A stretch of DNA of 64,000 bases, from assembly GCA_902778995.1 (NCBI GenBank), contig CACYZW010000019.1, positions 3,508-67,507 of the forward strand, written 5' to 3'. Below the pieces are notes generated by a model, which saw only the letters and a list, made by a program, of their open reading frames with translations, was not told the origin of the DNA and ran no database searches. The position numbers were made by a program, and so were the translations under genes. The stretch comes from an uncultured Eubacteriales bacterium. GTDB lineage: Bacteria; Bacillota; Clostridia; Christensenellales; Aristaeellaceae. Below are positions 1-64,000 of this stretch, piece after piece. Numbering within the stretch: position 1 is the stretch's first letter; the number at the start of each line of letters is the position of its first letter.

Positions 1-762
1 GACGCGCTCGGGGGCCCGTCGCGGCGCGACAGGCTCACCCCGCCGCAGGGCCTTGATGTCCTCGAAGATCCAGGGGGCTTTCAGCGCGGCCCGGCCGATG
101 GCGACCCCCGCCGCGTGGGAATTCTGCAGGAAGGTCAGCGCGTCCCGGGCGCAGGTGACGCCGCCGTTGGCATACACCGGGATATGCACGGCGTCGCAGA
201 CGGCGCGAATCGCCGCCGTGTCCACGGCGCCCAGATACATCTGCTCGCGGGTGCGCCCGTGCAGCGTGACGCTCTGAAAGCCCAGGTTCTCCGCCTCCGC
301 CACCAGACAAGGCGCGGTGATGTGCGCCGCGTCCCAGCCCAGGCGCAGCTTTAACCGCACCGGCAGGGATGTGGCGGCCTTCACGGCGGCCATCACCGCA
401 AACGCGCGCTCGGGCGACTTCAACAGCGCCGCGCCGTTGCCGCTGCCCACCACCTTGCGCGCCGGACACCCCATGTTGATGTCTATGGCGTCGAATCGCC
501 CCAGGGCCTCCAGCCTGCGGGCCGACTCCGCCATCGCCGCCGGGTCGCTGCCGATCAGCTGGGCCGCCAGGTTGCGCTCGTTGGGACAGCGGGCCAGCAC
601 CTCCTGAAAGGCGGGGCTCATGGGCCTTCTGGCCCGCCCGTAGGCCAGGGACTGTATCATCTCCGTGGTCGCGCCGTCGGCCCCATAGTCGAAGCAGACG
701 CTCCGGAAGGAGGCGCGGGTCATGCCGTCCATCGGCGCAAGCAGGAATTCCGGCGTTTGCAA
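1..762 (-). CDS. dus: tRNA-dihydrouridine synthase, partial (C-terminus lies beyond the window edge)
   Basis: My own translation of the minus frame, open to position 1: (TTG)MQTPEFLLAPMDGMTRASFR...INMGCPARKVVGSGNGAALLKSP...LHGRTREQMY...PVYANGG, which are typical Dus motifs. GGGGAGAAAGG RBS lies upstream of the TTG at 762. The ORF is absent from the track because it is open-ended. Confidence 0.85.
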   Translation of the reverse strand, partial: MQTPEFLLAPMDGMTRASFRSVCFDYGADGATTEMIQSLAYGRARRPMSPAFQEVLARCPNERNLAAQLIGSDPAAMAESARRLEALGRFDAIDINMGCPARKVVGSGNGAALLKSPERAFAVMAAVKAATSLPVRLKLRLGWDAAHITAPCLVAEAENLGFQSVTLHGRTREQMYLGAVDTAAIRAVCDAVHIPVYANGGVTCARDALTFLQNSHAAGVAIGRAALKAPWIFEDIKALRRGEPVAPRRAPERV

Positions 763-793
763 CGGCCTTTCTCCCCTTTATTACGATGTGTTT

Positions 794-2023
794 TTATCCG
801 GTGACGTTCAGCCGCGCGTCGCCGGTGCGCTGGTAGCCCTGCTGCAACAGCTGGGTGATGTCCCAGGGCCTGGAGGCGGCGTCCGGATACAGCTTCAACA
901 GGTAGATATAGGGCTCCAGCTTGGTGGGGTCGATCTGGGCACAGCGCTTCAGCATCGCCGCCGCCTTGTCGTTCTCCCCCGCTTCCAGATAGGCCATCGC
1001 CGCCGAGGAAGCGAAGCTGTAGCTGTTCGGGTCGCGCTGAAGCGCGCGCTCGTAAAAAAGCCCCGCCTCGCTGTATTGGCCCGCCTGGTAGGATTGATAG
1101 CCGAGGGTGCTGTAGGCGTCCTTGCTCCAGGCGATGTTGGCCCGCGCCAGACTGAGCTGTCCCGCACGGGAGCAGGCATAGATCACGATCAACAGAAACA
1201 GTATCGCAAACAGCGCCAGGCTCACGATTCCCCGGAGATGGCGCATGAAAAAGCTGCTCTCATCCTCATCCTCAAAGGAAAAGCTCCCCTCGGAATCGTC
1301 GCCGGCGTCATCGTAATCGTAGGGGTCGACCTCGTCGTAGGCGGCGCGCTTGCCATCCATAAAGATGTCGTTGGGGTTCATCGTCTTGGGCGGCACCAGC
1401 GTGTTGGCGGGCTTGCGCCCCTTCCGATTCTTGCCCCGGGATTTATCGTCCGGCGCGTCCGGCTTCAGCTTTGGCGCGCTGCCCTGCAATTGAACGGGCG
1501 GTTCACCGCCGCGCGCCATCTTCGGCGGCTTCTTTTCGGGCACTGCGGCCTGTTTTTTCCGTGTGATCTCCTCCCGCCAGCCCGCTTCCTCCGGCTTGTC
1601 CCCGCCTTCTTCGATCTCCAGCGGCGAAAAATCCGCCGCCGGGACCTCCGGTCTGGCCCACACGTCCGAATCCAGGTGGCTTCTGCGCTCCCGGCTCCAG
1701 TCCAGCAGCTCCGCCGCAGCGTCGTCCGACGCCTTTGCCGCGTCCGTGGCCTGCGCCTCTGCGCCCTCTTTATCGTCCGACTTCGGTCTGTCTTCTGAAA
1801 CAGACCCGATTTCATTCTGCGGGACAGCCTGTGTATCGCCCTCGATGGGCGCATTTGTATCCCCTGAAGCAACGCTCTCGACGGAATTCTCGGCGAAAAC
1901 CGGCATGACGACAGGCACATCCACCGGCGCGTCGTCCTGTTCGGGTATGACGATGGGCTTGCCGCAAAACGGGCAGAAGAGCATATCCTCGCCCACCTTT
2001 TTTCCGCAATGAGAACAGTACAC
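794..2023 (-). CDS. Zinc-ribbon / single-TM / TPR-repeat protein
   Basis: N-terminal CxxC...CxxC (MYCSHCGKK..FCPFCGKP). Charged linker, hydrophobic helix (IVSLALFAILFLLIVIYA), then C-terminal TPR-like helices. GTG start with GAGGGGAGGGA RBS. Confidence 0.7.
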   Translation of the reverse strand: MYCSHCGKKVGEDMLFCPFCGKPIVIPEQDDAPVDVPVVMPVFAENSVESVASGDTNAPIEGDTQAVPQNEIGSVSEDRPKSDDKEGAEAQATDAAKASDDAAAELLDWSRERRSHLDSDVWARPEVPAADFSPLEIEEGGDKPEEAGWREEITRKKQAAVPEKKPPKMARGGEPPVQLQGSAPKLKPDAPDDKSRGKNRKGRKPANTLVPPKTMNPNDIFMDGKRAAYDEVDPYDYDDAGDDSEGSFSFEDEDESSFFMRHLRGIVSLALFAILFLLIVIYACSRAGQLSLARANIAWSKDAYSTLGYQSYQAGQYSEAGLFYERALQRDPNSYSFASSAAMAYLEAGENDKAAAMLKRCAQIDPTKLEPYIYLLKLYPDAASRPWDITQLLQQGYQRTGDARLNVTG

Positions 2024-2059
2024 GGGCTTCCCTCCCCTCAGCCGACAGGCCGCGATGGT

Positions 2060-2878
2060 TCAGATGTTGCGCATGGCTTCGAAATCCGGGTCTCCGTAAA
2101 AGGTACGCTCTTCCCCCGGATCCCCGCCCAGCTCCTCGATGGCGTTGCGCAGCTCGATGTAGTCCAGATAACCGATGTCCGTCAGCGACAGGAACGGCGT
2201 CATGGCTTCGATGGCCCGGGGATCGCCCAGCTTGCCCAGGAACGAGGCGTACAGCGCCCGCTGCTCAGGCCGGTTGCGCAGCTTGTCCAGCATATAGCCG
2301 AGGATGCGGTCGTCACCGGGAAAATTGGCACAGACGCCCAGTATGCGCTGCTGGCCGAACTCCCCGGCGGCGTCGTAGCGCTGCAGGAGCGCTTCGATCT
2401 CCCTGCCGTCGCCGTCGGACAGGATATCCGCCGCCATTTCGCCGATCTCATCTTCCTCCCCGCTGCGACAGACCAGATCGACGTACAGATCCCGCGCGTC
2501 GTCGCTGTCGATGTCCCGGAGGATGGCCAGCGCCGTCGCCCGCAGGGATTCGGGCCTGTCCGTGTCCCCCGCCATGCGCATCAAGCCGGGCACGCAGGGC
2601 TGCCCCACGCTCACCACCCGGCTGTACAGCGGTTCCGGCAGGCCGATGTCCCGCTTGTCGTATTCCTCCAGCAGCTTGAGCAGATCCTTCGGCTCGCTGT
2701 AGCGCAGGAAATACTCCCCCGGCTTCTCCCCGTCCAGCCACTTGGCCGGGGCGTTGAGGAAGTTCAGCATGATCTCGTTGTAGCTGTCCTCCACCTGCTT
2801 TTCGGTCATGCCGGGGCGCATGGCCATCCATGCGCGGGCGTAATCGTAGAATTTGGCGTCAAAATCGTATATCTTCAT
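2060..2878 (-). CDS. Hypothetical protein, HEAT/armadillo-like helical repeats
   Basis: The 281-aa ORF was trimmed to MKIYDF, which has a GGAGAGG RBS. Coding-like composition; repeated GDPRAIEA / ALAILRDI type helices. Confidence 0.55.
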   Translation of the reverse strand: MKIYDFDAKFYDYARAWMAMRPGMTEKQVEDSYNEIMLNFLNAPAKWLDGEKPGEYFLRYSEPKDLLKLLEEYDKRDIGLPEPLYSRVVSVGQPCVPGLMRMAGDTDRPESLRATALAILRDIDSDDARDLYVDLVCRSGEEDEIGEMAADILSDGDGREIEALLQRYDAAGEFGQQRILGVCANFPGDDRILGYMLDKLRNRPEQRALYASFLGKLGDPRAIEAMTPFLSLTDIGYLDYIELRNAIEELGGDPGEERTFYGDPDFEAMRNI

Positions 2879-3080
2879 AGACCTCTCCAACAATGTAATC
2901 TGCATAAGGGTATCTAAAAACGAACGCGCCGCCCGGCGAGACGGATTTGTTCAGATTTGGCCTGCAAAAGGCGCAGGCCGTCCGGCGGCGATGAGCGCTT
3001 TAGGGCCTGTAAGCCCATCCGATACTGTAACGGCGACGTCTGCGCCGTCACAGAGCAGAGCGGACGCACGCGCATTATTG

Positions 3081-4775
3081 TCATACCTGTTCCTCCCGCG
3101 CCACCTTGTCCAGGCTGCTTGCGATCCGCCGGGCGTAGTATGTCAACTGACGCACGTCGCAGCCGAACTGCTCCGCCAGTTTGTCGGTATCCGGTTTGGG
3201 CCCATAGACCAGCAGATAGCTGTAGGCCAGCGCCGCCGCGCCGCCGCCGACGCAGCGCACGGGATCCATCGACGTGCCCCGCAGCTGGCGATAGGCCGAG
3301 AAAATCAGCAACAGCTGTGAAAGTGCCGCGATGCCGTATTCCCGTTGGAGCACCTCGTCAGCGTAGCGCACCAGCTGGCGCTCGCCCACGCTCAGGCGGG
3401 CCATCATCGCTTTGGCATCGGGCATGAAGCCGGGGCCGAGGCCCGTCCTTGCGGGCATGATGGCCTCGGAATCCACGCCCTGGAGCCGCAGCACCAGCGC
3501 CGCGTGGATTTTCAAATCGCCCGGAACGCCCTCGTTGAACAGCAGCATGCGCACCAGGCTCCTCGATTCCCGGTGGTCGATGGTCGTCAGCGCGGTCATG
3601 GCGGCGCGGCTCAGCCGCGCGTCCTCCGCCCGGACCGCCCAGGCCATCAGCTGTCGAAAGGCGGGGTCGTCCCGCCAGCGGGTTTCAAGCTGTTCATAGC
3701 CCTGGCCCATCTGCTCCACCAACAGGCGCAGACGGCGCTCAAATTCCCGGCGGGGCACCTGGTAGCCGTAGTCCGGCGCTTCGTCCTTCAACCGCCCGTT
3801 CAAGGCCGCCTCCTGATAGTACTGGGCCACGCTGTCCGACGGATCGATGCGCAGTATGCGCGCCCAGAAGCGGGCCACGCGGATGTCCGGCGTGCCTGTG
3901 CGATTCAGGGCCACCGCCCGCATGTGCAGCAGATCCCGGTCAAAGGGCGCTTCCCGGAGGGCCTTGCGCACGTAGTCCGCCACCTCTTGGTCCATGCCCA
4001 GTTCGCCCATCACGTAGATCATCAGCCGCAGCTCCTGCCCCTCGGGACGCTCCTCCATCGCCCGGGCGATCAGCGTCCGGGCGGTGTGGGCGTCCCCGGA
4101 CATGGCAAACACCTGCGCGCTGACGCACAGCGCCTTCACCGACGGCGGATAACCCCCGGCGGCCTGTCCGGCCTGGGTCAGGGCCTCGTCGGTGCGGCCG
4201 ACGATCAGCAGCGCCATGGCGTACAGGGCCCGCATGTCGTACTGCTCCGAGGCCATGGACAGCGAACGCTCGAACAGGCGGCAGGCCTTTTCGTTCATGT
4301 CCGCCTTCATCGCGTCGCAGGCCCGGTTGGCGATACAGACCGCGCGGCGGAGCTTTCGGTTGACGGGATGGCTGAGCTCGTCGAAAAAAACCAGCTCTGC
4401 GGCCAGGCGCTGAACCTCCTCCAGGTGCGCGCCCTCGGGGTCGCGATGCCGGTACAGGGTCAGCGAGCGCTGCGCGCCGGTGAGGTCGTTCATCCCAAGC
4501 TGATTCAACGCCAGGCCGTAGTAGCACTCCGTGGGCCCGTCGCCCTCCGCCAGCATGTCCAGCAGCAGGCGGGTGGATTGCTCGTGGCAGCCCATTTCGC
4601 AATAGAGCTCCGCCAGATCCAGCCGGTACTCCCGGTTCTCCGGCGCGGCCTCCACCGCGCGGCGCATCAGCTCCAGGGCATCCACGATGTTGTTTTCCCG
4701 CCGGTTCATCATGGCCCGGTGATGCACGTAGGCCGAAGATCGCTTGAAGGCGACGACATTGATGTTGTTTTTCAT
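3081..4775 (-). CDS. TPR-repeat protein
   Basis: The 568-aa ORF was trimmed to MKNNINV (GGGAG RBS). Multiple TPR-like units (ALELMRRAVEAAPENREYRLDLAELYCEMG...). Confidence 0.7.
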   Translation of the reverse strand: MKNNINVVAFKRSSAYVHHRAMMNRRENNIVDALELMRRAVEAAPENREYRLDLAELYCEMGCHEQSTRLLLDMLAEGDGPTECYYGLALNQLGMNDLTGAQRSLTLYRHRDPEGAHLEEVQRLAAELVFFDELSHPVNRKLRRAVCIANRACDAMKADMNEKACRLFERSLSMASEQYDMRALYAMALLIVGRTDEALTQAGQAAGGYPPSVKALCVSAQVFAMSGDAHTARTLIARAMEERPEGQELRLMIYVMGELGMDQEVADYVRKALREAPFDRDLLHMRAVALNRTGTPDIRVARFWARILRIDPSDSVAQYYQEAALNGRLKDEAPDYGYQVPRREFERRLRLLVEQMGQGYEQLETRWRDDPAFRQLMAWAVRAEDARLSRAAMTALTTIDHRESRSLVRMLLFNEGVPGDLKIHAALVLRLQGVDSEAIMPARTGLGPGFMPDAKAMMARLSVGERQLVRYADEVLQREYGIAALSQLLLIFSAYRQLRGTSMDPVRCVGGGAAALAYSYLLVYGPKPDTDKLAEQFGCDVRQLTYYARRIASSLDKVAREEQV

Positions 4776-4901
4776 TGATGCTCCCAATATTGAAAGATTA
4801 TTCCGGAACAGATCTGTGAGACGGCATTGCGGCTGCCGAAACCATGTCGTAGCGGCGGCGCATGCGCCAGCCGGCCCACCAAAGGCGCGGGGGGAAGATC
4901 C

Positions 4902-5813
4902 TCAGCCCCTGTCCGCTGCGTCTCCCTTCGCCGTTGCCGCAGCCAGCAGCGCCCTGAGATCGTCCTCGCTGAAGCGATAGCGCTTGTTGCAGAAGTGGCA
5001 GTCCACCTGCGCGCCGTGCTGGGTCCGGAGCATGTCGGTCAATTCCTCCGCCCCCAGGGTGATCAGCGCCCGCTCCACCCGTTCGCGGCTGCAATCGCAG
5101 GCATAGCGCACCTCACGGCGCTCCAGCACCCTGGGCTGCAGGTGCATGAGCAGCTGGTCCACCGCGCCGTCCAGGTGGTACGCCTTCATCGTGCCCGAGA
5201 TGTCCATAAACATGCCCGCGCTGTTCTCGATGGACTGTATCGCCGCTTCGCTGGCCCCCGGCAGCAGCTGCACGATCAGGCCGCCCGCGGATTCCACACG
5301 CTCGTCGCTGACCAGCACGCCCAGCGACACCAGCGACGGCGTCTGCTCGGAGGCGGTAAAGTACATGGCGAAATCCTCGGCGATCTCGCCCGACACAAGG
5401 TTCACCTGGCCTACGTAGGGCTCCCGCAGCCGCAGGTCCTTGATGACGGACAGGCGGCCCTCCCTGCCCACCGCGGCCCCCACGGGCAGCTTCGGCCCCG
5501 TGCGGGGCAGATCTACGGCGGGATTGTCCACGTAGCCCTTCACCGAGCAATCCGCCCCGGCCACCGCCAGCACCGTGCCGATGGGACCGCCGCCCCGAAT
5601 CGAGGCCGTGACGCTCTCGTCCCGGCCCTTGAGCATGCTTCCCATCATCGCCGTGGCCGTGAGCGTGCGGCCCAGGGCTGCCGTGGCGATTCGGGAAAGG
5701 CCGTGGATGTCCTTCGCAGCCTGAACCACCTGGGTGCTCTCGGTCAATATGGCCCTGGCCTGCCCTTCCAAAAGGGATATGTGCAGTATGCCGTCCCGAT
5801 TCATAACGCCCAT
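4902..5813 (-). CDS. hslO: Hsp33 redox-regulated chaperone
   Basis: The sequence is Hsp33-like throughout. C-terminal zinc centre CDCS...CHFC (YACDCSRERV...VDCHFCNKRY). AAGGAG RBS upstream of MGVMNRDG. Confidence 0.9.
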   Translation of the reverse strand: MGVMNRDGILHISLLEGQARAILTESTQVVQAAKDIHGLSRIATAALGRTLTATAMMGSMLKGRDESVTASIRGGGPIGTVLAVAGADCSVKGYVDNPAVDLPRTGPKLPVGAAVGREGRLSVIKDLRLREPYVGQVNLVSGEIAEDFAMYFTASEQTPSLVSLGVLVSDERVESAGGLIVQLLPGASEAAIQSIENSAGMFMDISGTMKAYHLDGAVDQLLMHLQPRVLERREVRYACDCSRERVERALITLGAEELTDMLRTQHGAQVDCHFCNKRYRFSEDDLRALLAAATAKGDAADRG

Positions 5814-5835
5814 ACAGAGATACTCCTTATCTATA

Positions 5836-6582
5836 TTATTCCCGGATCGCCGCGATGTGAACGCGCGGTTCATCCGCCGCCGGGGGATCGAAGCGCCTGT
5901 CCCCCAGCGCCCGCGCATTGACAAAGCCGCTCTGCGACATCAACGCCAGCAGGTGCTCCGGCGCGTGGGCCTTCTGCACGTGCAGCTCGTCGAAACGGCG
6001 GTAGCGCCCGTCGGCCTCCCGGGTGAAAAAGGTGAGATCCATGGTCACGGTTTGAGCCGCCTCGTCCCACCGGTTGCTCCACAGATAGGCGACCTCGCCC
6101 CGATCCTCGCCAAAGAAATTGTTCCCCAGCGTGTGCCGGAGCTTGTACGGCGAGGAGATGTCGAAGGCGAACACGCCGCCCGGTCGCAGGGCCCGGCGCG
6201 CCCGGTCGAAAAAGGCGCGCAGCCGGTCGTCGTCCAGCAGATAATTCACGCCGTCGCAGGCGCATACCAGCGCGTCCACCGGCCTGGGGAGCGTCAGCGC
6301 GCACATGTCTTGGCGCACAAACATCACCTGTACGCCCCGGGACAGTGCCTTCTGCCTGGCCAGCTCCAGCATGTCGCCGGACAGATCCACCCCGGTCACC
6401 TTCACGCCCCGCTCGGCAAAGCGCACCGACATGGCGCCGGTGCCGCAGGCGCAATCGCACAGCGCGTAAGGCTCGACCCCCATGCGCCCGATCAGGGCCA
6501 TGTAGTATTCCGCCCAGGCGTCGTAATCCACGTCGTCCATCAGGGCGTCATATAAACCGGCAAAGGCTTCATAGGCTGGCAT
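5836..6582 (-). CDS. Class I SAM-dependent methyltransferase
   Basis: Motif I DCACGTG, and VTGVDLSGDML. Start at MPAYEAF with GAGGAGG RBS. Confidence 0.85.
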   Translation of the reverse strand: MPAYEAFAGLYDALMDDVDYDAWAEYYMALIGRMGVEPYALCDCACGTGAMSVRFAERGVKVTGVDLSGDMLELARQKALSRGVQVMFVRQDMCALTLPRPVDALVCACDGVNYLLDDDRLRAFFDRARRALRPGGVFAFDISSPYKLRHTLGNNFFGEDRGEVAYLWSNRWDEAAQTVTMDLTFFTREADGRYRRFDELHVQKAHAPEHLLALMSQSGFVNARALGDRRFDPPAADEPRVHIAAIRE

Positions 6583-6775
6583 GGCGCGCCTCCTCGTACA
6601 GTATAAAAACCTATAATATACCAATATGTATTCTATCACATTCGCCGGACAAATTCAATTCCCGTCGCGGCGTCCTGCGGGTTTGTTTTGCCATATAACA
6701 CAATTCTAACCTGAACGTACAGAAGCCATTCTGCAAATCTGATATGATGCAAAAAAACGATGCGGTGATGAACAG

Positions 6776-7426
6776 ATGAAATACGAGCTTGTGATATTCG
6801 ACCTGGACGGCACGCTGTTGGACACGCTGGACGACCTGACCAAGGCGGTGAACCACGCCCTTCGCCTGCAGGGCTTTCCCCTGCGCACACGGGAGGAGGT
6901 GCGCCTTTTGATCGGCAACGGCATTGCCAGCACCATGCGCCGCGCCATTCCCGAGGGATCGGACGAAGCAGCCTTTACAAGGGCCCTTTCCGATTTCCGG
7001 GGCTATTATCTGGCTCACGTCAATGATTACACCCGGCCCTACGGCGGCATCCCGCGCCTGCTGGACGATATGGCAAGCGCAGGCATCAAGGCGGCGGTCA
7101 ATTCCAACAAGGTGGACGCCGCCACGCAGGCGCTCTGCCAGGCCCACCTGCCGGGAAGGTTCGCTTTCATCCTCGGCGAGCAGCCAGATATTCCCAAAAA
7201 GCCGGCGCCCGACGGAGCGATTCGCATCATGCGCGCCCTCGACGTAGCCCCCGGGCGCACGCTGTACGTGGGCGACGGCGAGACGGACATACAGACCGCG
7301 CACAACGCGGGCATCGACTGCGCCTGGGTAGGCTGGGGCTATCGCAGGGTATCCGAGCTTCAAGGCGCGGAACCGCCCCGGATATTCACTTCGGTCGAGG
7401 CGCTGAGAGGCTTCATTTTTGCCTGA
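6776..7426 (+). CDS. HAD-IA hydrolase, phosphoglycolate-phosphatase-like
   Basis: DLDGTLLDT motif I, SNK motif, GDGETD motif IV. Confidence 0.85.
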   Translation: MKYELVIFDLDGTLLDTLDDLTKAVNHALRLQGFPLRTREEVRLLIGNGIASTMRRAIPEGSDEAAFTRALSDFRGYYLAHVNDYTRPYGGIPRLLDDMASAGIKAAVNSNKVDAATQALCQAHLPGRFAFILGEQPDIPKKPAPDGAIRIMRALDVAPGRTLYVGDGETDIQTAHNAGIDCAWVGWGYRRVSELQGAEPPRIFTSVEALRGFIFA

Positions 7427-7445
7427 AAACCATCCATGGAAACAA

Positions 7446-7516
7446 AAAATCCTTCGCGATCTCCGGTACGGGGCGCTTGCGCGTCCTGCCCGCCCCGGCA
7501 GAGCGAAGGATTTTAT
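7446..7516 (+). terminator. Long hairpin with T-tail between convergent genes
   Basis: AAAATCCTTCGC (7446-7457) pairs with GCGAAGGATTTT (7503-7514) and is followed by ATTTG. There is internal GC-rich pairing. Confidence 0.4.
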
Positions 7517-7537
7517 TTGTCTCTTTGTGGTTACCTT

Positions 7538-8158
7538 TCAGCCGTTCGGGTTTTCGGCGATTTCCCGCAATATGGCGTTCATCAGCGCCACAGTAACATG
7601 TACGCCGCCCTTCTTGCCGCGCACGACGATGGAGGTGAGGTCGCTGTCGATCAACCGCTCCTTCATCTGAACGACGCTGGCAAAGCCCGTGGGTGCGGCC
7701 AGCACACAGACCTCGCTGAGGGGCTCATGCTGGCGATGGGCGATGATGCGGTTGATCGCTGCGGGCGCGCTGCCCACCACCATCAGCTTGGGCCCGTTTA
7801 CCGCCAGGCCGTAATCCACAGCCACCTCCGCCCGGGTCACATGGCGCTGCTCCGCCTGGTAAACCACATTCGGATCGTCGATGAAACACATGATCTGAGC
7901 CCCGTGATCGCCCAGCAGCTTTGCGTCGATATCATTCGCCAAAATTGCCGTGTCCGTGATGATCGTGCCGCCCATATCGATCAGTCTGCGGATATGGGTC
8001 ATCGCTGTAGGGCCAAAATAGACGCTCTGAGAAAGCGCGGCATCCTTGGTTTCTGCCTCGACCTTTTTCAGTATAGCGGTTACATTGGGGTTCAAGTATG
8101 CCTTGCTTCCACGATGCCTGTTTTCCAACCCCCGTGTTTTTCTCAACAATTTTGCCAC
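7538..8158 (-). CDS. CbiC/CobH (precorrin-8X methylmutase)-like domain protein, orphan. Start codon uncertain.
   Basis: The C-terminal two thirds resemble CbiC (IITDTAIL, VVGSAPAAI in the place of GNAPTAL, APTGFASVV, GKKGGV in the place of GRKGGS). I could not find the N-terminal HATAD-type His motif. Confidence 0.6.
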   Translation of the reverse strand: MAKLLRKTRGLENRHRGSKAYLNPNVTAILKKVEAETKDAALSQSVYFGPTAMTHIRRLIDMGGTIITDTAILANDIDAKLLGDHGAQIMCFIDDPNVVYQAEQRHVTRAEVAVDYGLAVNGPKLMVVGSAPAAINRIIAHRQHEPLSEVCVLAAPTGFASVVQMKERLIDSDLTSIVVRGKKGGVHVTVALMNAILREIAENPNG

Positions 8159-8164
8159 TCCATT

Positions 8165-8325
8165 TCAATGGGACGTATGTTGACGTTAAACCAAGCCCAT
8201 GCCTTTCGATCTTAATATACAACGATACTGGTAGTTAGTCAAGGAACTTGACTAACTTCTTTCGTTAACAGTTTGGGCAGTGGCCGACGATTGTCACCCT
8301 GATTCGGCTTAAGCGGAATTTAAAC
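8165..8325 (-). promoter_or_regulatory. Candidate cobalamin riboswitch-like leader upstream of the CbiC-like gene
   Basis: The minus strand reads ...AATCAGGGTGACAATCGTCGGCCACTGCCCAAACTGTTAACG...AGTTAGTCAAGTTCCTTGACTAAC. This resembles the core GGTGA.AATC...GCCACTG...ACTGT and a degenerate B12-box AGTCA. Judged by eye only. Confidence 0.3.
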
Positions 8326-8336
8326 AATGCGAGCTA

Positions 8337-8365
8337 TTGACAACGCCTCTGTTTTGCGGTATAAT
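8337..8365 (+). promoter_or_regulatory. Sigma-70/SigA consensus promoter for tRNA-Trp
   Basis: TTGACA (8337-8342), 17-bp spacer, TATAAT (8360-8365), about 20 bp upstream of the tRNA. Confidence 0.75.
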
Positions 8366-8384
8366 CCATTTGTTCACAGAACAT

Positions 8385-8458
8385 AGGGGCATGGTGTAAT
8401 GGTAACACGTGGGTCTCCAAAACCTTTGTTGTGAGTTCGAATCTTACTGCCCCTGCCA
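8385..8458 (+). tRNA. tRNA-Trp (anticodon CCA), CCA end encoded
   Basis: Cloverleaf folded by hand: acceptor AGGGGCA/TGCCCCT, anticodon loop CTCCAAA, T-arm GTGAG-TTCGAAT-CTTAC. From memory it closely resembles Bacillus tRNA-Trp. Confidence 0.9.
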
Positions 8459-8460
8459 CG

Positions 8461-8487
8461 AGGACGCGCTACAGTGTAGCGCGTCCT
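8461..8487 (+). terminator. Hairpin after tRNA-Trp
   Basis: AGGACGCGCTA / TAGCGCGTCCT, an 11-bp stem with a 5-nt loop. The T-tail is weak (TCGCTTTA). Confidence 0.5.
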
Positions 8488-8668
8488 TCGCTTTATCAGA
8501 ATTGCATCCATTCCATGGGCTTTATGGAGGCATTGCGGAATTTGAGCGTTGCCGACCTCTGCGTTGCAGGCTCAAAACAATCGGTAAATCCCCATAGACC
8601 GGCATGACGATCGCCATTAATCAGCGCCACAAACTTCTTCCCGCCCCAACAAATCCCCTTCCATTCGG

Positions 8669-8697
8669 TTGAAATTACATGCGATATATGTTACAAT
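8669..8697 (+). promoter_or_regulatory. Promoter-like element upstream of the flavoprotein reductase
   Basis: TTGAAA, 17 bp, TACAAT, about 75 bp upstream of the ATG at 8771. Confidence 0.5.
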
Positions 8698-8770
8698 GGA
8701 GCTGCGCGACAGGCCGTCGTACAGGCGCCGTCCTTTCGCGCGCCATCAATATTTTTAAGGAGGAAAACCC

Positions 8771-10675
8771 ATGAAGAACCGCATCTTTGCGCTGCTGATC
8801 GCGCTGGCGATGCTGCTGGCCCTCGCGCCTGCGGCGCTGGCCGACGAGGTCACCGGCACCGGCACCGCCAAGGGCTTTGGCGGCGACATCACCGTAACCG
8901 TGACCCTGAAGGACGGCGTGATCACGAACGTCGAGGCCGCCGGCGACAGCGAGACGGACGGCATCGGCAAGAACATCATCGCCGAGTGGCCCGCCGCCTT
9001 CGTCGAGGCCAACGGCATAGTGGACACCTACACCGGCGCGACCTTCGCCGGCATCACCCGCGCCGCGTTCATCGAGGCCATGCGCGCCGCGCTGACCGAG
9101 GCGGGCGTGAACCCGGACGACTACGTGCGCGAGTTTACCGAGGAAAAGGCCGAGGACATGGCCCTTGAGGCCGACGTGCTGATCATCGGCGCGGGCGGCG
9201 CGGGCATGACCGCCGCCATCACCGCCGCCGACGCCGGCGCGAGCGTCGTGGTGCTGGAGAGCCAGCCCGCCGTGGGCGGCAACTCCGTCAAGTCCACCGG
9301 CGGCATGAACGCCGCCAAGACCGTCTACCAGGACAAGAACGAGTTTGGCGAGGAAGCGGGCGTCGAAAAGACGCTGGCCACCGCCGCCGAGAAGTGGGCC
9401 GACAACGAGACCATCACCGCCCTGGCCGCCACGGTCAAGGCGCAGTGGGACGCCTACAAGGCCAACCATGAGGGCTATTTCGACTCCACCGAGCTGTTCG
9501 CCCTGGACACCATCATCGGCGGCAAGGGTCTGAACGATCCCGAGCTGGTGAACACGCTGGTGGGCAACAGCGCGGACGCCATCGACTGGCTGGCCACCCA
9601 GGACATCCACCTGACCGACGTGGCCTCCTTCGGCGGCGCGTCCGTCAAGCGCATCCATCGCCCCCTGAACGAGGAGGGCAAGGTCGTGTCCGTGGGCGCG
9701 TACACCGTGCCGCTGCTGGAGGCCGCCTGTGCCAAGCGCGACAACATCACGATGCTGACCGACACCACCGCTGTGGAACTGACCACCGACGAGAGTGGCG
9801 CGTGCAACGGCGCCATCGCCGAGGGCAAGACCGGCAACAAGGTCACCGTGACCGCCAAGGCCGTGGTGCTGACCACCGGCGGCTTCGGCGCGAACCTGGA
9901 CATGGTCGTTGAATACAAGCCTGACCTGGCCGGCTTCATGACCACCAACGCCGCCGGCATCCAGGGCCAGGGCATCCTGATGGCCAAGGAACTGGGCGCG
10001 GACACCGTGGATATGGAGCAGATCCAGATCCATCCCACCGTTCAGGCCGACACCGCTTCCCTGATCACCGAGGGCCTGCGCGGCGACGGCGCGATTCTGG
10101 TCAACGCCAACGGCGAGCGCTTCATCGACGAGGTGGGCACCCGCGACGTGGTCTCCGCCGCCGAAATCGCCCAGCCCGGTTCCTTCAGCTGGCTGATCGT
10201 GGACCAGAAGATGGTGGACGCCTCCTCCGTCATCCAGGGCTACATCAACCGCGGCCTGATGCTCTCCGGCGACACCTGCGAGGCGCTGGCCGAGGCGCTG
10301 GAGATTCCCGCCGACGCCTTCGCCAAGACGATGGAGACCTGGAACGGCTATGTGGCCGAGAAGAACGACCCCGACTTTGGCCGCACGTCCTTCGCCAATC
10401 CGCTGGACACCGCGCCCTTCTACGCCGTGAAGGTGACTGCGGGCATCCATCACACGATGGGCGGCCTGAAGATCGACCCCGAGACCCACGTCATCAATGA
10501 GTCCGGTGAGATCATCCCCGGCCTGTTCGCAGCCGGCGAGGTCACCGGCGGCGTGCACGGCGGCAACCGCCTGGGCGGCAACGCCGTGGCCGACTTCGTG
10601 GTGTTCGGCCGCATCGCGGGCGCGCAGGCCGCTGCCTACGTCGCGTCCCTGACGGACCTGGCCGCCGCCGCGTAA
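8771..10675 (+). CDS. Secreted flavoprotein reductase: signal peptide, FMN_bind domain, FAD-binding fumarate/urocanate-reductase-like domain
   Basis: Signal peptide ending ALA-DE. FMN_bind-like region with VDTYTGATFAG (the [ST]GA[ST] flavinylation motif). DVLIIGAGGAGMTAA dinucleotide fold. QIHPT, HHTMGGLKID and GLFAAGEVTGGVHGGNRLGGNA motifs. AAGGAGG RBS. Confidence 0.85.
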   Translation: MKNRIFALLIALAMLLALAPAALADEVTGTGTAKGFGGDITVTVTLKDGVITNVEAAGDSETDGIGKNIIAEWPAAFVEANGIVDTYTGATFAGITRAAFIEAMRAALTEAGVNPDDYVREFTEEKAEDMALEADVLIIGAGGAGMTAAITAADAGASVVVLESQPAVGGNSVKSTGGMNAAKTVYQDKNEFGEEAGVEKTLATAAEKWADNETITALAATVKAQWDAYKANHEGYFDSTELFALDTIIGGKGLNDPELVNTLVGNSADAIDWLATQDIHLTDVASFGGASVKRIHRPLNEEGKVVSVGAYTVPLLEAACAKRDNITMLTDTTAVELTTDESGACNGAIAEGKTGNKVTVTAKAVVLTTGGFGANLDMVVEYKPDLAGFMTTNAAGIQGQGILMAKELGADTVDMEQIQIHPTVQADTASLITEGLRGDGAILVNANGERFIDEVGTRDVVSAAEIAQPGSFSWLIVDQKMVDASSVIQGYINRGLMLSGDTCEALAEALEIPADAFAKTMETWNGYVAEKNDPDFGRTSFANPLDTAPFYAVKVTAGIHHTMGGLKIDPETHVINESGEIIPGLFAAGEVTGGVHGGNRLGGNAVADFVVFGRIAGAQAAAYVASLTDLAAAA

Positions 10676-10687
10676 CCCAACAATATC

Positions 10688-10733
10688 AGCCTGCCTCACA
10701 TGCCCGTTGGGGAAGCATGCGAGGCAGGCTTTT
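10688..10733 (+). terminator. Rho-independent terminator
   Basis: 16-bp stem AGCCTGCCTCACATGC / GCATGCGAGGCAGGCT (one mismatch), then TTT. Confidence 0.7.
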
Positions 10734-10822
10734 CCCGTCGACTCATTCACCCCACATGTAATAATCCCATTGTTTTCTGTCTGGATAGAACTGCAACACC
10801 GACCCGATAGGAGGTATGTTAG

Positions 10823-12184
10823 ATGAAGCATTGTATGCGATTCCTGGCGCTCTTGCTGGCGCTGCTTATCACTGGCTTTGCCGTCGCTGAAGGCGGGTTG
10901 ACCTTTGACGGAAAGATTGAGCCGGAGAAAATCGAAGAGATCGACGCACTGTCCATCGACGGCATGGCGTTGACGATCACGGAGCCGGAGGCTTATTCGG
11001 CATCGAATGCCGAGAGCGTGAAGATCAATTCCGCCAATTTCCCGGACAAAGCGTTCCGAAGCTATGTGAAGGCGCAGTATGACAAGGATGGCGACGGCAC
11101 GCTCTCGCCAAACGAGGCCAACTCAGTCGTTGAGATGTTCATCGGCAGGGATGACGAGCGCTTCATACAGGTGAAGTGTGCGAATATGAAGGGCCTGCAA
11201 TTCTTCCCCAACCTGTCGATGCTGGTGATCGTGCGCTGTCCCGTGAAGTCTCTGGACGTGAGCGAGAACAAAAATCTGAAAGTCCTGATCTGCTGCTATA
11301 GCAACGTGGAAAAGATAGATGTAAGCAAGAACACAAAGCTGGAAGAGCTGAATGTGGGGACCAGCAAGGTTAAGACGCTGAAGCTGGGCAAGCAGAAGCA
11401 TCTCAAAACGCTGGTCTGCGACACCAACAGGCTGACGTCGCTGGATGTGACCAACTGTCCGAACATTACCTACCTACAATGCAACAACAACAAACTGTCC
11501 AAGCTGGACGTGTCGAAGAACACCAAGCTGGACGAGCTGGTTTGCTACGGCAACAGGCTTACAAATCTTGATGTCAGCAAGAACAAGAAGCTGAATGAGC
11601 TGGACTGTTCTGAAAACAAGCTGAAGGCGCTGAATGTAACCGGGAATAACAGGCTGGAGGCCCTGTATTGCACAGACAACCAACTGAAGACACTGGATGT
11701 GACCTCGAATAGCAGGTTGTTGAATCTTTATTGCGGAAACAATCAGCTGAAGACGCTGGACGTGACCAAGAACACGAAGCTGATCGCTCTCTGGTGTGAT
11801 TGCAATCGACTGAAGGGCATAAACGTGACAAAAAACGTGAATCTGGAGATTTTCAACCCCAGCGAGAATCCGCTGGGCAAGCTGGATATCACCAAGAACA
11901 CAAAGCTCCGGTTTCTTGCCTGCGACAGCAGCAATCTCACGACCCTGAATGTCAGCAAGAATAAAAAAATGAGGGTGCTCATTGCCCACAGCAACAAGAT
12001 CAAGAGCATTGACATCGGCAACTGCCCATTTCTGAAGGGATACCTCAAAGAAGACGCCACCATCGACGGAGATCATGCCATCTGGTTCGGAAAGTGGGGG
12101 GATAAAGATGACTTCGACGTGCTTCACATCGATAAGCGCACGAAGCTGATGGACGGGGATAAGGAGCTCTACCCGACCGCATAG
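10823..12184 (+). CDS. Secreted leucine-rich-repeat (LRR) protein with one EF-hand/dockerin-like Ca loop
   Basis: Signal peptide. DKDGDGTLSPNE loop. About 12 tandem 21-residue units of the form DVSKNTKLxxLxCxxNxLTxL. AGGAGG RBS. G+C is visibly lower than in the neighbouring genes. Confidence 0.85.
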   Translation: MKHCMRFLALLLALLITGFAVAEGGLTFDGKIEPEKIEEIDALSIDGMALTITEPEAYSASNAESVKINSANFPDKAFRSYVKAQYDKDGDGTLSPNEANSVVEMFIGRDDERFIQVKCANMKGLQFFPNLSMLVIVRCPVKSLDVSENKNLKVLICCYSNVEKIDVSKNTKLEELNVGTSKVKTLKLGKQKHLKTLVCDTNRLTSLDVTNCPNITYLQCNNNKLSKLDVSKNTKLDELVCYGNRLTNLDVSKNKKLNELDCSENKLKALNVTGNNRLEALYCTDNQLKTLDVTSNSRLLNLYCGNNQLKTLDVTKNTKLIALWCDCNRLKGINVTKNVNLEIFNPSENPLGKLDITKNTKLRFLACDSSNLTTLNVSKNKKMRVLIAHSNKIKSIDIGNCPFLKGYLKEDATIDGDHAIWFGKWGDKDDFDVLHIDKRTKLMDGDKELYPTA

Positions 12185-12260
12185 CACCTGACCCTGAACA
12201 ACCCACTCCGACGGCTTGGCCTGCTGTTGCCCGCAGTACAGCCATTGACGCAGAGCACCA

Positions 12261-12294
12261 TTCAACCCCGGCGCCATCAAGCGCCGGGGTTGAA
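12261..12294. terminator. Hairpin between convergent genes
   Basis: TTCAACCCCGGCGC / GCGCCGGGGTTGAA, a 14-bp perfect stem. No clear U-tail on either strand. Confidence 0.45.
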
Positions 12295-12345
12295 CCGTCT
12301 TGGAAACACGCTCCGACGCGCCAAGGGCGTCGAGTGGTATTCCCT

Positions 12346-12978
12346 TTATTTTTTGAAGCGCTTGGAGATCACCAGCTCGATGTGATCGCCCTTGACGCCC
12401 ACCACAACGTCGTCGGCCAGGTTGGCCACGATGGATTTTTCCAGGTCCTCCTTCGCCTGCTCCAGCGCGTCGGCGCTGAGCCTGCCCTTTTCCACATTGT
12501 CCCTGTATTGCTCCAGCGTCCAGACCGGGGTCAGGTCGTACAGGTTGGGCGTACCCAGGCCCGCGGGGGCGACGACGCTGCCCGACACGGCGGTCCCGCC
12601 ATAGGCATCGTCCACGGCGCGGCCGATGTTGTGCATCGCGCCGGAGATGACCTCGCCGAGCATGCCCATGAAGCCCTTCTTCGCGGCGTTTTTGCCGGTG
12701 CTGGACACGGACAAAAGCTCATGCTTCCTTCCCGAATCCATATTGGCCGTCACCTCAAGGTGGAGCTCCACGGCGTCCGCGTCTCCGCGGAACCAGAGAC
12801 GGCCGTAAAAATCATCCACCATGGCCTTCATCATGCCCAATGTCTCCTCCACCAGCAGGCTCAGCCGCAGCGTATCGCGATTGTTCATATGGACCTGCCA
12901 GGCGAAGTTCTCCGTCGCATAGCGCGCCGCCGCCATGCGCCCGGCGTCGCTGTTGACCATGAATTTATCCGAAACCAT
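12346..12978 (-). CDS. Hypothetical protein (no motif recognised)
   Basis: 210-aa ORF with GGAGGGAG RBS and coding-like composition. The opposite-strand ORF looks like a shadow. Confidence 0.6.
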   Translation of the reverse strand: MVSDKFMVNSDAGRMAAARYATENFAWQVHMNNRDTLRLSLLVEETLGMMKAMVDDFYGRLWFRGDADAVELHLEVTANMDSGRKHELLSVSSTGKNAAKKGFMGMLGEVISGAMHNIGRAVDDAYGGTAVSGSVVAPAGLGTPNLYDLTPVWTLEQYRDNVEKGRLSADALEQAKEDLEKSIVANLADDVVVGVKGDHIELVISKRFKK

Positions 12979-13174
12979 AGCGCTCCCTCCAGATTTCCAG
13001 CGTTTTCGCTGTTTTGCCTGTTATTATACACGATAACCGCCCGCTTGTCCAACGCTGCAGCTATATTTTTCACTGGACAGAGGGCCGATTCTGTGTTATG
13101 ATTTTATTGTGGCGGTCAAGGGCCGCAGATTCATAAAAAAGACATTCAACCCGCGCGGCAAGGAGGAAACAACG

Positions 13175-14561
13175 ATGCTGGTCAATACCAAGGCAAGAGT
13201 GGGCGTGTTTTCCATCGCCCTCGGGGCCTATCTGCCCCAGTTCCCGTCGCTGGTGCCCGAATTCCGGGCTCAGTACGACGCCTTTAAAAAGACGCTGCCC
13301 GACACGGTGGAGCTCATCGACGGCGGCATCATCACCACCAAGGAACAGAGCCAGGCGGCAGGCGACAAATTCCGCGCCGCCGACGTGGACCTGGTGATAC
13401 TGCAGATGCTGACCTATGCCACCTCATACAATGTGCTGCCCGCCATACGCGACCTGGACGTGCCCGTGGTGGTCGTGAACGTGCAAAAGCTCAAGGCGCT
13501 GGACTACGATCACACCGACATCGCCTCCTGGCTGGGCGAGGGCTACGCCTGCGGCGCTGTGGGCGAGGCCGTGGCCGACCTGAACCGCTTCGGCAAGCGC
13601 CACGCGGTCATCACCGGCGTTGTCGAGGGCGGCGACCCGGGCGTGCAGCGCGAGATCGAGGACTGGTGCCGCGCCGCCCAGGTGCGCCGCCGCTTCCGCG
13701 ACACCAACATCGCCCAGATCGGCCGCCCTTACCCCGGCATGATGGATCTGTACATCGACGAGACGAACCTGTATCGCCGCATGTTCCTGTACACCAAGCA
13801 GTTCGACTGGGAAAAGATGTGGGCCATCGCCGACAACATCACCGACGAGGCCGCCATTCGCGCCAAGGCCCAGGATATTCTGGACACCTTCGACATCGAA
13901 GGCGGCGGAAGCATCGAAGAGGTCTGGGAGATGGCGAAATACGTCGTCGCCTTCGAGCAGTGGGTCAAGGACGAGCAGCTCGGCCTGATCGCCTCCCATT
14001 ACGACGGCTTCGCCCAGGGCAAGGCCGGACTGCTGGATTCCATGCTGATCCCGGCGTTCTCCATGCTCATCAAGCAGGGCACCGCCTGCGCCGTGGAGGG
14101 CGACATGAAGGTGGCCATGGCCATGTCCATAGATGTATTCCATTGATTTCAACGACGACATCGCCATCATCGGGCACAGCGGCTCCGGCGACGCGGACAT
14201 CTCCCAGAAGCGCAAGCCCACCATGAAGATCGTCAAGGTGTTCCACGGCAAGACCGGCGGCGGATACCTGACCCAGTTCTATCCGGGCGACGGCCCCATC
14301 ACCTATCTCGCCATCACCCAGGACGGCGACGGCAACTTCAAATTCGTCGTGGCGGAGGGTGTGAACGAGCCCGGCAAGATACTGTCCATCGGCGACACCA
14401 ACATGCGCACCCGCTTCACCTGCGGTGCGCGGGAGTTCGTCAACCGCTGGAGCGAGGCCGGCCCCACCCACCACTTCGCCGCAGCCACCGGCAGGCATAT
14501 CGACACCATATTGAAGGTGGCCAAGATACTGAACGTGCCCTGCGAGGTCATCACGCGGTAA
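13175..14561 (+). pseudogene. L-arabinose/L-fucose isomerase-family gene split by a frame disruption near 14125-14146
   Basis: ORF 13175-14146 ends ...CAVEGDMKVAMAMSIDVFH*. The next ORF, in another frame (14133-14561), starts MYSIDFNDDIAIIGHSGSGD immediately after a TAG. Together they span an AraA-like protein, but the roughly 10 residues that should carry the second catalytic Glu (FxE just before the MYSIDF equivalent) are missing. Confidence 0.6.
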
Positions 14562-14710
14562 CCATCCCTGACAAAGCGGCGGGCATCCTTGCGGATGGCC
14601 GCCGCTTTGCGTTATCGAAAAAACGTACAATGTACGTCTATTTTCCGTCACTTTTACAGGCCTTTATGGTGATATAATATAACCTACCACATTATCGGGG
14701 AGACGATACC

Positions 14711-14917
14711 ATGTCCATCTATTATTCCAGGCTTTGGCGGTTGATGGAGCGTCGCGGCTATACCCGCAAGGATATCATTTGGCTCGCCGGAATCAGCGAA
14801 AGCACCTACAGAAAGCTGTTGGCCGACGACGCGACCCGTCTGGACGTGCTTGAGCGCATATGTGTCGCCCTCAAAACGGACATCGGCGACGTATGCAGCT
14901 TCAGGGACTACAGATAG
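14711..14917 (+). CDS. XRE-family helix-turn-helix transcriptional regulator (68 aa)
   Basis: HTH pattern YTRKDIIWLAGISESTYRKLL...LDVLERICVALKTDIGDV. GGGGAG RBS. Confidence 0.8.
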   Translation: MSIYYSRLWRLMERRGYTRKDIIWLAGISESTYRKLLADDATRLDVLERICVALKTDIGDVCSFRDYR

Positions 14918-15000
14918 CCGCCTGTCATATATTGAAGCAAGACCACAGCGTGCTCGGTTGCACACCTCGGGCATCCCGACGAAAGGCAGGCCATTTTGCC

Positions 15001-15954
15001 ATGCAGCAGTCATCCTTACCCTTTGAGACGCGAATACAGGCGCTGACGGACCGCATACTTGCGGATTACGGCAACGAACGGGTCATCGACCGGCTGGACA
15101 TGTTCGCCCAGCCCGACCGGCTTGTCATCGAGGCGCTGATCGAAAAGCTGTTTCGGCTGGTGTTTCCAGGGTATTACCGGGATTATACCTATCGCATCTA
15201 CAACCCGAAGAACAACCTGTCAGCGCTGATCGAGGATGTCGCCTTTCACCTGAACCGCCAAATCGGCATCGCGCTGCGGGGCAGCGGCCAGGTTGTCGAA
15301 CAAGGCATCGAGCAGGCCGCCGAGGATTTGACCGCCGCGTTTCTTGAAAGGCTGCCGGAGATTCGCGCCTATGTGGAGACGGATCTGCAGGCCGCTTACG
15401 ACGGCGACCCCGCCGCCGCCAACAAGGCGGAGGTCATCATCGCATACCCCGGCCTGCACGCCATCACCGTGAACCGGCTGGCCCATGCGCTGTATCAGCT
15501 GAACGTGCCTCTGATACCCAGGATCATGACGGAAATCGCCCACAGCAGGTCGGGCATCGACATTCACCCCGGCGCGCAGATCGGGCGCTATTTCTTCATC
15601 GACCACGGCACCGGCATCGTCGTGGGCGAAACCACCGTCATCGGCGACTACGTGAAGCTGTACCAGGGCGTCACGCTGGGCGCGCTGTCCACCCGGGGCG
15701 GGCAGAATCTGCGCGGCAAGCGTCGCCACCCCACCATTGAGGACAACGTGACCATCTACGCCGGCGCATCCATATTGGGCGGCGACACCATCATCGGCCA
15801 TGACTCCGTCATCGGCAGTAACGTTTTCATCACCCACCCCATCGCCCCCGGCACCCGCGTCAGCGTCAAGAACCAGGAGCTGATGTTCAAGAGCGGCCGG
15901 GGCTATGTGCTCCAGCCCGAGAATCCCGAAAACGATCCGGCGCGAATCATGTGA
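15001..15954 (+). CDS. cysE: Serine O-acetyltransferase
   Basis: DIHPGAQIGRYFFIDHGTGIVVGETTVIGD, then hexapeptide repeats (LGGDTIIGHDSVIGSNVFI). Start set at MQQSS within a longer ORF. Confidence 0.85.
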   Translation: MQQSSLPFETRIQALTDRILADYGNERVIDRLDMFAQPDRLVIEALIEKLFRLVFPGYYRDYTYRIYNPKNNLSALIEDVAFHLNRQIGIALRGSGQVVEQGIEQAAEDLTAAFLERLPEIRAYVETDLQAAYDGDPAAANKAEVIIAYPGLHAITVNRLAHALYQLNVPLIPRIMTEIAHSRSGIDIHPGAQIGRYFFIDHGTGIVVGETTVIGDYVKLYQGVTLGALSTRGGQNLRGKRRHPTIEDNVTIYAGASILGGDTIIGHDSVIGSNVFITHPIAPGTRVSVKNQELMFKSGRGYVLQPENPENDPARIM

Positions 15955-16031
15955 CTTTCTTCCGTATCATCGCAAATCAAAGCCCTGCCGTTCCAACAAG
16001 CGGCAGGGCTTTGGGTTGCGACCAATCGCGG

Positions 16032-16334
16032 TTATTTCTCTTCGTCCTCCAGGGGTTCGTCGTCAAACTCGTTGGACTCGAAAATCTTGATCAGCTTCTC
16101 GGCCAGCGCGTCGTCGACCGGCACAAATTCCTCCTGGTCCTCCCCGACGGGCACGACCTCCATGATGAACACCTCGATGGGCTCGTTCTCATCGCGCTTA
16201 TCGTCTTTGTCCTCGACGTATTCGGTGAGCAGCGCGTACTCCTTGCCCTCGTAGGCCAGGTAGTCCAGGACCTCCATGGTCAGCTCGTTGCCGGCGTCGT
16301 CCTCAAATACGACGAGATCTCTTTCTTCATCCAT
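16032..16334 (-). CDS. DUF1292 (UPF0473) family protein
   Basis: Acidic small protein with FEDDAGNELTMEVLDYLAYEGKEYALL...IEVFIMEVV, the typical DUF1292 pattern. The start is ambiguous between two ATGs (16343 or 16334). Confidence 0.75.
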   Translation of the reverse strand: MDEERDLVVFEDDAGNELTMEVLDYLAYEGKEYALLTEYVEDKDDKRDENEPIEVFIMEVVPVGEDQEEFVPVDDALAEKLIKIFESNEFDDEPLEDEEK

Positions 16335-16468
16335 GATATTCATGGCCTCCAATCATATTCAGTGCGGAGCCTGCGCCCCGTTTGCCTATTATAGCCCACA
16401 GGGCCTGTCTGTGCAAGCGCATGTCGCTTTTTTTACGCAGACGATTCACAGGCTTCACCCGCCGTGTC

Positions 16469-17173
16469 TTAATCGGCATCCTCCAGCGCGAAGGTGATGC
16501 TCACGATGGCGGAAACCGTCTGCTTCGAGGCCATTACGCTTGTGCCCGCGCCCCCCTTGTCTCCCTCGGCGTTCCGGGCAAAGAGCGACTGGCCGTCATA
16601 ACCGGTGTCCGCGCTGTCGCGGATCTCCAGAATCCCGCCCAGCTTTACGCCCGCAGCGTCGGCGACGACCTGCGCCTTGTCCTTCGCGCTGGCAACCGCA
16701 AGGGTCAGGGCCTTCGCGGCGGCCGCCTCGGTATCGGTGGCGCTGAACTCCACATAATCCAGGCTGTTCGCGCCTGCTTCAAAGGCCGCGTCGATATACG
16801 CGCCGGTGTTGTTCACGTCCGTCACGGTAAAATAGATGTTGTTGTAGGCGGTGTAGCCGCTGATCGTCTCGCCCTCGTCGTAATTATAATTGGGATAGAT
16901 GCCGATGCCATTGGTGCTGATCTCGTCCTCCGTCACCCCCATGGCTTTCAGGGCATCCACAACGGCGTTGATCTTTTCATTGACCCGCGTCTGGGCGGTC
17001 ATGACCTCGTCGGCAATCTCCCGCACGCCCAGGTTGATGCTCGCCCGGTTGGAATCCACCCTGACCGAGCCGTAGCCCTGCACGGTTATGGAACCCTGCG
17101 CCAGCGCAGTCGCGCCCAACATCATCAGCGCCGCCAGCACGACGGCCGCAATTTTTTTCATCTTCATTTTCAT
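16469..17173 (-). CDS. SIMPL (DUF541) domain secreted protein
   Basis: Signal peptide. ITVQGYGSVRVDSNRASINLGV...GYTAYNNIYFTV...KALTLAVASAKDKA pattern. Several possible ATG starts (MKMKMKK). Confidence 0.75.
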   Translation of the reverse strand: MKMKMKKIAAVVLAALMMLGATALAQGSITVQGYGSVRVDSNRASINLGVREIADEVMTAQTRVNEKINAVVDALKAMGVTEDEISTNGIGIYPNYNYDEGETISGYTAYNNIYFTVTDVNNTGAYIDAAFEAGANSLDYVEFSATDTEAAAAKALTLAVASAKDKAQVVADAAGVKLGGILEIRDSADTGYDGQSLFARNAEGDKGGAGTSVMASKQTVSAIVSITFALEDAD

Positions 17174-17215
17174 TCCTCCTGTTTGAATGCAACATGATCG
17201 TTTTTTTCGCCGTTG

Positions 17216-18070
17216 TCAGCCGTTTACCACCAGCAGCACCAGCAGCTGGCCGCTGCCCGTCAGCCGGGGGGGCTCGATGCCCTTGCCGGAGACATCCATT
17301 GCGGCGACGGCGTTCAGGAAATCCAGGGCGTTATCCGCAGACAGCTCCACGTATATGTTTGCGCCTCCGCCGGCGACGGTCTGTATGTCGGCGTCGGCTT
17401 CGTATTCCTGGGCCAGGTCGCTGATGCGGTTGCAGGCGACGTTCACGTCCTCGACCTGTATTGCCAATTCGCAGGCCGGACCCAGCGCACCGGCGGCGCT
17501 GTCCTCGGCATAGGCCTCATCGGCGACAGCTTCGTCTGCTTCGGCATCCGCTTCCATTTCATACGCGACGCCGTCCGCCTCCACCACCGCGCCGCGCGCT
17601 TCGTCCGGGAGCGCTGCGGCCGAGTCCCTGGCAAAGGCGTTTACGCTGGCCTGCTGAGCCGCCTTTTCCTCGGTGACAGCCCCCGCCGAGGGCAATTCGG
17701 CGGCGCTCTGCGCTTCAATGGAGAGGGCGGTATTCTGCTTCGGCGCGCCCCGCAGGCTGAAGGTCAGACCCACGCCTGCCAGCACCACGACCACCGCTGC
17801 CGCAGAGGCGATCCAGCGCATAAGGCGCTTCCGCTTCTGAAGCTTTGACGCCTCCCGTACCGCGCCACGCCACCTGGCCTGCGCCTCCAGAGGCACATCC
17901 GCCTCCGGCTCCATCTGCTCAAACAGGGCTTTCAATTGCCGCGTGGCCCGTATCGCCGCCGCGCATTGGGGGCATTCCCGCCCGTGCGCTTCCATGGCCT
18001 CGCGCGCCTCTTCGCTCAACGCGCCATCCATCAGCAAATCAAGCATGTCATTGACCTGTGTGCAATCCAT
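17216..18070 (-). CDS. Anti-sigma factor (zf-HC2 type) with one TM helix
   Basis: N-terminal H-x3-C-x2-C (AHGRECPQCAAA), TM helix WIASAAAVVVVLAGVGL, and a position immediately downstream of the ECF sigma gene. Confidence 0.75.
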   Translation of the reverse strand: MDCTQVNDMLDLLMDGALSEEAREAMEAHGRECPQCAAAIRATRQLKALFEQMEPEADVPLEAQARWRGAVREASKLQKRKRLMRWIASAAAVVVVLAGVGLTFSLRGAPKQNTALSIEAQSAAELPSAGAVTEEKAAQQASVNAFARDSAAALPDEARGAVVEADGVAYEMEADAEADEAVADEAYAEDSAAGALGPACELAIQVEDVNVACNRISDLAQEYEADADIQTVAGGGANIYVELSADNALDFLNAVAAMDVSGKGIEPPRLTGSGQLLVLLVVNG

Positions 18071-18123
18071 TGAAAGCCCTCCTTTCCTCTGTATAATGTA
18101 TCCTGATTTTCATTCTTCAATCC

Positions 18124-18696
18124 TTAGACGTCCAACCTGTCAAAAAGTTCCGGCTTCGCCGATATTTTTTCCCGCAGCTTTTCCCTGCCCCGGCTGATTC
18201 TGGACTTGATGGTGCCGACATTGGCGTTCAGCATTGTCGCAATCTCATCGTAGGAATAGCCCTGTATGTCCCTCAGCACGACGGCTGCGCGCATCTCCTC
18301 CGGAAGCTCGTGGACAAAGGCCTGCAGCTGTCTGCGCATATCGCCCAGCAGCGCGTGCCTTTCCGGCGTCGCGCCGGGGTCCACCGGCGACCATCCCGCG
18401 TCGTACAGGCCGTCCAGCGAGGTGTTTGGCCGGTTCTTGCGCCTGCGCAGCTCGTCGAGGCAGGTGTTCATCGTGATGCGATAAACCCAGGTCGAAAAGG
18501 ACGACTGGGCCTTGAAGCTGCCGATTGCGCGATAAATGCGCAGCATCGCCTCCTGAAGGCAGTCCTGGGCGTCCTCCGGATTGCCGCACATGCGAAGCGC
18601 AACCGCGTACATGCGCCGCTCGTGCATGCCCATCAGCGTGTTGAACGCCGAAGCGTCTCCTGCGCTCGCCCGCTGAATCAGTTTGCTCTCCTCCAT
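18124..18696 (-). CDS. ECF-type RNA polymerase sigma-70 factor
   Basis: Region 2 (DAQDCLQEAMLRIYRAIGSF..STWVYRITMNTCLDELRRR) and region 4 (LRDIQGYSYDEIATMLNANVGTIKSRISRGREKL). Start at MEESK with a GGAAGGAGG RBS. Confidence 0.9.
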   Translation of the reverse strand: MEESKLIQRASAGDASAFNTLMGMHERRMYAVALRMCGNPEDAQDCLQEAMLRIYRAIGSFKAQSSFSTWVYRITMNTCLDELRRRKNRPNTSLDGLYDAGWSPVDPGATPERHALLGDMRRQLQAFVHELPEEMRAAVVLRDIQGYSYDEIATMLNANVGTIKSRISRGREKLREKISAKPELFDRLDV

Positions 18697-18833
18697 GGGG
18701 CGCACCGCCTCCTTCCTTCCTGATCCTTTCAATAAGCTCCCCACAAGTCCCCGCCGGTTGGATGAACCCCCGGTTTTTCAACCATTATACACCATGCGCC
18801 TGTTTTTTGCAAAGTAATCTTTTAAATCAGGGG

Positions 18834-18862
18834 TTGATTTTTTTCTAAAGATAGGGTATACT
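18834..18862 (+). promoter_or_regulatory. Promoter-like element for tRNA-Leu
   Basis: TTGATT, 17 bp, TATACT, about 33 bp upstream of the tRNA. Confidence 0.6.
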
Positions 18863-18895
18863 GATTATTGTCTGATTCGTCGATCAGGTTTATTC

Positions 18896-18975
18896 GCCGG
18901 TGTGGCGGAATTGGCAGACGCACCGCACTCAAAATGCGGCGGGAAACCATGCCGGTTCGAGTCCGGCCACCGGCA
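18896..18975 (+). tRNA. tRNA-Leu (anticodon CAA), no encoded CCA
   Basis: Acceptor GCCGGTG/CACCGGC, anticodon arm CCGCA-CTCAAAA-TGCGG, 11-nt variable region, T-arm GCCGG-TTCGAGT-CCGGC. Confidence 0.85.
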
Positions 18976-18983
18976 CTTTGCGC

Positions 18984-19018
18984 AAACCCCGGGACAGGCT
19001 GTCCCGGGGTTTGTTTTC
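18984..19018 (+). terminator. Rho-independent terminator after tRNA-Leu
   Basis: AAACCCCGGGAC / GTCCCGGGGTTT stem followed by GTTTTC. Confidence 0.8.
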
Positions 19019-19030
19019 ACAATCCTTTTT

Positions 19031-19110
19031 GAGGAGACACCGCACAATCGAACAGTGCAGCGACGGGTTGAATTTCAGCCGTCACTGCACTGTTCGATTG
19101 TGCGATCTTC
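19031..19110. repeat. Family-1 intergenic palindromic element, copy A (symmetric-arm variant)
   Basis: GAGGAGACACCGCACAATCGAACAGTGCAGCGACGG-GTTGAATTTCAG-CCGTCACTGCACTGTTCGATTGTGCG. About 25-bp near-perfect arms. The left arm matches the termini of copies B, C, D and G. Confidence 0.8.
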
Positions 19111-19112
19111 TC

Positions 19113-21032
19113 TTAATAAATAATGATCACCAGGCTGCCGGGCGCGCAATGCTCGAACAGCCATTTGGCGCTCTTCACAGCAAGGCGCACGCAGCCGTGC
19201 GAAGCCTTGTTGCCCAGGCCATACAGCGAGCTCTCCCGGAGGGTATCGGTATTCCTTTCACTGTAGATGACCGAATGGAACATGATGTCTCCGTCGATCT
19301 CAAAGGAATACCGCGCCCAGCAGTCAAACTTTGAAAAGTGATGCCAGACGTTGACGGGCCCGCCGTCCAGATAGATGCCCCTGGGCGTGGTATTGCCGAG
19401 GCCCGTGGAGCAAAGGAAGGTGTGGATCAGCTCGTAATCGCCGGATTCCTGAAGCTCATACACGTAGACGCGCTGTTTGTCGATGCTCACCTCAACCCTG
19501 TAGGGCAACAGCTTGAAGGCCGCGTCCGGAGAAAACAGCCGGTTCAGCGTCGCGGTATCGGCGCCGCCGGTGGTCGGCAAGCCGTTCGCCGTTTGAAAAT
19601 CCTTCAGCGCGCTCTGCGTCTTTTCCCCAAAGGCGCCGTCTATATTGCGTTTGGAAAGGTAATATAGCGTGTGCAGCCGGCGCTGGACCCGCAAGACCAT
19701 GGCGGTATCGGTGACATTAAACGCCCCGGGCAGATCGTTGAGCAGGCCGTCCGAGAGCAGCTGCTGCGCCTCCACGGACAGCGCCTCGCCGTCATCATAG
19801 GCAAATACCCTCGGGCTGCCAATGGACGCGAGGTATTCGCGCAGCGTCTCGACGCCCTTGACAAGTCCCTTGCCGTATATGCCGTCGGGCATGCTGATGG
19901 TCAGGCCGCCGCAGACCAAAGCCTCCTGAACCTCGCGCACCGCGTCGCCCTCGTCGCCATAGGCGATGGGATGCAGCACGAAGTGCTCCGCCTCAGGCGC
20001 GTCCTGAGCGAACAGCGCGTCGATATACGCCCGGTCATACGCGCTTCCCTCAAGCCCGGCCGCCGTGCGAAACGCCTCTGCCGCGCTGACGGCGTAATCG
20101 TCCATGATGTCGTCGGGCTCGGCGTCCATATAGCCCAGACCGGCCAGGCGACGCTCGACGCGCTTGACCTCGTCGCCCTCGTCGCCGGCGTGAACGTCAT
20201 TCAGATAGGAGGAGTATTCCGGGTCATACAGCGCCAGCAGGGTGACGGCGGTCGCTTCGCCGGAAGGCTCGATGCCCAGAGCCTCCGCCTTGCCCTGCGC
20301 CACAAGATGATTTTGAAAGCGCTTCACCGCTGCGGCGGTCTTGACCCCGTAGCTGCCGTCCGCCTCGCCGCTGAGAAAGCCGTATTGAATCAGCTTCTGT
20401 TGAAGCTCGATGACCGCATCGCCCTTCGATCCCGCGCCCAGGCGCTTCGGCAAAGCCCGCGCGCCGTCGGAAAACAGCACCTCCCGCGTCGCGTCGTCGG
20501 GCACCCCTGTGGCCTCCAGGGCGTGTATGGCCTGGAATTGCCTCATCGCGGCCTGTGAACGCTCGCCAAACGCGCCGTCGGCGACGCCGCGCAGATAGCC
20601 CAGATCGATCAGCCGCTGTTGCAGCGCCTTGACATCCCCCACCTGATCGGCGATTCCGGAAAGCGCCTGCATCGTTTCGTCGTTCAGCTCGCCCGTCTCC
20701 TCCAGGCTGTTTGCGTTCTGAAAGCGCTTCAGGGCGGAGGCGGTCATCGGCCCGTAGAAGCCGTCCGCCGATCCATAAAGATAGCCCAGATCGATGAGCA
20801 TCTGCTGCGCCTGCCGGATCCGCTCCCTCTCCTGTTCCCCATTGTCCTCGGGGGTTGCTTCGCCTTCCACAGCCGCGCTGTCGTCGGTCACCGCCTGCGT
20901 TTGGGTCTGTTCCGTTTCCTGGGCTTCAACCGCGACATCGCCTGCCGTTGGAACCGCCGACTCCGCCACGCCGCCCGCCGTCACAACCGCAAGCGCGGCA
21001 ATTATTGAAATTGTTCTGAAACCATATTTCAT
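19113..21032 (-). CDS. L,D-transpeptidase (YkuD domain) with multiple PG_binding_1 repeats
   Basis: C-terminal YkuD motif GNKASHGCVRL. N-terminal signal peptide. Repeated LIDLGYL..ADG.FG..T..A...FQ units. Confidence 0.85.
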   Translation of the reverse strand: MKYGFRTISIIAALAVVTAGGVAESAVPTAGDVAVEAQETEQTQTQAVTDDSAAVEGEATPEDNGEQERERIRQAQQMLIDLGYLYGSADGFYGPMTASALKRFQNANSLEETGELNDETMQALSGIADQVGDVKALQQRLIDLGYLRGVADGAFGERSQAAMRQFQAIHALEATGVPDDATREVLFSDGARALPKRLGAGSKGDAVIELQQKLIQYGFLSGEADGSYGVKTAAAVKRFQNHLVAQGKAEALGIEPSGEATAVTLLALYDPEYSSYLNDVHAGDEGDEVKRVERRLAGLGYMDAEPDDIMDDYAVSAAEAFRTAAGLEGSAYDRAYIDALFAQDAPEAEHFVLHPIAYGDEGDAVREVQEALVCGGLTISMPDGIYGKGLVKGVETLREYLASIGSPRVFAYDDGEALSVEAQQLLSDGLLNDLPGAFNVTDTAMVLRVQRRLHTLYYLSKRNIDGAFGEKTQSALKDFQTANGLPTTGGADTATLNRLFSPDAAFKLLPYRVEVSIDKQRVYVYELQESGDYELIHTFLCSTGLGNTTPRGIYLDGGPVNVWHHFSKFDCWARYSFEIDGDIMFHSVIYSERNTDTLRESSLYGLGNKASHGCVRLAVKSAKWLFEHCAPGSLVIIIY

Positions 21033-21388
21033 GGATGTTACCCTCTGCCACTATATGTAAGTATTATAATAGTATTTCCTCATGTCAAAACCTTCAAGTC
21101 CAATACTGTTATGAATCGCACAATATTCTCAGGCACATGGGTTAAAACTCCATATCTGTGTCAAAATATAAATCCTCAGACATCGGGGCGAAACAAAAAG
21201 GCCTGTTTTGACTGTCGAAGGCGCGTTCTTTTTTACATTTCATGGCAAAATACAATAAAAAACCATGTCATTTCAGGCAAAATTTAGAATTAATATTTTT
21301 ACAGTAGACAGACGCCCAATCATTTGATACAATATGGAGCGATGGGGTATAGATTCACCCAACAAGTTTGAAAGGAGAAACACTTTCC

Positions 21389-22363
21389 ATGAAGAGAATC
21401 GTTTGCTTTGCTCTGGCGCTGGCGCTTGTGTTCGCCTGTACCGCCATGGCTGAGAATCTTTCAATCACCACCGGCAAGCCCACCAGCGAGCCTGCCCATA
21501 CCATGGTCTGCCAGATGGACAACGAACCCCCGGCCCGTCCCCAGGTTGGCATCGGCTCCGCAGACATCGTGTATGAGACCGAGACCTATAACGGCGGCTA
21601 CACCCGTTACACTGCGGTCTTCAACGACACCATCCCGGATCAGATCGAGGCGATTCGTTCCGCCCGCATCGTCCATGCGGACATCTACAGTGAATACAAC
21701 GGCGCCTTCATCCACTTCGGCGGTCAGAAGTACGAGGGCAGCAGCGTTTACGATTATTTCGGAACCATCAACGTCGGCAAGCGCTGGGACGGCATCGGCT
21801 ATGACAACGGCAGCCAGCAGAGCGATTTCTATCGCGACCGTAGCCGCCGCGCTCCCAACAACGTGATCTGCCGCCTGCACAACCTCTATGAGAAGACCGA
21901 CTGGTCCGGCATCACCTGCAAATCTCCCCTGAAGTTCAGCGCTCAGGCCGTCATCCCCGCCGCCGGCGAGCAGGTCAACAGCTTTACCGTTACCTATCGC
22001 AACGGCTACGCCCCCTCCTATGAGTGGGATCCCACCATCGCGAAGTATCGCCGCCTCTACAACGGCAAGCCCTATGTGGACGGCGCGACCAACGAGCAGG
22101 TGACCTGCGACAACGTCATCGTGCAGAGCATGGAGTACGCCTGGTACAACGGCGAATCCGACCGCCCGAAGGTGACCACCGTCGGCACCAACAAGTGCCA
22201 CTACTTCATCGGCAGCAAGCACTTCACCGGCTACTGGGTGCGCGACAGCATCGGCACCAACACCGTGTATTATGACGACAACGGCAACGAAGTGCTGTTC
22301 AACCCCGGCGTCACCTTCATCCAGCTGCTCAAGACTGAGAAGGACGTTGAGATCACCGGCTGA
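21389..22363 (+). CDS. DUF3048-domain secreted/lipoprotein
   Basis: Signal peptide MKRIVCFALALALVFACTA. PARPQVGIGSADIVYETETYNGGYTRYTAVF pattern, typical of DUF3048 (YerB-like). AAAGGAGAAA RBS. Confidence 0.7.
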   Translation: MKRIVCFALALALVFACTAMAENLSITTGKPTSEPAHTMVCQMDNEPPARPQVGIGSADIVYETETYNGGYTRYTAVFNDTIPDQIEAIRSARIVHADIYSEYNGAFIHFGGQKYEGSSVYDYFGTINVGKRWDGIGYDNGSQQSDFYRDRSRRAPNNVICRLHNLYEKTDWSGITCKSPLKFSAQAVIPAAGEQVNSFTVTYRNGYAPSYEWDPTIAKYRRLYNGKPYVDGATNEQVTCDNVIVQSMEYAWYNGESDRPKVTTVGTNKCHYFIGSKHFTGYWVRDSIGTNTVYYDDNGNEVLFNPGVTFIQLLKTEKDVEITG

Positions 22364-22416
22364 CAAGCCCAATAAAAAAGGCCCGCAAAAGCGGGTCTTT
22401 TTTATTGGGCTTGTCA
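22361..22416. terminator. Bidirectional terminator; a 26-bp inverted repeat that includes both stop codons
   Basis: TGACAAGCCCAATAAAAAAGGCCCGC-AAAA-GCGGGTCTTTTTTATTGGGCTTGTCA (one mismatch). A/T runs flank the GC core on both strands. Confidence 0.8.
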
Positions 22417-23670
22417 GATCTTTTCGGCGTTCGCCAACAGATACGCCTCGGCCTCGCCGCACCACAGGTTGTTGTTCCTGCCGCAGATTTCAGCCAGCTT
22501 CGCAAAGATCGGGTTGTCCTCCCCCGCCTTGGCGAAGTCGTCGATAGCTGTCAGGGGCAGCTTGATGTTGGTGTAGACCAGCTTCTTGCCGCCGGGAATC
22601 TTCGGCAGGTTCAACGTGGTCTCGGCCACGGCGTTCAAGCCGCCCACATGGGTAATCATGCCGCTGGGATTCATCTTGCCCTCGGCGATCATTTCCAGGG
22701 CCTCCATCATGTCGTCGGTGTTGCCGCCGGAGGTGCCCACCAGATGATGGGCGGCGTAGTGTACGTTGTAGAAATTGAAGTTCGCGCTGAGCGCGGGATT
22801 GGTGGGCCCCGCGAAGAAGTTCAGGCAGCCGTCGAAGGCGAGTATGGCGTCGCCCTGCTCGATGACGGCGGGCACGGGCGCGAACACCATCACATCGTCG
22901 TAGCCCTTGCCGCCTGAAATATCCATCAGCGTCTGAACGGCGTTTTCGCGGGTATTGGCATACACCAGCTTCACCCCGTTCTTCTTTGCCTCCTCTGCGG
23001 TGTAGATGGAGGCGGCGCGATCCAGGCGCGCCTGGTCGATGTCGGTCACCACCAGCAGGCCGGGCTTCCGGTCGCAGTGAATGGCATAGTCGATGGCGCC
23101 AAGACCCATCGGGCCCGCGCCGGCCAGAATCGCCAGATTGCCGCCCTCACGAATGCCCATTTCATGGGTGTAGACGCCGGGCTTGGTGTGATACTGCGCA
23201 TGGAAGGTGCCGATGATACAGCTCAGCGGTTCGGACAGGGAGCCGTAGAAGAATTCCCTGCCGCGGTATTTCAGCAGGCAGTCCTGCTCCATGACTTCGG
23301 GAAGCAGCACCGCATACTGGGAGTCGCCGCCGCAGAATTCAAATGCGTAGCCGGGCGTCATCATCGTGTCCTTATAGGCAATGTTGGGCTGGATGGTGAA
23401 TTTGTCGCCAACGGCATACCTGTCCTGCCACTTCGCGCCGATCTTCTCGATGATGCCGCAGAACTCATGGCCGATGATGGCGGGATGCTCGTCGATATAT
23501 GTGGGCACGCGCTTGTGATTGGAGCCCTGGATGGCCGCCTTGTAGCTGGACATGCAAATCGAGTCGGAAATCACCTTGACCAATATCTCGTCGTCCTTAA
23601 TCTCCGGCAGCTCGAAGGTATCCAACCGCAGATCGTTCTGTCCGTGCATGCGCACCGCCTTGTTCAGCAT
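22414..23670 (-). CDS. Zinc-dependent alcohol/polyol dehydrogenase family (MDR)
   Basis: GHEFCGII, LAGAGPMGLGAIDYA Rossmann motif. Start at MLNKAVRMHG with GGAGGGAAAAAT RBS. The track ORF extends upstream into a low-complexity run-on. Confidence 0.85.
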   Translation of the reverse strand: MLNKAVRMHGQNDLRLDTFELPEIKDDEILVKVISDSICMSSYKAAIQGSNHKRVPTYIDEHPAIIGHEFCGIIEKIGAKWQDRYAVGDKFTIQPNIAYKDTMMTPGYAFEFCGGDSQYAVLLPEVMEQDCLLKYRGREFFYGSLSEPLSCIIGTFHAQYHTKPGVYTHEMGIREGGNLAILAGAGPMGLGAIDYAIHCDRKPGLLVVTDIDQARLDRAASIYTAEEAKKNGVKLVYANTRENAVQTLMDISGGKGYDDVMVFAPVPAVIEQGDAILAFDGCLNFFAGPTNPALSANFNFYNVHYAAHHLVGTSGGNTDDMMEALEMIAEGKMNPSGMITHVGGLNAVAETTLNLPKIPGGKKLVYTNIKLPLTAIDDFAKAGEDNPIFAKLAEICGRNNNLWCGEAEAYLLANAEKI

Positions 23671-23747
23671 ATTTTTCCCTCCTTGAAAATACACCGGCAT
23701 CCCGAAGAAAAGCCCGGACGCCGGTGTTATGTCTGTTATAACTGTTG

Positions 23748-24773
23748 TCAGTGCCGTCCGCGCCCGGCGCCCCCGCCACTGCTTCGACCGCCGCCGCCGC
23801 TCGCCCCGCCGAATCCGGAGGAGCGGGACGATCCGCCGCCGCCAAAGGACGAGCGGGAAGAACCGCCGCCGAAGGACGATCTGCCGCTGCCTCCGCCGCC
23901 GAAGAATCCCCCGGAGGACGGGCGGGAGCGGGGCATCGGGCCGCCAAAGGTCGGTCCAGAGTGCCACACCCTGCGAGTGGGCCGGTAGCCGATGCCTCCG
24001 GGCGGAGGCGGCGGGGGCGGCGGCATGACGCCCACGCGACGGCGCGCGCGCCAGCCCTTGCTCATCAGCACGATCAGCATTATCAACATTATTACCACGA
24101 TGACGATCCAGAAGCCGAAGCCGGAATCCTCGTTTTCACCGTAGCTGCGGTATCCGCTGTTGATCGCGCCTGTGCGCCGGGAGCCGCTGTAGCCGCCGAA
24201 ATCGTTGGCTTCGGCGTTCTGGGCCACATATTCCCTGTAGGCCTCAATGCCGTCCTCCGGGGTGACCTCCGCGTTATAGGTCGTCGCGACGCGCTCGAAC
24301 ACGGCCTCGAAGAACTTCTTCACGCCCTCCTCGTAGCGCTTGGCGGCAAAATCACCCTCAAGATACTTGTCGTAGTAATCCTTGATCGTGGCAGCCGAAA
24401 AGCGCCGATCCAGGCCCGAGCCCGTGCGGGCGTAGTAATCGTCGTCGTCGATGGCCAACAGCAAAAGAAAGCCGTTGTCCTTTGCAGCGTCGCCGATGCC
24501 CCAGTTGTTTATCAGCTCATAAGCGTAGTCGTCGATGGCCTCGCGCCCGGTGGTGTCCACCGTGACGATCACGATCTGCGCGCCGCAGGCCTCGTACAGC
24601 AGCTTGTTGGCGAAGAAGATTTCACCCTTCAACTCCTCAGACAGCACGTTGGCGTCGTCCAGATAGTAGAAATCCGGACCCGGTGAAACCACCTTCGCCA
24701 TCGCCGGCATGCACATGAGCGCAAGCAGGGCCAGCGCCACAACGCACACCCTGAAAAGCTTCATATAGCGCAT
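23748..24773 (-). CDS. TPM-domain (YgcG-like) membrane protein with a Pro9 and Gly/Ser/Arg-rich tail
   Basis: Signal peptide. YLDDANVLSEELKGEI...GAQIVIVTVDT...FLLLLAIDDDDYYARTG TPM pattern. TM helix. C-terminal PPPPPPPPP and (GGGS.RSSF) repeats. The ATG at 24773 is 6 nt after GGAGG. Confidence 0.8.
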   Translation of the reverse strand: MRYMKLFRVCVVALALLALMCMPAMAKVVSPGPDFYYLDDANVLSEELKGEIFFANKLLYEACGAQIVIVTVDTTGREAIDDYAYELINNWGIGDAAKDNGFLLLLAIDDDDYYARTGSGLDRRFSAATIKDYYDKYLEGDFAAKRYEEGVKKFFEAVFERVATTYNAEVTPEDGIEAYREYVAQNAEANDFGGYSGSRRTGAINSGYRSYGENEDSGFGFWIVIVVIMLIMLIVLMSKGWRARRRVGVMPPPPPPPPGGIGYRPTRRVWHSGPTFGGPMPRSRPSSGGFFGGGGSGRSSFGGGSSRSSFGGGGSSRSSGFGGASGGGGRSSGGGAGRGRH

Positions 24774-24775
24774 GG

Positions 24776-25330
24776 TCAACCTCCGAATGTGTTCAGCGCG
24801 CCCTGACCCGTCACCTTGGCCACCAGGCCGCCCGGTATGCCGCTGATCAGGTCGTTGTAGGACGCCGCCAGCTTGCCATAATCGTCATACTTGATCATGT
24901 TGACGTTTTCCCAAAAGTTGTCGTAGGCAACCTTGAAATTGGTGAAGTCGTCGCCCTTGGCCGCCTTGAACATGGCGTCGTAGAGCTGATCCACCGCTGT
25001 TTTCAGCGCGGAAAAGGCTTCAGCGCGGGCGTTGGTATCCGTTTCAGACGCCACCCTTAGTCCCAACTGGGCCACGTTGTCGATCAGCGGGGATGCCTCC
25101 ATGTGCAGGCCGGCCTCCGACGCCATCAGGGCGGCGTTTTCAGCGGCGGAATCCAGATAGGCATCCACACTGTGGCGGGTGGACAGCGTTGGGTCTGCCC
25201 CGCGGTCATATACCTTCAATACCTTGCCCCGCTCCCGGGCCAGCCCCATGCCGCCCAGACCGAATATACTGACAATCACGCAGACCGCCAGCACCGCGAA
25301 GGCCACCTTTCTGTTTTCTGAAAACCGCAT
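24776..25330 (-). CDS. Hypothetical N-terminally anchored helical protein (occupies the position usually held by LemA next to TPM genes)
   Basis: One N-terminal TM helix (VAFAVLAVCVIVSIFGLGG). Translationally coupled to the TPM gene. I did not see a canonical LemA motif. Confidence 0.55.
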   Translation of the reverse strand: MRFSENRKVAFAVLAVCVIVSIFGLGGMGLARERGKVLKVYDRGADPTLSTRHSVDAYLDSAAENAALMASEAGLHMEASPLIDNVAQLGLRVASETDTNARAEAFSALKTAVDQLYDAMFKAAKGDDFTNFKVAYDNFWENVNMIKYDDYGKLAASYNDLISGIPGGLVAKVTGQGALNTFGG

Positions 25331-25374
25331 GTCGAACACTTCCTTCCCGCGCGACAGGGAGCGCTGAAATTATC

Positions 25375-25543
25375 TTAAGGAAAAACCGCATAATCGAATC
25401 GTGCAGTAACGGGATGAATTTTCGTCAGATGCAAACTGCAAAAACCGCAGGTTACCTGGATTGGTAATCAAGGGTTTTGCAGGCAGCAGGCGGCTGAAAT
25501 TCAGCCGTTCATACACCATGCACATTGTGCGGTGTTTCCTTAA
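25375..25543. repeat. Family-1 element, copy B (about 169 bp, full length)
   Basis: Termini TTAAGGAAAAACCGCATAATCGAATCGTGCAG ... CATTGTGCGGTGTTTCCTTAA. Contains CGGCTGAAATTCAGCCG. Both ends align over about 60 nt with the reverse complement of copy C1. Confidence 0.85.
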
Positions 25544-25726
25544 CCGTTGTGTGATGGTCTTTTGGTCCGGCGCAACCCCTCCGCCCCTTTAGGGCAGAGG
25601 CGGGCGCGTCGCATCGCCGTGCGCCCGCCTCGCTTCCATCTGAATGGAAAGCGTCTGGCGAAACCGGGCCGGATGGGTCGTGACGCCGCGTCGACGGCGT
25701 TGCCCTGAAGGGGAACGCCGACTGGA

Positions 25727-26905
25727 TTACTTCATCTCCATGATCTTGGCCTTCAGCTCGCCCTCGATGGTGGCCAGCTCCTGCTCGGCCTGGCGACGCT
25801 TTTCCTTGCCCTGCTTCTGAATCTCCATAACCTCGTCCATCGTGTCGATGAGCAGCTTGTTGGTGTGCTTGAGGGTTTCGATATCCACCATGCCGCGCTC
25901 GGCCTCCTTGGCGGTCTCCACCGTGGCCATGTGCAGCTTTTCGGCGTTCTTGGTCAGCAGGTCGTTGGTCAGGTCGGTCACCGCCCGCTGGGCCTTCATG
26001 GCGTTCTCGGTGTGGGCCAGGCCCAGTGCCAGCACCATCTGGCTCTTCCAAAGCGGAATGGTGTTGACCAGGGATGTCTGGATCTTCTCGGCCATGATCT
26101 GGTTGCTGGACTGGATCAGGCGAATCTGGGGCGCCATCTGGATGGAGATGTTGCGGGTCAGCTCCAGGTCGTACAGCTTCTTTTCAAAGCGATCGGCCTT
26201 GTCCGCAAGGTCCTTCGCAAACTGGGCGTCCTCGGGCAGACCGGAGGCCGCGGCCTTGTCGCGGGCCTGCTGAACCTCGTTGGCGCGGAAAGATTCCAGG
26301 CGCTTCTTGCCGGCCACGATGTACATGGACAGCTCCTTGAAGTACACCAGGTTCTGGTCGTACAGCTTGTCCAGCATGGCGATGTCCTTGAGCAGCTGGA
26401 TCTGATGCTGTTCGAGGCCCGCGACGATCTTGTTCACGTTGACCTCGGTGTGGTCGTACTTGGCCTTCATCAGCTCCAGCTTGTTCACCTGCTTCTTGAA
26501 CAGGCCGAACAGACCGCCCTTCTCCTCCTCGTCGGCATCGAAGCTCTTCAGCTCCATAACCAGGTTGGCGATCATATTGCCGACCTCGTCCAGATCCTTG
26601 GTCTGAACGTTCTTCAGGGCCGCGTCGGAGAACTGGGAGATGTTCTGCTGAGCCGCCGCGCCGTAGGAGAACACCAGATTGCTATCGCGCACGTCGATCT
26701 TCTGGGAGAAGTCGTCGATCATCTTCTGTTCCTCTTCGGTAAAGCTCTGCATGTCCAGCGTGGCCTGCTGGACCTCCTTCTTCGCCTCGACCTCAGCCTT
26801 TTCCAGGGCCGCAGTAGCCTGCGTGGCCGCCTGAACGGCGCTCTCCAGCTCCTTCTTGTCCTCGTCCTCGAAGGGTTCAAGGGTCAGCTTGATTTCGTCT
26901 GCCAT
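25727..26905 (-). CDS. telA: TelA / toxic anion resistance family protein
   Basis: 392-aa coiled-coil protein with a TelA-like pattern (FSYGAAAQQNISQFSD...LVNTIPLWKSQMVLALGL...). Lies downstream of xpaC, as in Bacillus. Confidence 0.85.
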   Translation of the reverse strand: MADEIKLTLEPFEDEDKKELESAVQAATQATAALEKAEVEAKKEVQQATLDMQSFTEEEQKMIDDFSQKIDVRDSNLVFSYGAAAQQNISQFSDAALKNVQTKDLDEVGNMIANLVMELKSFDADEEEKGGLFGLFKKQVNKLELMKAKYDHTEVNVNKIVAGLEQHQIQLLKDIAMLDKLYDQNLVYFKELSMYIVAGKKRLESFRANEVQQARDKAAASGLPEDAQFAKDLADKADRFEKKLYDLELTRNISIQMAPQIRLIQSSNQIMAEKIQTSLVNTIPLWKSQMVLALGLAHTENAMKAQRAVTDLTNDLLTKNAEKLHMATVETAKEAERGMVDIETLKHTNKLLIDTMDEVMEIQKQGKEKRRQAEQELATIEGELKAKIMEMK

Positions 26906-27008
26906 GGTGATAACCTCCTAAATAATGTATATGGTGTTGATTGCAGAAATCGGGTCGTCAGCGCAATCCTCCCGCGGCGGCGGATGGCCGCCGCAGAATC
27001 ATGCATCC

Positions 27009-27770
27009 TCAATGGCCTCCCAGCGTCAGCTTGATGCCCTCCTTGGTGGTCTTTTCTTCCTCTGCGGGTTCGGTCTGCGCGACCGGCTGGGGCTGTGCGG
27101 CAGGCGCCGCCTTGGCGACGACATCCTGCAGGGAATTCATTTCAGTCTTGATCAGGTTGTCGCCGGAGAGCATGGTCTGCATTACCTTGATCTCGGCGTC
27201 GATGTCCATCTCATCGTCCTTGTACAGGTTGTCGGCGCACTTCTCAAAGGCCTTGGCCGCCAGGCCCAGGCTGGATTCGATGGTCTTCATGGCGGAGGTG
27301 ATGTTCTCGCCCTTGGTGGGCGCGTTCATCAGCACCTGGTACTGCTCCATCAGCTTTTCAGAGGTGGGCAGGTAGTAATTCATAAAGCGGCGCACCAGGG
27401 CGATCTTCCTCGGATCGCGGCCCAGCTCCTTGAATATCTGCTCGCCTGCGGCGTACATCCGGTTCAGGTTGTCGGTGATCTGCGCATCCGGAATGGCCTC
27501 GTTGGCCTTGCGCAGGTTCTCCAGGCGCTGGCGGGCGACCTCGATCTCCCGGTCCACGGCGGCGTCGCCGGTGGTAACCTTCTCCTGGACCTCGACCTCG
27601 CGGCCCGGGAACAGCTTCGACCCGACGAAATACCCTCCAACCGAAAGGGCGATGGTCACCAGCAGCCCCGGCAGCTTCATCAGCAGCTTGGGGAAGATCA
27701 AACCCATCACCAGCCATACCGCAGCCGCGATATAAATTGGAATCGCCGATTTGATGTGCACCTTTTTCAT
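27009..27770 (-). CDS. xpaC: XpaC-like (5-bromo-4-chloroindolyl phosphate hydrolysis) family membrane protein
   Basis: Two N-terminal TM helices, RRFMNYYLPTSEKLMEQY pattern, and gene order xpaC-telA. Confidence 0.7.
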   Translation of the reverse strand: MKKVHIKSAIPIYIAAAVWLVMGLIFPKLLMKLPGLLVTIALSVGGYFVGSKLFPGREVEVQEKVTTGDAAVDREIEVARQRLENLRKANEAIPDAQITDNLNRMYAAGEQIFKELGRDPRKIALVRRFMNYYLPTSEKLMEQYQVLMNAPTKGENITSAMKTIESSLGLAAKAFEKCADNLYKDDEMDIDAEIKVMQTMLSGDNLIKTEMNSLQDVVAKAAPAAQPQPVAQTEPAEEEKTTKEGIKLTLGGH

Positions 27771-27894
27771 TCAGAGCGCCTCCCGTATGATAACTTATGC
27801 GTAATCGAAAGGGGGTAGATGAGGTAAGAAGTCGGAAGGTATGAAGTAAGGGGTAGAAGTCAGGAGTTATCGGAATACCGGAGCATCATCAGCT

Positions 27895-27929
27895 CCCCAT
27901 TCCCCATTCCTCATTCCTGATTCCTCATG
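27895..27929. repeat. Five tandem 7-bp units, CCYNATT on the plus strand (AATNRGG on the minus strand)
   Basis: ccccatt ccccatt cctcatt cctgatt cctcatg. The last unit overlaps the xth stop codon. Confidence 0.8.
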
Positions 27930-28680
27930 CCTTCAGGTCCAGCTCCACCGGGCAGTGGTCGCTGCCCATGATGTCCGTGTGGATCTTCGCGTCGATCATG
28001 CGCTCCCGAAGCTTTTCGGAGACGATAAAGTAATCGATGCGCCAACCGGCGTTGCGGGCTCGGGCCCCGCCGATATAGCTCCACCAGCTGTAGGCCCCGG
28101 TGACGTCCGGATAGAAATAGCGGAAGCTGTCGATGAACCCGGCGGCGAGCAGCTCGGTCATCTTCCCCCGCTCCTCGTCGGTAAAGCCGGCGTTCCGGCG
28201 ATTGGTCTTGGGGTTTTTCAGGTCGATTTCCTGATGGGCCACGTTCAGATCGCCGGTGAGTATCACGGGCTTGACCGCGTCCAGCGCCACCAGATAGGCC
28301 CGGAAATCGTCCTCCCACTGCATGCGGTAGTCAAGCCGCTTGAGCTCGTTCTGGCTGTTGGGCGTGTAGCAGCACACCAGGTAAAAATCCTGAAACTCGC
28401 AGGTGATTACCCGGCCCTCGTGGTCGTGCAGGTCGATGCCGATGCCCGTTTTCACCGAAAGCATCGGCACACGGGAGAACACCGCCGTGCCGGAATAACC
28501 CTTGCGCTCGGCGCAATACATGATCTGCTCGTATCCGGGCAAATCCACGTCGCACTGGCCCTGCTGTATCTTGGTTTCCTGCAGGCAGATGACGTCGGCG
28601 TCCAGCGCTTTAATGCTGTCGTAAAAGCCCTTTTGCAGTACCGCGCGCAGGCCATTGACGTTCCAGGAGATCATTTTCAC
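27925..28680 (-). CDS. xth: Exodeoxyribonuclease III
   Basis: [33 protein letters not shown] motifs. Confidence 0.92.
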
Positions 28681-28825
28681 GAAAATAACACCTTCCCAAA
28701 TGCCTTTGTGCTATAATATCGGCGAAGAAAGCACACCTATCGCCATGAATACAGTCATTATATCACACTTTCTTCATTTTGCAAACCTCTTTAATTCAAA
28801 ATTATAAATTTGGAGATGAACGTCC

Positions 28826-29602
28826 ATGACGCTGATTGAAAAAGCGGCGCTGGCGGAAAAGGCCGCGAGAGCTTCCGGCGAAATGCTGGAGCATCGCGGG
28901 CCCTTCAAGGTACGTCGCAAGAGCGAAAACGACTTTGTCACGGAAATGGATTACAGGAGCGAAGCGCTGATTCGGGATATGCTGCTTGCCGCTTGCCCGG
29001 AGGACGCCTTCTTCGGCGAGGAGAACGGCGGCCCGGCCATCGCCCGGGGGCGCTGGATCGTGGACCCCATCGACGGCACCACCAACTACATACGCGGCCA
29101 GCGGCTGTACTCAATCTCCATCGCCTACGAGCAAGACGGCATACTGCAAATCGGCTGCGTCTTCTGCCCCGGCACCGACGAGCTGTTCCTGGCCGTCAGG
29201 GGGCAGGGCGCGCGGCTGAACGGCCAGCCGATCCACGTCTCCGACACGCCCTTGAGGGACGCCGTCGTCCACCTGGGCTTCGGCCACCGCATCCCCAAAA
29301 ACCGCGAACGCACTCTCGCCATATTCCCTGCGCTGATCAGCTCGGTCAGCGACGTGCGGCGCACCGGCTCTGCGGCCTACGACCTGTGCTGCGTGGCCGC
29401 CGGACGCGCCGACGCCTTCATGGAGCTGGGCATCAACCTGTACGATTACGGCGCGGGCTACGTCATCGTCACCGAGGCCGGCGGCAGGTTCACCGGCTGG
29501 GACGAGGGCGAGGACGGCCTGGTCACGGGCAATCCCCTGGCGACCAACGGCGTGATCCACGAAGCGTTGATGCAGATCGCGCAAGGGGGTTCAATTACTT
29601 AG
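28826..29602 (+). CDS. Inositol monophosphatase family protein
   Basis: FFGEE, WIVDPIDGTTNY, and an AAYDLCCVAAGRADAF-type C-terminal motif. Confidence 0.88.
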   Translation: MTLIEKAALAEKAARASGEMLEHRGPFKVRRKSENDFVTEMDYRSEALIRDMLLAACPEDAFFGEENGGPAIARGRWIVDPIDGTTNYIRGQRLYSISIAYEQDGILQIGCVFCPGTDELFLAVRGQGARLNGQPIHVSDTPLRDAVVHLGFGHRIPKNRERTLAIFPALISSVSDVRRTGSAAYDLCCVAAGRADAFMELGINLYDYGAGYVIVTEAGGRFTGWDEGEDGLVTGNPLATNGVIHEALMQIAQGGSIT

Positions 29603-29654
29603 TTGCTGATTTACTGAGTGGTTAGCGCCAGCCCCTGCAAGCCGCCAGGCGACT

Positions 29655-29695
29655 AAAAACCTGATTTGCCCAATGACGGCAAATCAGGTTTTTTC
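29655..29695. terminator. Bidirectional rho-independent terminator
   Basis: AAAAACCTGATTTGCC-CAATGAC-GGCAAATCAGGTTTTT. Confidence 0.85.
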
Positions 29696-30679
29696 CTACC
29701 ACAGCTCCACGATACCCACGCCCGGAAAGTATTTTTGCAAAATCTGCCGGGCGGTTCGGCCCTCCTCGGCCATCTGGTACGCGCCCCACTGGGACAGGCC
29801 CACGCCATGACCGAAGCCGCGCCCCTCGAAGGTGACGCTGTCCCCATCAAGCGCCACGCTGTCGATCAGGGTGCTTTTCAATTTGTTCGCACCGATCTGT
29901 ATTCGGAAGGACGGGGCGGAGACGGCTTTGCCGTTGACAAGTATGGCCTTCGCCCGGCCCGACGCCCCCTTCTCCCCCAGTTCGACGGATTCCACGTCGC
30001 CCACCGCAACGCCTGCGCCGGCGCAGGCCTTCGCCACCTGGTCTCGGGTAAAGCGCGTCGTCCATTTTTTCACGGAAGTGGGCGCCCTTTCCGATTCCTC
30101 GGAAGCCGCAGGCTTTAAATATTCCGGGTCGCCGCCCTTGTACTCCAGCGCCACGGAGGGCAGCTCGGTCATGCCGCCGGAATGGGAATGGAACCAGGCG
30201 TTGGGGTACGCCCCCTTCCAGGCAAGCGCCATGCCCCGGGTCTCGTCCACAGCCTGCCGCACCCGTTGGTTCACGCTGTCCGGCGCGTAGGCCTGCGCCT
30301 CAGCCACGTCCGTGGAAATGTCCGCGCCTCCGTATTTCGATTTCTTGTCCTGGCAGAATTTCAGCACGAAGGTCCGCGCCAGTATCGCCTGGGCCTTCAG
30401 CGCCTCCACGGGCCAGTCATTCTTCATTTCACCCGCCACGACGCCCGCCACATAGCGCTCGATGTCCATCCCGGAGGATTTCTTCGCGGCGACATCGTAG
30501 ACGTTCAGCGTGGGCACGCCGTTTTTGCCGATGGACAGCGCGCTCGGCAGCGGCGGCAGATTGGCCCTTGAATCGCTCAGCCGCCAGTTGACCGACGGGT
30601 CGCGGCCTTGCATGCACCCGGCCATCGTCACCGCCAGCGACGCGGCGATCAGGGCCGCGATCAGCATTTTCTTCAGCAT
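29696..30679 (-). CDS. spoIID: SpoIID/LytB-domain protein (stage II sporulation protein D-like)
   Basis: Lipoprotein-like signal (TMAGC). EALKAQAILARTF, WFHSHSGGMTE and GFGHGVGLSQWGA motifs. Confidence 0.85.
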   Translation of the reverse strand: MLKKMLIAALIAASLAVTMAGCMQGRDPSVNWRLSDSRANLPPLPSALSIGKNGVPTLNVYDVAAKKSSGMDIERYVAGVVAGEMKNDWPVEALKAQAILARTFVLKFCQDKKSKYGGADISTDVAEAQAYAPDSVNQRVRQAVDETRGMALAWKGAYPNAWFHSHSGGMTELPSVALEYKGGDPEYLKPAASEESERAPTSVKKWTTRFTRDQVAKACAGAGVAVGDVESVELGEKGASGRAKAILVNGKAVSAPSFRIQIGANKLKSTLIDSVALDGDSVTFEGRGFGHGVGLSQWGAYQMAEEGRTARQILQKYFPGVGIVELW

Positions 30680-30910
30680 ACAGAAACACCACCTCGGCAA
30701 TATTATGCGCCCTTTGCGAACGGCTATGCGCGGGCAACGGACGCATGCGGCGACAGTTTGGGCGGCTTTTGCGACGATTTGCCCGTTTTCTGTTGTAAAG
30801 GTTCAGCCGCTGTTGTATGCTATAGACGTCGCGAAGGGACGGCGGCGCGCCACAGTCCCTGCCCGGGATCCGGGTGACGGCATTCTTCCATGAAAGGGCG
30901 TATCGGAAAA

Positions 30911-31639
30911 ATGAATTCAAATGCGATTCTTGAAATAAGGAACTTTTCAAAGTCCTACGGGACGGATAAAATGGCCGTGGACAAACTGTCGCTCAGCGTC
31001 ATGGGCGGGGACATCTTCGGCTTCATCGGTCACAACGGCGCGGGCAAATCCACGACCATCCGCGCGGTGGTGGGCGTGCTCGACTTCACGGAGGGCGAGA
31101 TCGCCATAGACGGCCATTCCGTCAGGGACGAGCCCATGGCGTGCAAGCGCGTCACGGCGTACATCCCGGACAATCCGGACCTCTATGAAAACCTGACCGG
31201 CCTGCAGTATCTGAATTTTGTGGCGGATGTCTTCGGCATCGGCGCGGCGGAGCGGGAGGAACGTATACGAAAGTATGCCGACATGTTCGAGATCACGAAC
31301 GACCTGGGCGACCTCATCGGCGCCTACTCCCACGGCATGAAGCAGAAGGTGGCCATCCTTTCGGCGCTGATTCACGACCCGAAGCTGCTGGTGCTGGACG
31401 AACCCTTCGTGGGGCTCGACCCCAAGGCCGCCTTCACATTGAAGGCGGTCATGCGCGACATGTGCGGGCGAGGGGCGGCGGTCTTCTTCTCGACCCACGT
31501 GCTGGACGTGGCGGAAAAGCTGTGCAACAAGGTCGCCATCATCAAGCGCGGCAGGATCATCGCCTCGGGAACCATCGAGGCGCTCACAGAGGGCCACTCG
31601 CTGGAGGAGGCGTTTTTGGAGGCGGACAGCCATGAATAA
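30911..31639 (+). CDS. ABC transporter ATP-binding protein
   Basis: Walker A GHNGAGKST, signature YSHGMKQKV, Walker B LLVLDEP. The start could also be 30890. Confidence 0.88.
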   Translation: MNSNAILEIRNFSKSYGTDKMAVDKLSLSVMGGDIFGFIGHNGAGKSTTIRAVVGVLDFTEGEIAIDGHSVRDEPMACKRVTAYIPDNPDLYENLTGLQYLNFVADVFGIGAAEREERIRKYADMFEITNDLGDLIGAYSHGMKQKVAILSALIHDPKLLVLDEPFVGLDPKAAFTLKAVMRDMCGRGAAVFFSTHVLDVAEKLCNKVAIIKRGRIIASGTIEALTEGHSLEEAFLEADSHE

Positions 31640-33233
31640 CGGCATCATTCTCTTGAAAACGCTGCTGCTGTCCACGAGCCAGCGCAACGTCTACAGCCAT
31701 ACCCGGGACAAAAAGAAGAAGCGGCGAATCGCCTGGAGCATCACGGGAACCGCGATTGTGTACGCGTTGCTCATGGCCTTCAGCGTCCTGATCTGCATCG
31801 GCTTCGGGACCTTTGGGCTCATCGACGCCGCGCCGGGCATGTGCGCGCTGACGGTCAGCCTGCTGGCCTTCGTGTTCACGTTTTTCAAGACCAACGGTTA
31901 TCTTTTCAATTTCCGGGAATACGACATGCTGATGGCCCTGCCCTTTGAGACGAGGACGGTGGCGGCGTGCAAATTCCTGTACATGTACGTCAGGAGCCTG
32001 CCGTGGTACATGAGCATCTCCGTCGCCACGATGATCGGCTACGGCTGGTATGCCCGCCCCGGCTTTGCCGTGTACCCCCTGTGGCTCGTCCTTTCCCTCT
32101 TCCTCCCCGGAATCCCGATGCTGGCCGCGGCGTTTCTGGGCTTCCTGGTGGCAAGGCTCAGCGCGGGCTTCAGGCGGAGCAACATCGTCCAGACGGCGCT
32201 CACCTTCGCCTTCGTCATACTGTGCTTCTCCCTCCGCTTCTTTTTGGAGGATGTGCTTGCCAACGACAGGGTGCAGTCGACCCTCGTGTCGATTTCCGGG
32301 ATGACCGGAAACGCCGCAAGGCTCTATCCGCCCGCCGGATGGTTCGCGGAGGCGATCCTCAGGCGCAGCCTGCCGGGCATCCTGCGCCTGACCGGCGTGA
32401 CCGCGCTGCTCTTTGCCGCGGTGTTCGCCGTCGTGGGCCGATCCTACAGGAACATCAACTCCGCGCTGAAATCCCACGCCGCCGCGAGGCGCTTCCGGCT
32501 GACCGCGCAAAAGCCCAGGAGCGCGGTCCTGGCGATCGCCCACAAGGAATTCAGGCGAATGATCGGCTCCACCCCGTACATGGTCAACGGCGCGATGGGC
32601 ATGCTGCTGGCGGCCCTGCTGAGCGTCGTCACGCTGGTCATAGGCTTCGACCGCATCGTTGAAACGATCGTGCGCGGCGCGCCGGTCGATCCCGCCATAC
32701 TCCGGCCCGCGATACCGCTTGTCGTCTATTTCTTCATCGGCATGGTGGCGACGACGGCGTTTTCCCCGTCGCTGGAGGGCAAAAACTACTGGATCCTCCA
32801 GAGCCTGCCGATAGAAAAAAAGACCGTCTTCCAGGGCAAGATGCTCTTCAACATGGCCCTGACGGTTCCGTTTATGGTTTTTTCGACCCTGTGCCTCTGC
32901 GTCTCCGCCAGGGCCCCCGCGCTGGACACGGCGCTGTACCTGCTGCTGGGCCTGGCGCTGTGCGCGTTCTCGACGGCCTGGGGCTGCGTTTGCGGCATCC
33001 GGCACATGCGGCTCGACTGGGAAAATGAAATCGAGGTCATCAAGCAGGGCGCGGCGGTCGCCGTCTACATGCTGCCCAACCTGTTCGCGGTGATGGGGCT
33101 TGCCGTGCTGGTGGTCTTTCTCGGCATGCGCATGGATTCACGGGTGGTGACGATCATCCTTACGCTCGTCGCCTCCGCCCTCGCCGCACTGAGCTACGCA
33201 AGGGTCATGGCGCTGTCCAGGCGCCGCGTATAA
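31632..33233 (+). CDS. Multi-pass ABC exporter permease-like membrane protein
   Basis: 533 aa with more than 10 hydrophobic segments. Start overlaps the ATPase stop (GGAGG RBS). Confidence 0.65.
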   Translation: MNNGIILLKTLLLSTSQRNVYSHTRDKKKKRRIAWSITGTAIVYALLMAFSVLICIGFGTFGLIDAAPGMCALTVSLLAFVFTFFKTNGYLFNFREYDMLMALPFETRTVAACKFLYMYVRSLPWYMSISVATMIGYGWYARPGFAVYPLWLVLSLFLPGIPMLAAAFLGFLVARLSAGFRRSNIVQTALTFAFVILCFSLRFFLEDVLANDRVQSTLVSISGMTGNAARLYPPAGWFAEAILRRSLPGILRLTGVTALLFAAVFAVVGRSYRNINSALKSHAAARRFRLTAQKPRSAVLAIAHKEFRRMIGSTPYMVNGAMGMLLAALLSVVTLVIGFDRIVETIVRGAPVDPAILRPAIPLVVYFFIGMVATTAFSPSLEGKNYWILQSLPIEKKTVFQGKMLFNMALTVPFMVFSTLCLCVSARAPALDTALYLLLGLALCAFSTAWGCVCGIRHMRLDWENEIEVIKQGAAVAVYMLPNLFAVMGLAVLVVFLGMRMDSRVVTIILTLVASALAALSYARVMALSRRRV

Positions 33234-33336
33234 ACGCGTATAATAATTATATACTGCATATTGCAAACCGGCACCCGCCGTGTTAAACTGGGTTCACTAC
33301 CGCATCACTGGCATTGCGTTCAAAGGAGAATGAGCG

Positions 33337-34419
33337 ATGGGGAGCATCTATCAGATCTATGGCGACGACGCCCATGACATGACGCTTCGATTGCTGGAGG
33401 CGTCAAACGCCGTCCACCGGGTCCCCCCGGGCAGCAGCGTCGCGCTGAAGCCGAACCTGGTCATCGCAGACGCGCCGGAGAACGGCGCGACGACCCATGC
33501 AGGCGTGCTGTCGGGGGCCGTGGAATACTTCCGCGATCACGGCGTGAAGGACATCAGCATCATCGAGGGCAGCTGGGTGGGCGACAAAACCGACCGGGCC
33601 ATGCGCCGCGCGGGCTATGAGGCCGTCTGCAAGCGCTACGGCGTGCCCTTTTTCGATCTGAAAAAGGACGACACGCGCCCGGTAAACACGCCCGTCGGGC
33701 CCATCGACGTCTGTTGCCGGGCGCTGGACGCGGGATTGTTGGTGGATCTGCCCGTATTGAAGGGGCACTGCCAGACGGTCATGACCTGCGCGCTGAAAAA
33801 TCTCAAGGGCTGCCTGCCGGATCGGGAGAAGCGGCACTTTCACAGCATGGGGCTGACGAAGCCCATCGCCGCCCTTGCGGCGGCGCTCAAGCCGGGGCTG
33901 ATCGTCGTGGACAGCATCTGCGGCGATCTGAGCTTCGAGGAGGGCGGCACGCCCGTGGAGACCAACCGCATGTTTTTGGGGACGGACGCCGTGCAGATCG
34001 ACGCCTATGCCGCGTGCCTGATGGGCCTGCGCCTGAGCGACGTGCCCTATATCGCACTGGCGGAGCGATACGGCGCGGGCAGCGCGGCCTTTGCGGAAAG
34101 CGACATCATCAACCTGAACGCCCCCAGCGACATGAAGGCCTATCCGAAGCCCTCTGGCAAGGTGGCGCGGCTGACCCGGAATGTCCGGCAGGATCGGGCC
34201 TGTTCCGCCTGCTTTGCCAACCTGGTGCGGGCGCTGTACGCCACCGGGCTGGGCGGCGAACTGGACATATGCATCGGCCAGGGCTGGCAGGGCAGGGCCT
34301 TTGACGGGCTGGGCATCGGAAGGTGCTGCAAGGGCGCGCGCCAGTGCGTGGCGGGCTGTCCCCCCACATCCCAGGCCATCGCGGATGTACTGGAGCGATT
34401 GTCCGGACAGTTGGGATGA
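33337..34419 (+). CDS. DUF362-domain protein with a C-terminal Cys cluster
   Basis: VALKPNLV, LPVLKGHCQTVMTCALKNLKGC and IVVDSICG patterns typical of DUF362, plus CSAC..C..CC..C..C. Confidence 0.7.
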   Translation: MGSIYQIYGDDAHDMTLRLLEASNAVHRVPPGSSVALKPNLVIADAPENGATTHAGVLSGAVEYFRDHGVKDISIIEGSWVGDKTDRAMRRAGYEAVCKRYGVPFFDLKKDDTRPVNTPVGPIDVCCRALDAGLLVDLPVLKGHCQTVMTCALKNLKGCLPDREKRHFHSMGLTKPIAALAAALKPGLIVVDSICGDLSFEEGGTPVETNRMFLGTDAVQIDAYAACLMGLRLSDVPYIALAERYGAGSAAFAESDIINLNAPSDMKAYPKPSGKVARLTRNVRQDRACSACFANLVRALYATGLGGELDICIGQGWQGRAFDGLGIGRCCKGARQCVAGCPPTSQAIADVLERLSGQLG

Positions 34420-34435
34420 CGGCGGATACGACAAA

Positions 34436-34484
34436 GGGGCTGTCTCAAAACGGGATGATCCGTTTTGAGACAGCCCCTCGTTTA
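34436..34484. terminator. Bidirectional terminator
   Basis: GGGGCTGTCTCAAAACGG-GATGAT-CCGTTTTGAGACAGCCCC, an 18-bp perfect stem. Confidence 0.8.
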
Positions 34485-34506
34485 TACGCCCCGGCTGATA
34501 ATGAAA

Positions 34507-36093
34507 TCAGCCGATGGAGGCGTACTCAAAGTTCACGTGGCCGATGGGGTTGGCGATCACGCCCTTGATTTCGGGCTTGACCAGGAACTGGGTCTCCATC
34601 GACATGATCGGCATGCCGGGCATCTGGTCCACCAGATACTTCTCCGCCTCGATCAGGGCGGCCTCGCGCTCAGCGGGATCGGTCATGGCCAGGGTCTTGT
34701 TGAACATCTCGTCGTAGACCGGATCGTCCCAGCCGTTCTCATAGGCGTTGGAGCCGGTGATCCAGATCTTCAGGTTGGCCGAGGGATCGGCGTAGTCGCA
34801 GGTGTAGCCGTTGCGATCCACGGAGAAATCGCCCGCGTCCAGCTCGTCCCAGTACACGGAGGACTCGCGGCTCTGGATCTCGTAGTTCACGCCCAGGTTG
34901 GTCTTCCACATGTCGCCCAGCACCTGAGCCAGTATGCCCTGCTGGGTGTTGTTCTGGACCTTGATGACGATGGTGGGGAAGCCCTCGCCGTTCGGATAGC
35001 CAGCCTCGGCCATCAGCGCCTTGGCGGCCTCCACGTCCTCGGCGAACATGTCGCCGGCGATGTCGCGGTAGCTCTTGGAGGGGTCGGTCAGGGACGGCTG
35101 GGCATAGGGGACAAAGCCGAAGACGGGCTTCTCAACCGAACCCATGGCCTGCAGCAGCACCGCGCGGTTGATGGCCATGGCGAAGGCCTGGCGCACCTTC
35201 TTGTCGGAGAACTCGGGCAGCTTGGTGTTGAAGTCGCAGTACTGAACGCCGATGCGGGGCAGCTGGGTGAGCTCCCCGGTGCCGGCGTAGTCGGTGATGC
35301 CCTGCTGATCCAGGTTGATGGAGACGTTGATGTCGCCGTTCTTGTAGGCCAGCAGCTCGGTGGCCGTCTCCGGGATGATGGAATACTGCACGCCGTCCAG
35401 CTTGACTTCGTCGGCGTTGTAGTAATTGGGGTTCTTGACCATCACGATCTTGTCCAGCGAGGCGTACTCCTGGAGCATGAACGGCCCGTTGCAGACGTAT
35501 GTCTCGGGGCTCCAAGCCCATTTCTCGTCGGCCTCCACGGCGGCCTTGCAGACCGGCAGGAAGGACGTGGTGGAGGTCAGCATCAGGAACCAGGGCGTGA
35601 CGTTCTCCAGCTCGACCACGAAGGTGCGCGCGTCGGTGGCCTTGATGCCCACTTCCTCCGCGGTGCATTCCCCGTTGAAGAACTTCTCGCCGTTCTTCAC
35701 GATCCACATGTCGCTGGCGGCCTTGCTCAGCACGTTGGGATCGAGTACGCGCAGCCAGGAATACTCAAAGTCGTAGGCCGTCAGGTCGGAGCCGTCGGAC
35801 CACTTCAGGCCGTCGCGAAGGGTGAAGGTATAGGTCAGCTGGTCGTCGGAAATCTCAACGCCCTCCGCGATGGCGGGCACCATGGTCACGCCGTCGGCGT
35901 CCAGCTTGTACAGGCCCTTGAACAGGTTCTGCAGCACCTGGGAGGAGCGGGAGTAGGAGTTCAGCGTCGGATCCATCTGCTGGGGATCGTCCGAAATCGC
36001 CGTGACGACCATGTTGCCCTCCGCCAGCGCGGGGACGGCCAGCGCGCTCAGCGCCAGCGCCAGGATCAAAAGCATTGAGAAGAGTTTCTTCAT
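34507..36093 (-). CDS. ABC peptide/nickel family-5 substrate-binding lipoprotein/secreted protein
   Basis: Signal peptide, then an SBP_bac_5 pattern (FKGLYKLD..VPAIAEG..TYTFTLRDGLKWSDG). GAAGGAGG RBS upstream of MKKLFS. Confidence 0.88.
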   Translation of the reverse strand: MKKLFSMLLILALALSALAVPALAEGNMVVTAISDDPQQMDPTLNSYSRSSQVLQNLFKGLYKLDADGVTMVPAIAEGVEISDDQLTYTFTLRDGLKWSDGSDLTAYDFEYSWLRVLDPNVLSKAASDMWIVKNGEKFFNGECTAEEVGIKATDARTFVVELENVTPWFLMLTSTTSFLPVCKAAVEADEKWAWSPETYVCNGPFMLQEYASLDKIVMVKNPNYYNADEVKLDGVQYSIIPETATELLAYKNGDINVSINLDQQGITDYAGTGELTQLPRIGVQYCDFNTKLPEFSDKKVRQAFAMAINRAVLLQAMGSVEKPVFGFVPYAQPSLTDPSKSYRDIAGDMFAEDVEAAKALMAEAGYPNGEGFPTIVIKVQNNTQQGILAQVLGDMWKTNLGVNYEIQSRESSVYWDELDAGDFSVDRNGYTCDYADPSANLKIWITGSNAYENGWDDPVYDEMFNKTLAMTDPAEREAALIEAEKYLVDQMPGMPIMSMETQFLVKPEIKGVIANPIGHVNFEYASIG

Positions 36094-36354
36094 TGCAGGT
36101 TCCTCCTTCATCGATTCTCCGTCAGACGTACTGACAGCGGTACACTTATATTAATACATCGGCATTCATCCTGTCAAGAAGGAAAATACAACGCATATGA
36201 ATGTCAACGGCGGGCGTTCCATCATATAACCCGCCTTTGACTGTTTATATTATGTTAAATATGACATCCCATTCATTTTTCATTGCATTTGTCCCGCGCA
36301 TGGGTGTAAAATGGAATGTATAATCTCACATGAATAATGTATGGGAGTGATTCC

Positions 36355-37281
36355 ATGCTGAAGTATATCCTCAAGCGACTGCTGGCAGGCGTGCTGACGA
36401 TGGTCGTGCTGATCACCGTGGCCTTCTTCATGATGCACGCCATGCCCGGCGGTCCCTTCAGTCCCTCCGAGGAAAAGAACGTGCCCCCGGAGATATTGCA
36501 GCGCATCGCGGCCAGCTACGGCCTGGACCAGCCGGTGTGGAAGCAGTACCTGACCTATTGGAACAACCTGCTCCACGGCGACCTGGGCATCAGCTACAAG
36601 ACGGTGGGCACGGTAAAGGAAAAGATCACCGGCCACTTCCCCTATTCCGCCCGTCTGGGCGCGCTGGCGGTGGTGTTCTCGCTGCTCATCGGCATACCGA
36701 TGGGTCTCATCGCTGCGCTGCACCGGGGAAAGGCCGCCGACCTTGCGACTTTGGCGCTGGCGACGATCGGCATATCGGTGCCGGTGTTCGTGCTGTCGCT
36801 GCTGCTGAGCTACCTGTTCTCAGCCAAGCTGAACTGGCTGCCCACCTACGGGCTGGACAGCTGGGCCTGTTACGTCCTGCCGGTCGTCTGCCTTTCCTTC
36901 AACCCCATCGCCTACATCGCCCGGCAGACGCGCTCTTCGATGCTCGAAGCGCTGGAGCAGGATTACATCCGCACGGCACGGGCCAAGGGCGTCAGCGAAC
37001 TGATGGTGGTGGCCAAGCACGCGCTGAAAAACGCCCTCACCCCCATCATCACCTATCTGGGCCCGCTGGTGGCAGGGCTGCTCACTGGATCGTTCATCGT
37101 GGAAAGCCGCTTCGCCATCCCCGGCCTGGGCTATTATTTCGTGCGCAGCATCTCCGACCGGGATTACACCATGATCATGGGCATCGTGATCTTCTTCGGC
37201 CTGTTCGTGGTCATCTGCAACCTCGTCAGCGATATACTGCTGGCCATCGTGGATCCCCGCGTGAAGCTGGCGAACGAATAA
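36355..37281 (+). CDS. Peptide ABC transporter permease (OppB/DppB-like)
   Basis: MLKYILKRLL start, typical of OppB/DppB. Binding-protein-dependent transport motif region (ALEQDYIRTARAKGVSE). Confidence 0.88.
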   Translation: MLKYILKRLLAGVLTMVVLITVAFFMMHAMPGGPFSPSEEKNVPPEILQRIAASYGLDQPVWKQYLTYWNNLLHGDLGISYKTVGTVKEKITGHFPYSARLGALAVVFSLLIGIPMGLIAALHRGKAADLATLALATIGISVPVFVLSLLLSYLFSAKLNWLPTYGLDSWACYVLPVVCLSFNPIAYIARQTRSSMLEALEQDYIRTARAKGVSELMVVAKHALKNALTPIITYLGPLVAGLLTGSFIVESRFAIPGLGYYFVRSISDRDYTMIMGIVIFFGLFVVICNLVSDILLAIVDPRVKLANE

Positions 37282-37297
37282 AAGGAGGAAGCGACCG

Positions 37298-38242
37298 GTG
37301 GACACGCGGATATTGGATAACGACGCCTATGCGTCCCTGCCCAGGGAGATGTTCGTCATCGGCGCCGACGACAGCCACGCCGAGGACATTCCCCGCCCCA
37401 GCACCACCTACTGGCACGACGTGTGGCAGCGGTTCCGCCGGGACAGGCTGGCGGTGGCCGGCATGGTGGTCATCGTGCTGATGACCGTGCTTTGCATCGT
37501 CATGCCCATGGTCTCTCCCTATACCTACGACGCCTCCGACTACATGAACATGAACGCCGGGCCGAGCCTGCAGCACCCCTGCGGCACCGACCAGCTCGGG
37601 CGCGACCAGTTCATACGCATCATGTACGGCGCGCGCATATCATTGACCATCGGCTTTGTGGCCGCGGCGATCAACTTCGCCATCGGCGTGGTCTACGGGG
37701 GCCTGGCGGGCTATCTGAGCGGCAGGGTGGACATGCTGCTGATGCGCATCGTGGACATCCTCTCCAGCCTGCCCAGCCTGCTGTACATCGTGCTCATCAT
37801 GCTGATCTTCGGCTCCAACATGGGCTCGGTGATCCTGGCGCTGTGCTTCACCAGCTGGATCGGCACGGCCCGCGTGGTGCGCAGCGAGGTCATGCACCTG
37901 AAGCATTCGGAATACGTGCTGGCGAGCAGGCTGGCCGGCGCGAGCACCTGGCATCTGCTCATCCACCACCTGATCCCCAACGCCATGGGCCCCATCATCG
38001 TGTCCACCGCGTTTCTGATCCCCGGCGCGATCTTCTCCGAGGCGTTCCTCTCCTTCCTGGGCATCGGCATACAGGCCCCGAAGGCCTCCTGGGGTTCGCT
38101 GGCCAACGCCGCCATACCGGTCATGCAGATGTACCCCCATCTGATGCTGTTCCCCGTCATCGCCATCTGCATCACCATGTTTTCGTTCAACTTTATCGGC
38201 GACGGCCTGCGCGACGCGCTGGACCCACGCCTTAAGAAGTGA
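37298..38242 (+). CDS. Peptide ABC transporter permease (OppC/DppC-like)
   Basis: GTDQLGRDQF and SEYVLASRLAGAS motifs. GTG start with AAGGAGGAAG RBS. Confidence 0.88.
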   Translation: MDTRILDNDAYASLPREMFVIGADDSHAEDIPRPSTTYWHDVWQRFRRDRLAVAGMVVIVLMTVLCIVMPMVSPYTYDASDYMNMNAGPSLQHPCGTDQLGRDQFIRIMYGARISLTIGFVAAAINFAIGVVYGGLAGYLSGRVDMLLMRIVDILSSLPSLLYIVLIMLIFGSNMGSVILALCFTSWIGTARVVRSEVMHLKHSEYVLASRLAGASTWHLLIHHLIPNAMGPIIVSTAFLIPGAIFSEAFLSFLGIGIQAPKASWGSLANAAIPVMQMYPHLMLFPVIAICITMFSFNFIGDGLRDALDPRLKK

Positions 38243-38254
38243 GGGGGTGCGCCG

Positions 38255-39247
38255 ATGAGCCTGTTGGAAGTCAAAAACCTGAATACGTCCTTTCAGATCG
38301 GCGTAGGCACCGTCCGGGCCGTGCGCGGCGTCTCCTTTCACGTGGACGAAGGGGAATCGGTGGGCATCGTGGGCGAATCTGGTTCCGGCAAGAGCGTGAC
38401 CATGCTGTCGGTGACCGGCCTGTTGCCGGATTACGCGAACATCTCCGCCGATTCCATACTGTTCGACGGCAGGGAGATCACCCGGCTCAACCAAAAGGCG
38501 CTGCGGGCCCTGCACGGCAGCGAGATCGGCATGATCTTCCAGGACCCCATGACCAGCCTGAACCCGCTGTTCACCGTGGAAAGCCAGTTGACGGAGCCGT
38601 TAAAGAACCACCTGCACATGGACAAGAGGAGCGCACGGGCGCGGACGCTGGAGCTGCTCAGGCAGGTGGAAATCCCCAACCCCGAGGCGCGCCTGAAGCA
38701 ATATCCCCACGAGCTATCCGGCGGTCTGCGTCAGCGGGTCATGATCGCCATAGCCATCGCCTGCGAGCCCAAGATGATCGTCGCCGACGAGCCCACCACC
38801 GCCCTGGACGTGACGATTCAGGCCCAGATACTGGACCTGCTGCAAAACCTCAAGCGGGAGAGCCGGGCCTCCATCATCATGATTACCCATGACATGGGCG
38901 TCATCGCCAGCATGTGTTCCCGCATACTGGTCATGTACGGCGGCATCATCTGCGAGCAGGGCGACGTGCGGGAAATCTTCTACGGCGCGAGGCATCCCTA
39001 CACCTGGGGCCTGTTGAACTCCATACCCAAGGTGCAGCAAAAGCGCGGCGAAAAGCTGATCCCCATCAAGGGCACCCCGCCGGACATGCTCCAGCCCCCC
39101 GCCGGCTGTCCGTTTTCGCCCCGTTGCCGCTACTGCATGCCCGTTTGCAGGGCGTACATGCCCCCGGTCACGGCCCTGAGCGACACCCACAGCGTTTCCT
39201 GCCACCTGCTGCACCCCAACGCGCCGAAGATCGAGAGGGAGGTTTGA
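38255..39247 (+). CDS. Peptide ABC transporter ATPase (OppD/DppD-like)
   Basis: [28 protein letters not shown], and a C-terminal oligopeptide/dipeptide Cys motif (CPFSPRC). Confidence 0.9.
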
Positions 39248-39249
39248 TC

Positions 39250-40215
39250 ATGCCGTCACCGATGATTGAAGTCCGCTCCCTCAGGATGTATTTCCCCGTC
39301 GGCAACAACCTGTTCGGCAAGCGCAGGCAGCTCAAGGCCGTGGACGGCGTCAGCTTCGACCTGTACCCCGGCGAGACCTTCGGGCTGGTGGGCGAATCCG
39401 GCTGCGGCAAGACCACCGTCGGCCGCGCGCTGGTGCGCCTCTACAAGCCCACGGACGGCCAGATCATCTATCAGGGCACGGACATCGCGCCGCTGGATGA
39501 AAAGGAAGTGCAGCCCTACCGGCGCAGGATGCAGATGATCTTTCAGGATCCCTACGCCTCGCTGAACCCCCGCATGACCGTGTCCAGCATCATCGCCGAG
39601 CCGATGAAGCTGCAGCAGGCGCCCCAGGACGCCATTGACGCCAGGGTCGCAGAGCTCGTGGAGCAGGTCGGTTTGAAAAAGGATCACCTGAACCGCTACC
39701 CCCACGAATTTTCAGGCGGCCAGCGCCAGCGCATCGGCATCGCCCGGGCGCTGGCCATGCACCCGGAATTCGTGGTCTGCGACGAGCCGATCTCCGCGCT
39801 GGACGTGTCCATACAGGCCCAGGTCATCAACATGCTGGAGGAGCTGCAGCAGCAGATGGGCATGACCTATCTGTTCGTCAGCCACGACCTTTCCATGGTG
39901 CGCCACATCTCCCACCGCGTGGGCGTGATGTACCTTGGGCACATGGTGGAGCTCGCGGAGGTGGAGGAGCTGTATTCCAACATGCTTCACCCCTATACCC
40001 AGGCGCTGATGTCCGCAGTGCCCATCGCCGACCCGGACCTCGCCGCGCAGTCACGGCGCATCGTGCTGCAGGGCGACGTGCCCCAGCCCATCGACCCGCC
40101 CCCCGGCTGTCCCTTCGCCTCCCGCTGCCGCCATTGCATGCCGGTTTGCAGGGAAGCGCTGCCCGGGATGCGAGAGGTATCCCCCGGGCATTACCTGGCC
40201 TGTCATTTGAAATGA
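39250..40215 (+). CDS. Peptide ABC transporter ATPase (OppF/DppF-like)
   Basis: [36 protein letters not shown]. True start MPSPMIEV at 39250; the track ORF has a spurious upstream extension. Confidence 0.9.
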
Positions 40216-40230
40216 AAAGGACGATGCTCC

Positions 40231-41406
40231 ATGAAACTGGACGATCTCTACGCCGAAGCAAAGCAAATCGCCCCCTGGATGGTTGAAAACCGGCGCGCGC
40301 TGCACCGCATCCCCGAGGGCGGTTTTTGTGAGTTCAAAACCCAGGCATATCTCCTTGAAAAGCTCAAGGCGCTGGACATTCCCTGCGAAACCGGGCGCAC
40401 CTGGATCGTGGGGCGCATCGACGGCGCGCTCCCCGGCCCGACGGTGGCGCTCCGGGCCGATATGGACGCTCTGCCCGTCACGGAGCCGGAGGGCTGCCCC
40501 TTCCGCTCGGAGCACGAGGGCTGGATGCACGCCTGCGGCCACGACATGCACATGACCATACAGCTCGCGGCGGCAAGGATGCTCAGCGCAAAAAAAGACC
40601 GCCTGCGCGGCAGCGTGCAGCTGCTGTTCCAGCCCGCTGAGGAAACGGTGGGCGGCGCGGAGCCCATGGTCGCCGCAGGCGTCATGGAGGGCGTGGACGC
40701 CGTCTACGGCCTGCACGTGCAGCCCTACCTGCGCGTCGGTCAGATCGACACCCGCCCCGGCTGCCTCAACGGCTCCACCGACGAGCTGCGCATCGCGGTG
40801 GAGGGCGTTTCCGGCCATGCGGCGCGGCCCGAACAGGCCGTGGACGCCATCGTCTGCGCCGCGCAGCTGATCACGGCGCTGCAAACCGTCGTCTCCAGGA
40901 GCGCGTCGCCGCTGAAATCCGCGGTGCTCTCCCTCGGTACGATTCACGGCGGCGAAGCGCAGAACGTCATCTGCGACCGGGTGGATATTCGCGGCACCCT
41001 TCGCACCGCCGATCCCGGGCTGCGCGAGCACCTCAAGGCGCGCATACGCGCCATCTGCGACGGCGTCGCCGCGTCCTTCGGCGCGCGAATCCGCCTTGAA
41101 TTCGTCTCCGGCTACATCGCCCTGATGAACACGCCCACCGAGGCGGCGCGGGTCCTTCGCCTCGGCGGGATGCTGCTGGGGTCGGAGAACGCCCTCGTCA
41201 GGGAATCGCCCAGCATGGGCGGCGAGGATTTTTCCTATTTCGTGGCGAAGGCGGCCGGGGCGTTCTGGCATCTCGGCTGCGCCGCCGATGTGCCCGCCCC
41301 GCCGCTGCACAACCGGGCATTCTCGCCGGATGAGCGCTGCCTGCCCATCGGCGCGGCCCTCCAGACGGCGCTGGTGCTGGACCGCATGGGCATGCTTGAA
41401 GCATAA
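40231..41406 (+). CDS. M20-family amidohydrolase (N-acyl-amino-acid/peptide amidohydrolase type)
   Basis: RRALHRIPE, LRADMDALP, HACGHDMH, GGAEPM and GGEDFSYF motifs. Confidence 0.88.
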   Translation: MKLDDLYAEAKQIAPWMVENRRALHRIPEGGFCEFKTQAYLLEKLKALDIPCETGRTWIVGRIDGALPGPTVALRADMDALPVTEPEGCPFRSEHEGWMHACGHDMHMTIQLAAARMLSAKKDRLRGSVQLLFQPAEETVGGAEPMVAAGVMEGVDAVYGLHVQPYLRVGQIDTRPGCLNGSTDELRIAVEGVSGHAARPEQAVDAIVCAAQLITALQTVVSRSASPLKSAVLSLGTIHGGEAQNVICDRVDIRGTLRTADPGLREHLKARIRAICDGVAASFGARIRLEFVSGYIALMNTPTEAARVLRLGGMLLGSENALVRESPSMGGEDFSYFVAKAAGAFWHLGCAADVPAPPLHNRAFSPDERCLPIGAALQTALVLDRMGMLEA

Positions 41407-41408
41407 AG

Positions 41409-41482
41409 CATGGCAGCGGTGGCGTGAACGCCACCGCTGCACAGGATGTTGACAAAGTCAACAGGCTGCAGGCCGCTGCCAT
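41409..41482. repeat. M2 module repeat (hairpin plus CAGGATGTTGACAAAGTCAACAGGCTGCAGGCCGCTG), bounded by CATGGCAGCGG / CCGCTGCCATG
   Basis: The same 37-nt core recurs inside element D (about 47170-47215) and, interrupted, at 56581-56790. Confidence 0.75.
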
Positions 41483-41490
41483 GTCTTTAA

Positions 41491-42432
41491 TCATTCCTCC
41501 AGCGCCGCCTCGAGCATGGTCAGCGTACCCGCCTCGGCATCAACGGCACAGCGCACGCCCAGCGGCACCGTGATCTTGTACTCCGTATGCCCGATGGACA
41601 TATTCGCCAGCACGGGCTTCCCGGCGGGCACGATGATGTCCCTTATGATGTCCTCCAGGTGCAGCGCGTAGCGCTCGTACTCCTCGATGCAGTTGGTAAA
41701 GCCGCCCAGCACCACGCCGACGCACTGGTCAAACAGCCCGGCCAGGCGGATCTGGGTCAGCATGGAATCCAGCCGGTAGATGTATTCGTCCACGTCCTCC
41801 AGCAGCAGCACCTTGCCCTCGGCGTTCAGCGCGTAGGGCGTGCCGCAGGCGGAGGCGATCAGCGTCAGGTTGCCGCCCACCAGCTGTCCCTCGCAGCGTC
41901 CGGGGACGATGCACTGGGGCTCAATGTCCGGTGGGTTTTCCAGCCGGCCCAGCGGCTCGGTGCTGGTCAGCGCGCGCAGCATGCTTTCACGGTTGAAATC
42001 GTTGAACTCCATCCACGCCCTGTCCGGCATCGGGCCGTGGATGGTCACCATTCCCACCTTCTGGTGTATGGCCGTGTGCAGCGCCGTGATGTCCGAATAG
42101 CCGAGAACGATCTTCGGATTGGCGCGAATCACGTCGAAATCCACATAATCCAGCATCCGCGCCACGCCATAGCCCCCGCGCATGCAGACCACCGCGTCCA
42201 CCCGGTCGTCCCGGAACATCTGGTTCAGGCCCCGCGCCCGCGATACGTCCGTACCGGAGAGATAGCCGTACTCCTCCCGACAGCTGTCGGCAATGACGAC
42301 CTTGTAGCCCAGCGCGTAAATGGACGCCAGCATCTTTTCAAAGCGGGTCTCCGGCTCGTGCAGCGCGCCGGATATGCCCACCAGCCCGATGGTATCTCCC
42401 CTGCGCAGCGGCTTGGGTTTCAGCATGTTCAT
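41491..42432 (-). CDS. LD-carboxypeptidase (peptidase S66, LdcA/MccF-like)
   Basis: LRRGDTIGLVGISG, GYSDITALH (nucleophile Ser), a C-terminal E..GHT pattern (IGHTEYK). The start may be the second ATG (42426). Confidence 0.85.
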   Translation of the reverse strand: MNMLKPKPLRRGDTIGLVGISGALHEPETRFEKMLASIYALGYKVVIADSCREEYGYLSGTDVSRARGLNQMFRDDRVDAVVCMRGGYGVARMLDYVDFDVIRANPKIVLGYSDITALHTAIHQKVGMVTIHGPMPDRAWMEFNDFNRESMLRALTSTEPLGRLENPPDIEPQCIVPGRCEGQLVGGNLTLIASACGTPYALNAEGKVLLLEDVDEYIYRLDSMLTQIRLAGLFDQCVGVVLGGFTNCIEEYERYALHLEDIIRDIIVPAGKPVLANMSIGHTEYKITVPLGVRCAVDAEAGTLTMLEAALEE

Positions 42433-42507
42433 CTTCCTCTTTCACCTGCTCAATCAAGAATGATATATATCGGCGACTGTCCGGTCTGCGACAGGATGGC
42501 CGCTCGA

Positions 42508-42668
42508 TTAAGGAAATACCGCACAATGCTCATGGCGCATTAACGGCTGAATTTCAGCCGCCTGCTGCCTGCTGATTTCTTGACTTGCCGCCAGCAAGCC
42601 TTCGAAGTTTGCAATCGACTAAAATTCATCTCGTTACTGCACGACTCGATTATGCGGTATTTCCTTAA
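42508..42668. repeat. Family-1 element, copy C1 (about 161 bp, inverted relative to copy B)
   Basis: TTAAGGAAATACCGCACAATGCTCATGGCGCATTAACGGCTGAATTTCAGCCGCCTGCTGCC ... CGTTACTGCACGACTCGATTATGCGGTATTTCCTTAA. Confidence 0.85.
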
Positions 42669-42723
42669 GGAAACGCCGTACACGGCGCATCGACGGCTGA
42701 ATTTCAGCCGTCCGCCGCCTGCA
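42665..42723. repeat. Family-1 half element, copy C2, abutting C1 through a shared TTAA
   Basis: TTAAGGAAACGCCGTACACGGCGCATCGACGGCTGAATTTCAGCCGTCCGCCGCCTGC, which aligns with the first approximately 60 nt of C1. Confidence 0.75.
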
Positions 42724-42745
42724 AATGCCCTGCCTTGCCACCGTC

Positions 42746-43867
42746 TCACACGGACGCGGGCATTTCGCCCCGAACATATACGCGGGGCACGCGGCGGCCG
42801 ATGCGACAAAGGGCCTCGTTGTGGTGGACGCCCGTCCAGGCGCAGTACTGCTTCAGGGAGATGCCGTCCCCCAGCAGCGTCACCGCATCTCCGGGGCGAA
42901 CCCCGGGGATGTCCGTCACGTCCACGGTCATCTGGTCCATGCACGTCAGCCCCGCCACGGGCGCGCGCCGGCCGCGTATACAGACCTCCCCGACGCTGTT
43001 CACCCGGGGATAGCCGTCCGCGAAGCCGGCGGACAGCGTGGCGATGACGCTGTCGCGCCGAAGCGGATGGGTCTCGTCGTAGCCCAGGTATTCCCCCTGG
43101 GCCACAGAGCGCACCTGAACCACCCGGGTCATGAGGCGAACGCATGGGCGGCATTCCCCGTTCGCGTTGGGATACCGGTTGGGAACCACGCCGAAGAGCC
43201 ACGCCCCCGCGCGCACCGCGTCGAAATGCCACTGTGGATGGCGCACCATGCCGATACTGTCGCAGGCGTGCAGCAGGCCGCAATCCCTGCCCGCGCGCCT
43301 TGTCGCATCCGCAACCCGCTTGAAGCGTTCGATCTGCGCCGCGTCCGCCTCGGCGTCCCGCAGCGCCAGGTGGGTGAACAGGCCCTCCACCCGCACGTGG
43401 GGCAGCGCGAACGCCGCAAGGATGCCGTCCATGTCCCCGGGGTCGAAGCCCAGCCGGTGCAGGCCGGTGTCCAGCTTGACGTGTGCCCGGGCATCCCTGC
43501 CGACGCGCTCCGCCGCGGCGTTCAGCAGCCGCGCCTGTTCGATGTCGTATACAGTGGCGATCATGCCCGCGCGGACGGCTTCCTCCATCTGCGGCGGCGC
43601 GATCATGCCCAGCACCAATACGTCGCCGCCGCAGGCCCGGATGACCTCCATCGCCTCGTTCGGCTCCGCCACGGCAAACAGCCGCGCGCCCAGGTCGCAG
43701 AGCGTCCGGGAGAGCGCCGCCGCGCCGAGGCCGTAGGCGTTTGCCTTCAACACGGGAATGATCTGTACGCCCCCGCCGCAAATCGCCTGCGCCGAGCGAT
43801 AGTTCCACGCGACGCCGTCCAGGTCGATCTCCATCCAGCAGCGGGACCGGGCCAGTTCATCTGTCAT
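42746..43867 (-). CDS. alr: Alanine racemase
   Basis: VLKANAYGLG (PLP Lys), a THLA-type motif (FTHLALRD), YGYDE-like (YLGYDET), GYADGYPR-like (GFADGYPR), VCMDQ-like (LTCMDQMTV). Confidence 0.9.
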   Translation of the reverse strand: MTDELARSRCWMEIDLDGVAWNYRSAQAICGGGVQIIPVLKANAYGLGAAALSRTLCDLGARLFAVAEPNEAMEVIRACGGDVLVLGMIAPPQMEEAVRAGMIATVYDIEQARLLNAAAERVGRDARAHVKLDTGLHRLGFDPGDMDGILAAFALPHVRVEGLFTHLALRDAEADAAQIERFKRVADATRRAGRDCGLLHACDSIGMVRHPQWHFDAVRAGAWLFGVVPNRYPNANGECRPCVRLMTRVVQVRSVAQGEYLGYDETHPLRRDSVIATLSAGFADGYPRVNSVGEVCIRGRRAPVAGLTCMDQMTVDVTDIPGVRPGDAVTLLGDGISLKQYCAWTGVHHNEALCRIGRRVPRVYVRGEMPASV

Positions 43868-43873
43868 GGATAA

Positions 43874-44638
43874 TCACTCCTCCCACCCGCCAAACGCGCA
43901 GGCCTTCGCCGTATCCTGTATGAGCCGCTCGAAGGCCGGCACCTCCACATTGTTGGAAAGCATGCAGATGACGAAGGGCTTTTCAGCGTAGACGATGCCC
44001 GCGTCATGGGTGATGTTATCGTCCTCGCCGGTCTTGTGGGCGCAACGTATATTCTGGCTGTGCAGGAAGAAGGGCAGCTTGCCGTTCAGCTGCTGGTTCA
44101 ACAGTATATCGACCATGCGCCTGTCCGTCTCCCCGCCCAGCAGCGTTCCCGTCGCCATGCGCTCCAACAGCATGCCGATGCCCCTGGCCGTGACGGTATT
44201 CTGTATGCCGCGCCTGGACATCGCCATATCGAACAGCCTGCGCCGCAGAGCCACGCCGGGGATGCCCAGCGCCTCCATCGTGCGGTTCACATGCGCCGGG
44301 GTCAGGCGGTCGATCAGCATGTTGGCAGCTGTGTTGTCGCTGACGATGATCATCAACGTGATCAGGTCCAGCAGCGTCACCTGCAGGCCGTCGTGCAAGT
44401 ACGTCAGTGCGCCGCAGGAGGGCATCTTCTCCTCCGGCTTCACGACGATCGCTTCATTCAGGTCGAGCGCTCCCTCAAGGCTGTCCCGAAAGGCGGTTAC
44501 CATGACGGGCAGCTTGATGACGCTGGCCGCGATCAGGGGCAGATCCGGGTTGTGGGTCCACACCCGATCCTCCCCCAGTACGCGATAGTAAAAGCCCACG
44601 TCGCCGGGAAAGCGCCTGATGGCTTCGAGGTATTTCAA
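43874..44638 (-). CDS. Class-A beta-lactamase-fold serine hydrolase with no signal peptide
   Basis: S-x-x-K (ASVIK), SDN (IVSDNTAAN), KTG (AHKTGED). No N-terminal hydrophobic leader. TTG start 10 nt after AGGAGG. Its stop lies 7 nt upstream of the alr start. Confidence 0.75.
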   Translation of the reverse strand: MKYLEAIRRFPGDVGFYYRVLGEDRVWTHNPDLPLIAASVIKLPVMVTAFRDSLEGALDLNEAIVVKPEEKMPSCGALTYLHDGLQVTLLDLITLMIIVSDNTAANMLIDRLTPAHVNRTMEALGIPGVALRRRLFDMAMSRRGIQNTVTARGIGMLLERMATGTLLGGETDRRMVDILLNQQLNGKLPFFLHSQNIRCAHKTGEDDNITHDAGIVYAEKPFVICMLSNNVEVPAFERLIQDTAKACAFGGWEE

Positions 44639-44901
44639 GGCCGCTTCGCCTCCTGCCCTTGTAATGTCCTGCCGTGATGGAGCATGCGATGCTTGCGCCG
44701 GAAAATGCCCGAGGGGCCGGCGTACATGCCGCCGCCCCCCCCATTGACAACGGAAACCCTGAGCCGTCGCCTGAGCCGCACCCTATGTATCACAGAGACG
44801 ATTATACCACATCGCCGTCAACAGCGTCAATCCATTTCAGCGGCTTTAAGGGCGCGTCACACCGCTTTGACCGCTTCCTCCTTCACCGCCTTCCATCGCA
44901 T

Positions 44902-45408
44902 TCATTCATCCGAATTTCCCATTGTATGGAAATTGTCGAGCAGTATCCGCCAGCCTTCGCGGATATCCGGGTCAGCGCTCAAATCGGCCATGTCCTCCGC
45001 CCCGGCGTCCTCGAACTGTCCCGCCACCGAGGCGTAGTCTGAAAAGGCCTCGTCGATGAGCGCGGCAAAGCCGGGGATATTCCCGTCAAAGCGCCCCTGC
45101 GCGTCGGCGTCCAGGGCTTCCCAGGCGGACAGCATGTTCGCGCGCAGGGCAGGCACGTCGCTTTCCCAGAGCCGGTATGCTTCCACAAAGCGCAGCAATC
45201 CCGCCGCTGCCGACGCCTGCTTCAGGGAGCACCCCGCAGTGCCCTCCTCCCACTGCGCCACCGGTTCAAAGAACAGCGCCCTGATCTCATCGGCTTCGGG
45301 GACCGATACCGCCGGGGCTTCAGGGGACAATTCGCTCCCGCGCTCCGCCAGACACGCTGCGGTCAGAAGCAGGGATATCGCAATCAGTATAAAAGCTATT
45401 TTTTTCAT
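44902..45408 (-). CDS. Hypothetical lipoprotein
   Basis: Lipobox LLTAAC. GGGAGGA RBS 7 nt upstream of the ATG at 45408. Confidence 0.65.
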   Translation of the reverse strand: MKKIAFILIAISLLLTAACLAERGSELSPEAPAVSVPEADEIRALFFEPVAQWEEGTAGCSLKQASAAAGLLRFVEAYRLWESDVPALRANMLSAWEALDADAQGRFDGNIPGFAALIDEAFSDYASVAGQFEDAGAEDMADLSADPDIREGWRILLDNFHTMGNSDE

Positions 45409-45645
45409 GGTCAAATCCTCCCTGGCATTTTTTTATTCTTAGACGTTTTTTCGCGCCTTTTGTTCCCCCGGAATGAATGACAGGGGTTGTATCGTCTTAT
45501 AATAAATGGTATAATCGCTATGGAAACATCGCACAGTGCCCATGGCGCTGCTACGCGGCGCGATTATGCGTCGTTTCCTGTACACAGGCAACCGCACGCT
45601 TCCCGACCGGCCTCTATTCCAATCCGCAAAGCAGGTGTGATACGT

Positions 45646-46533
45646 ATGGCAAGCCCCACGCAATTTGAACAGTATGTCGCCGATGAAGTCAAGAAATACA
45701 AGGACGTGTATTTTCCGCTGCGCTCTTCGCTGCTCAGACGCCTGCTGGTCAGGCGCTGCCCCCTGACGAAGATGCATCCCAACCCCGATGACGAATTCTG
45801 CATACCCAAGATCGGGCCGAGCAACCGGATCATCTCGGAGTACATGGAGGCCTTTCGCAATGCCGAAAAAGTCGGCAACGAATTCTGCGAGGAGCCCGTG
45901 CAGATCGAAAGGATTTACCCGGACGGCTACATGATCCTCAACGGCCATCACCGGTGGGCGGCAGCCATGAGGCTCGGCTACAAAAAAATGCCGGTAAAAA
46001 TCCTCAACCTGACGCAGGAGGCCGACGTAAAAAAGAGCCTGTCCCGCACCGGCAATACCAAGCGGGCCACCCTCGACCTGGACGAGGTCGTGTTCCTGTC
46101 CGACAGCGGCATGGCCGCCGAAAAGCCGCTGCCCTTCCCCTTCAACAAGCTGTACAAGGAACCCCTGCGGCGCGGCATCCCCGCCCTGTTCAACTTCCTT
46201 TCGGCGAACGGATACGACGTGTGGGTCTACACCAACAACTACTATTCCTTTGAACACATCCGGTCGTATTTTCGGTTTTATCACGCCAGGGTCGCCGGCG
46301 TCATCACCGGCCTTTCCAGAAAGACGAAGGCCGGCGGCAGCATGAAGAAGAAGATCGACGACATGATGGCGAGCAAATACCTGACGACGCTTCACATCGA
46401 CAACGACGCGCTCTTGCGCACGTCCCGCAATTCCAAGCAGTTCGACGAGTACAGCCTGGACGGCGTATCGGACTGGACGCAGCAGATCGTGGACATTGTC
46501 AAGAGGATCGAGAAAGATGAAAGACAAGCATAG
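45646..46533 (+). CDS. ParB/Srx-like N-terminal domain fused to a HAD-like phosphatase domain
   Basis: YMILNGHHRWAAAMRLGYKKMPVKI (ParBc-type GxxR motif), then TLDLDEVVF (DxDxV motif I), VWVYTNN, HIDND. Confidence 0.65.
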   Translation: MASPTQFEQYVADEVKKYKDVYFPLRSSLLRRLLVRRCPLTKMHPNPDDEFCIPKIGPSNRIISEYMEAFRNAEKVGNEFCEEPVQIERIYPDGYMILNGHHRWAAAMRLGYKKMPVKILNLTQEADVKKSLSRTGNTKRATLDLDEVVFLSDSGMAAEKPLPFPFNKLYKEPLRRGIPALFNFLSANGYDVWVYTNNYYSFEHIRSYFRFYHARVAGVITGLSRKTKAGGSMKKKIDDMMASKYLTTLHIDNDALLRTSRNSKQFDEYSLDGVSDWTQQIVDIVKRIEKDERQA

Positions 46534-47041
46534 CGCCGGGAGGATGCGCGTCTCCTTCGACCTGGACGAGGTGCTCTTCGTATCGCCCGAAACCCACAAG
46601 ACCGAGCCCCCGCCGGTATTTCCCCTGAACAACCTGTTCAGGGAGCGGCTTCGGCTGGGCACGCCGGAGCTCATCAACGGGCTGCAAAAGATGGGCTATG
46701 AGGTTTGGATCTACACATCCTCCTTTCGATCCGAGCGCTACATCAAGACCCTTTTCAGGCTATACGGCGTCCACTTCGACGGCATCGTCAACGCCACGCG
46801 CCATCTGAAGGAGGTTCAGGGCAACCGCAGCTACAGGCTGCCCCAGAAGATGCCGAACCATTACAAGATCTCGCTGCACGTTGACGACGAATCGGTCATC
46901 TGCGCCTCTGGTCGGCAGTACGGCTTTCGCACCTACCAGCTCGACGCCCAGGACGACGATTGGAAGGAAAAGATCATACAGCGCGCCGAGGAAATCAAGC
47001 GCATGGATCATCCGGAGCTGCTTGCGCAGGAGGATGAATGA
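46517..47041 (+). CDS. HAD-like phosphatase, paralog of the C-terminal domain of the upstream gene
   Basis: SFDLDEVLF, VWIYTSS, HVDDE. Collinear similarity with residues from about 150 to the end of the preceding protein. Overlaps its stop codon. Confidence 0.65.
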   Translation: MKDKHSAGRMRVSFDLDEVLFVSPETHKTEPPPVFPLNNLFRERLRLGTPELINGLQKMGYEVWIYTSSFRSERYIKTLFRLYGVHFDGIVNATRHLKEVQGNRSYRLPQKMPNHYKISLHVDDESVICASGRQYGFRTYQLDAQDDDWKEKIIQRAEEIKRMDHPELLAQEDE

Positions 47042-47115
47042 TGCCAAAAGGCATTTGTCCGGGGCCCCTTGAATTGGCTCCGCGAGCCGGCTTCCCCTGA
47101 TGGCGAGCCGGGGAA

Positions 47116-47392
47116 TTAAGGAAACGCCGCATAATCGAACGGTACAGCAGCAGAACGTCCTTCAGCCGTTTGCTGCTGTCAGGATGTTGACAAAGTCAAC
47201 AGACTGCAGGCCGCTGAAAAAGGCTGCAAGGCAAGGCGGCGAGCCTGCAAAAAAGGGAGTTTACCCCGTCGTAAATCTTCCGCTCTTCTTTCGGAAGGAT
47301 TTTCTGCGTTTGCGGCCTTTGTCAGCGGTCTGACTGCAGCAGAACGGCCTTCAGCCGTCTGCTGCTTTATCCATTGTGCGGCGTTTCTTTGG
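47116..47392. repeat. Family-1-related composite element, copy D (about 277 bp), carrying the M2 module
   Basis: Left end TTAAGGAAACGCCGCATAATCGAACGG. Right end CCATTGTGCGGCGTTTCTTTGG, which is its inverted complement. Internal hairpins plus CAGGATGTTGACAAAGTCAACAGACTGCAGGCCGCTG. Confidence 0.8.
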
Positions 47393-47550
47393 CATTCAAT
47401 CTGAAAATGGTGTAGACGGGAACGGCCTGTTTGTGCTATAATGTTAATTGTTGGCGTATACGGCAGGATTGCGTGGGTTTGATTCCCACAACATCCATCG
47501 TTTTTTTGAAGCCTGCCCGTCCTTCACCCAACCGAAAAGGATGCGATGCC

Positions 47551-48627
47551 ATGAGCTTTCTCGTTGACTTTTTACATCAGGATGTACCCAAATCGGGCAG
47601 GAAAATGCCCGCGTACTATCGCAAGGCGCTGCGCATCAGCGAAGCGATACTCACGCTTTATTATATGCTTGGCGTGTCGATGTACGTCCTGAAGATCGGA
47701 AGAGGGGCATGGCCGTCCATATTGGTGCTTGGCGGATCGATTTTGGCGTTTCTGAGCGTCGATTTCATGAGCGCGCGGCTGAATCTCGCCGTCCTTTCCG
47801 CCCTCATCTGCGTGTGGTTCGGCTGGTTTGTCCACACGTTCGGCTGGTCCGCCGGAATCCCGACCACGCTGGTACCCATACTGGCACTGGTCTTTTTCAA
47901 CATCTATGAGCCGCCCGGGCGCAAGCTCGCCTACTGCCTGGGATTGATCGCGTTGCGCGTGCTGGCTTTTGCGTATTCATTGAATCACACGCCCCTCTAC
48001 ACGCTGGATCATACCGCCAATCACACCCTGCATCTCGTCAACAGCCTTGTCCCCCTGTTGATCCTGACACTCGATTGCATTCTCTTCAGTTCGAGCGTAC
48101 AGGCCAGCGAAAGGGAGCTGGCCCTCAACAATCAGGCCCTTCACAAGGAGGCGGGAACCGATGCCCTGACAGGGCTGCCGAACCGCCGCACCCTGCTGGA
48201 CACCATCGATGCATTCCGCCGCGACAAACCCGATTCAACGTTCAGCATCGCCCTCGCGGACATCGATTTCTTCAAAAGGGTCAACGACACCTACGGACAC
48301 AACTGCGGGGATTACACGCTGCAGGCGCTTTCCAGGCTGTTCCAGTCCCACGCCGAAGGAAAATACAGCGTATGTCGCTGGGGCGGCGAGGAATTCTGCT
48401 TCTTCCTGCCCGACATGAACCTCGACCAGGCCGGAGAAGCCATGGACGAGCTGCACAGCGCAGTCAGAAAGCTGCCTCTGCATTTCGGCGACGTCGATTT
48501 CTCCGTCACGATCACCATCGGCGTGGAGGAATATGACTTTCAGTCGCCCACCAAGGTCATTGTGGAACACGCGGACCGAAAGCTCTATACGGGCAAGGTT
48601 CAGGGCCGCGACCGGGTCGTAATATAA
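47551..48627 (+). CDS. Membrane-anchored diguanylate cyclase (GGDEF)
   Basis: Five or six N-terminal TM helices. DALTGLPNRR, DIDFFKRVND, and the RWGGEEF active site. Confidence 0.88.
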   Translation: MSFLVDFLHQDVPKSGRKMPAYYRKALRISEAILTLYYMLGVSMYVLKIGRGAWPSILVLGGSILAFLSVDFMSARLNLAVLSALICVWFGWFVHTFGWSAGIPTTLVPILALVFFNIYEPPGRKLAYCLGLIALRVLAFAYSLNHTPLYTLDHTANHTLHLVNSLVPLLILTLDCILFSSSVQASERELALNNQALHKEAGTDALTGLPNRRTLLDTIDAFRRDKPDSTFSIALADIDFFKRVNDTYGHNCGDYTLQALSRLFQSHAEGKYSVCRWGGEEFCFFLPDMNLDQAGEAMDELHSAVRKLPLHFGDVDFSVTITIGVEEYDFQSPTKVIVEHADRKLYTGKVQGRDRVVI

Positions 48628-48640
48628 GGAGGCGGCGAAC

Positions 48641-50413
48641 ATGTATGTATTCCCGGATGATCTGAGAAAGGCCTATGAGTCGCTCAGGCTGCCGCTCGCC
48701 TTTTTCTGCGCGAAAGACGGGCGCCTGGTTCCCCTGCTTGTGACGGACGGCCTATGCGCCCTGCTTCGGGTTGATCGGGAACGCCTCGTCGGTCATCGCG
48801 AGGGCAACGCCTATGACTTTCTGCATCCGGACGACGCGGGAAGGGTCGCCAGTGCGCTCAGCGATTTTACAAACAAACGCGGCAGCTTCGACATCGTCTA
48901 TCGGGCCCGTTTCAGCATAAACGACGATTTTCATTTTGTACATTCCGTCGGCAACTGGGAAACCATGCCGGACGGCACGGAGCTGATGAGCATCGTCTAC
49001 CTGGACCTGACGAAATGCCAGCTTGAATCCGAAAAGCTCTATGAGAATTACAAGCAGTTCCAGAGGGATCATTTTTATACCGATCCGCTGACCGGCCTGC
49101 CGAACCTGAACTATTTCCGGGAATTTGCCGAAGACCGGGTCAAAACCCTGCGCCTGCAGGGCAAAACGCCGATGCTTTTGTACACCGACATCAATTCCAT
49201 GCACTACTACAACAATCAGTACGGCTTCGCGCAGGGCGACGAGCTGCTTCGGCTGATCGTCAGGCAAATCAGGCGCTTCCTGCCGGAGGCGCTGATCATG
49301 CGCGGGGCGGAGGTCCATTTCATCATCATAGACGCCTTCGTCAGCCGGGAGGACGTGGACGAGCGCATCAGGGCCGTCAACGAGCATATCCGCAGGGAAG
49401 CCCTGGGCAATACCACCGGCATCCAGGTGGGCATCTGCATCTACGAAAATGACATGCCCACTTCCGCCGCCTTCGACCACGCAAAGAACGCCCTCAAGCA
49501 AATCGGAACCGATCTGAATGCGACGGATCACTTCTATACCCACGAGGACGATCTGCGCTACTGGAACCAGCGCTATATCATAGAGAACTTTGACAACGCC
49601 CTGTCGGAGGGTTGGATCAAAATATACTATCAGGGGATCATGCGCCTCGAGACGGGAAAGACCACCGTGCAGGAGGCGCTGGCCCGCTGGGTGGACCCCG
49701 TGCGGGGCATCATATCGCCGGGCGAATTCATACCGGTTCTGGAAAAATACCATCTGCTCTACCGGCTCGATCTGCACATGGTGGAGCAGGTGTGCAGGGA
49801 CATCCCCACGCGGGTAGAGGCGGGGCTTTTGCTGCTGCCCGTTTCCATCAATTTCTCGGGACAGGATTTCGATTACATCGACGTTCCCGAAGCGCTCAAT
49901 CGGCTGTACGAGAAATACGGCATCGCCAAATACGCGGACAAGGGCTACTTCATCGTCGAAATCACGGAACAGGACATGGCCAGGGGCACGGAGAGCTTCC
50001 ACGCGCAGCTCAGAAGGCTGCGGCGCGAGGGTTACAAGCTGTGGCTGGATGACTTTGGCAGCGGCTATTCCTCCCTGAACATGTTCAGCCGCTTCGACTT
50101 CAACCTGATCAAGTTCGACATGGAGCTGCTGCGAAACCTGGACGATCACAACGGCGCGAACCGGCGCATCATACAGGCGATGATAAACATCGCCAAGGAG
50201 CTGGGCATACACACGCTGGTGGAGGGCATGGAGACCGAGGCCCAGCGACAGTTTCTGCGCGAGGTGGGCTGCGAGCTGGCTCAGGGGTACCTTTTCCATC
50301 GCCCCGAGCCGCTTGATTCCATACTCTATCGCCACAGCAAGGGGCAAACCTCCGGCGCGTGCGAGACGCCCGAGGAGCGCGAGCAGCACATCAGGAAGTG
50401 GATGGAGATGTGA
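48641..50413 (+). CDS. PAS-like, degenerate-GGDEF, EAL phosphodiesterase protein
   Basis: DPLTGLPN is present, but the GGDEF position reads RGAEVHF. EAL domain: QEALARW, DDFGSGYSSL, EGMETEAQ, QGYLFHRP. Confidence 0.85.
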   Translation: MYVFPDDLRKAYESLRLPLAFFCAKDGRLVPLLVTDGLCALLRVDRERLVGHREGNAYDFLHPDDAGRVASALSDFTNKRGSFDIVYRARFSINDDFHFVHSVGNWETMPDGTELMSIVYLDLTKCQLESEKLYENYKQFQRDHFYTDPLTGLPNLNYFREFAEDRVKTLRLQGKTPMLLYTDINSMHYYNNQYGFAQGDELLRLIVRQIRRFLPEALIMRGAEVHFIIIDAFVSREDVDERIRAVNEHIRREALGNTTGIQVGICIYENDMPTSAAFDHAKNALKQIGTDLNATDHFYTHEDDLRYWNQRYIIENFDNALSEGWIKIYYQGIMRLETGKTTVQEALARWVDPVRGIISPGEFIPVLEKYHLLYRLDLHMVEQVCRDIPTRVEAGLLLLPVSINFSGQDFDYIDVPEALNRLYEKYGIAKYADKGYFIVEITEQDMARGTESFHAQLRRLRREGYKLWLDDFGSGYSSLNMFSRFDFNLIKFDMELLRNLDDHNGANRRIIQAMINIAKELGIHTLVEGMETEAQRQFLREVGCELAQGYLFHRPEPLDSILYRHSKGQTSGACETPEEREQHIRKWMEM

Positions 50414-50451
50414 TTCTAAATCCCATCCCGCCGAGCGGATGCGCGATGAAT

Positions 50452-50481
50452 GAAAGCGGCGGCCTTTCGGCCGCCGCTTTC
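50452..50481. terminator. Hairpin between convergent genes
   Basis: GAAAGCGGCGGCC-TTTC-GGCCGCCGCTTTC. Confidence 0.7.
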
Positions 50482-50496
50482 ATGTGTCGGTTTGTC

Positions 50497-51156
50497 TCAA
50501 CACCCCTGCTCGCAGAACGTCGCCATCTCCCTTTCCAGCAGTCGATACACATTGGCCACCAGATACCCGTCCGCGACGGCGTGATTCAGCCGAACGGTGA
50601 CGGGCATCATCAGCCTGCCGCCCTCCTCGCGGTAGCGACCCCAGTTTACGATTGGTATATAATAGGGATAGCCGTCGGGAAGCTCGATGTTCAGCGCGTC
50701 GTAGGAAAGCCAGGAGATATAGGAGGCATCGAACCAATTCGGATGGTTTGCCGCGTCAAGGGCATATCCCCCCGTCTCCTTCGCCCGCTCCAGGTCTTCC
50801 AGCGCATGCCTGTAGAACGTCCCGTAGTCGGCGTAATAGCAGGTATACACCGGCGTACAGGTCTCCGTCTCCTCGTCGAAAACATACTGCGTGGGATTGA
50901 TCACGTCATAGCAAATCAGCTGGTCGGTCTGCCACAGATAGCCCATCCGATAGTCGTCCCTCGAATTCAGAACCTTCGACAGCAGGTACAGGAAATTCAG
51001 ATAGAACTTCGTACCCGTTTTTCTCGAGCGCTCGACCAGCGCGGTCACGTCGATCCTCGCCGTCATGGAGGTCGAGCATTTGCAATCCTCCGTGAAGTGG
51101 CGGAACACACCCCGCCGATAGTAGGTATTCAAATCAACAATTCGGTAGTCGGCCAT
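50497..51156 (-). CDS. cat: Type-A chloramphenicol O-acetyltransferase (CAT) family protein
   Basis: 219 aa. NHAVADGY in the place of HHAVCDG, so the second (catalytic) His is retained. CAT-like N-terminus (DLNTYYRRGVFRHF). GGGGAGAAAAA RBS. Confidence 0.75.
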   Translation of the reverse strand: MADYRIVDLNTYYRRGVFRHFTEDCKCSTSMTARIDVTALVERSRKTGTKFYLNFLYLLSKVLNSRDDYRMGYLWQTDQLICYDVINPTQYVFDEETETCTPVYTCYYADYGTFYRHALEDLERAKETGGYALDAANHPNWFDASYISWLSYDALNIELPDGYPYYIPIVNWGRYREEGGRLMMPVTVRLNHAVADGYLVANVYRLLEREMATFCEQGC

Positions 51157-51221
51157 TTTTTCTCCCCTTCTTTACCGTCAATACGACGGAACGCAGGGGC
51201 ATTGCAGCCCCTGCGCCCTAT

Positions 51222-51317
51222 GGAAGCACCGCATGACCGCATCGTGCAGCAACGGGATGGATATTCATCGATTTCAAGCTGCAGATTCAGCAGGCCTGGC
51301 GGTTATGGTGTTTTTCC
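51222..51317. repeat. Family-1 element, degenerate copy E
   Basis: GGAAGCACCGCATGACCGCATCGTGCAGCAACGGGATGGATATTCATCG... ...GGTTATGGTGTTTTTCC. The left half aligns with the left half of copy B. Confidence 0.65.
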
Positions 51318-51383
51318 TGATCTATCAATCCGGAAAGCCGAACCCATCCGTCCGGCTTCGCCGGAGAGGGGCTCCCCGGGCCA

Positions 51384-53639
51384 TCACGGCGTATAGATGT
51401 GGCTGATGGCGATGACCTTGCCGTTTTCGATGGTCGCCGTGGTATTGTACTGGTCAAAATCAGCGCCGTCGCCGGAATTGGTGATGGCCCCGACGATGTC
51501 CTTGCCCCGTATGATGAAGGGAATCTTCTTCGGGTCGGAGGCGTCGGTATACGTGGCGGATTCATCGACCACCAGCGTGGTGACGCCCTGCTCGGTGTAG
51601 GTCGCCAGATCGTCGTAGCCCGCCACGCGGTATGCGCCGGTATCCTCGTCCATCCACAGCACCACGCCGTTATCCCCGTCCAGGCCGCCGTTTATGGTCA
51701 CGGCACTGTCCCTTTCAACGGACTTAACCCCTATGGTCTCGCCCGCCACCAAGATGCTGTCGCCGACCTTCAGCGCGTCGATCTCCGCGGCGTCATACTG
51801 ATCCTGTGTGAAGACGTGCACGGCGTTCAGATAGATGCCCGACTTGCCGGCAAAGACGTCGCCCGGATCAAAGGCCACCGGCCACGTGCCGTCGGCCAGG
51901 CGGCTCACATCCACGTTGCGGGCGATGGGCGATACCGTTTTGACCTCGGGGACGCTCTCGTTTTCAAAGGAAACGGTGTTGCTCAGCCACTTTTCCCCGT
52001 TCTTGTCGTAAATCGCCAATGCCGCGAAATTCAGGTTGCCCTCGCCCCAATCCATGTCGACGGTAAAGCTGCCCGAGGCGCTGTTGGCCGCGTTTGCCCT
52101 CAGATCCACGCCGTCGAGCACCATGACCATGTCCTCCGATTGGAAATCGGGCTTCTCACCGAAGGTCAGCAGCAGCGCCGTAAAGGTGCAGCGCGCGCTG
52201 CCCAGGTTGGTCAGCGACCAGCTGTAGGTCACCATGCCACTGTCATCGGCCTTGTCTGCGGGCGTGACGGTCAGCGCAAGGTTCACGGGGCTATTGCCCT
52301 TGCTCTTGCTCTTGCCCTCGCCCTTCCATGCCTCGGCGGGCTGGATATCCAGCCAGGCGTTCACCACCGCGTCCACGTCGGCGGGGCGAATGACGCCGTC
52401 CTGCGCCACCAGCTCGTTATCCGCGGCGAAGGATGCAAAGGCCGTGTCCAGCTTTTTGCCGTAGATGCCGTCAAAGCCGCCCGCGTCGTAGCCCAGCTGC
52501 TTCATGATCTGCTGCATGGCGCGGATGTCCTCGCCCCGGCGGCCCCGCTCGAACCAGGGCTGCGGCTCGATGGCCTCGCGCTGCTCATAGCCGCAATCCC
52601 TGCAAACGCGAACGCGCTCGCCGGCCTCCGTGCGGGTCATCTCCTTCACGGTCTGCCAGGGGCCGAAATCATGGTTCAGGCGCTTGATGGTCTGGGGCCA
52701 GGCGACGCCGTCCGGCTCGAGGCCCTGATCCTTCTGGAACTGCGTCACCGCCTTCTCGGTGCCGCCGCCGTAGACGCCGTCCGCGCCGCCAGCATTCAGA
52801 TAGCCCTGATCCACCAGCTGCTGTTGCAGCGCGCGCACCTCGTCGCCCCGATCGTTCCTGCGCAGCGTGCCCTTGGGGTCAAAGCTCTCCTCGCCGCCGT
52901 TGTAGCCGCAGACCTTGCAGATCTTTGCCCGCACGCCCGCAGAGTGGTCGGTGGTCTTTTTGATGACCTTCCATTCAAACTCGTGGGGCAGCTTGTCCAG
53001 AACCTGTTCTTCCTCGTAGCCGCAAACCTTGCAGCGGCGCACGCGCAAGCCGGTCTCGGTGCAGGTGGGCTCCTCGGTCACCGTCCACTTGCCGAACTCG
53101 TGGTCCGCGTAGTAGTACTCCTCCTCCTCGTAGCCGCAGATCTTGCAGGTGCGAACCCGCTCGCCCTCCTCGACGCATGTGGCCTCCTCGACGATCTTCC
53201 ACTTGCCGAATTCATGCTCCAGCATCGGAAGCCGCTCCGTCTTCGTCGTGCCGCAGACCTTGCAGGTGTGCTCGCGCTCGCCTGTATGGGTGCAGGTAGG
53301 CTCGTCGATCACGCGCCATTTGCCCCACTGGTGCTTGCAGTACTTCGGGGGCATCTCGTCCGCCAGGTACTTGGTCAGCACCCAGGCCTCCATCTGCCCG
53401 CCGTGCTTGGTATCTTCCAACAGTATGGATGTATACTTGCTGCCCAAAAGCAAATTCCCGCTGAGCATGACCTTCGTGCCGCCCTTGAGCTTCTTGACGA
53501 CCTTCGAGTCCGGATCCGGTTCCTTGTGGGCTTCGAGAACGTCCTTGTTGACAAATTTCACGTACTCGCTGGCGCACGCCGGAATCGCCAGCGCAACCGC
53601 CAGCACCAGCGCCAGCATACACGCGATGAACCTCTTCAT
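51384..53639 (-). CDS. Secreted protein: SH3-like N-terminus, five Cys-containing repeats of about 35 aa, two PG_binding_1 domains, unknown C-terminal half
   Basis: Signal peptide. Repeats H-x-[FW]-G-x-W-x-[VI]-x2-E-x-T-C-x3-G-x-R-x-R-x-C-K-x-C-G. LQQQLVDQGYL..ADGVYG and MQQIMKQLGYD..FDGIYG units. GGGAGGAATGAGG RBS. Confidence 0.8.
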   Translation of the reverse strand: MKRFIACMLALVLAVALAIPACASEYVKFVNKDVLEAHKEPDPDSKVVKKLKGGTKVMLSGNLLLGSKYTSILLEDTKHGGQMEAWVLTKYLADEMPPKYCKHQWGKWRVIDEPTCTHTGEREHTCKVCGTTKTERLPMLEHEFGKWKIVEEATCVEEGERVRTCKICGYEEEEYYYADHEFGKWTVTEEPTCTETGLRVRRCKVCGYEEEQVLDKLPHEFEWKVIKKTTDHSAGVRAKICKVCGYNGGEESFDPKGTLRRNDRGDEVRALQQQLVDQGYLNAGGADGVYGGGTEKAVTQFQKDQGLEPDGVAWPQTIKRLNHDFGPWQTVKEMTRTEAGERVRVCRDCGYEQREAIEPQPWFERGRRGEDIRAMQQIMKQLGYDAGGFDGIYGKKLDTAFASFAADNELVAQDGVIRPADVDAVVNAWLDIQPAEAWKGEGKSKSKGNSPVNLALTVTPADKADDSGMVTYSWSLTNLGSARCTFTALLLTFGEKPDFQSEDMVMVLDGVDLRANAANSASGSFTVDMDWGEGNLNFAALAIYDKNGEKWLSNTVSFENESVPEVKTVSPIARNVDVSRLADGTWPVAFDPGDVFAGKSGIYLNAVHVFTQDQYDAAEIDALKVGDSILVAGETIGVKSVERDSAVTINGGLDGDNGVVLWMDEDTGAYRVAGYDDLATYTEQGVTTLVVDESATYTDASDPKKIPFIIRGKDIVGAITNSGDGADFDQYNTTATIENGKVIAISHIYTP

Positions 53640-53688
53640 ACCTCATTCCTCCCTGTCGATTGTATGTTGCTATGATTTTACCACAATC

Positions 53689-54075
53689 CTATTCGTCTGT
53701 AAACAGGCTGCCCTCGTATTCGTCCAGCTTCCGGGAAAAATATTCCACCTTGCAGCTCACCTTCTCAAGGTGGCGCTGCATCTCCTGCATGCGCTCGATC
53801 ACCCGTTCCCTGTGCCGCTTCAGAAGCTCGCACCGCTGGCGCAGCGTCTGGTCGCCCTCCCGGGTCAATTCCATGAACCGGGCGATGTCCTGCAGCGACA
53901 TGCCTGTGTTTTTCAGGCAGCAGATCATCGTCAGGGATTCCATGTCCTCGTCCGTATACTGGCGAAATCCCCCGGCGCTCCTGCCGACGCTCGGCAGCAG
54001 CTTTTCCTTCTCGTAATAGCGCAGCGTATGGGCGGTCAGGCCGGTTCGCTCGCATACCTCGTGAATGCTGTACAT
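53689..54075 (-). CDS. MerR-family regulator (NmlR/AdhR-like)
   Basis: N-terminal HTH (YSIHEVCERTGLTAHTLRYYEKEKLL), coiled-coil C-terminus, Cys at position 52. Divergent from an Fe-ADH gene. Confidence 0.85.
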   Translation of the reverse strand: MYSIHEVCERTGLTAHTLRYYEKEKLLPSVGRSAGGFRQYTDEDMESLTMICCLKNTGMSLQDIARFMELTREGDQTLRQRCELLKRHRERVIERMQEMQRHLEKVSCKVEYFSRKLDEYEGSLFTDE

Positions 54076-54093
54076 TTTTTCCTCCGAATACTA

Positions 54094-54124
54094 TTGACTT
54101 AGAGTAAACTTCAGGGTTTATAAT
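54094..54124 (+). promoter_or_regulatory. MerR-type promoter with a 19-bp spacer, upstream of the Fe-ADH gene
   Basis: TTGACT (54094-54099), 19 bp (54100-54118), TATAAT (54119-54124). Confidence 0.65.
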
Positions 54125-54185
54125 GTCAGTATAAACCATATTCAACCCGCTGTCAACACACCGAAAAAACAAGGAGGATTTCGTC

Positions 54186-55364
54186 ATGTTCGCTTTCAAT
54201 TACTTTACCCCCACCAGGGTGGTCTTTGGCAGGGATACCGAGCAGAAGGTCGCCGAGCTGATAAAGACGTTTGGCGGCACGAAGGTACTGATTCACTACG
54301 GCGGCGGCAGCGTCGTGCGCTCGGGCCTGTTGAAGCGGGTCACGGACACCCTCGACGCCGCCGGCATCGCTTACGTCACCCTCGGCGGCGCGGTGCCCAA
54401 TCCCCGCCTGAGCCTGGTCTACCAGGGCATCGAGCTGTGCAAGAAGGAAGGCGTCGATTTCCTGCTGGCCGTGGGCGGCGGCAGCGCCATCGACTCCGCC
54501 AAGGCCATCGGCTACGGCGTGGCCAACGGCGGCGACGTGTGGGATTTCTACGACTACAAGCGCAAGGCCGCCGGCTGCCTGCCCCTGGGCGTGATACTGA
54601 CCCTCTCCGCCACCGGCAGCGAAATGAGCGATTCCTCCGTCATCACCAAGGAGGAGGGGCAGATCAAGCGCGGCTACAGCAGCGATTTCGGCCGTGCGAA
54701 ATTCGCCATCATGAACCCGGAGCTGACCATGACCCTTCCGGACTACCAGACCGCCTGCGGCTGCGCCGACATCATGATGCACACGATGGAACGCTACTTC
54801 ACCAACGGCGGCAACATGGAGATCACCGACGCCATTGCAGAGGGACTGCTGCGCACGGTGATGACCAACGCCGAAATTCTGGTGAAGGACCCGAAGAATT
54901 ACGACGCCCGCGCCGAGGTGATGTGGGCGGGCAGCCTGTCCCACAACGGCCTCACCGGCTGCGGCAGCGACGGCGGCGACTGGATGACCCACAAGCTGGA
55001 GCACGAGCTGGGCGGCCTCTACGACGTGGCCCACGGCGCGGGGCTCACCGCCATCTGGGGCAGCTGGGCCCGGTACGTGTATAAAAACTGCCTGCCCCGC
55101 TTCAGGCGTTTCGCCGTGAACGTGATGGGCGTGGAACCCACGGGTTCGGACGAGGCCGTCGCGCTGAAGGGCATCGAAGCCATGGAAGCCTTCTACCGCC
55201 GGATCAATATGCCCACAAACCTGAGGGAACTGGGCGTCAAGCCCACCGAGGACGAGCTGGTCACCATGGCCCACAAGTGCGCCGTGGGCGTCGGCGGCGC
55301 GAAGGGCTCCGCCAGGCTGCTCAAGGAAGCGGACATGCTGGCCATCTACCGGGCGAGCCTGTAA
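54186..55364 (+). CDS. Iron-containing alcohol dehydrogenase (butanol dehydrogenase/YqhD-like)
   Basis: GGGSAIDSAKAI. Metal-ligand His motifs (DIMMHTMERYF, HKLEHELGG..HGAGL). Confidence 0.9.
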   Translation: MFAFNYFTPTRVVFGRDTEQKVAELIKTFGGTKVLIHYGGGSVVRSGLLKRVTDTLDAAGIAYVTLGGAVPNPRLSLVYQGIELCKKEGVDFLLAVGGGSAIDSAKAIGYGVANGGDVWDFYDYKRKAAGCLPLGVILTLSATGSEMSDSSVITKEEGQIKRGYSSDFGRAKFAIMNPELTMTLPDYQTACGCADIMMHTMERYFTNGGNMEITDAIAEGLLRTVMTNAEILVKDPKNYDARAEVMWAGSLSHNGLTGCGSDGGDWMTHKLEHELGGLYDVAHGAGLTAIWGSWARYVYKNCLPRFRRFAVNVMGVEPTGSDEAVALKGIEAMEAFYRRINMPTNLRELGVKPTEDELVTMAHKCAVGVGGAKGSARLLKEADMLAIYRASL

Positions 55365-55389
55365 CAGAAAGCGACAGGAGGTCTTTATC

Positions 55390-56514
55390 ATGGAAAAGGC
55401 AAGGGTCTATTTCACCGATTTCCGAACCCGCACGGGCGTCAGCCAGGGGAAAAAGCTGCAAAAGCTGTGCCGGGCCGCCGGCATCGGCGATATCGACTTT
55501 GAAGGCAAGTTCACCGCCATCAAGATGCACTTCGGCGAGCTGGGCAATTACTCGTATCTGCGGCCCAACTACGTCAGGGCCGTGGCCGATCTCATCCGGG
55601 ATCTGGGCGGCAGGCCCTTTCTGACCGATTGCAACACGCTCTACCCCGGCAGCCGCAAGAACGCCCTCGACCACCTGACCAACGCCGAGCTGAACGGCTT
55701 CAACAGCGTGACCACCGGCTGTCACGTGATCATCGCCGACGGCCTGCGGGGCACGGACGACATCGAGATTCCCGTTCCCAACGGCGAATACTGCAAGACG
55801 GCCCTGGTGGGCCGCGCGCTGATGGACGCCGACGTGCTGATCTCCCTGAGCCACTTCAAAGGCCACGAGATGACAGGCTTCGGCGGCGCGATCAAGAACA
55901 TCGGCATGGGCGGCGGCAGCCGCGCGGGCAAGATGCACCAGCACCACGAGGGGACGCCCCGGGTGGACACGGCGCTGTGCAAGGGCTGCAGGCGCTGCGC
56001 CCGGGAATGCGGCAGCGACGCCATCAGCTATTCGAACGGCAAGGCATATATCGATCCCGCACTGTGCAAGGGCTGCGGGCGCTGCATCGGCGCATGCGCC
56101 TTCGACGCCATCAGCAACGTCAACGACGGCGCATGCGAAACCCTTTGCTGCAAGATGGCCGAGTACACCGCCGCGATCTGCCAAGGCAGGCCGTGCTTCC
56201 ACATCAGCCTGATCATGGACGTATCCCCCAACTGCGACTGTCACGACGAAAACGACGCGCCGATCCTGCCCAACATCGGCATGCTGGCCTCCTTCGACCC
56301 CGTCGCGCTGGATCAGGCCTGCGCCGACCTGTGCCAGAAGGCCGAGCCCATCCGCAACAGCCAGCTTGGCGACAACCTGGCGCGCCCCGGCTGGCACTGC
56401 CACCACGACCACTTCTTGGACAGCAATCCCAACGTCCATTGGAAGGAGACCCTGGCCCACGGCGAAAAGATCGGCCTGGGAACGCGGGAATATGAGCTGG
56501 TGACGGTAAAATAG
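55390..56514 (+). CDS. DUF362-domain protein with two 4Fe-4S ferredoxin motifs
   Basis: DUF362 pattern (FLTDCNTLY, ISLSHFKGHEMTGFGGAIKNIGMG), plus CKGCRRCARECG and CKGCGRCIGACA. Confidence 0.8.
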   Translation: MEKARVYFTDFRTRTGVSQGKKLQKLCRAAGIGDIDFEGKFTAIKMHFGELGNYSYLRPNYVRAVADLIRDLGGRPFLTDCNTLYPGSRKNALDHLTNAELNGFNSVTTGCHVIIADGLRGTDDIEIPVPNGEYCKTALVGRALMDADVLISLSHFKGHEMTGFGGAIKNIGMGGGSRAGKMHQHHEGTPRVDTALCKGCRRCARECGSDAISYSNGKAYIDPALCKGCGRCIGACAFDAISNVNDGACETLCCKMAEYTAAICQGRPCFHISLIMDVSPNCDCHDENDAPILPNIGMLASFDPVALDQACADLCQKAEPIRNSQLGDNLARPGWHCHHDHFLDSNPNVHWKETLAHGEKIGLGTREYELVTVK

Positions 56515-56580
56515 TTCCCCATTTACGGCATCTGTGGCGGCGGCGATATGCCTTCGACGCGGCAACCGACAGATGCCGCC

Positions 56581-56790
56581 CAGGATGCAGACAAAGTCAT
56601 ACTGTTCTCAGTAAATGTAAAAGATCCTTCGCTTCGCTCGGGATGACACCGATACGCTTGTCAGACTGAGCAGCGCGAAGCGGAGTCGTGGCCGCAGGCT
56701 TGGCGAAGCGTCAGGGATCTTTTCTATTTCTTAATTGGGAACTGTATCAACAGACTGCCAGAGGGCTGAAAAGCATCACCGCATAGCAAA
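56581..56790. repeat. M2 module interrupted by a nested element
   Basis: CAGGATGCAGACAAAGTCA | insert | TCAACAGACTGCCAGAGGGCTGAAAA, compared with the uninterrupted CAGGATGTTGACAAAGTCAACAGRCTGCAGGCCGCTG at 41446 and 47171. Confidence 0.75.
56600..56746. mobile_element. Family-2 MITE-like element (147 bp) flanked by a TCA direct duplication
   Basis: Imperfect TIRs of about 40 bp: TACTGTTCTCAGTAAATGTAAAAGATCCTTCGCTTCGC at the left end, and GCGAAGCGTCAGGGATCTTTTCTATTTCTTAATTGGGAACTGTA at the right end. TCA at 56597-56599 and at 56747-56749. There is no coding capacity. Confidence 0.6.
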
Positions 56791-56834
56791 AGCGCCCCTG
56801 CGACATTGACTGTCGCAGGGGCGCCTTTGCTATG
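56783..56834. terminator. Bidirectional terminator hairpin
   Basis: CATAGCAAAAGCGCCCCTGCGACA-TTGAC-TGTCGCAGGGGCGCCTTTGCTATG (24-bp arms, one mismatch). Confidence 0.8.
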
Positions 56835-56842
56835 GCTTTCGA

Positions 56843-57280
56843 TCAAATCTGGGGCTCGGCGTCGTTCTCCAGCGCCACGTTCTCCACGGAGCGAATGGCC
56901 CAGCGGGCGATGACGATGGTATTTTGCAGCGAACCCATGGTCAGGGTGACGGTGTCGTCCTTGAGGGCCGCGATGGTGCCGTACAGGCCGCCGATGGTGC
57001 AGATCCTGTCGCCCACCTTCAGGGCGGACAGCATGTCCTTCACCTGCTTGTCCTTCTTGCGCTGGGGACGGATCAACAGGAAGTAGAATATGGCGACCAT
57101 GGCCACCATCATGACGACGGTGCTGATCAGGCTGCCGGTACCGGCGGCGGCATTGGCCGCAGCGGCTGTGCCGTCGGCGGCGGTTGCGGCGGCGCCCGTG
57201 GCGGCAGCCGCGGCTTCACCGGTGGCGACGGTAACGGACTGATTGGCCTCGGCCAACAGATTTACAAAATTCATGAACAT
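56843..57280 (-). CDS. yajC: Preprotein translocase subunit YajC (with an Ala/Thr-rich N-terminal extension)
   Basis: FYFLLIRPQRKKDKQVKDMLSALKVGDRICTIGGLYGTI is the YajC signature. AAAGGAGAA RBS. Lies downstream of tgt. Confidence 0.85.
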   Translation of the reverse strand: MFMNFVNLLAEANQSVTVATGEAAAAATGAAATAADGTAAAANAAAGTGSLISTVVMMVAMVAIFYFLLIRPQRKKDKQVKDMLSALKVGDRICTIGGLYGTIAALKDDTVTLTMGSLQNTIVIARWAIRSVENVALENDAEPQI

Positions 57281-57397
57281 TCCAAATTCTCCTTTGCATG
57301 CTTGTGAAACAATACAATTATAACCGAGTCCGGACGAAAATACAACTTTTTGACGGTCAATTTGCGACGAGGACACGTAAATTTTTGGTTGAAAACC

Positions 57398-58543
<1,146 letters not shown>

Positions 58544-58806
58544 TTATTCAAGGGCCGTCCCAAAGCGACAGACACGATGCAAACAGTCCCTTTGCCGGCG
58601 GCTGTCAGTCGCCCTGAAGGCCACATGCGGCGGCATGAAGACGGCAAGCCCTGAGGCTTGCCGGTCGATCTTTGGCGGATTGCCGCTGTCCCCTTCCATC
58701 GGATCGGGACGCGGCGACGTCGCCGCTGTTATAACGGTCTTTTCTGCATTGTCTGCGCGTTACGGGAAAGCCCCGCAATTGGATACTCTGCTTATGAACG
58801 GTGATT

Positions 58807-59277
58807 TCAGGCCCTGGCGCGGCGGCGCAGCAGGACGAGAAGCAATCCCCCGCAAAGGGCGATGGCGGCGAAGGCGACGCCCACCGGCATCGAACCGTCT
58901 CCGGCCTGGGGCACGGTATCTTCCAATACCCTGGCGGCGATGTCCATGCTCACCAGCATCTTGCCGTTCGCGTCGAAGGCGTCCATGCGATACACGCCGG
59001 TGTGTTCGGGCTGGGCGTTTACGATGTTGTATACCTTCTGATTTGCGCCGTCCAGGGGAACGTCGTTGAAGAACCATTGATATGACTCGGGCTCGACGCC
59101 GTCTATGTCCACTTCTATGGAGAGATCCTCTCCTGCCTTGACCACGGCGTTTTGGGTCATCCTCGATACCCGCATCACCACCGTGGTGGAAATCGAACTC
59201 TCCGCACAGGCGCACACAGAGGCCAACAGCATGATGGCAATCCACAGCGCAGCCAACCTGCTCAATACTCTGTTCAT
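58807..59277 (-). CDS. Small secreted Ig-like domain protein with a C-terminal hydrophobic anchor and basic tail
   Basis: Signal peptide/lipobox-like SVCAC. YQWFFNDVPL...HTGVYRMDAFD (Ig I-set-like). C-terminus VPQAGDGS, then a hydrophobic helix, then RRRARA. Confidence 0.6.
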   Translation of the reverse strand: MNRVLSRLAALWIAIMLLASVCACAESSISTTVVMRVSRMTQNAVVKAGEDLSIEVDIDGVEPESYQWFFNDVPLDGANQKVYNIVNAQPEHTGVYRMDAFDANGKMLVSMDIAARVLEDTVPQAGDGSMPVGVAFAAIALCGGLLLVLLRRRARA

Positions 59278-59582
59278 GCTGAACCCTCCAGTGACTCAAC
59301 CGCATTTGTAGTTATGGTAATTCTACTGCACACCCCCTCAGAATTCAATACTTTTCAGCATATATGCACAGTTTTATCTAATTTCAGTCATAGATATACA
59401 CGCAGATTGCACAAATAGTAATATATTTGTAATGTTTTATAATATATCAGAAATATATACAGAACTATTTTGAAATATGTTTGCATGCTTCCATTTTTCC
59501 TGTCCCGACGCGACATCCTGGTCGTTTCAGTCTGCCCGGGCCAGAGGGTACACCGCCCAATCGAGTCGTGAAGCAATGACAA

Positions 59583-59645
59583 GCTGAAATTTTGGAGACT
59601 TGCCGGGGGGCAAATGCGCCATGAGCATTGTGCGGTATTTCCTTT
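59583..59645. repeat. Family-1 half element, copy F
   Basis: GCTGAAATTTTGG...GCGCCATGAGCATTGTGCGGTATTTCC matches the right halves of copies G and RC(C1). Confidence 0.65.
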
Positions 59646-59730
59646 ACAGTCCGTCCCTCAAAGTGGTATAATACAAAATGAACCGGCGATTCTCCGACGC
59701 CGACCTGCTTCTGAATTCTGGAGGATATCT

Positions 59731-61689
59731 ATGACCGGCTTTTTGATACTCGCAGGCTATCTGCTGTGCGGCTGCGTTACAATGGACGCGCTTCTGCCCC
59801 GCAGGAACGGGCTCGTGCGCCTGTGGCTCGGGCTTTGCGCGGGACTTGTGATGATGATGTGGCTGCCAACGCTTTTCGCGTTCGCGCTGCGCTTTGACAA
59901 AGCGGCCCAGCTGCTGGGCCTCGCCACGGCGGCGGCTGCCGCCGGGGTCTGCGCCTTCACCGCCAAAGGGCAGGCCCGGGAGCGCCGCTTTACCGACATG
60001 CCCCTGTGGTTGCCCCTGGCGCTCGTGCTGCCGCTGGCCATTCTGGGCGGCTATCTCCAATATACCCATATGCTGCGCAACGTGGACGGCGCGCTGCACG
60101 TGGGCCAGTCCACCTACGGCGACCTCTGCCTGCACCTGGGCATCGCCACGAGCCTGCGGGGCGCGGCCTATCCCCCGGATTACTCGCTGCTGCCCAACAC
60201 GCTGCTGGGCTATCCCTTCCTGGGCGACAGCATGGTCACCACGATGCTGCTGTTCGGCAGCGACCTGACCGCCGCCTTCACCGTCACCGGCACGCTGATG
60301 ATGGCGTTGGTGTATCTTGGCTTTGTGATCTTCTGCTGGGAGCTGACCCGCAGCCGCGCCGCGACCGTCGTCGCCACGGTGCTGATGTTCATCAACGGCG
60401 GGCTGGGCTTCCTTTACGCGCTGGACGGCATCGGCAGGGACGCCACCGCCTTTCGCAACATATTCACCGGCTTTTATCTCACGCCCACCAACCAGCCCGC
60501 GCTGAACCTGCGCTGGGTCAACGTGATTTGCGATATGATGATCCCCCAGCGCACGCTGCTGGTGGGCTGGACGGCGCTGATCCCCGCGCTATGGCTGCTG
60601 ATGACCGCCGCGCGGGATCGCGACCTGCGCGCCTTTGCGCTTCTGGGCATCTGGGCCGGGGCCATTCCGATGATCCACACCCACTCCTTTCTGGCCCTGG
60701 GGCTGGTCAGCGCGGGGGCGATGGTCTACGCCGTCCTGCGGGCGGTCAAAGGGAAACGAACCGCCGTGCTTCTCCCCTTCGCGCTGTACGGCGGCCTCGC
60801 GCTGGCGCTGGCCCTGCCCCAGCTGCTGACCTGGTCCGTGCCCCAGACGGTTCACGGCGGCGCGCTTCGCTTTCGCTTCAACTGGGTCAACAACCAGAAC
60901 GGACGCCTCATCGACGGCTACTGCTGGTTCTGGATCAAAAACGTCGGCCTGATCTGGCTGATGATGATCCCCGCAGCGCGGGTCGGAAAGCGCGCGCCCA
61001 GGGGGAACGAAGGCCCGATGGCTCAGGGTGACCTCACCCGCATGCTGGGCGTCGGGGCGCTGTGCGTGTACGTCGCGGCGGAGCTGATACAGTTCCAGCC
61101 CAACGAGTACGACAACAACAAGCTGTTTTACGTGGCCTACATGGTCATGCTGCCCGCCGTGGGGCTGTATCTCGTCACGCTCTGGAATCGGCTGAAGGGG
61201 TTCCCCGGACGGGCCCTGCTCGCCGCCGTATTTATGCTGGTCTCGACCCTGTCGGGCGCGCTGAGCATCGCCCGGGAGGTGGTCTCCGATTACCAGCTTT
61301 TCGAGCGCGAGGCGGTTCACGCCGCCGCCTGGGTCGAGGAAAACACGCCGATGGACGCCGTGGTGCTGACGGGCAACCAGCACAACAACCCCGTGGCCGC
61401 GCTGGCGGGCCGACACATCGTCTGCGGCACGGGCAGTTACCTGTACTTCCACGGCATCGATTATTCGCTGCAGCAGCAGGACGAGCAGGCCATGCTCCAG
61501 TGGCCGGGGGACAACCTGGATCTGTTCGACCGCTACGGCATCGAATGCGTCTACATCTCCAGCTACGAGCGCTCCGACTTCGACGTGGACGAAGCCTGGT
61601 TCGCCGACCATTGCGACCTCGCCTTCTCCGAGGGGGATATTTCCATCTACCGAAAAAGGGGCATTCATTGGAAATCCACGCAAAATTAG
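59731..61689 (+). CDS. Large polytopic membrane protein, possibly a GT-C-type glycosyltransferase (function uncertain)
   Basis: About 652 aa with more than 12 hydrophobic segments and a soluble C-terminal domain. Start at MTGFLIL with GGAGGA RBS. The track ORF start (59614) would run through a repeat element. Confidence 0.6.
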   Translation: MTGFLILAGYLLCGCVTMDALLPRRNGLVRLWLGLCAGLVMMMWLPTLFAFALRFDKAAQLLGLATAAAAAGVCAFTAKGQARERRFTDMPLWLPLALVLPLAILGGYLQYTHMLRNVDGALHVGQSTYGDLCLHLGIATSLRGAAYPPDYSLLPNTLLGYPFLGDSMVTTMLLFGSDLTAAFTVTGTLMMALVYLGFVIFCWELTRSRAATVVATVLMFINGGLGFLYALDGIGRDATAFRNIFTGFYLTPTNQPALNLRWVNVICDMMIPQRTLLVGWTALIPALWLLMTAARDRDLRAFALLGIWAGAIPMIHTHSFLALGLVSAGAMVYAVLRAVKGKRTAVLLPFALYGGLALALALPQLLTWSVPQTVHGGALRFRFNWVNNQNGRLIDGYCWFWIKNVGLIWLMMIPAARVGKRAPRGNEGPMAQGDLTRMLGVGALCVYVAAELIQFQPNEYDNNKLFYVAYMVMLPAVGLYLVTLWNRLKGFPGRALLAAVFMLVSTLSGALSIAREVVSDYQLFEREAVHAAAWVEENTPMDAVVLTGNQHNNPVAALAGRHIVCGTGSYLYFHGIDYSLQQQDEQAMLQWPGDNLDLFDRYGIECVYISSYERSDFDVDEAWFADHCDLAFSEGDISIYRKRGIHWKSTQN

Positions 61690-61860
61690 TGTTCAACGCA
61701 TTGTATTTTCACACCGCATGGTCTATAATCCATCTGTGATAATGTGACAAATTTCGGTCGGACGCCACAAAACGGCCCTCCGCCCCGTCTATAATATGGC
61801 ATGCGCGCCAATATCAGGGAATGGGCGCGCCGTGAAACCGCGAAACCCCGGAGGCTTGTG

Positions 61861-63816
61861 ATGCGACACTTTAAAATCGGAGCGTTCACCCTTATGGCGG
61901 CAGGCATGTGCCTGCTACTGTGCGGCTGTGGCTCGATTGACGAAAGTATACTGGACACGCAGGCCAATACCTCTGTCGAAATCAACATGCCCTACGCCAC
62001 CGCCACGCCGCTGCCCGAGAACATGAGCGCGCCCGAGGCCATCGTCATCGACGCGGACGGCAACGTCACATTGAACGACACCTCCGTCATCGAGGGCGAT
62101 TTCCAGTCCCTCCGCGCCCGTGAGCAGCAGACCGAATACCGCAGCCTGAGCCTGGGCAACACGGGCATCGCCGTACAGGCGCTCCAGCTCCGCCTCAAGG
62201 ACCTGGGTTACTTCAGGGGCGACGTGTCCGGCCTGTTCGACGCCGACACCGAGGCCGCCGTGAAGCGCTTTGAGCAGACCTTCGGCACGATGCAGACCGG
62301 CGTCGCCACGCCGAAGCTCCAGTTGAAGCTCTTCGCCGCCACGGCTCCGGCCTACGGCACCGACGCCTACAACAACGCCGTGCTTTCCCAGTATTCCATT
62401 CTTCGACCCGGCACCGTGGGCAGCTCGGTCTACGCGCTTCAGCAGCGCCTGAAAAACCTGGATTACCCCATCACCGAGCTGACGGGCGTATTTGACGAAC
62501 AGACTGCCGAAGGCGTGCGCCTGTTCTACGCCGCCTACGGATTGCCCTCCAGCGACACGGCCAGCGTCGCCATGCAGCAGGAGCTGTACGCCGACACCGC
62601 GAAGCGCTATTCCCCGGAGATACAGGTCATTGCCACCCTCCCGCCCGGGGAGACGCAGCTGCAGCCCGTCCTCACCATTCCCGACGACGGCGAGATCGAC
62701 GAATCCACCGCCATCGCCCTGGGCAACTCCGGCATCCGGGTCTCCCAAATCCAGCAGCGCCTGATCGCGCTGGGGTACATGCCCGAGGGCAGCGACACCG
62801 GCGTATTCGACCAGGACACCCAGGAGGGCGTCAACCGCTTCCTCTCCGCCATAGGCCGCACGCCCAACGGCATGCTGACCCTTGACATGCAGAGTTTCCT
62901 GCTCTCCGACGGGGCCCCGGCCCTGGGCGGAAGCATCGACGCGACGGAATACAGGGACCTCGCTCCCGGCGACAGCGGCGACGCCGTGCTGAGCCTGCAG
63001 CGCAGGCTGGTGGAGCTGGGCTACGCCGACGGTACGCCCAACGGCAAATACGGCCCCGCCACCATCAGCGCCGTGATGTTCTACCAGCAGTGCAACGGCC
63101 TGGAGCAGGACGGACTGGCCACCGCATGGCTGCAATCGGTGCTGTTCAGCAACCAGGCGCTCACCTATGAGCAGACCCAGAGACTGGCGGAGGGCTTCGG
63201 CGGGCAGACGGAGGTCGAAGCGCAGTCCGAAGCGGACCAGGCGTTCGGCGAAAACGACGCGCCGACTGAGGAACCGGCGGAGGCATTGGAACCGGCGAAC
63301 GACTCCGACACGCTGTTCTTCAACCTTACGCCCGGTTCCACGGGCAGCGCGGTGACATCCCTGCAAAACCGGCTGGTGGAGCTGGGATATCTGGAAATGC
63401 CCAGTACGCTCTACGACGACGCCACCCGGGACGCGGTCATCGCCTTCCAGAACGCCATCGGCGTGGAGCCCACCGGGGAGGCCTCGGCATCCATGCAGCG
63501 CTACATCTACAGCAAGGCTGCCCCCGACGCCTCTGTGCGCTTCCAGGCCACCGGCGACGCCTATGCCACGCTGCAGTGGGGCGCCACCGGCGACGCGGTC
63601 ACGGCGCTGCAGCGCAGGCTCTGGCAGCTCGGCTTTTTGAAAAAGGAGGACGTGAAGGACAGCATCGGCACCTTCAACGACGCCACGCGCCAGGCCGTCA
63701 TCGACGCTCAGCTGAAGATGGAGTACGGCAGCGCGGACGGTGTTGCGGGCCCGGAATTTCAGAGCTTTCTGTTCTCCAGGTACGGAGAAAAGCTGAAAGG
63801 CAAAAAGAAAAAGTAA
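61861..63816 (+). CDS. Lipoprotein with about seven PG_binding_1 repeats
   Basis: Lipobox LLLCGC. Repeated LQ.RL..LGY.....G.FD..T..AV..FQ units. GGAGG RBS upstream of MRHFKIG. Confidence 0.8.
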   Translation: MRHFKIGAFTLMAAGMCLLLCGCGSIDESILDTQANTSVEINMPYATATPLPENMSAPEAIVIDADGNVTLNDTSVIEGDFQSLRAREQQTEYRSLSLGNTGIAVQALQLRLKDLGYFRGDVSGLFDADTEAAVKRFEQTFGTMQTGVATPKLQLKLFAATAPAYGTDAYNNAVLSQYSILRPGTVGSSVYALQQRLKNLDYPITELTGVFDEQTAEGVRLFYAAYGLPSSDTASVAMQQELYADTAKRYSPEIQVIATLPPGETQLQPVLTIPDDGEIDESTAIALGNSGIRVSQIQQRLIALGYMPEGSDTGVFDQDTQEGVNRFLSAIGRTPNGMLTLDMQSFLLSDGAPALGGSIDATEYRDLAPGDSGDAVLSLQRRLVELGYADGTPNGKYGPATISAVMFYQQCNGLEQDGLATAWLQSVLFSNQALTYEQTQRLAEGFGGQTEVEAQSEADQAFGENDAPTEEPAEALEPANDSDTLFFNLTPGSTGSAVTSLQNRLVELGYLEMPSTLYDDATRDAVIAFQNAIGVEPTGEASASMQRYIYSKAAPDASVRFQATGDAYATLQWGATGDAVTALQRRLWQLGFLKKEDVKDSIGTFNDATRQAVIDAQLKMEYGSADGVAGPEFQSFLFSRYGEKLKGKKKK

Positions 63817-63841
63817 ACGAACCGTTTGAGGGGTCGTCTCA

Positions 63842-63924
63842 GGGAAACACCGCGTGATCGAATCGTGCAGCAAGCGGCTGAAATTCAGCCGTTAACGCGC
63901 CATGAGCATCGTGCGGTGTTTCCC
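63842..63924. repeat. Family-1 element, copy G (minimal 83-bp form)
   Basis: GGGAAACACCGCGTGATCGAATCGTGCAGCAAG-CGGCTGAAATTCAGCCG-TTAACGCGCCATGAGCATCGTGCGGTGTTTCCC. This equals copy C1 or B without the internal section of about 75-85 bp. Confidence 0.85.
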
Positions 63925-64000
63925 TATAGTCATACAAGTAGTTACTGCTCAGGGTTCCCCTTTCCAATCGGGGGCGGCGGCGTGTACGCCGACCCCGCAG

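Follow-up and report, generated by a model that had tools for sequence, protein, structure and literature searches.

The intergenic repeats in the 64,000-nucleotide stretch of DNA that we analyzed (the window) are, in all likelihood, MITEs derived from an IS5-type insertion sequence (IS) and moved by an IS5-type transposase encoded elsewhere. Prokaryotic MITEs are small, non-coding and dispersed, are bounded by terminal inverted repeats (TIRs) and a target-site duplication, match an autonomous element, and show presence/absence polymorphism. The elements studied here are likewise small, non-coding and dispersed, have TIRs that match those of an IS, are flanked by a 4-bp duplication, and are present or absent between species. 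The first-pass annotation had considered TIR-bounded, non-autonomous mobile elements such as MITEs, a reading now supported by the 4-bp duplication, by an IS5-family IS that shares the TIR, and by orthologous sites lacking the element.

Nine copies of one repeat family in the window

The TIR motif GGAAAYRCCGCAY, allowing one mismatch, has 15 matches in the window versus 0.94 expected, a number attained in 0 of 100 shuffles, and the core palindrome CGGCTGAAWTTCAGCCG has 5 matches versus 0.04 expected. Eight of the nine window copies were recovered by an nhmmer profile for which we took 10 elements from other genomes and none from the window (E values from 3e-39 to 1.5e-3: C1, 3.1e-39; B, 1.9e-37; C2, 4.8e-9; G, 8.9e-9; E, 1.1e-6; left end of D, 5.6e-5; A, 1.8e-4; F, 1.5e-3). 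Because a profile free of window sequence still matches the window copies, the repeat similarity survives formal statistics, and the collapse that had been raised as a possible outcome did not happen. The repeated intergenic family was thus correctly recognized, and a ninth copy, overlooked at first, was added at 45522. The copies of the putative MITE are as follows.

Copy A, 19033-19110, no strand assigned: 78-bp short, nearly perfect foldback; left TIR GGAGACACCGCACAAT, right TIR decayed (GAGAAGATCGCACAAT as reverse complement, then TTAA); tRNA-Leu and its terminator hairpin on one side, stop codon of the converging gene 19113-21032 (minus strand) on the other.
Copy B, 25375-25543, plus strand: intact 161-bp element at 25379-25539 with a TTAA/TTAA target-site duplication; between the stop of the TelA gene (25727-26905, minus strand) and the start of gene 24776-25339 (minus strand).
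Copy C1, 42508-42668, minus strand: intact 153-bp element at 42512-42664, TTAA/TTAA, in the alr-ldcA spacer.
Copy C2, 42665-42742, minus strand: truncated half-element, profile positions 84-168 only.
45522 copy, 45522-45578, minus strand: 57-bp mini-element bounded by two TIRs (GGAAACATCGCAC / GGAAACGACGCAT), in the divergent promoter region of genes 44902-45414 (minus strand) and 45487-46533 (plus strand).
Copy D, 47116-47392, plus strand: 269-bp variant at 47120-47388 with the family TIRs, TTAA on the left only.
Copy E, 51222-51317, plus strand: 96 bp, decayed; left half like B, right TIR degenerate; between the CatA-like gene 50497-51156 (minus strand) and gene 51384-53639 (minus strand).
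Copy F, 59546-59642, plus strand: 97-bp short form, whole but decayed; left TIR decayed (GGGTACACCGCCCAAT).
Copy G, 63843-63923, plus strand: 81-bp short form; both ends and the core palindrome are kept, the interior is missing; directly after the stop of gene 61801-63816 (plus strand).

These nine copies lie within 45 kb, approximately one per 5 kb across 19-64 kb, and measure 57 to 269 bp without coding capacity; two are intact (B and C1) and seven are shortened or decayed. B, whose nhmmer match spans the full model length, and C1 are the same element of about 160 bp in opposite orientations, with 91 to 94% identity at both ends, in agreement with the earlier statement that both orientations occur. 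The intergenic location noted at first also holds: every window copy sits between genes of a GC3-based gene map, and all 50 of the 50 elements examined are outside genes, in all orientations.

Most of the coordinates first assigned were retained. However, copy F reaches 37 bp further left than the 59583-59645 given for it, the 45522 copy had been missed, and C2 is a half-element that abuts C1, shares with it the TTAA at 42665-42668, and adjoins the alr stop codon with its end. The right 32 bp of F are 100% identical to the C1 end. D has only its termini in common with the other copies; its interior is unrelated and it harbors 31-bp subterminal direct repeats (47147-47177 and 47336-47366). The small palindrome, initially ascribed to most copies, is exact in B, C1, C2, and G only, degenerate in A, and absent from D, E, F, and the 45522 copy.

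As already noted at first pass, no transposase was found in the window (tblastn with two IS5-type transposases as queries, E > 1), and no full-length IS was seen within it. A lone motif match at 32307, inside an ORF and without a partner, was taken as chance. An exact-protein look-up of a 671-aa protein gave no record.

Termini and target-site duplication

The 16-bp TIR GGAAAYRCCGCAYAAT bounds B, C1, D, G, and the 45522 copy on either side and recurs on about 50 elements of other genomes. The four bases outside it are the target-site duplication, TTAA in most copies. The first-pass annotation had included these bases in termini beginning with (TT); the inverted repeats stand, but "TT AA" is the duplicated target and lies outside the element. 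We examined the flanks of TIR-bounded elements in the window and in 100 loci among the matches listed, setting aside pairs with TTAA on both sides. Among the other pairs, 10 were identical as direct repeats and 0 as inverted repeats; nine of these 10 are non-palindromic tetranucleotides (TTAG, CTAA, TTTA, TTAC, ATAG), the tenth being TATA. A matching duplication is no longer seen in five window copies (A, the 45522 copy, E, F, and G), and the flanks of the 45522 copy hold no recognizable one; the target duplication has decayed in the older window copies. Across genomes of 30 to 63% GC, the termini are conserved and the interiors divergent, which is a MITE-like pattern.

An IS5-family partner with the same ends

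Members of the IS5 group measure approximately 1 to 1.5 kb, have inverted repeats (IRs) beginning with GG or GA, and generate a 4-bp duplication at YTAR-like sites. Through contigs ending just inside a TIR, we discovered an IS with the corresponding size, DUF772 and DDE_Tnp_1 domains, GGCAAC... IRs and CTAA/CTAA flanks. The copy in L111 (positions 2007-3153) is 1,147 bp long, with TIRs GGCAACACCGCACAAT and GGCAACACCGCATAAT and flanks CTAA|...|CTAA, and codes for orfA (DUF772, PF05598) and orfB (DDE_Tnp_1, PF01609), both halves of which match the IS5 family transposase model NF033581 of NCBIfam (186 bits versus a cut-off of 140). The frameshift-corrected product, obtained by removing one A from an A8 run, is 321 aa long and 42% identical to the Escherichia coli IS5 transposase (E 6e-90).

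By comparison, the copy of IS5 examined in E. coli is 1,195 bp long, with IRs GGAAGGTGCGAAC/TAAG and CTAA/CTAA flanks, and the L111 IS therefore has the same geometry. Both have the same architecture, including a DUF772 plus DDE_Tnp_1 transposase, a CTAA duplication in the two copies compared, and a 16-bp IR with a C/T difference between left and right at position 13. A GGAA start was listed as a further likeness; the IRs start with GGCAAC... in L111 and GGAAGG... in E. coli IS5. The two differ in that the A8 run splits the transposase of the widespread Clostridial IS copy into two overlapping ORFs, whereas that of IS5 is encoded by a single ORF. The window, unlike E. coli IS5, holds non-coding derivatives only.

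Two further IS copies match window elements directly: the left IR of the L118 IS (GGAAATACCGCACAAT) equals the C1 TIR exactly, and the right IR of the L117 IS (GGAAACACCGCACAAT) equals the right TIR of B exactly. In addition, MAG SGB_3465 carries both IS end fragments with the TIR and a transposase C terminus (L010 and L060; Pfam DDE_Tnp_1, E 1e-8) and MITEs (L027, L046, L052, and L063). Among the IS copies seen, the closest are interrupted by a frameshift (L111), truncated (L117 and L118), or cut by the contig end (L010 and L060). Beyond the terminus of about 20 bp, similarity between MITE and IS ends is weak, and the MITE is therefore no simple recent internal deletion of the ISs found. In L111 and E. 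coli IS5, the right IR corresponds to the CATAAT end of the MITE and the left IR to its CACAAT end; this assignment was not used because it fails for high-GC IS copies, which have CACAAT at both ends.

We propose that the elements are mobilized in trans by this transposase; a live IS may be present in this genome. The 16-bp inverted repeat at each end would be the recognition site of the DDE transposase of the IS, and a full-length IS at another place in the genome, or in another member of the community, would supply the transposase that excises the element. Insertion would take place at a TTAA-like (YTAR/NTAN) tetranucleotide, which would be duplicated on both sides. The window copies survive only between genes, and new insertions often take the TTAA next to an older copy, as in C1 beside C2.

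Distribution and empty sites

The first-pass annotation had recommended scanning related genomes with a profile of the copies, and scans of other genomes revealed further members in many gut and rumen Clostridia MAGs of 30 to 63% GC, with length classes of 57 to 289 bp across MAG species. MAG RUG14340 alone has at least 17 contigs among the matches listed, and many contigs of family-carrying MAGs end at a TIR.

The comparison of orthologous loci, also recommended, was informative at the alr-ldcA spacer. In the window this spacer measures 313 bp and holds C2 and C1, whereas in four related species (L122 to L125) it measures 18 to 21 bp and the element is absent; in L121 it is 109 bp long with an unrelated hairpin. 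This is a comparison between species (76 to 80% alr protein identity), not strains. The same-species contigs found are 100% identical to the window and therefore carry no information on insertion polymorphism.

A TIR scan of viral contigs gave 10 isolated single matches and no pairs, which is uninformative, and a MITE end searched by BLAST against 72,556 plasmids gave chance matches only (E 0.9 to 3). No recurrent protein was found among transposase ORFs beside unpaired TIRs in 100 loci among the matches listed. Three Undibacterium matches (L055, L066, and L068) resembled a repeated IS end, but their TTGACG-N17-CATAAT layout is like that of an rRNA promoter, and they were taken as chance. Candidate long elements (L026, 212-1919, and similar pairs 1 to 4 kb apart) were rejected because they lack a duplication and an ORF reads across the "TIR."

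A foldback interior that favors one strand

The interior of the elements is a foldback kept by compensatory changes, and folding is much better on one strand than on its complement. Across 17 aligned elements, compensatory double changes affect 15 base pairs of the inner helices, in which 97% of cells are paired; double-changed cells number 79, compared to 25 ± 4 in shuffles and 0 to 16 in slid controls. One strand folds 17 kcal/mol better on average than its complement (45 of 49 elements), opposed G.T outnumber A.C by 275 to 116, and the G.T intermediate states lie on one particular strand, reading 5'-GGAAAYACCGCATAAT...ATTGTGCGGTRTTTCC-3'; the elements compared in these folding statistics are related, and the samples are not independent.

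A secondary RNA or single-strand role is conceivable, given the compensatory changes of the foldback on one strand. We consider it rather improbable, though not negligibly so, that the elements are under selection for a hairpin on one specific strand in addition to being selfish MITEs. If they were, they might have an RNA role, for example as a processed small RNA, a decoy or antisense of the transposase message, or an mRNA-stability module; alternatively, a single-stranded DNA hairpin step might occur in mobilization, although no such step is known for IS5-family elements.

Structured RNA had been suggested earlier in the form of transcript-end stabilizers, terminators, or small RNAs. That the elements are primarily such modules (including RNase targets), with mobility as a mere means of dispersal, seems very unlikely to us. 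The changes in the inner helices exceed both controls, and the one-strand folding advantage together with the G.T excess is what selection on one single strand would be expected to produce. However, these statistics come from related elements, and compensatory changes are missing from the best-conserved part, the termini. Where the flanking genes are co-directional, 10 elements are sense and 12 antisense to them, indicating no orientation bias, and elements also occupy convergent and divergent spacers. No promoter-like site was found inside C1 or D and no terminator-like site on any element scanned. At the gathering threshold, Rfam matched only two tRNAs in the whole window; at E ≤ 1, positions 42400-47500 gave only four sub-threshold chance matches (E 0.25 to 0.74), none over C1, C2, or the 45522 copy. 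One of the weak matches, to gntR-DTE, overlaps D (21.9 bits versus a gathering score of 63.6). Finally, the duplication and the IS partner account for the dispersal of the MITEs without an RNA function.

The likeness to REP/BIME units handled by a RAYT (Y1) transposase, drawn at first pass, does not apply, and we attach almost no probability to it. REP units are palindromes of 20 to 40 bp without TIRs or duplication, tied to a Y1 (RAYT) transposase, and target duplications are not known for them. Intergenic location, palindromic sequence, and density (about one per 5 kb) do agree, but the elements measure 57 to 269 bp, their 16-bp TIRs are the same as in an IS5-family DDE element, and they are flanked by a 4-bp direct duplication; the 24 window ORFs searched against Pfam or NCBIfam included no RAYT gene. 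Equally implausible are ordinary conserved terminators or chance likenesses, fixed per locus and immobile: A and G lie directly 3' of genes and most copies form strong hairpins, but the statistics exclude chance, the hairpins lack a U-tract tail and were not flagged by the terminator scan, copies occur in divergent promoter regions, and the same element recurs at unrelated loci in many species while being absent from the orthologous alr-ldcA spacer.

Comparison with known elements

The elements seem to be MITEs of an ordinary kind, and the family itself seems to be undescribed. Searches of the literature for the TIR strings and for IS5-derived MITEs in Clostridia found no published description, and neither a 2024 review (PMC10969869) nor a full-text search for the TIR yielded a MITE family of gut or rumen Clostridia. 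The family matters for annotation, since it breaks assemblies and, in gut and rumen Clostridia, inflates intergenic spacers and can pass for regulatory RNA. It also forms a defined MITE/IS5 pair in uncultured Firmicutes, for which TIR, target, and transposase are identified and which could serve as a strain-tracking marker or as the basis of a transposition tool. The one-strand foldback is the only aspect that might newly teach why MITE interiors stay palindromic.

MITEPsy1 of Pseudomonas syringae is non-coding, approximately 100 nt long, and attributed to ISPsy2, an IS5-family IS of about 1.19 kb; its 16- to 18-nt TIR starts with GGAAGG and is nearly identical to the ISPsy2 repeats, it duplicates 4 nt at CTAG or YTAA, and its transposition was shown by experiment (PMC3189936). 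Our family is similar in its IS5-family origin, lack of coding capacity, IS-matching TIR, and 4-nt duplication. In contrast, the host of MITEPsy1 belongs to the Proteobacteria rather than the Clostridia, the sequences are unrelated beyond GGAA, and MITEPsy1 has a narrow distribution and few copies, while our family occurs in many MAG species of 30 to 63% GC, in several length classes (57 to 289 bp) and with an extended foldback interior bearing compensatory changes. Mobility is experimental for MITEPsy1 and predicted from sequence for our family.

The TIRs of Correia elements measure 26 bp, their target duplication is TA, and no partner transposase is known for them. These elements (NEMIS) of Neisseria and the ERIC, RUP, and BOX-type repeats are foldback sequences of 100 to 160 bp that abound between genes (PMC10969869 and established knowledge). 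Our family resembles these in having full-length and internally deleted forms, and like them it may fold as RNA when co-transcribed. Its sequences are unrelated to theirs, however, and its partner IS family is identified.

Repeat family in the window

The terminal motif GGAAAYRCCGCAY was found 15 times in the window with at most one mismatch, compared to 0.94 occurrences expected from shuffles, and the core palindrome CGGCTGAAWTTCAGCCG was found 5 times compared to 0.04 expected. Self-BLAST showed that copies B and C1 are one element of about 160 bp in opposite orientations, with 91 to 94% identity at both ends, that G is a shortened form retaining the two ends, and that F and C2 are partial copies. 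We also searched the window with an nhmmer profile, which is independent of it because all ten elements used to build the profile come from other genomes. All eight copies listed in the first-pass annotation were recovered (C1, 3e-39; B, 2e-37; C2, 5e-9; G, 9e-9; and, more weakly, E, 1e-6; D, 6e-5; A, 2e-4; F, 1.5e-3), confirming that the family is real and holds under formal statistics. A ninth copy of 57 bp had been missed, and copy F, placed at 59583-59645, was real but wrongly delimited.

Copies of the element family in the window
19033-19110, copy A
25375-25543, copy B
42508-42668, copy C1, B reversed
42665-42742, copy C2, half-element adjoining C1
45522-45578, ninth copy, mini-element with both terminal inverted repeats (TIRs)
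47116-47392, copy D
51222-51317, copy E
59546-59642, copy F, entire short element, decayed
63843-63923, copy G

As had been proposed, every copy lies between genes, here on a gene map derived from third-position GC, and both orientations occur. The small palindrome attributed to most copies is present but exact in just four. No transposase was found in the window, in agreement with the earlier reading, and Rfam returned two tRNAs only.

All nine copies lie within the last 45 kb of the window (19000-64000), with none in 1-19000 despite intergenic spacers there. Three large proteins with PG_binding_1 repeats (19113-21032, 51384-53639, and 61801-63816), one of them harboring a YkuD L,D-transpeptidase domain, adjoin copies A, E, and G, and a related genome (L121) encodes a comparable 748-aa protein. 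A promoter scan identified a site at 45563-45591 (-), composed of a flanking TTGCCT and the CATAAT of the mini-element TIR at 17-bp spacing and directed through the mini-element to the gene at 44902-45414 (-). The TIR could here act as the -10 box donor of a hybrid promoter.

Distribution in other genomes

Scanning AAGGAAAYRCCGCAYAAT against one genome per species gave at least 100 matches, and those listed were mostly in gut and rumen Clostridia MAGs, of both high GC (RUG14340, RUG340, RUG11052, and SGB_3465) and low GC (about 30 to 35%). In several of these MAGs, copies were 70 to 80% identical to the whole B/C1 element. We extracted about 50 TIR-bounded elements of 78 to 289 bp. Their alignment showed about 20 terminal bases conserved throughout, with interiors drifting with host GC. 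All orientations were seen, and copies survive only between genes (0/50 inside genes).

Many MAG contigs end at or just inside the TIR (L007, L049, L052, L054, L067, L010, L060, and others), indicating that the family, with its insertion sequence partner (below), often breaks the assembly of these genomes. Three contigs of Undibacterium sp. Ren11W (L055, L066, and L068) ending near an identical TTGACG-N17-CATAAT, which fits the scanned pattern, were rejected, this being a layout like that of an rRNA operon promoter and not an element; TIR-only scans are prone to such false positives.

Target-site duplication and empty sites

The 4 bases immediately outside the terminal GG...CC are TTAA in most cases. 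Flanks other than TTAA are direct repeats (TTAG/TTAG, CTAA/CTAA, TTTA/TTTA, TTAC/TTAC, ATAG/ATAG, and one TATA/TATA), with 10 such pairs, 9 of them non-palindromic, and no inverted-repeat pair. The matching flanks therefore represent a 4-bp target-site duplication, and the elements were inserted by transposition. Tandem elements have a single TTAA in common, in the window (C2/C1, 42665-42668) as in three loci from other genomes (L070, 6064-6067; L012, 3700-3703; L056, 5060-5063), suggesting that the TTAA regenerated beside a resident element is a favored target for repeated insertion.

Contigs 100% identical to the window come from a cattle-rumen metagenome study, and the closest alanine racemases (76 to 80% identity) are labelled "MAG: Clostridia bacterium." The alr-ldcA synteny is kept in five related genomes. 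Four of these lack the element, their spacer measuring 18 to 21 bp, and the fifth has a 109-bp spacer that includes an unrelated hairpin. The spacer of the window measures 313 bp and holds C2 and C1.

An IS5-group partner

In SGB_3465, two contigs stop a few hundred bases inside the TIR, and their common sequence encodes the C terminus of a DDE_Tnp_1 transposase. Through homologues of this fragment we reached complete insertion sequence (IS) copies, including the following.

L111 2007-3153, complete IS, 1147 bp, TIRs GGCAACACCGCACAAT and GGCAACACCGCATAAT, CTAA on both flanks

Its transposase is split at an A8 run (CTGAAAAAAAGGAAC, L111:2483-2497), as in loci L112 to L116, into overlapping orfA (DUF772) and orfB (DDE_Tnp_1), and each half is placed by NCBIfam in NF033581, an IS5-family model. 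Removing one A from the run gives a 321-aa product 42% identical to the E. coli IS5 transposase (E 6e-90); the E. coli IS5 reference copy is 1195 bp long, with inverted repeats GGAAGGTGCGAAC/TAAG and flanks CTAA/CTAA. L118 and L117 have IS ends, the former with exactly the TIR of C1 and the latter with exactly that of B, and IS end fragments and the small elements co-occur in one MAG. Taken together, the domains, the NF033581 match, the identity to IS5, and the matching TIRs indicate that the partner is an IS5-group element and that the window repeats are its MITEs. With the duplication and the empty orthologous sites, this supports the mobile, non-autonomous interpretation of the first-pass annotation and makes it precise.

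IS5-group elements normally have a single ORF. The split is not a one-off error, since the collection lists the orfB product (P0023) in 178 blocks, and programmed frameshifting or slippage may take place at the A8 run.

We infer that the IS transposase would bind the TIRs and mobilize the MITEs in trans through a cut-and-paste mechanism; such mobilization has been demonstrated for the analogous MITEPsy1/ISPsy2 pair (PMC3189936).

Relation to known systems

This P. syringae pair is the closest published analogue: MITEPsy1, a 100-nt derivative of an IS5-family IS, has TIRs of 18 nt starting with GGAAGG and duplicates 4 nt of its target, CTAG or YTAA (PMC3189936). Correia, ERIC, and RUP repeats are similar in outline, but their sequences are unrelated. 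The likeness to REP/RAYT suggested earlier fails on account of their TIRs, their target-site duplication, and the DDE transposase of the partner IS, where "their" refers to the window family. A 2024 review of MITEs in prokaryotes names no family from Clostridia or Firmicutes (PMC10969869), and a full-text search found the TIR strings as an element in no paper. The family, although of a well-known kind, therefore seems undescribed.

Foldback interiors and copy D

The biology of these elements is ordinary, with one modest loose end. Each ~160-bp element forms a long, imperfect foldback. Among 17 aligned elements related to each other, 97% of cells were paired overall; the TIR helix had no double-sided changes and is thus constrained in sequence, while 15 pairs of the inner helices had compensatory changes. 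Double-changed cells numbered 79, compared to 25 ± 4 in shuffled and 0 to 16 in slid controls, counts that are not independent because the compared elements are kin. One of the two strands folded better than the other by a mean of 17 kcal/mol (in 45/49 elements), and G.T oppositions outnumbered A.C (275 versus 116), a count free of any folding algorithm. This pattern resembles the outcome of selection acting on a single strand. Against a simple RNA role, the elements show no orientation bias relative to flanking genes (10 sense, 12 antisense), C1 and D contain no promoter-like site, no scanned element carries a terminator-like site, and none matches an Rfam family.

Copy D has 31-bp subterminal repeats just inside its inverted termini (47147-47177 and 47336-47366, direct orientation, 93.5% identical), and its interior matched none of the fetched loci. 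A 37-bp stretch of this interior (47180-47216, CAGGATGTTGACAAAGTCAACAG.CTGCAGGCCGCTG) recurs with 97% identity at 41442-41478, adjoining a strong hairpin of terminator-like form where the M20 peptidase gene and ldcA converge. The segment may represent either another family of small repeats or a piece of a D-type element.

Follow-up and report, generated by a model that had tools for sequence, protein, structure and literature searches.

A palindromic MITE- or REPIN-like element nested within an intergenic repeat module of an uncultured rumen Clostridia genome

The stretch of 64,000 nucleotides analyzed here (the window) carries three copies of a short repeat module, M2, and the third copy is split by a discrete, non-coding palindrome. 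We conclude that a MITE- or REPIN-like hairpin element was indeed inserted here, nested in the repeat, and that it is a fairly ordinary trace of small mobile DNA. The nesting had been put forward in a preliminary description of this DNA and holds up. It shows nesting, one short element within another, as a way in which the intergenic repeats of this uncultured rumen member of the Clostridia are built, in a reading based on one evaluable insertion whose "empty" sites are paralogues.

The interrupted M2 module

Two intact copies of M2 were located on the plus strand, at 41442-41478, flanked by the convergent peptidase M20 and LD-carboxypeptidase genes, and at 47180-47216, adjoining a half copy of the TTAAGGAAAC... 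repeat family. Both contain the 23-mer CAGGATGTTGACAAAGTCAACAG, which is exact at 41442-41464 and 47180-47202, has no third exact site, and was matched in none of 100 shuffles. The preliminary description had given 41446-41480 and 47171-47207 for these copies, coordinates that are off by 2-9 nt. It had also taken them for the empty target, present twice in the window; the modules are present and intact, but they are paralogous and not orthologous sites.

With the intact copies masked, we searched the window for split M2 matches. The split could fall anywhere, inserts could measure 30-3000 bp with 0-10 bp duplicated, and no more than three mismatches were tolerated. The window has a single such match, at 56581, which differs from M2 at 2 of 28 nt, and none arose in 60 first-order Markov simulations of the window. 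Its left part, CAGGATGcaGACAAAGTCA (56581-56599, plus strand), is identical to the intact copies at 17 of 19 positions and ends with a TCA, and its right part, TCAACAGACTGCc (56747-56759, plus strand), starts with a second TCA. When 150 nt are deleted at this locus M2 is restored at 26 of 28 positions, CAGGATGCAGACAAAGTCAACAGACTGCC being the predicted empty-site junction sequence of the interrupted module. The split resemblance to M2 is far beyond chance. In addition, all three copies share a context, namely a plus-strand gene, then a hairpin, then CAGGATG... on the plus strand, the three hairpins being unrelated in sequence to one another. This shared context together with the sole split match indicates that the third M2 module was truly interrupted. 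A search for M2 in viral contigs gave no match.

The insert is bordered by TCA at 56597-56599 and again at 56747-56749, and the 147-bp insert described earlier (56600-56746, with TCA on either side) was read directly in the sequence. The junction can be read equally well as 150 bp without duplication, 149 bp with 1 bp, 148 bp with 2 bp or 147 bp with 3 bp duplicated. The target duplication would be 0-3 bp long, a 3-bp TCA duplication being one of these readings. On the 3-bp reading the outer ends of the inverted termini coincide with the junctions, as is typical of cut-and-paste elements. A TA duplication of the IS630/Tc1-like type, in which the two outermost bases at either end would be TA, was rejected, since it needs a pre-insertion M2 with five extra nucleotides.

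In the course of events that we propose, a non-autonomous palindromic element would have inserted in the third M2 copy, within the 3' arm of its GTTGAC-AAA-GTCAAC palindrome, moved by an enzyme encoded elsewhere and acting in trans. The most natural mover would be a cut-and-paste DDE transposase making a 3-bp staggered cut at TCA, a TNA-type site.

Structure and setting of the insert

The element (56600-56746) measures 147 bp on the reading with a TCA duplication and as much as 150 bp otherwise, and forms one long imperfect hairpin. Its termini, TACTGTTCTCAG... and TACAGTTCCCAA..., make up the inverted repeat TAC[T/A]GTTC...AAAAGATCC...CGCTTCGC, in which 32 of 38 aligned positions are identical, with 2 indels over approximately 44 columns. 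The A-end arm, TACTGTTCTCAGTAAATGTAAAAGATCC (56600-56627, plus strand), consists of the terminal inverted repeat and an A-rich stem foot and also occurs in two homologues from another rumen Clostridia lineage (L006 and L019, presented below). The B-end arm, GGATCTTTTCTATTTCTTAATTGGGAACTGTA (56715-56746, plus strand), consists of the terminal inverted repeat and a T-rich tail and is conserved in L006, L019 and a further homologue, L022. These A/T-rich inverted arms of approximately 30 nt enclose two copies of a REP-like unit of 25-27 nt, GATCCTTCGCTTCGCTCAGGATGACA or (T/C)GTCATCCTGAGCGAAGCGAAGGATC, which form the core and stand head to head, their tags facing each other across a 10-nt spacer. 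The first unit, GATCCTTCGCTTCGCTCgGGATGACA (56623-56648, plus strand), has one mismatch to a 25-mer found across taxa, and its degenerate inverted partner, TGTCAGACTGAGCAGCGCGAAGCGGAGTC (56659-56687, minus strand), aligns with the only unit present in L006-type elements. The unit is laid out as TGTC-ATCCTGAG-CGAAG-CGAAGGAT-C, that is, a tag, a stem starting with AT and a 5-nt loop, with 6 of 8 stem pairs and a tail that is not CCA. This pair of units was absent from the preliminary description, as was the two-way terminator shape of the element.

Folded as DNA, the insert had a z-score of -4.4, and as RNA a z-score of -4.85 on the plus strand and -3.07 on the minus strand, with none of 200 shuffles as good for either molecule; the RNA folding energies were -60 kcal/mol (plus strand) and -45 kcal/mol (minus strand). 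There is no ORF of at least 50 aa inside the insert, most frames being interrupted by stops, in agreement with the earlier statement that the insert has imperfect inverted termini and no ORF. A six-frame concatenate of the insert compared with 5.8 billion proteins gave nothing at E ≤ 1, and no Rfam family was hit, whether gathering thresholds were applied or E values as high as 10 were admitted. No second copy of the insert was detected in the 64-kb window. A match to the first 13 nt of the left terminus at position 2020, minus strand, lies inside a zinc-ribbon-like coding sequence and was rejected as chance.

The insert is located in the 329-nt spacer of two convergent genes, DUF362 (plus strand) and yajC (minus strand). 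The former encodes a DUF362 / 4Fe-4S protein (55390-56514, plus strand; Pfam assignment on the identical gene in contigs L001 and L002), and its stop lies 66 nt upstream of the split M2. An inverted-repeat scan placed a hairpin with a 10-bp stem (CGGCATCTGT/ACAGATGCCG) and a 33-nt loop 5' of the split M2, at 56526-56578. On the other side, a separate strong hairpin (56782-56834, minus strand), with 24-bp arms that are 96% complementary and followed by a T run on the minus strand, is the probable terminator of yajC and lies outside the insert. The yajC gene itself (56843-57280, minus strand) is a 145-aa gene call, and tgt (57398-58522) is the next gene beyond it.

The stem foot of the insert, AAAAGATCC...GGATCTTTT / GGATCTTTTCTATTTCTT, carries an A-run and, on the opposite side, a T-run, and a consensus scan flagged a terminator-like site at 56699-56715, on the 3' side of the insert, followed by GATCTTTTCT. 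Judged by this shape, the insert probably acts as a two-way intrinsic terminator between the convergent genes, with a stem that is much longer and more interrupted than that of a canonical terminator. After insertion, the long stem would have become a two-way intrinsic terminator or an RNA-stabilizing hairpin, and such a role would explain the retention of the homologue in the other lineage. Every copy of the element found, in the window and in other lineages, is situated between convergent genes, and these observations suggest that a hairpin element can supply a terminator-like structure at such places.

Similar hairpins, in which an ATCCTTC stem is accompanied by an A-run and a T-run, were also seen elsewhere in the window, at 7444-7516 and 47277-47310. 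Together with the single-copy state of the element in the DNA examined, they would be in keeping with a non-mobile origin, in which a two-way terminator evolved locally and its M2-like flanks arose by chance or by recombination with neighbouring sequence. We consider this origin very improbable, since the split M2 match is far beyond chance, the element including its A/T-rich arms is common to an unrelated locus in another organism, and the core 25-mer is spread over unrelated contexts.

Related strains, homologous loci and mode of insertion

The exact DUF362 protein was found on three contigs only, the window, L001 and L002, and all of them have the filled site. The source samples of this organism are ERZ27280304 and ERZ28613024, which belong to the rumen 'STEW19' set. 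L002, from another sample, is identical to the window across the shared 9.5 kb, and L001, also from another sample, differs elsewhere by 6 SNPs and a 43-nt indel and represents another strain. This indel has AAAT repeats at its borders and lies in a hairpin region near by; the L001 contig begins at window position 47178, 2 nt upstream of the second M2 copy. Because three independent assemblies agree, it is unlikely that the M2 match is an assembly artefact. The uninterrupted module that the preliminary description proposed to look for at orthologous loci of related strains was not found, L001 and L002 being filled. The next DUF362 homologues are at most 88% identical and provided no orthologous empty site of the window locus; on two contigs with such homologues, P0002 and P0009, the neighbours differ and there is no yajC downstream.

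The preliminary description had named the lack of any other copy in relatives as grounds against its reading. However, a scan of JGI metagenomes with a strict exact-match pattern of the A-end yielded a homologue of the element with the same termini on contig Ga0310691_10636978 (L006), in inverted orientation and with flanks unrelated to M2. An anchored alignment of L006 and the insert outside the searched pattern gave z = 7.4, with none of 5000 shuffles as good. L006 lacks 39 nt of the window element, which correspond to one REP-like arm and the spacer. Two other candidates of the same scan, L005 and L007, were chance matches.

We fetched the orthologous L006 spacers from relatives via a neighbouring 76-aa gene. 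The element was observed at the orthologous locus in L019, L022 and L023; the neighbour protein is 93% identical in L019 and 74% in L022 and L023. When L006 was compared with L022, the element and the adjoining CDS had one and the same identity, 81%, compared to 34% for the spacer on the other side. In L011-L018 the element is broken off exactly at the hairpin apex and continues into unrelated DNA, and in L020 and L021 a different hairpin stands in its place; none of the fetched relatives had a clean empty site at the L006-type locus. No compensatory base-pair changes were observed among four element sequences. By these sequence comparisons, the element at the L006-type locus is old and vertically inherited and has apparently been kept. 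Recent mobility finds no counterpart in this lineage, where the element is conserved like coding DNA. Nevertheless, its occurrence at no fewer than two non-homologous loci in different organisms argues for past mobility.

The same loci bear on the reverse history, in which the ancestral state was M2 with the hairpin and the two intact copies go back to one whose palindrome disappeared when replication slipped between the TCA repeats. Instability is a feature of long palindromes, which undergo deletion between short direct repeats. TCA-palindrome-TCA against a single TCA is the exact outcome of slipped-strand deletion, and the 43-nt AAAT-bounded indel and the apex breaks in L011-L018 show that such hairpins are prone to rearrangement. 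However, the element is found without surrounding M2 in L006, L019 and L022, and M2 is found twice without the element. Since the two are found apart, they behave as independent units, and insertion needs fewer events; we regard the reverse history as improbable.

In the L006 and L019 copies, TCA precedes the left end and TGT follows the right end, and in the L022 copy AGA is found on the left and TGC on the right. The claim of a 3-bp TCA target duplication is consequently not established: TCA is present on both sides of the window insert, but lengths of 0-3 bp fit equally and the relatives do not have TCA on both sides. In these old copies the flank repeats may have decayed, or TCA may be a preferred target or a part of the element.

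If TCA is part of the element or a recognized target, the inserted piece would measure 150 bp with no duplication, and a REPIN-like hairpin could have been moved as single-stranded DNA by a tyrosine enzyme (HUH/Y1, RAYT or IS200/IS605-type). Zero duplication fits the junction as well as three, and the head-to-head tagged unit (TGTC/CGTC, AT stem start, 5-nt loop) has the organization of CGTC-tagged REPs (PMC3733652). TCA precedes the left end in the window and in L006 and L019, the right flank of the L006 group not being TCA, and 14 nt at the left end (TCATACTGTTCTCA) are identical in the window and L006/L019; however, the search pattern itself required the terminal 13-nt identity in L006, and only 3 extra nucleotides are independent of it, with a chance of 1/64. 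Moreover, L022 has AGA where TCA would be expected, and the inverted arms of approximately 30 nt reach the ends here, whereas IS200/IS605-type elements have no long terminal inverted repeats. A Y1 transposase was not found in the window, and CGTC REPs have no dedicated transposase according to Di Nocera et al. (PMC3733652). Movement by a tyrosine enzyme is in our view rather unlikely, and we judge it likely, with moderate confidence, that a transposase supplied in trans made the insertion and left a short duplication, probably of 3 bp.

No transposase or recombinase was detected by Pfam among approximately 43 window ORFs, which are of the housekeeping type and fit a spore-forming, Clostridia-like organism, nor was any transposase detected in the L001 gene calls, which cover the remaining window genes, or in neighbouring contigs. 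The IS5-group or Harbinger-like parent suggested earlier is compatible with TCA as a TNA site, but the duplication length is 0-3 bp and no such transposase was found. An IS66 element near the L011 copy was rejected as a parent, having no similarity to the inserted element. The blastn searches of the region or of its ends against plasmids and phages gave nothing or chance-level matches.

A multi-copy family in the genome, as the preliminary description envisaged, was not recovered. There is one copy in 64 kb, and approximately 0.47 Mb of fetched related DNA contained no further copy besides the orthologous L006-group locus, a weak test of copy number that covers these sequences only. Strict scans of public genomes and metagenomes gave only one independent element locus outside the window, and in viral contigs the A-end and B-end patterns had chance matches only. 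The absence of further copies in the pattern scans is weak evidence because both patterns are strict.

Comparable systems and the core unit

The insert shares with MITEs, which measure less than about 300-500 bp, its small non-coding size and terminal inverted repeats reaching the ends; dispersed multiple copies and a related autonomous IS with the same termini were not found in the DNA examined. It shares with REPINs the two inverted head-to-head units forming a larger hairpin; a high copy number and a RAYT gene were not found in the window.

Neisseria Correia elements, bacterial MITEs that act as terminators, number hundreds per genome, have a TA duplication and can affect termination or RNA processing. 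Like them, the insert falls in the range of 100-160 bp, is non-coding and has terminal inverted repeats that give one long hairpin; it is also intergenic, as they are, often at gene 3' ends, and its target duplication would likewise be very short. Unlike Correia elements, it occurs once per 64 kb, has a 0-3 bp TCA repeat and no known parent IS, and its sequence is unrelated to theirs. A mobile element inside a palindromic intergenic repeat, with a duplication of 3-4 bp or none, is also the situation of IS1397 and ISKpn1, which target enterobacterial BIMEs, and of IS110-family members, which target Pseudomonas REPs. These are autonomous elements of 1.2-1.5 kb whose preference is proven over many sites, in contrast with a 147-bp non-coding element that has hit one of three M2 copies and whose target preference is at most putative.

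By description only, the core of the insert resembles REP doublets and REPINs and the GTAG- and CGTC-tagged REP superfamilies (PMC3116915, PMC3733652), in that it has two inverted units of 25-29 nt with a (T/C)GTC tag. Units of tagged REPs (GTAG/CGTC) measure 20-40 nt and have an 8-9 bp stem starting with AT; CGTC-tagged REPs have a CGTC/TGTC tag, stems starting with AT, loops of 4-5 nt and head-to-head dimers (PMC3733652). The latter are found downstream of genes and between convergent ORFs, also inside genes, and have no dedicated transposase; the phyla that carry them include Bacteroidetes, Chlorobi and Spirochaetes (PMC3733652). CGTC-tagged REPs, with no known transposase, would seem to be the nearest description of the 25-nt core. 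In contrast with REPs and REPINs, which are usually abundant and species-specific, the unit is rare in the window and its 25 nt are identical in very different organisms; furthermore, the core of the window element travels together with extra A/T-rich inverted arms of approximately 30 nt.

The unit occurs once in the 64-kb window. We scanned representative genomes with a strict exact pattern on the conserved arms, AAATRKAAAAGATCCN{2,4}CGCTTCGC, which matched only two simple core hairpins, L003 and L004, and not the window's own genome. In L003 (rumen Clostridiales RUG311), the perfect hairpin doublet AAAAGATCCTTCGCTTCGCTCAGGATGACA-7 nt-GTCATCCTGAGCGAAGCGAAGGATCTT lies between convergent genes. 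L004, a Bacteroidales MAG, has single arms and variants of the unit, and the exact 25-mer is present in both L003 and L004. This 25-mer, GATCCTTCGCTTCGCTCRGGATGAC, was also found in at least 24 IMG/VR viral contigs of 47-69% G+C with unrelated flanks. GIY-YIG genes were looked for beside such units, and none was detected in 26 loci by a crude motif screen. A literature search by nucleotide strings and encoded peptides of the units returned no relevant description.

The wider interest resides in this 25-nt core, which is identical across phyla and phage contigs and tolerated in frame in genes. It is doubtful, though worth stating, that the insert serves as one of the vehicles of this unusually conserved unit, which would then be either a sequence-specific mini-element found across phyla or a site written or maintained by a conserved enzyme. 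Were such a mini-element real, the window would offer a rare insertion junction that can be read base by base, with carrier arms. An insertion with a readable junction is the type of evidence needed to learn how such units move.

In several viral contigs, the 25-mer was located in frame within long ORFs, in some places within essential genes. In the homologous proteins of L035 and L042 the 25-mer is identical and the flanking codons have diverged. The terminase large subunit of L037 has a 32-aa in-frame insertion that corresponds to a unit doublet, as seen in comparison with a 53%-identical homologue, and a second repeat insertion besides. In an MmeI-type gene on a Planktothrix agardhii plasmid, we observed variant doublets in tandem and in frame. 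Rickettsia palindromic elements, which are not known outside Rickettsia, likewise lie in frame inside genes, as the core unit does in L037, L035, L042 and the Planktothrix MmeI-type gene; unlike them, the window copy is intergenic, and the sequences are apparently unrelated. Among these elements, RPE-4 and RPE-6 have been assigned to the CGTC REPs (PMC3733652). Diverged variants of the unit were seen in cyanobacterial plasmids.

A 25-mer unit shared across taxa and found within genes

The core of the 147-150 bp hairpin insert carries, at window 56623-56648 and with one mismatch, a unit of the type GATCCTTCGCTTCGCTC(A/G)GGATGAC. The identical 25-mer was shared by 24 viral contigs (L024-L047; G+C 47-69 %), where its flanks were unrelated, and it was also present in the genomes of a rumen Clostridiales (L003, 3870-3927) and a Bacteroidales (L004, 5910-6080). 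Diverged variants were observed on cyanobacterial plasmids. Every arm alone forms a mini-hairpin, and the unit is similar to the CGTC-tagged REPs; searching by sequence, we found no published description of the 25-mer.

The unit, single or as doublets, was also observed in frame within protein-coding genes (L037, 1-1431; L035, 3203-4051; L042, 112-921; and L058, the MmeI gene of Planktothrix agardhii plasmid p1). As part of the terminase large subunit encoded by L037, one 32-aa insertion is made of a doublet of the unit (...CS-HPERSEGS...SFAGAQDD...) and another consists of PPPLRGTPLINAGGK repeats in tandem. Between the two homologous proteins of L035 and L042, the 25-mer is invariant and the adjacent codons differ.

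Organisation of the palindromic family and the M2 module

The preliminary description referred to a first repeat system; this corresponds to a family of palindromes that have the ends TTAAGGAAACACCGCACAATG... and, at the centre, a GGCTGAA(A)TTCAGCC hairpin. Copies are located at 19027-19120, 25373-25542, 42506-42742, 47114-47162, 51216-51264, 59613-59642 and 63837-63926, some of them with internal insertions. At 47114, the 37-nt intergenic module M2 is fused to a half copy of this family, and the hairpin ahead of M2 at 41413-41440 is similar to the family's central hairpin. Therefore, the organisation of the family and M2 is mosaic and BIME-like.

In the M2 copy split by the insert, the left arm of the palindrome reads GCAGAC versus GTTGAC (differing at 56588-56589), so that the palindrome is decayed in the sole copy that is interrupted. 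The contig of the second strain, L001, starts (1-40) at window 47178, 2 nt ahead of an M2 module; an assembly break at this point is in line with M2 occurring repeatedly in that genome. L001 also carries 43 additional nt (100-142; window 47276/47277), GACCGCATTTTGCAGGCGACGCCAACACAGCAAGCAGAAAATC, with AAAT at both edges, a strain polymorphism that completes a perfect A-run/stem/T-run hairpin (GAAAATCCTTCCG-9 nt-CGGAAGGATTTTC). Six SNPs distinguish L001 from the window within 50593-50668.

Insert relatives and other window features

At the spacer orthologous to that of metagenome contig L006, the insert relative of one lineage (L011, 10244-10301; likewise L012-L018) ends exactly at the hairpin apex (...GGAATCGTA), followed by unrelated DNA and a different downstream gene. 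This truncation looks like a palindrome-associated rearrangement. In L011, the distance between this shortened relative and an IS66 element is about 2.6 kb. A close relative whose neighbouring protein shows 91 % identity (L020, 597-676; L021, 1042-1121) does not have the element at its orthologous spacer, where another hairpin, AGAGTGTGTTTCTAA...TTAGAAACACACTCT, is present; only about 10 nt there (TGCTGTTCAT) resemble the element's left end.

Between a HAD hydrolase gene and cbiC, the window contains a hairpin (7444-7516; AAAAAATCCTTCGC...GCGAAGGATTTTATTT) that matches the insert foot in style (A-run/ATCCTTCGC/T-run) and is probably a two-way terminator. Tandem coding repeats correspond to 63-nt periodic leucine-rich repeats (11244-11907) of an LRR_4 protein (10823-12184) and to repeats of about 115 nt (52579-53337, minus strand) within a PG_binding protein (51384-53639).
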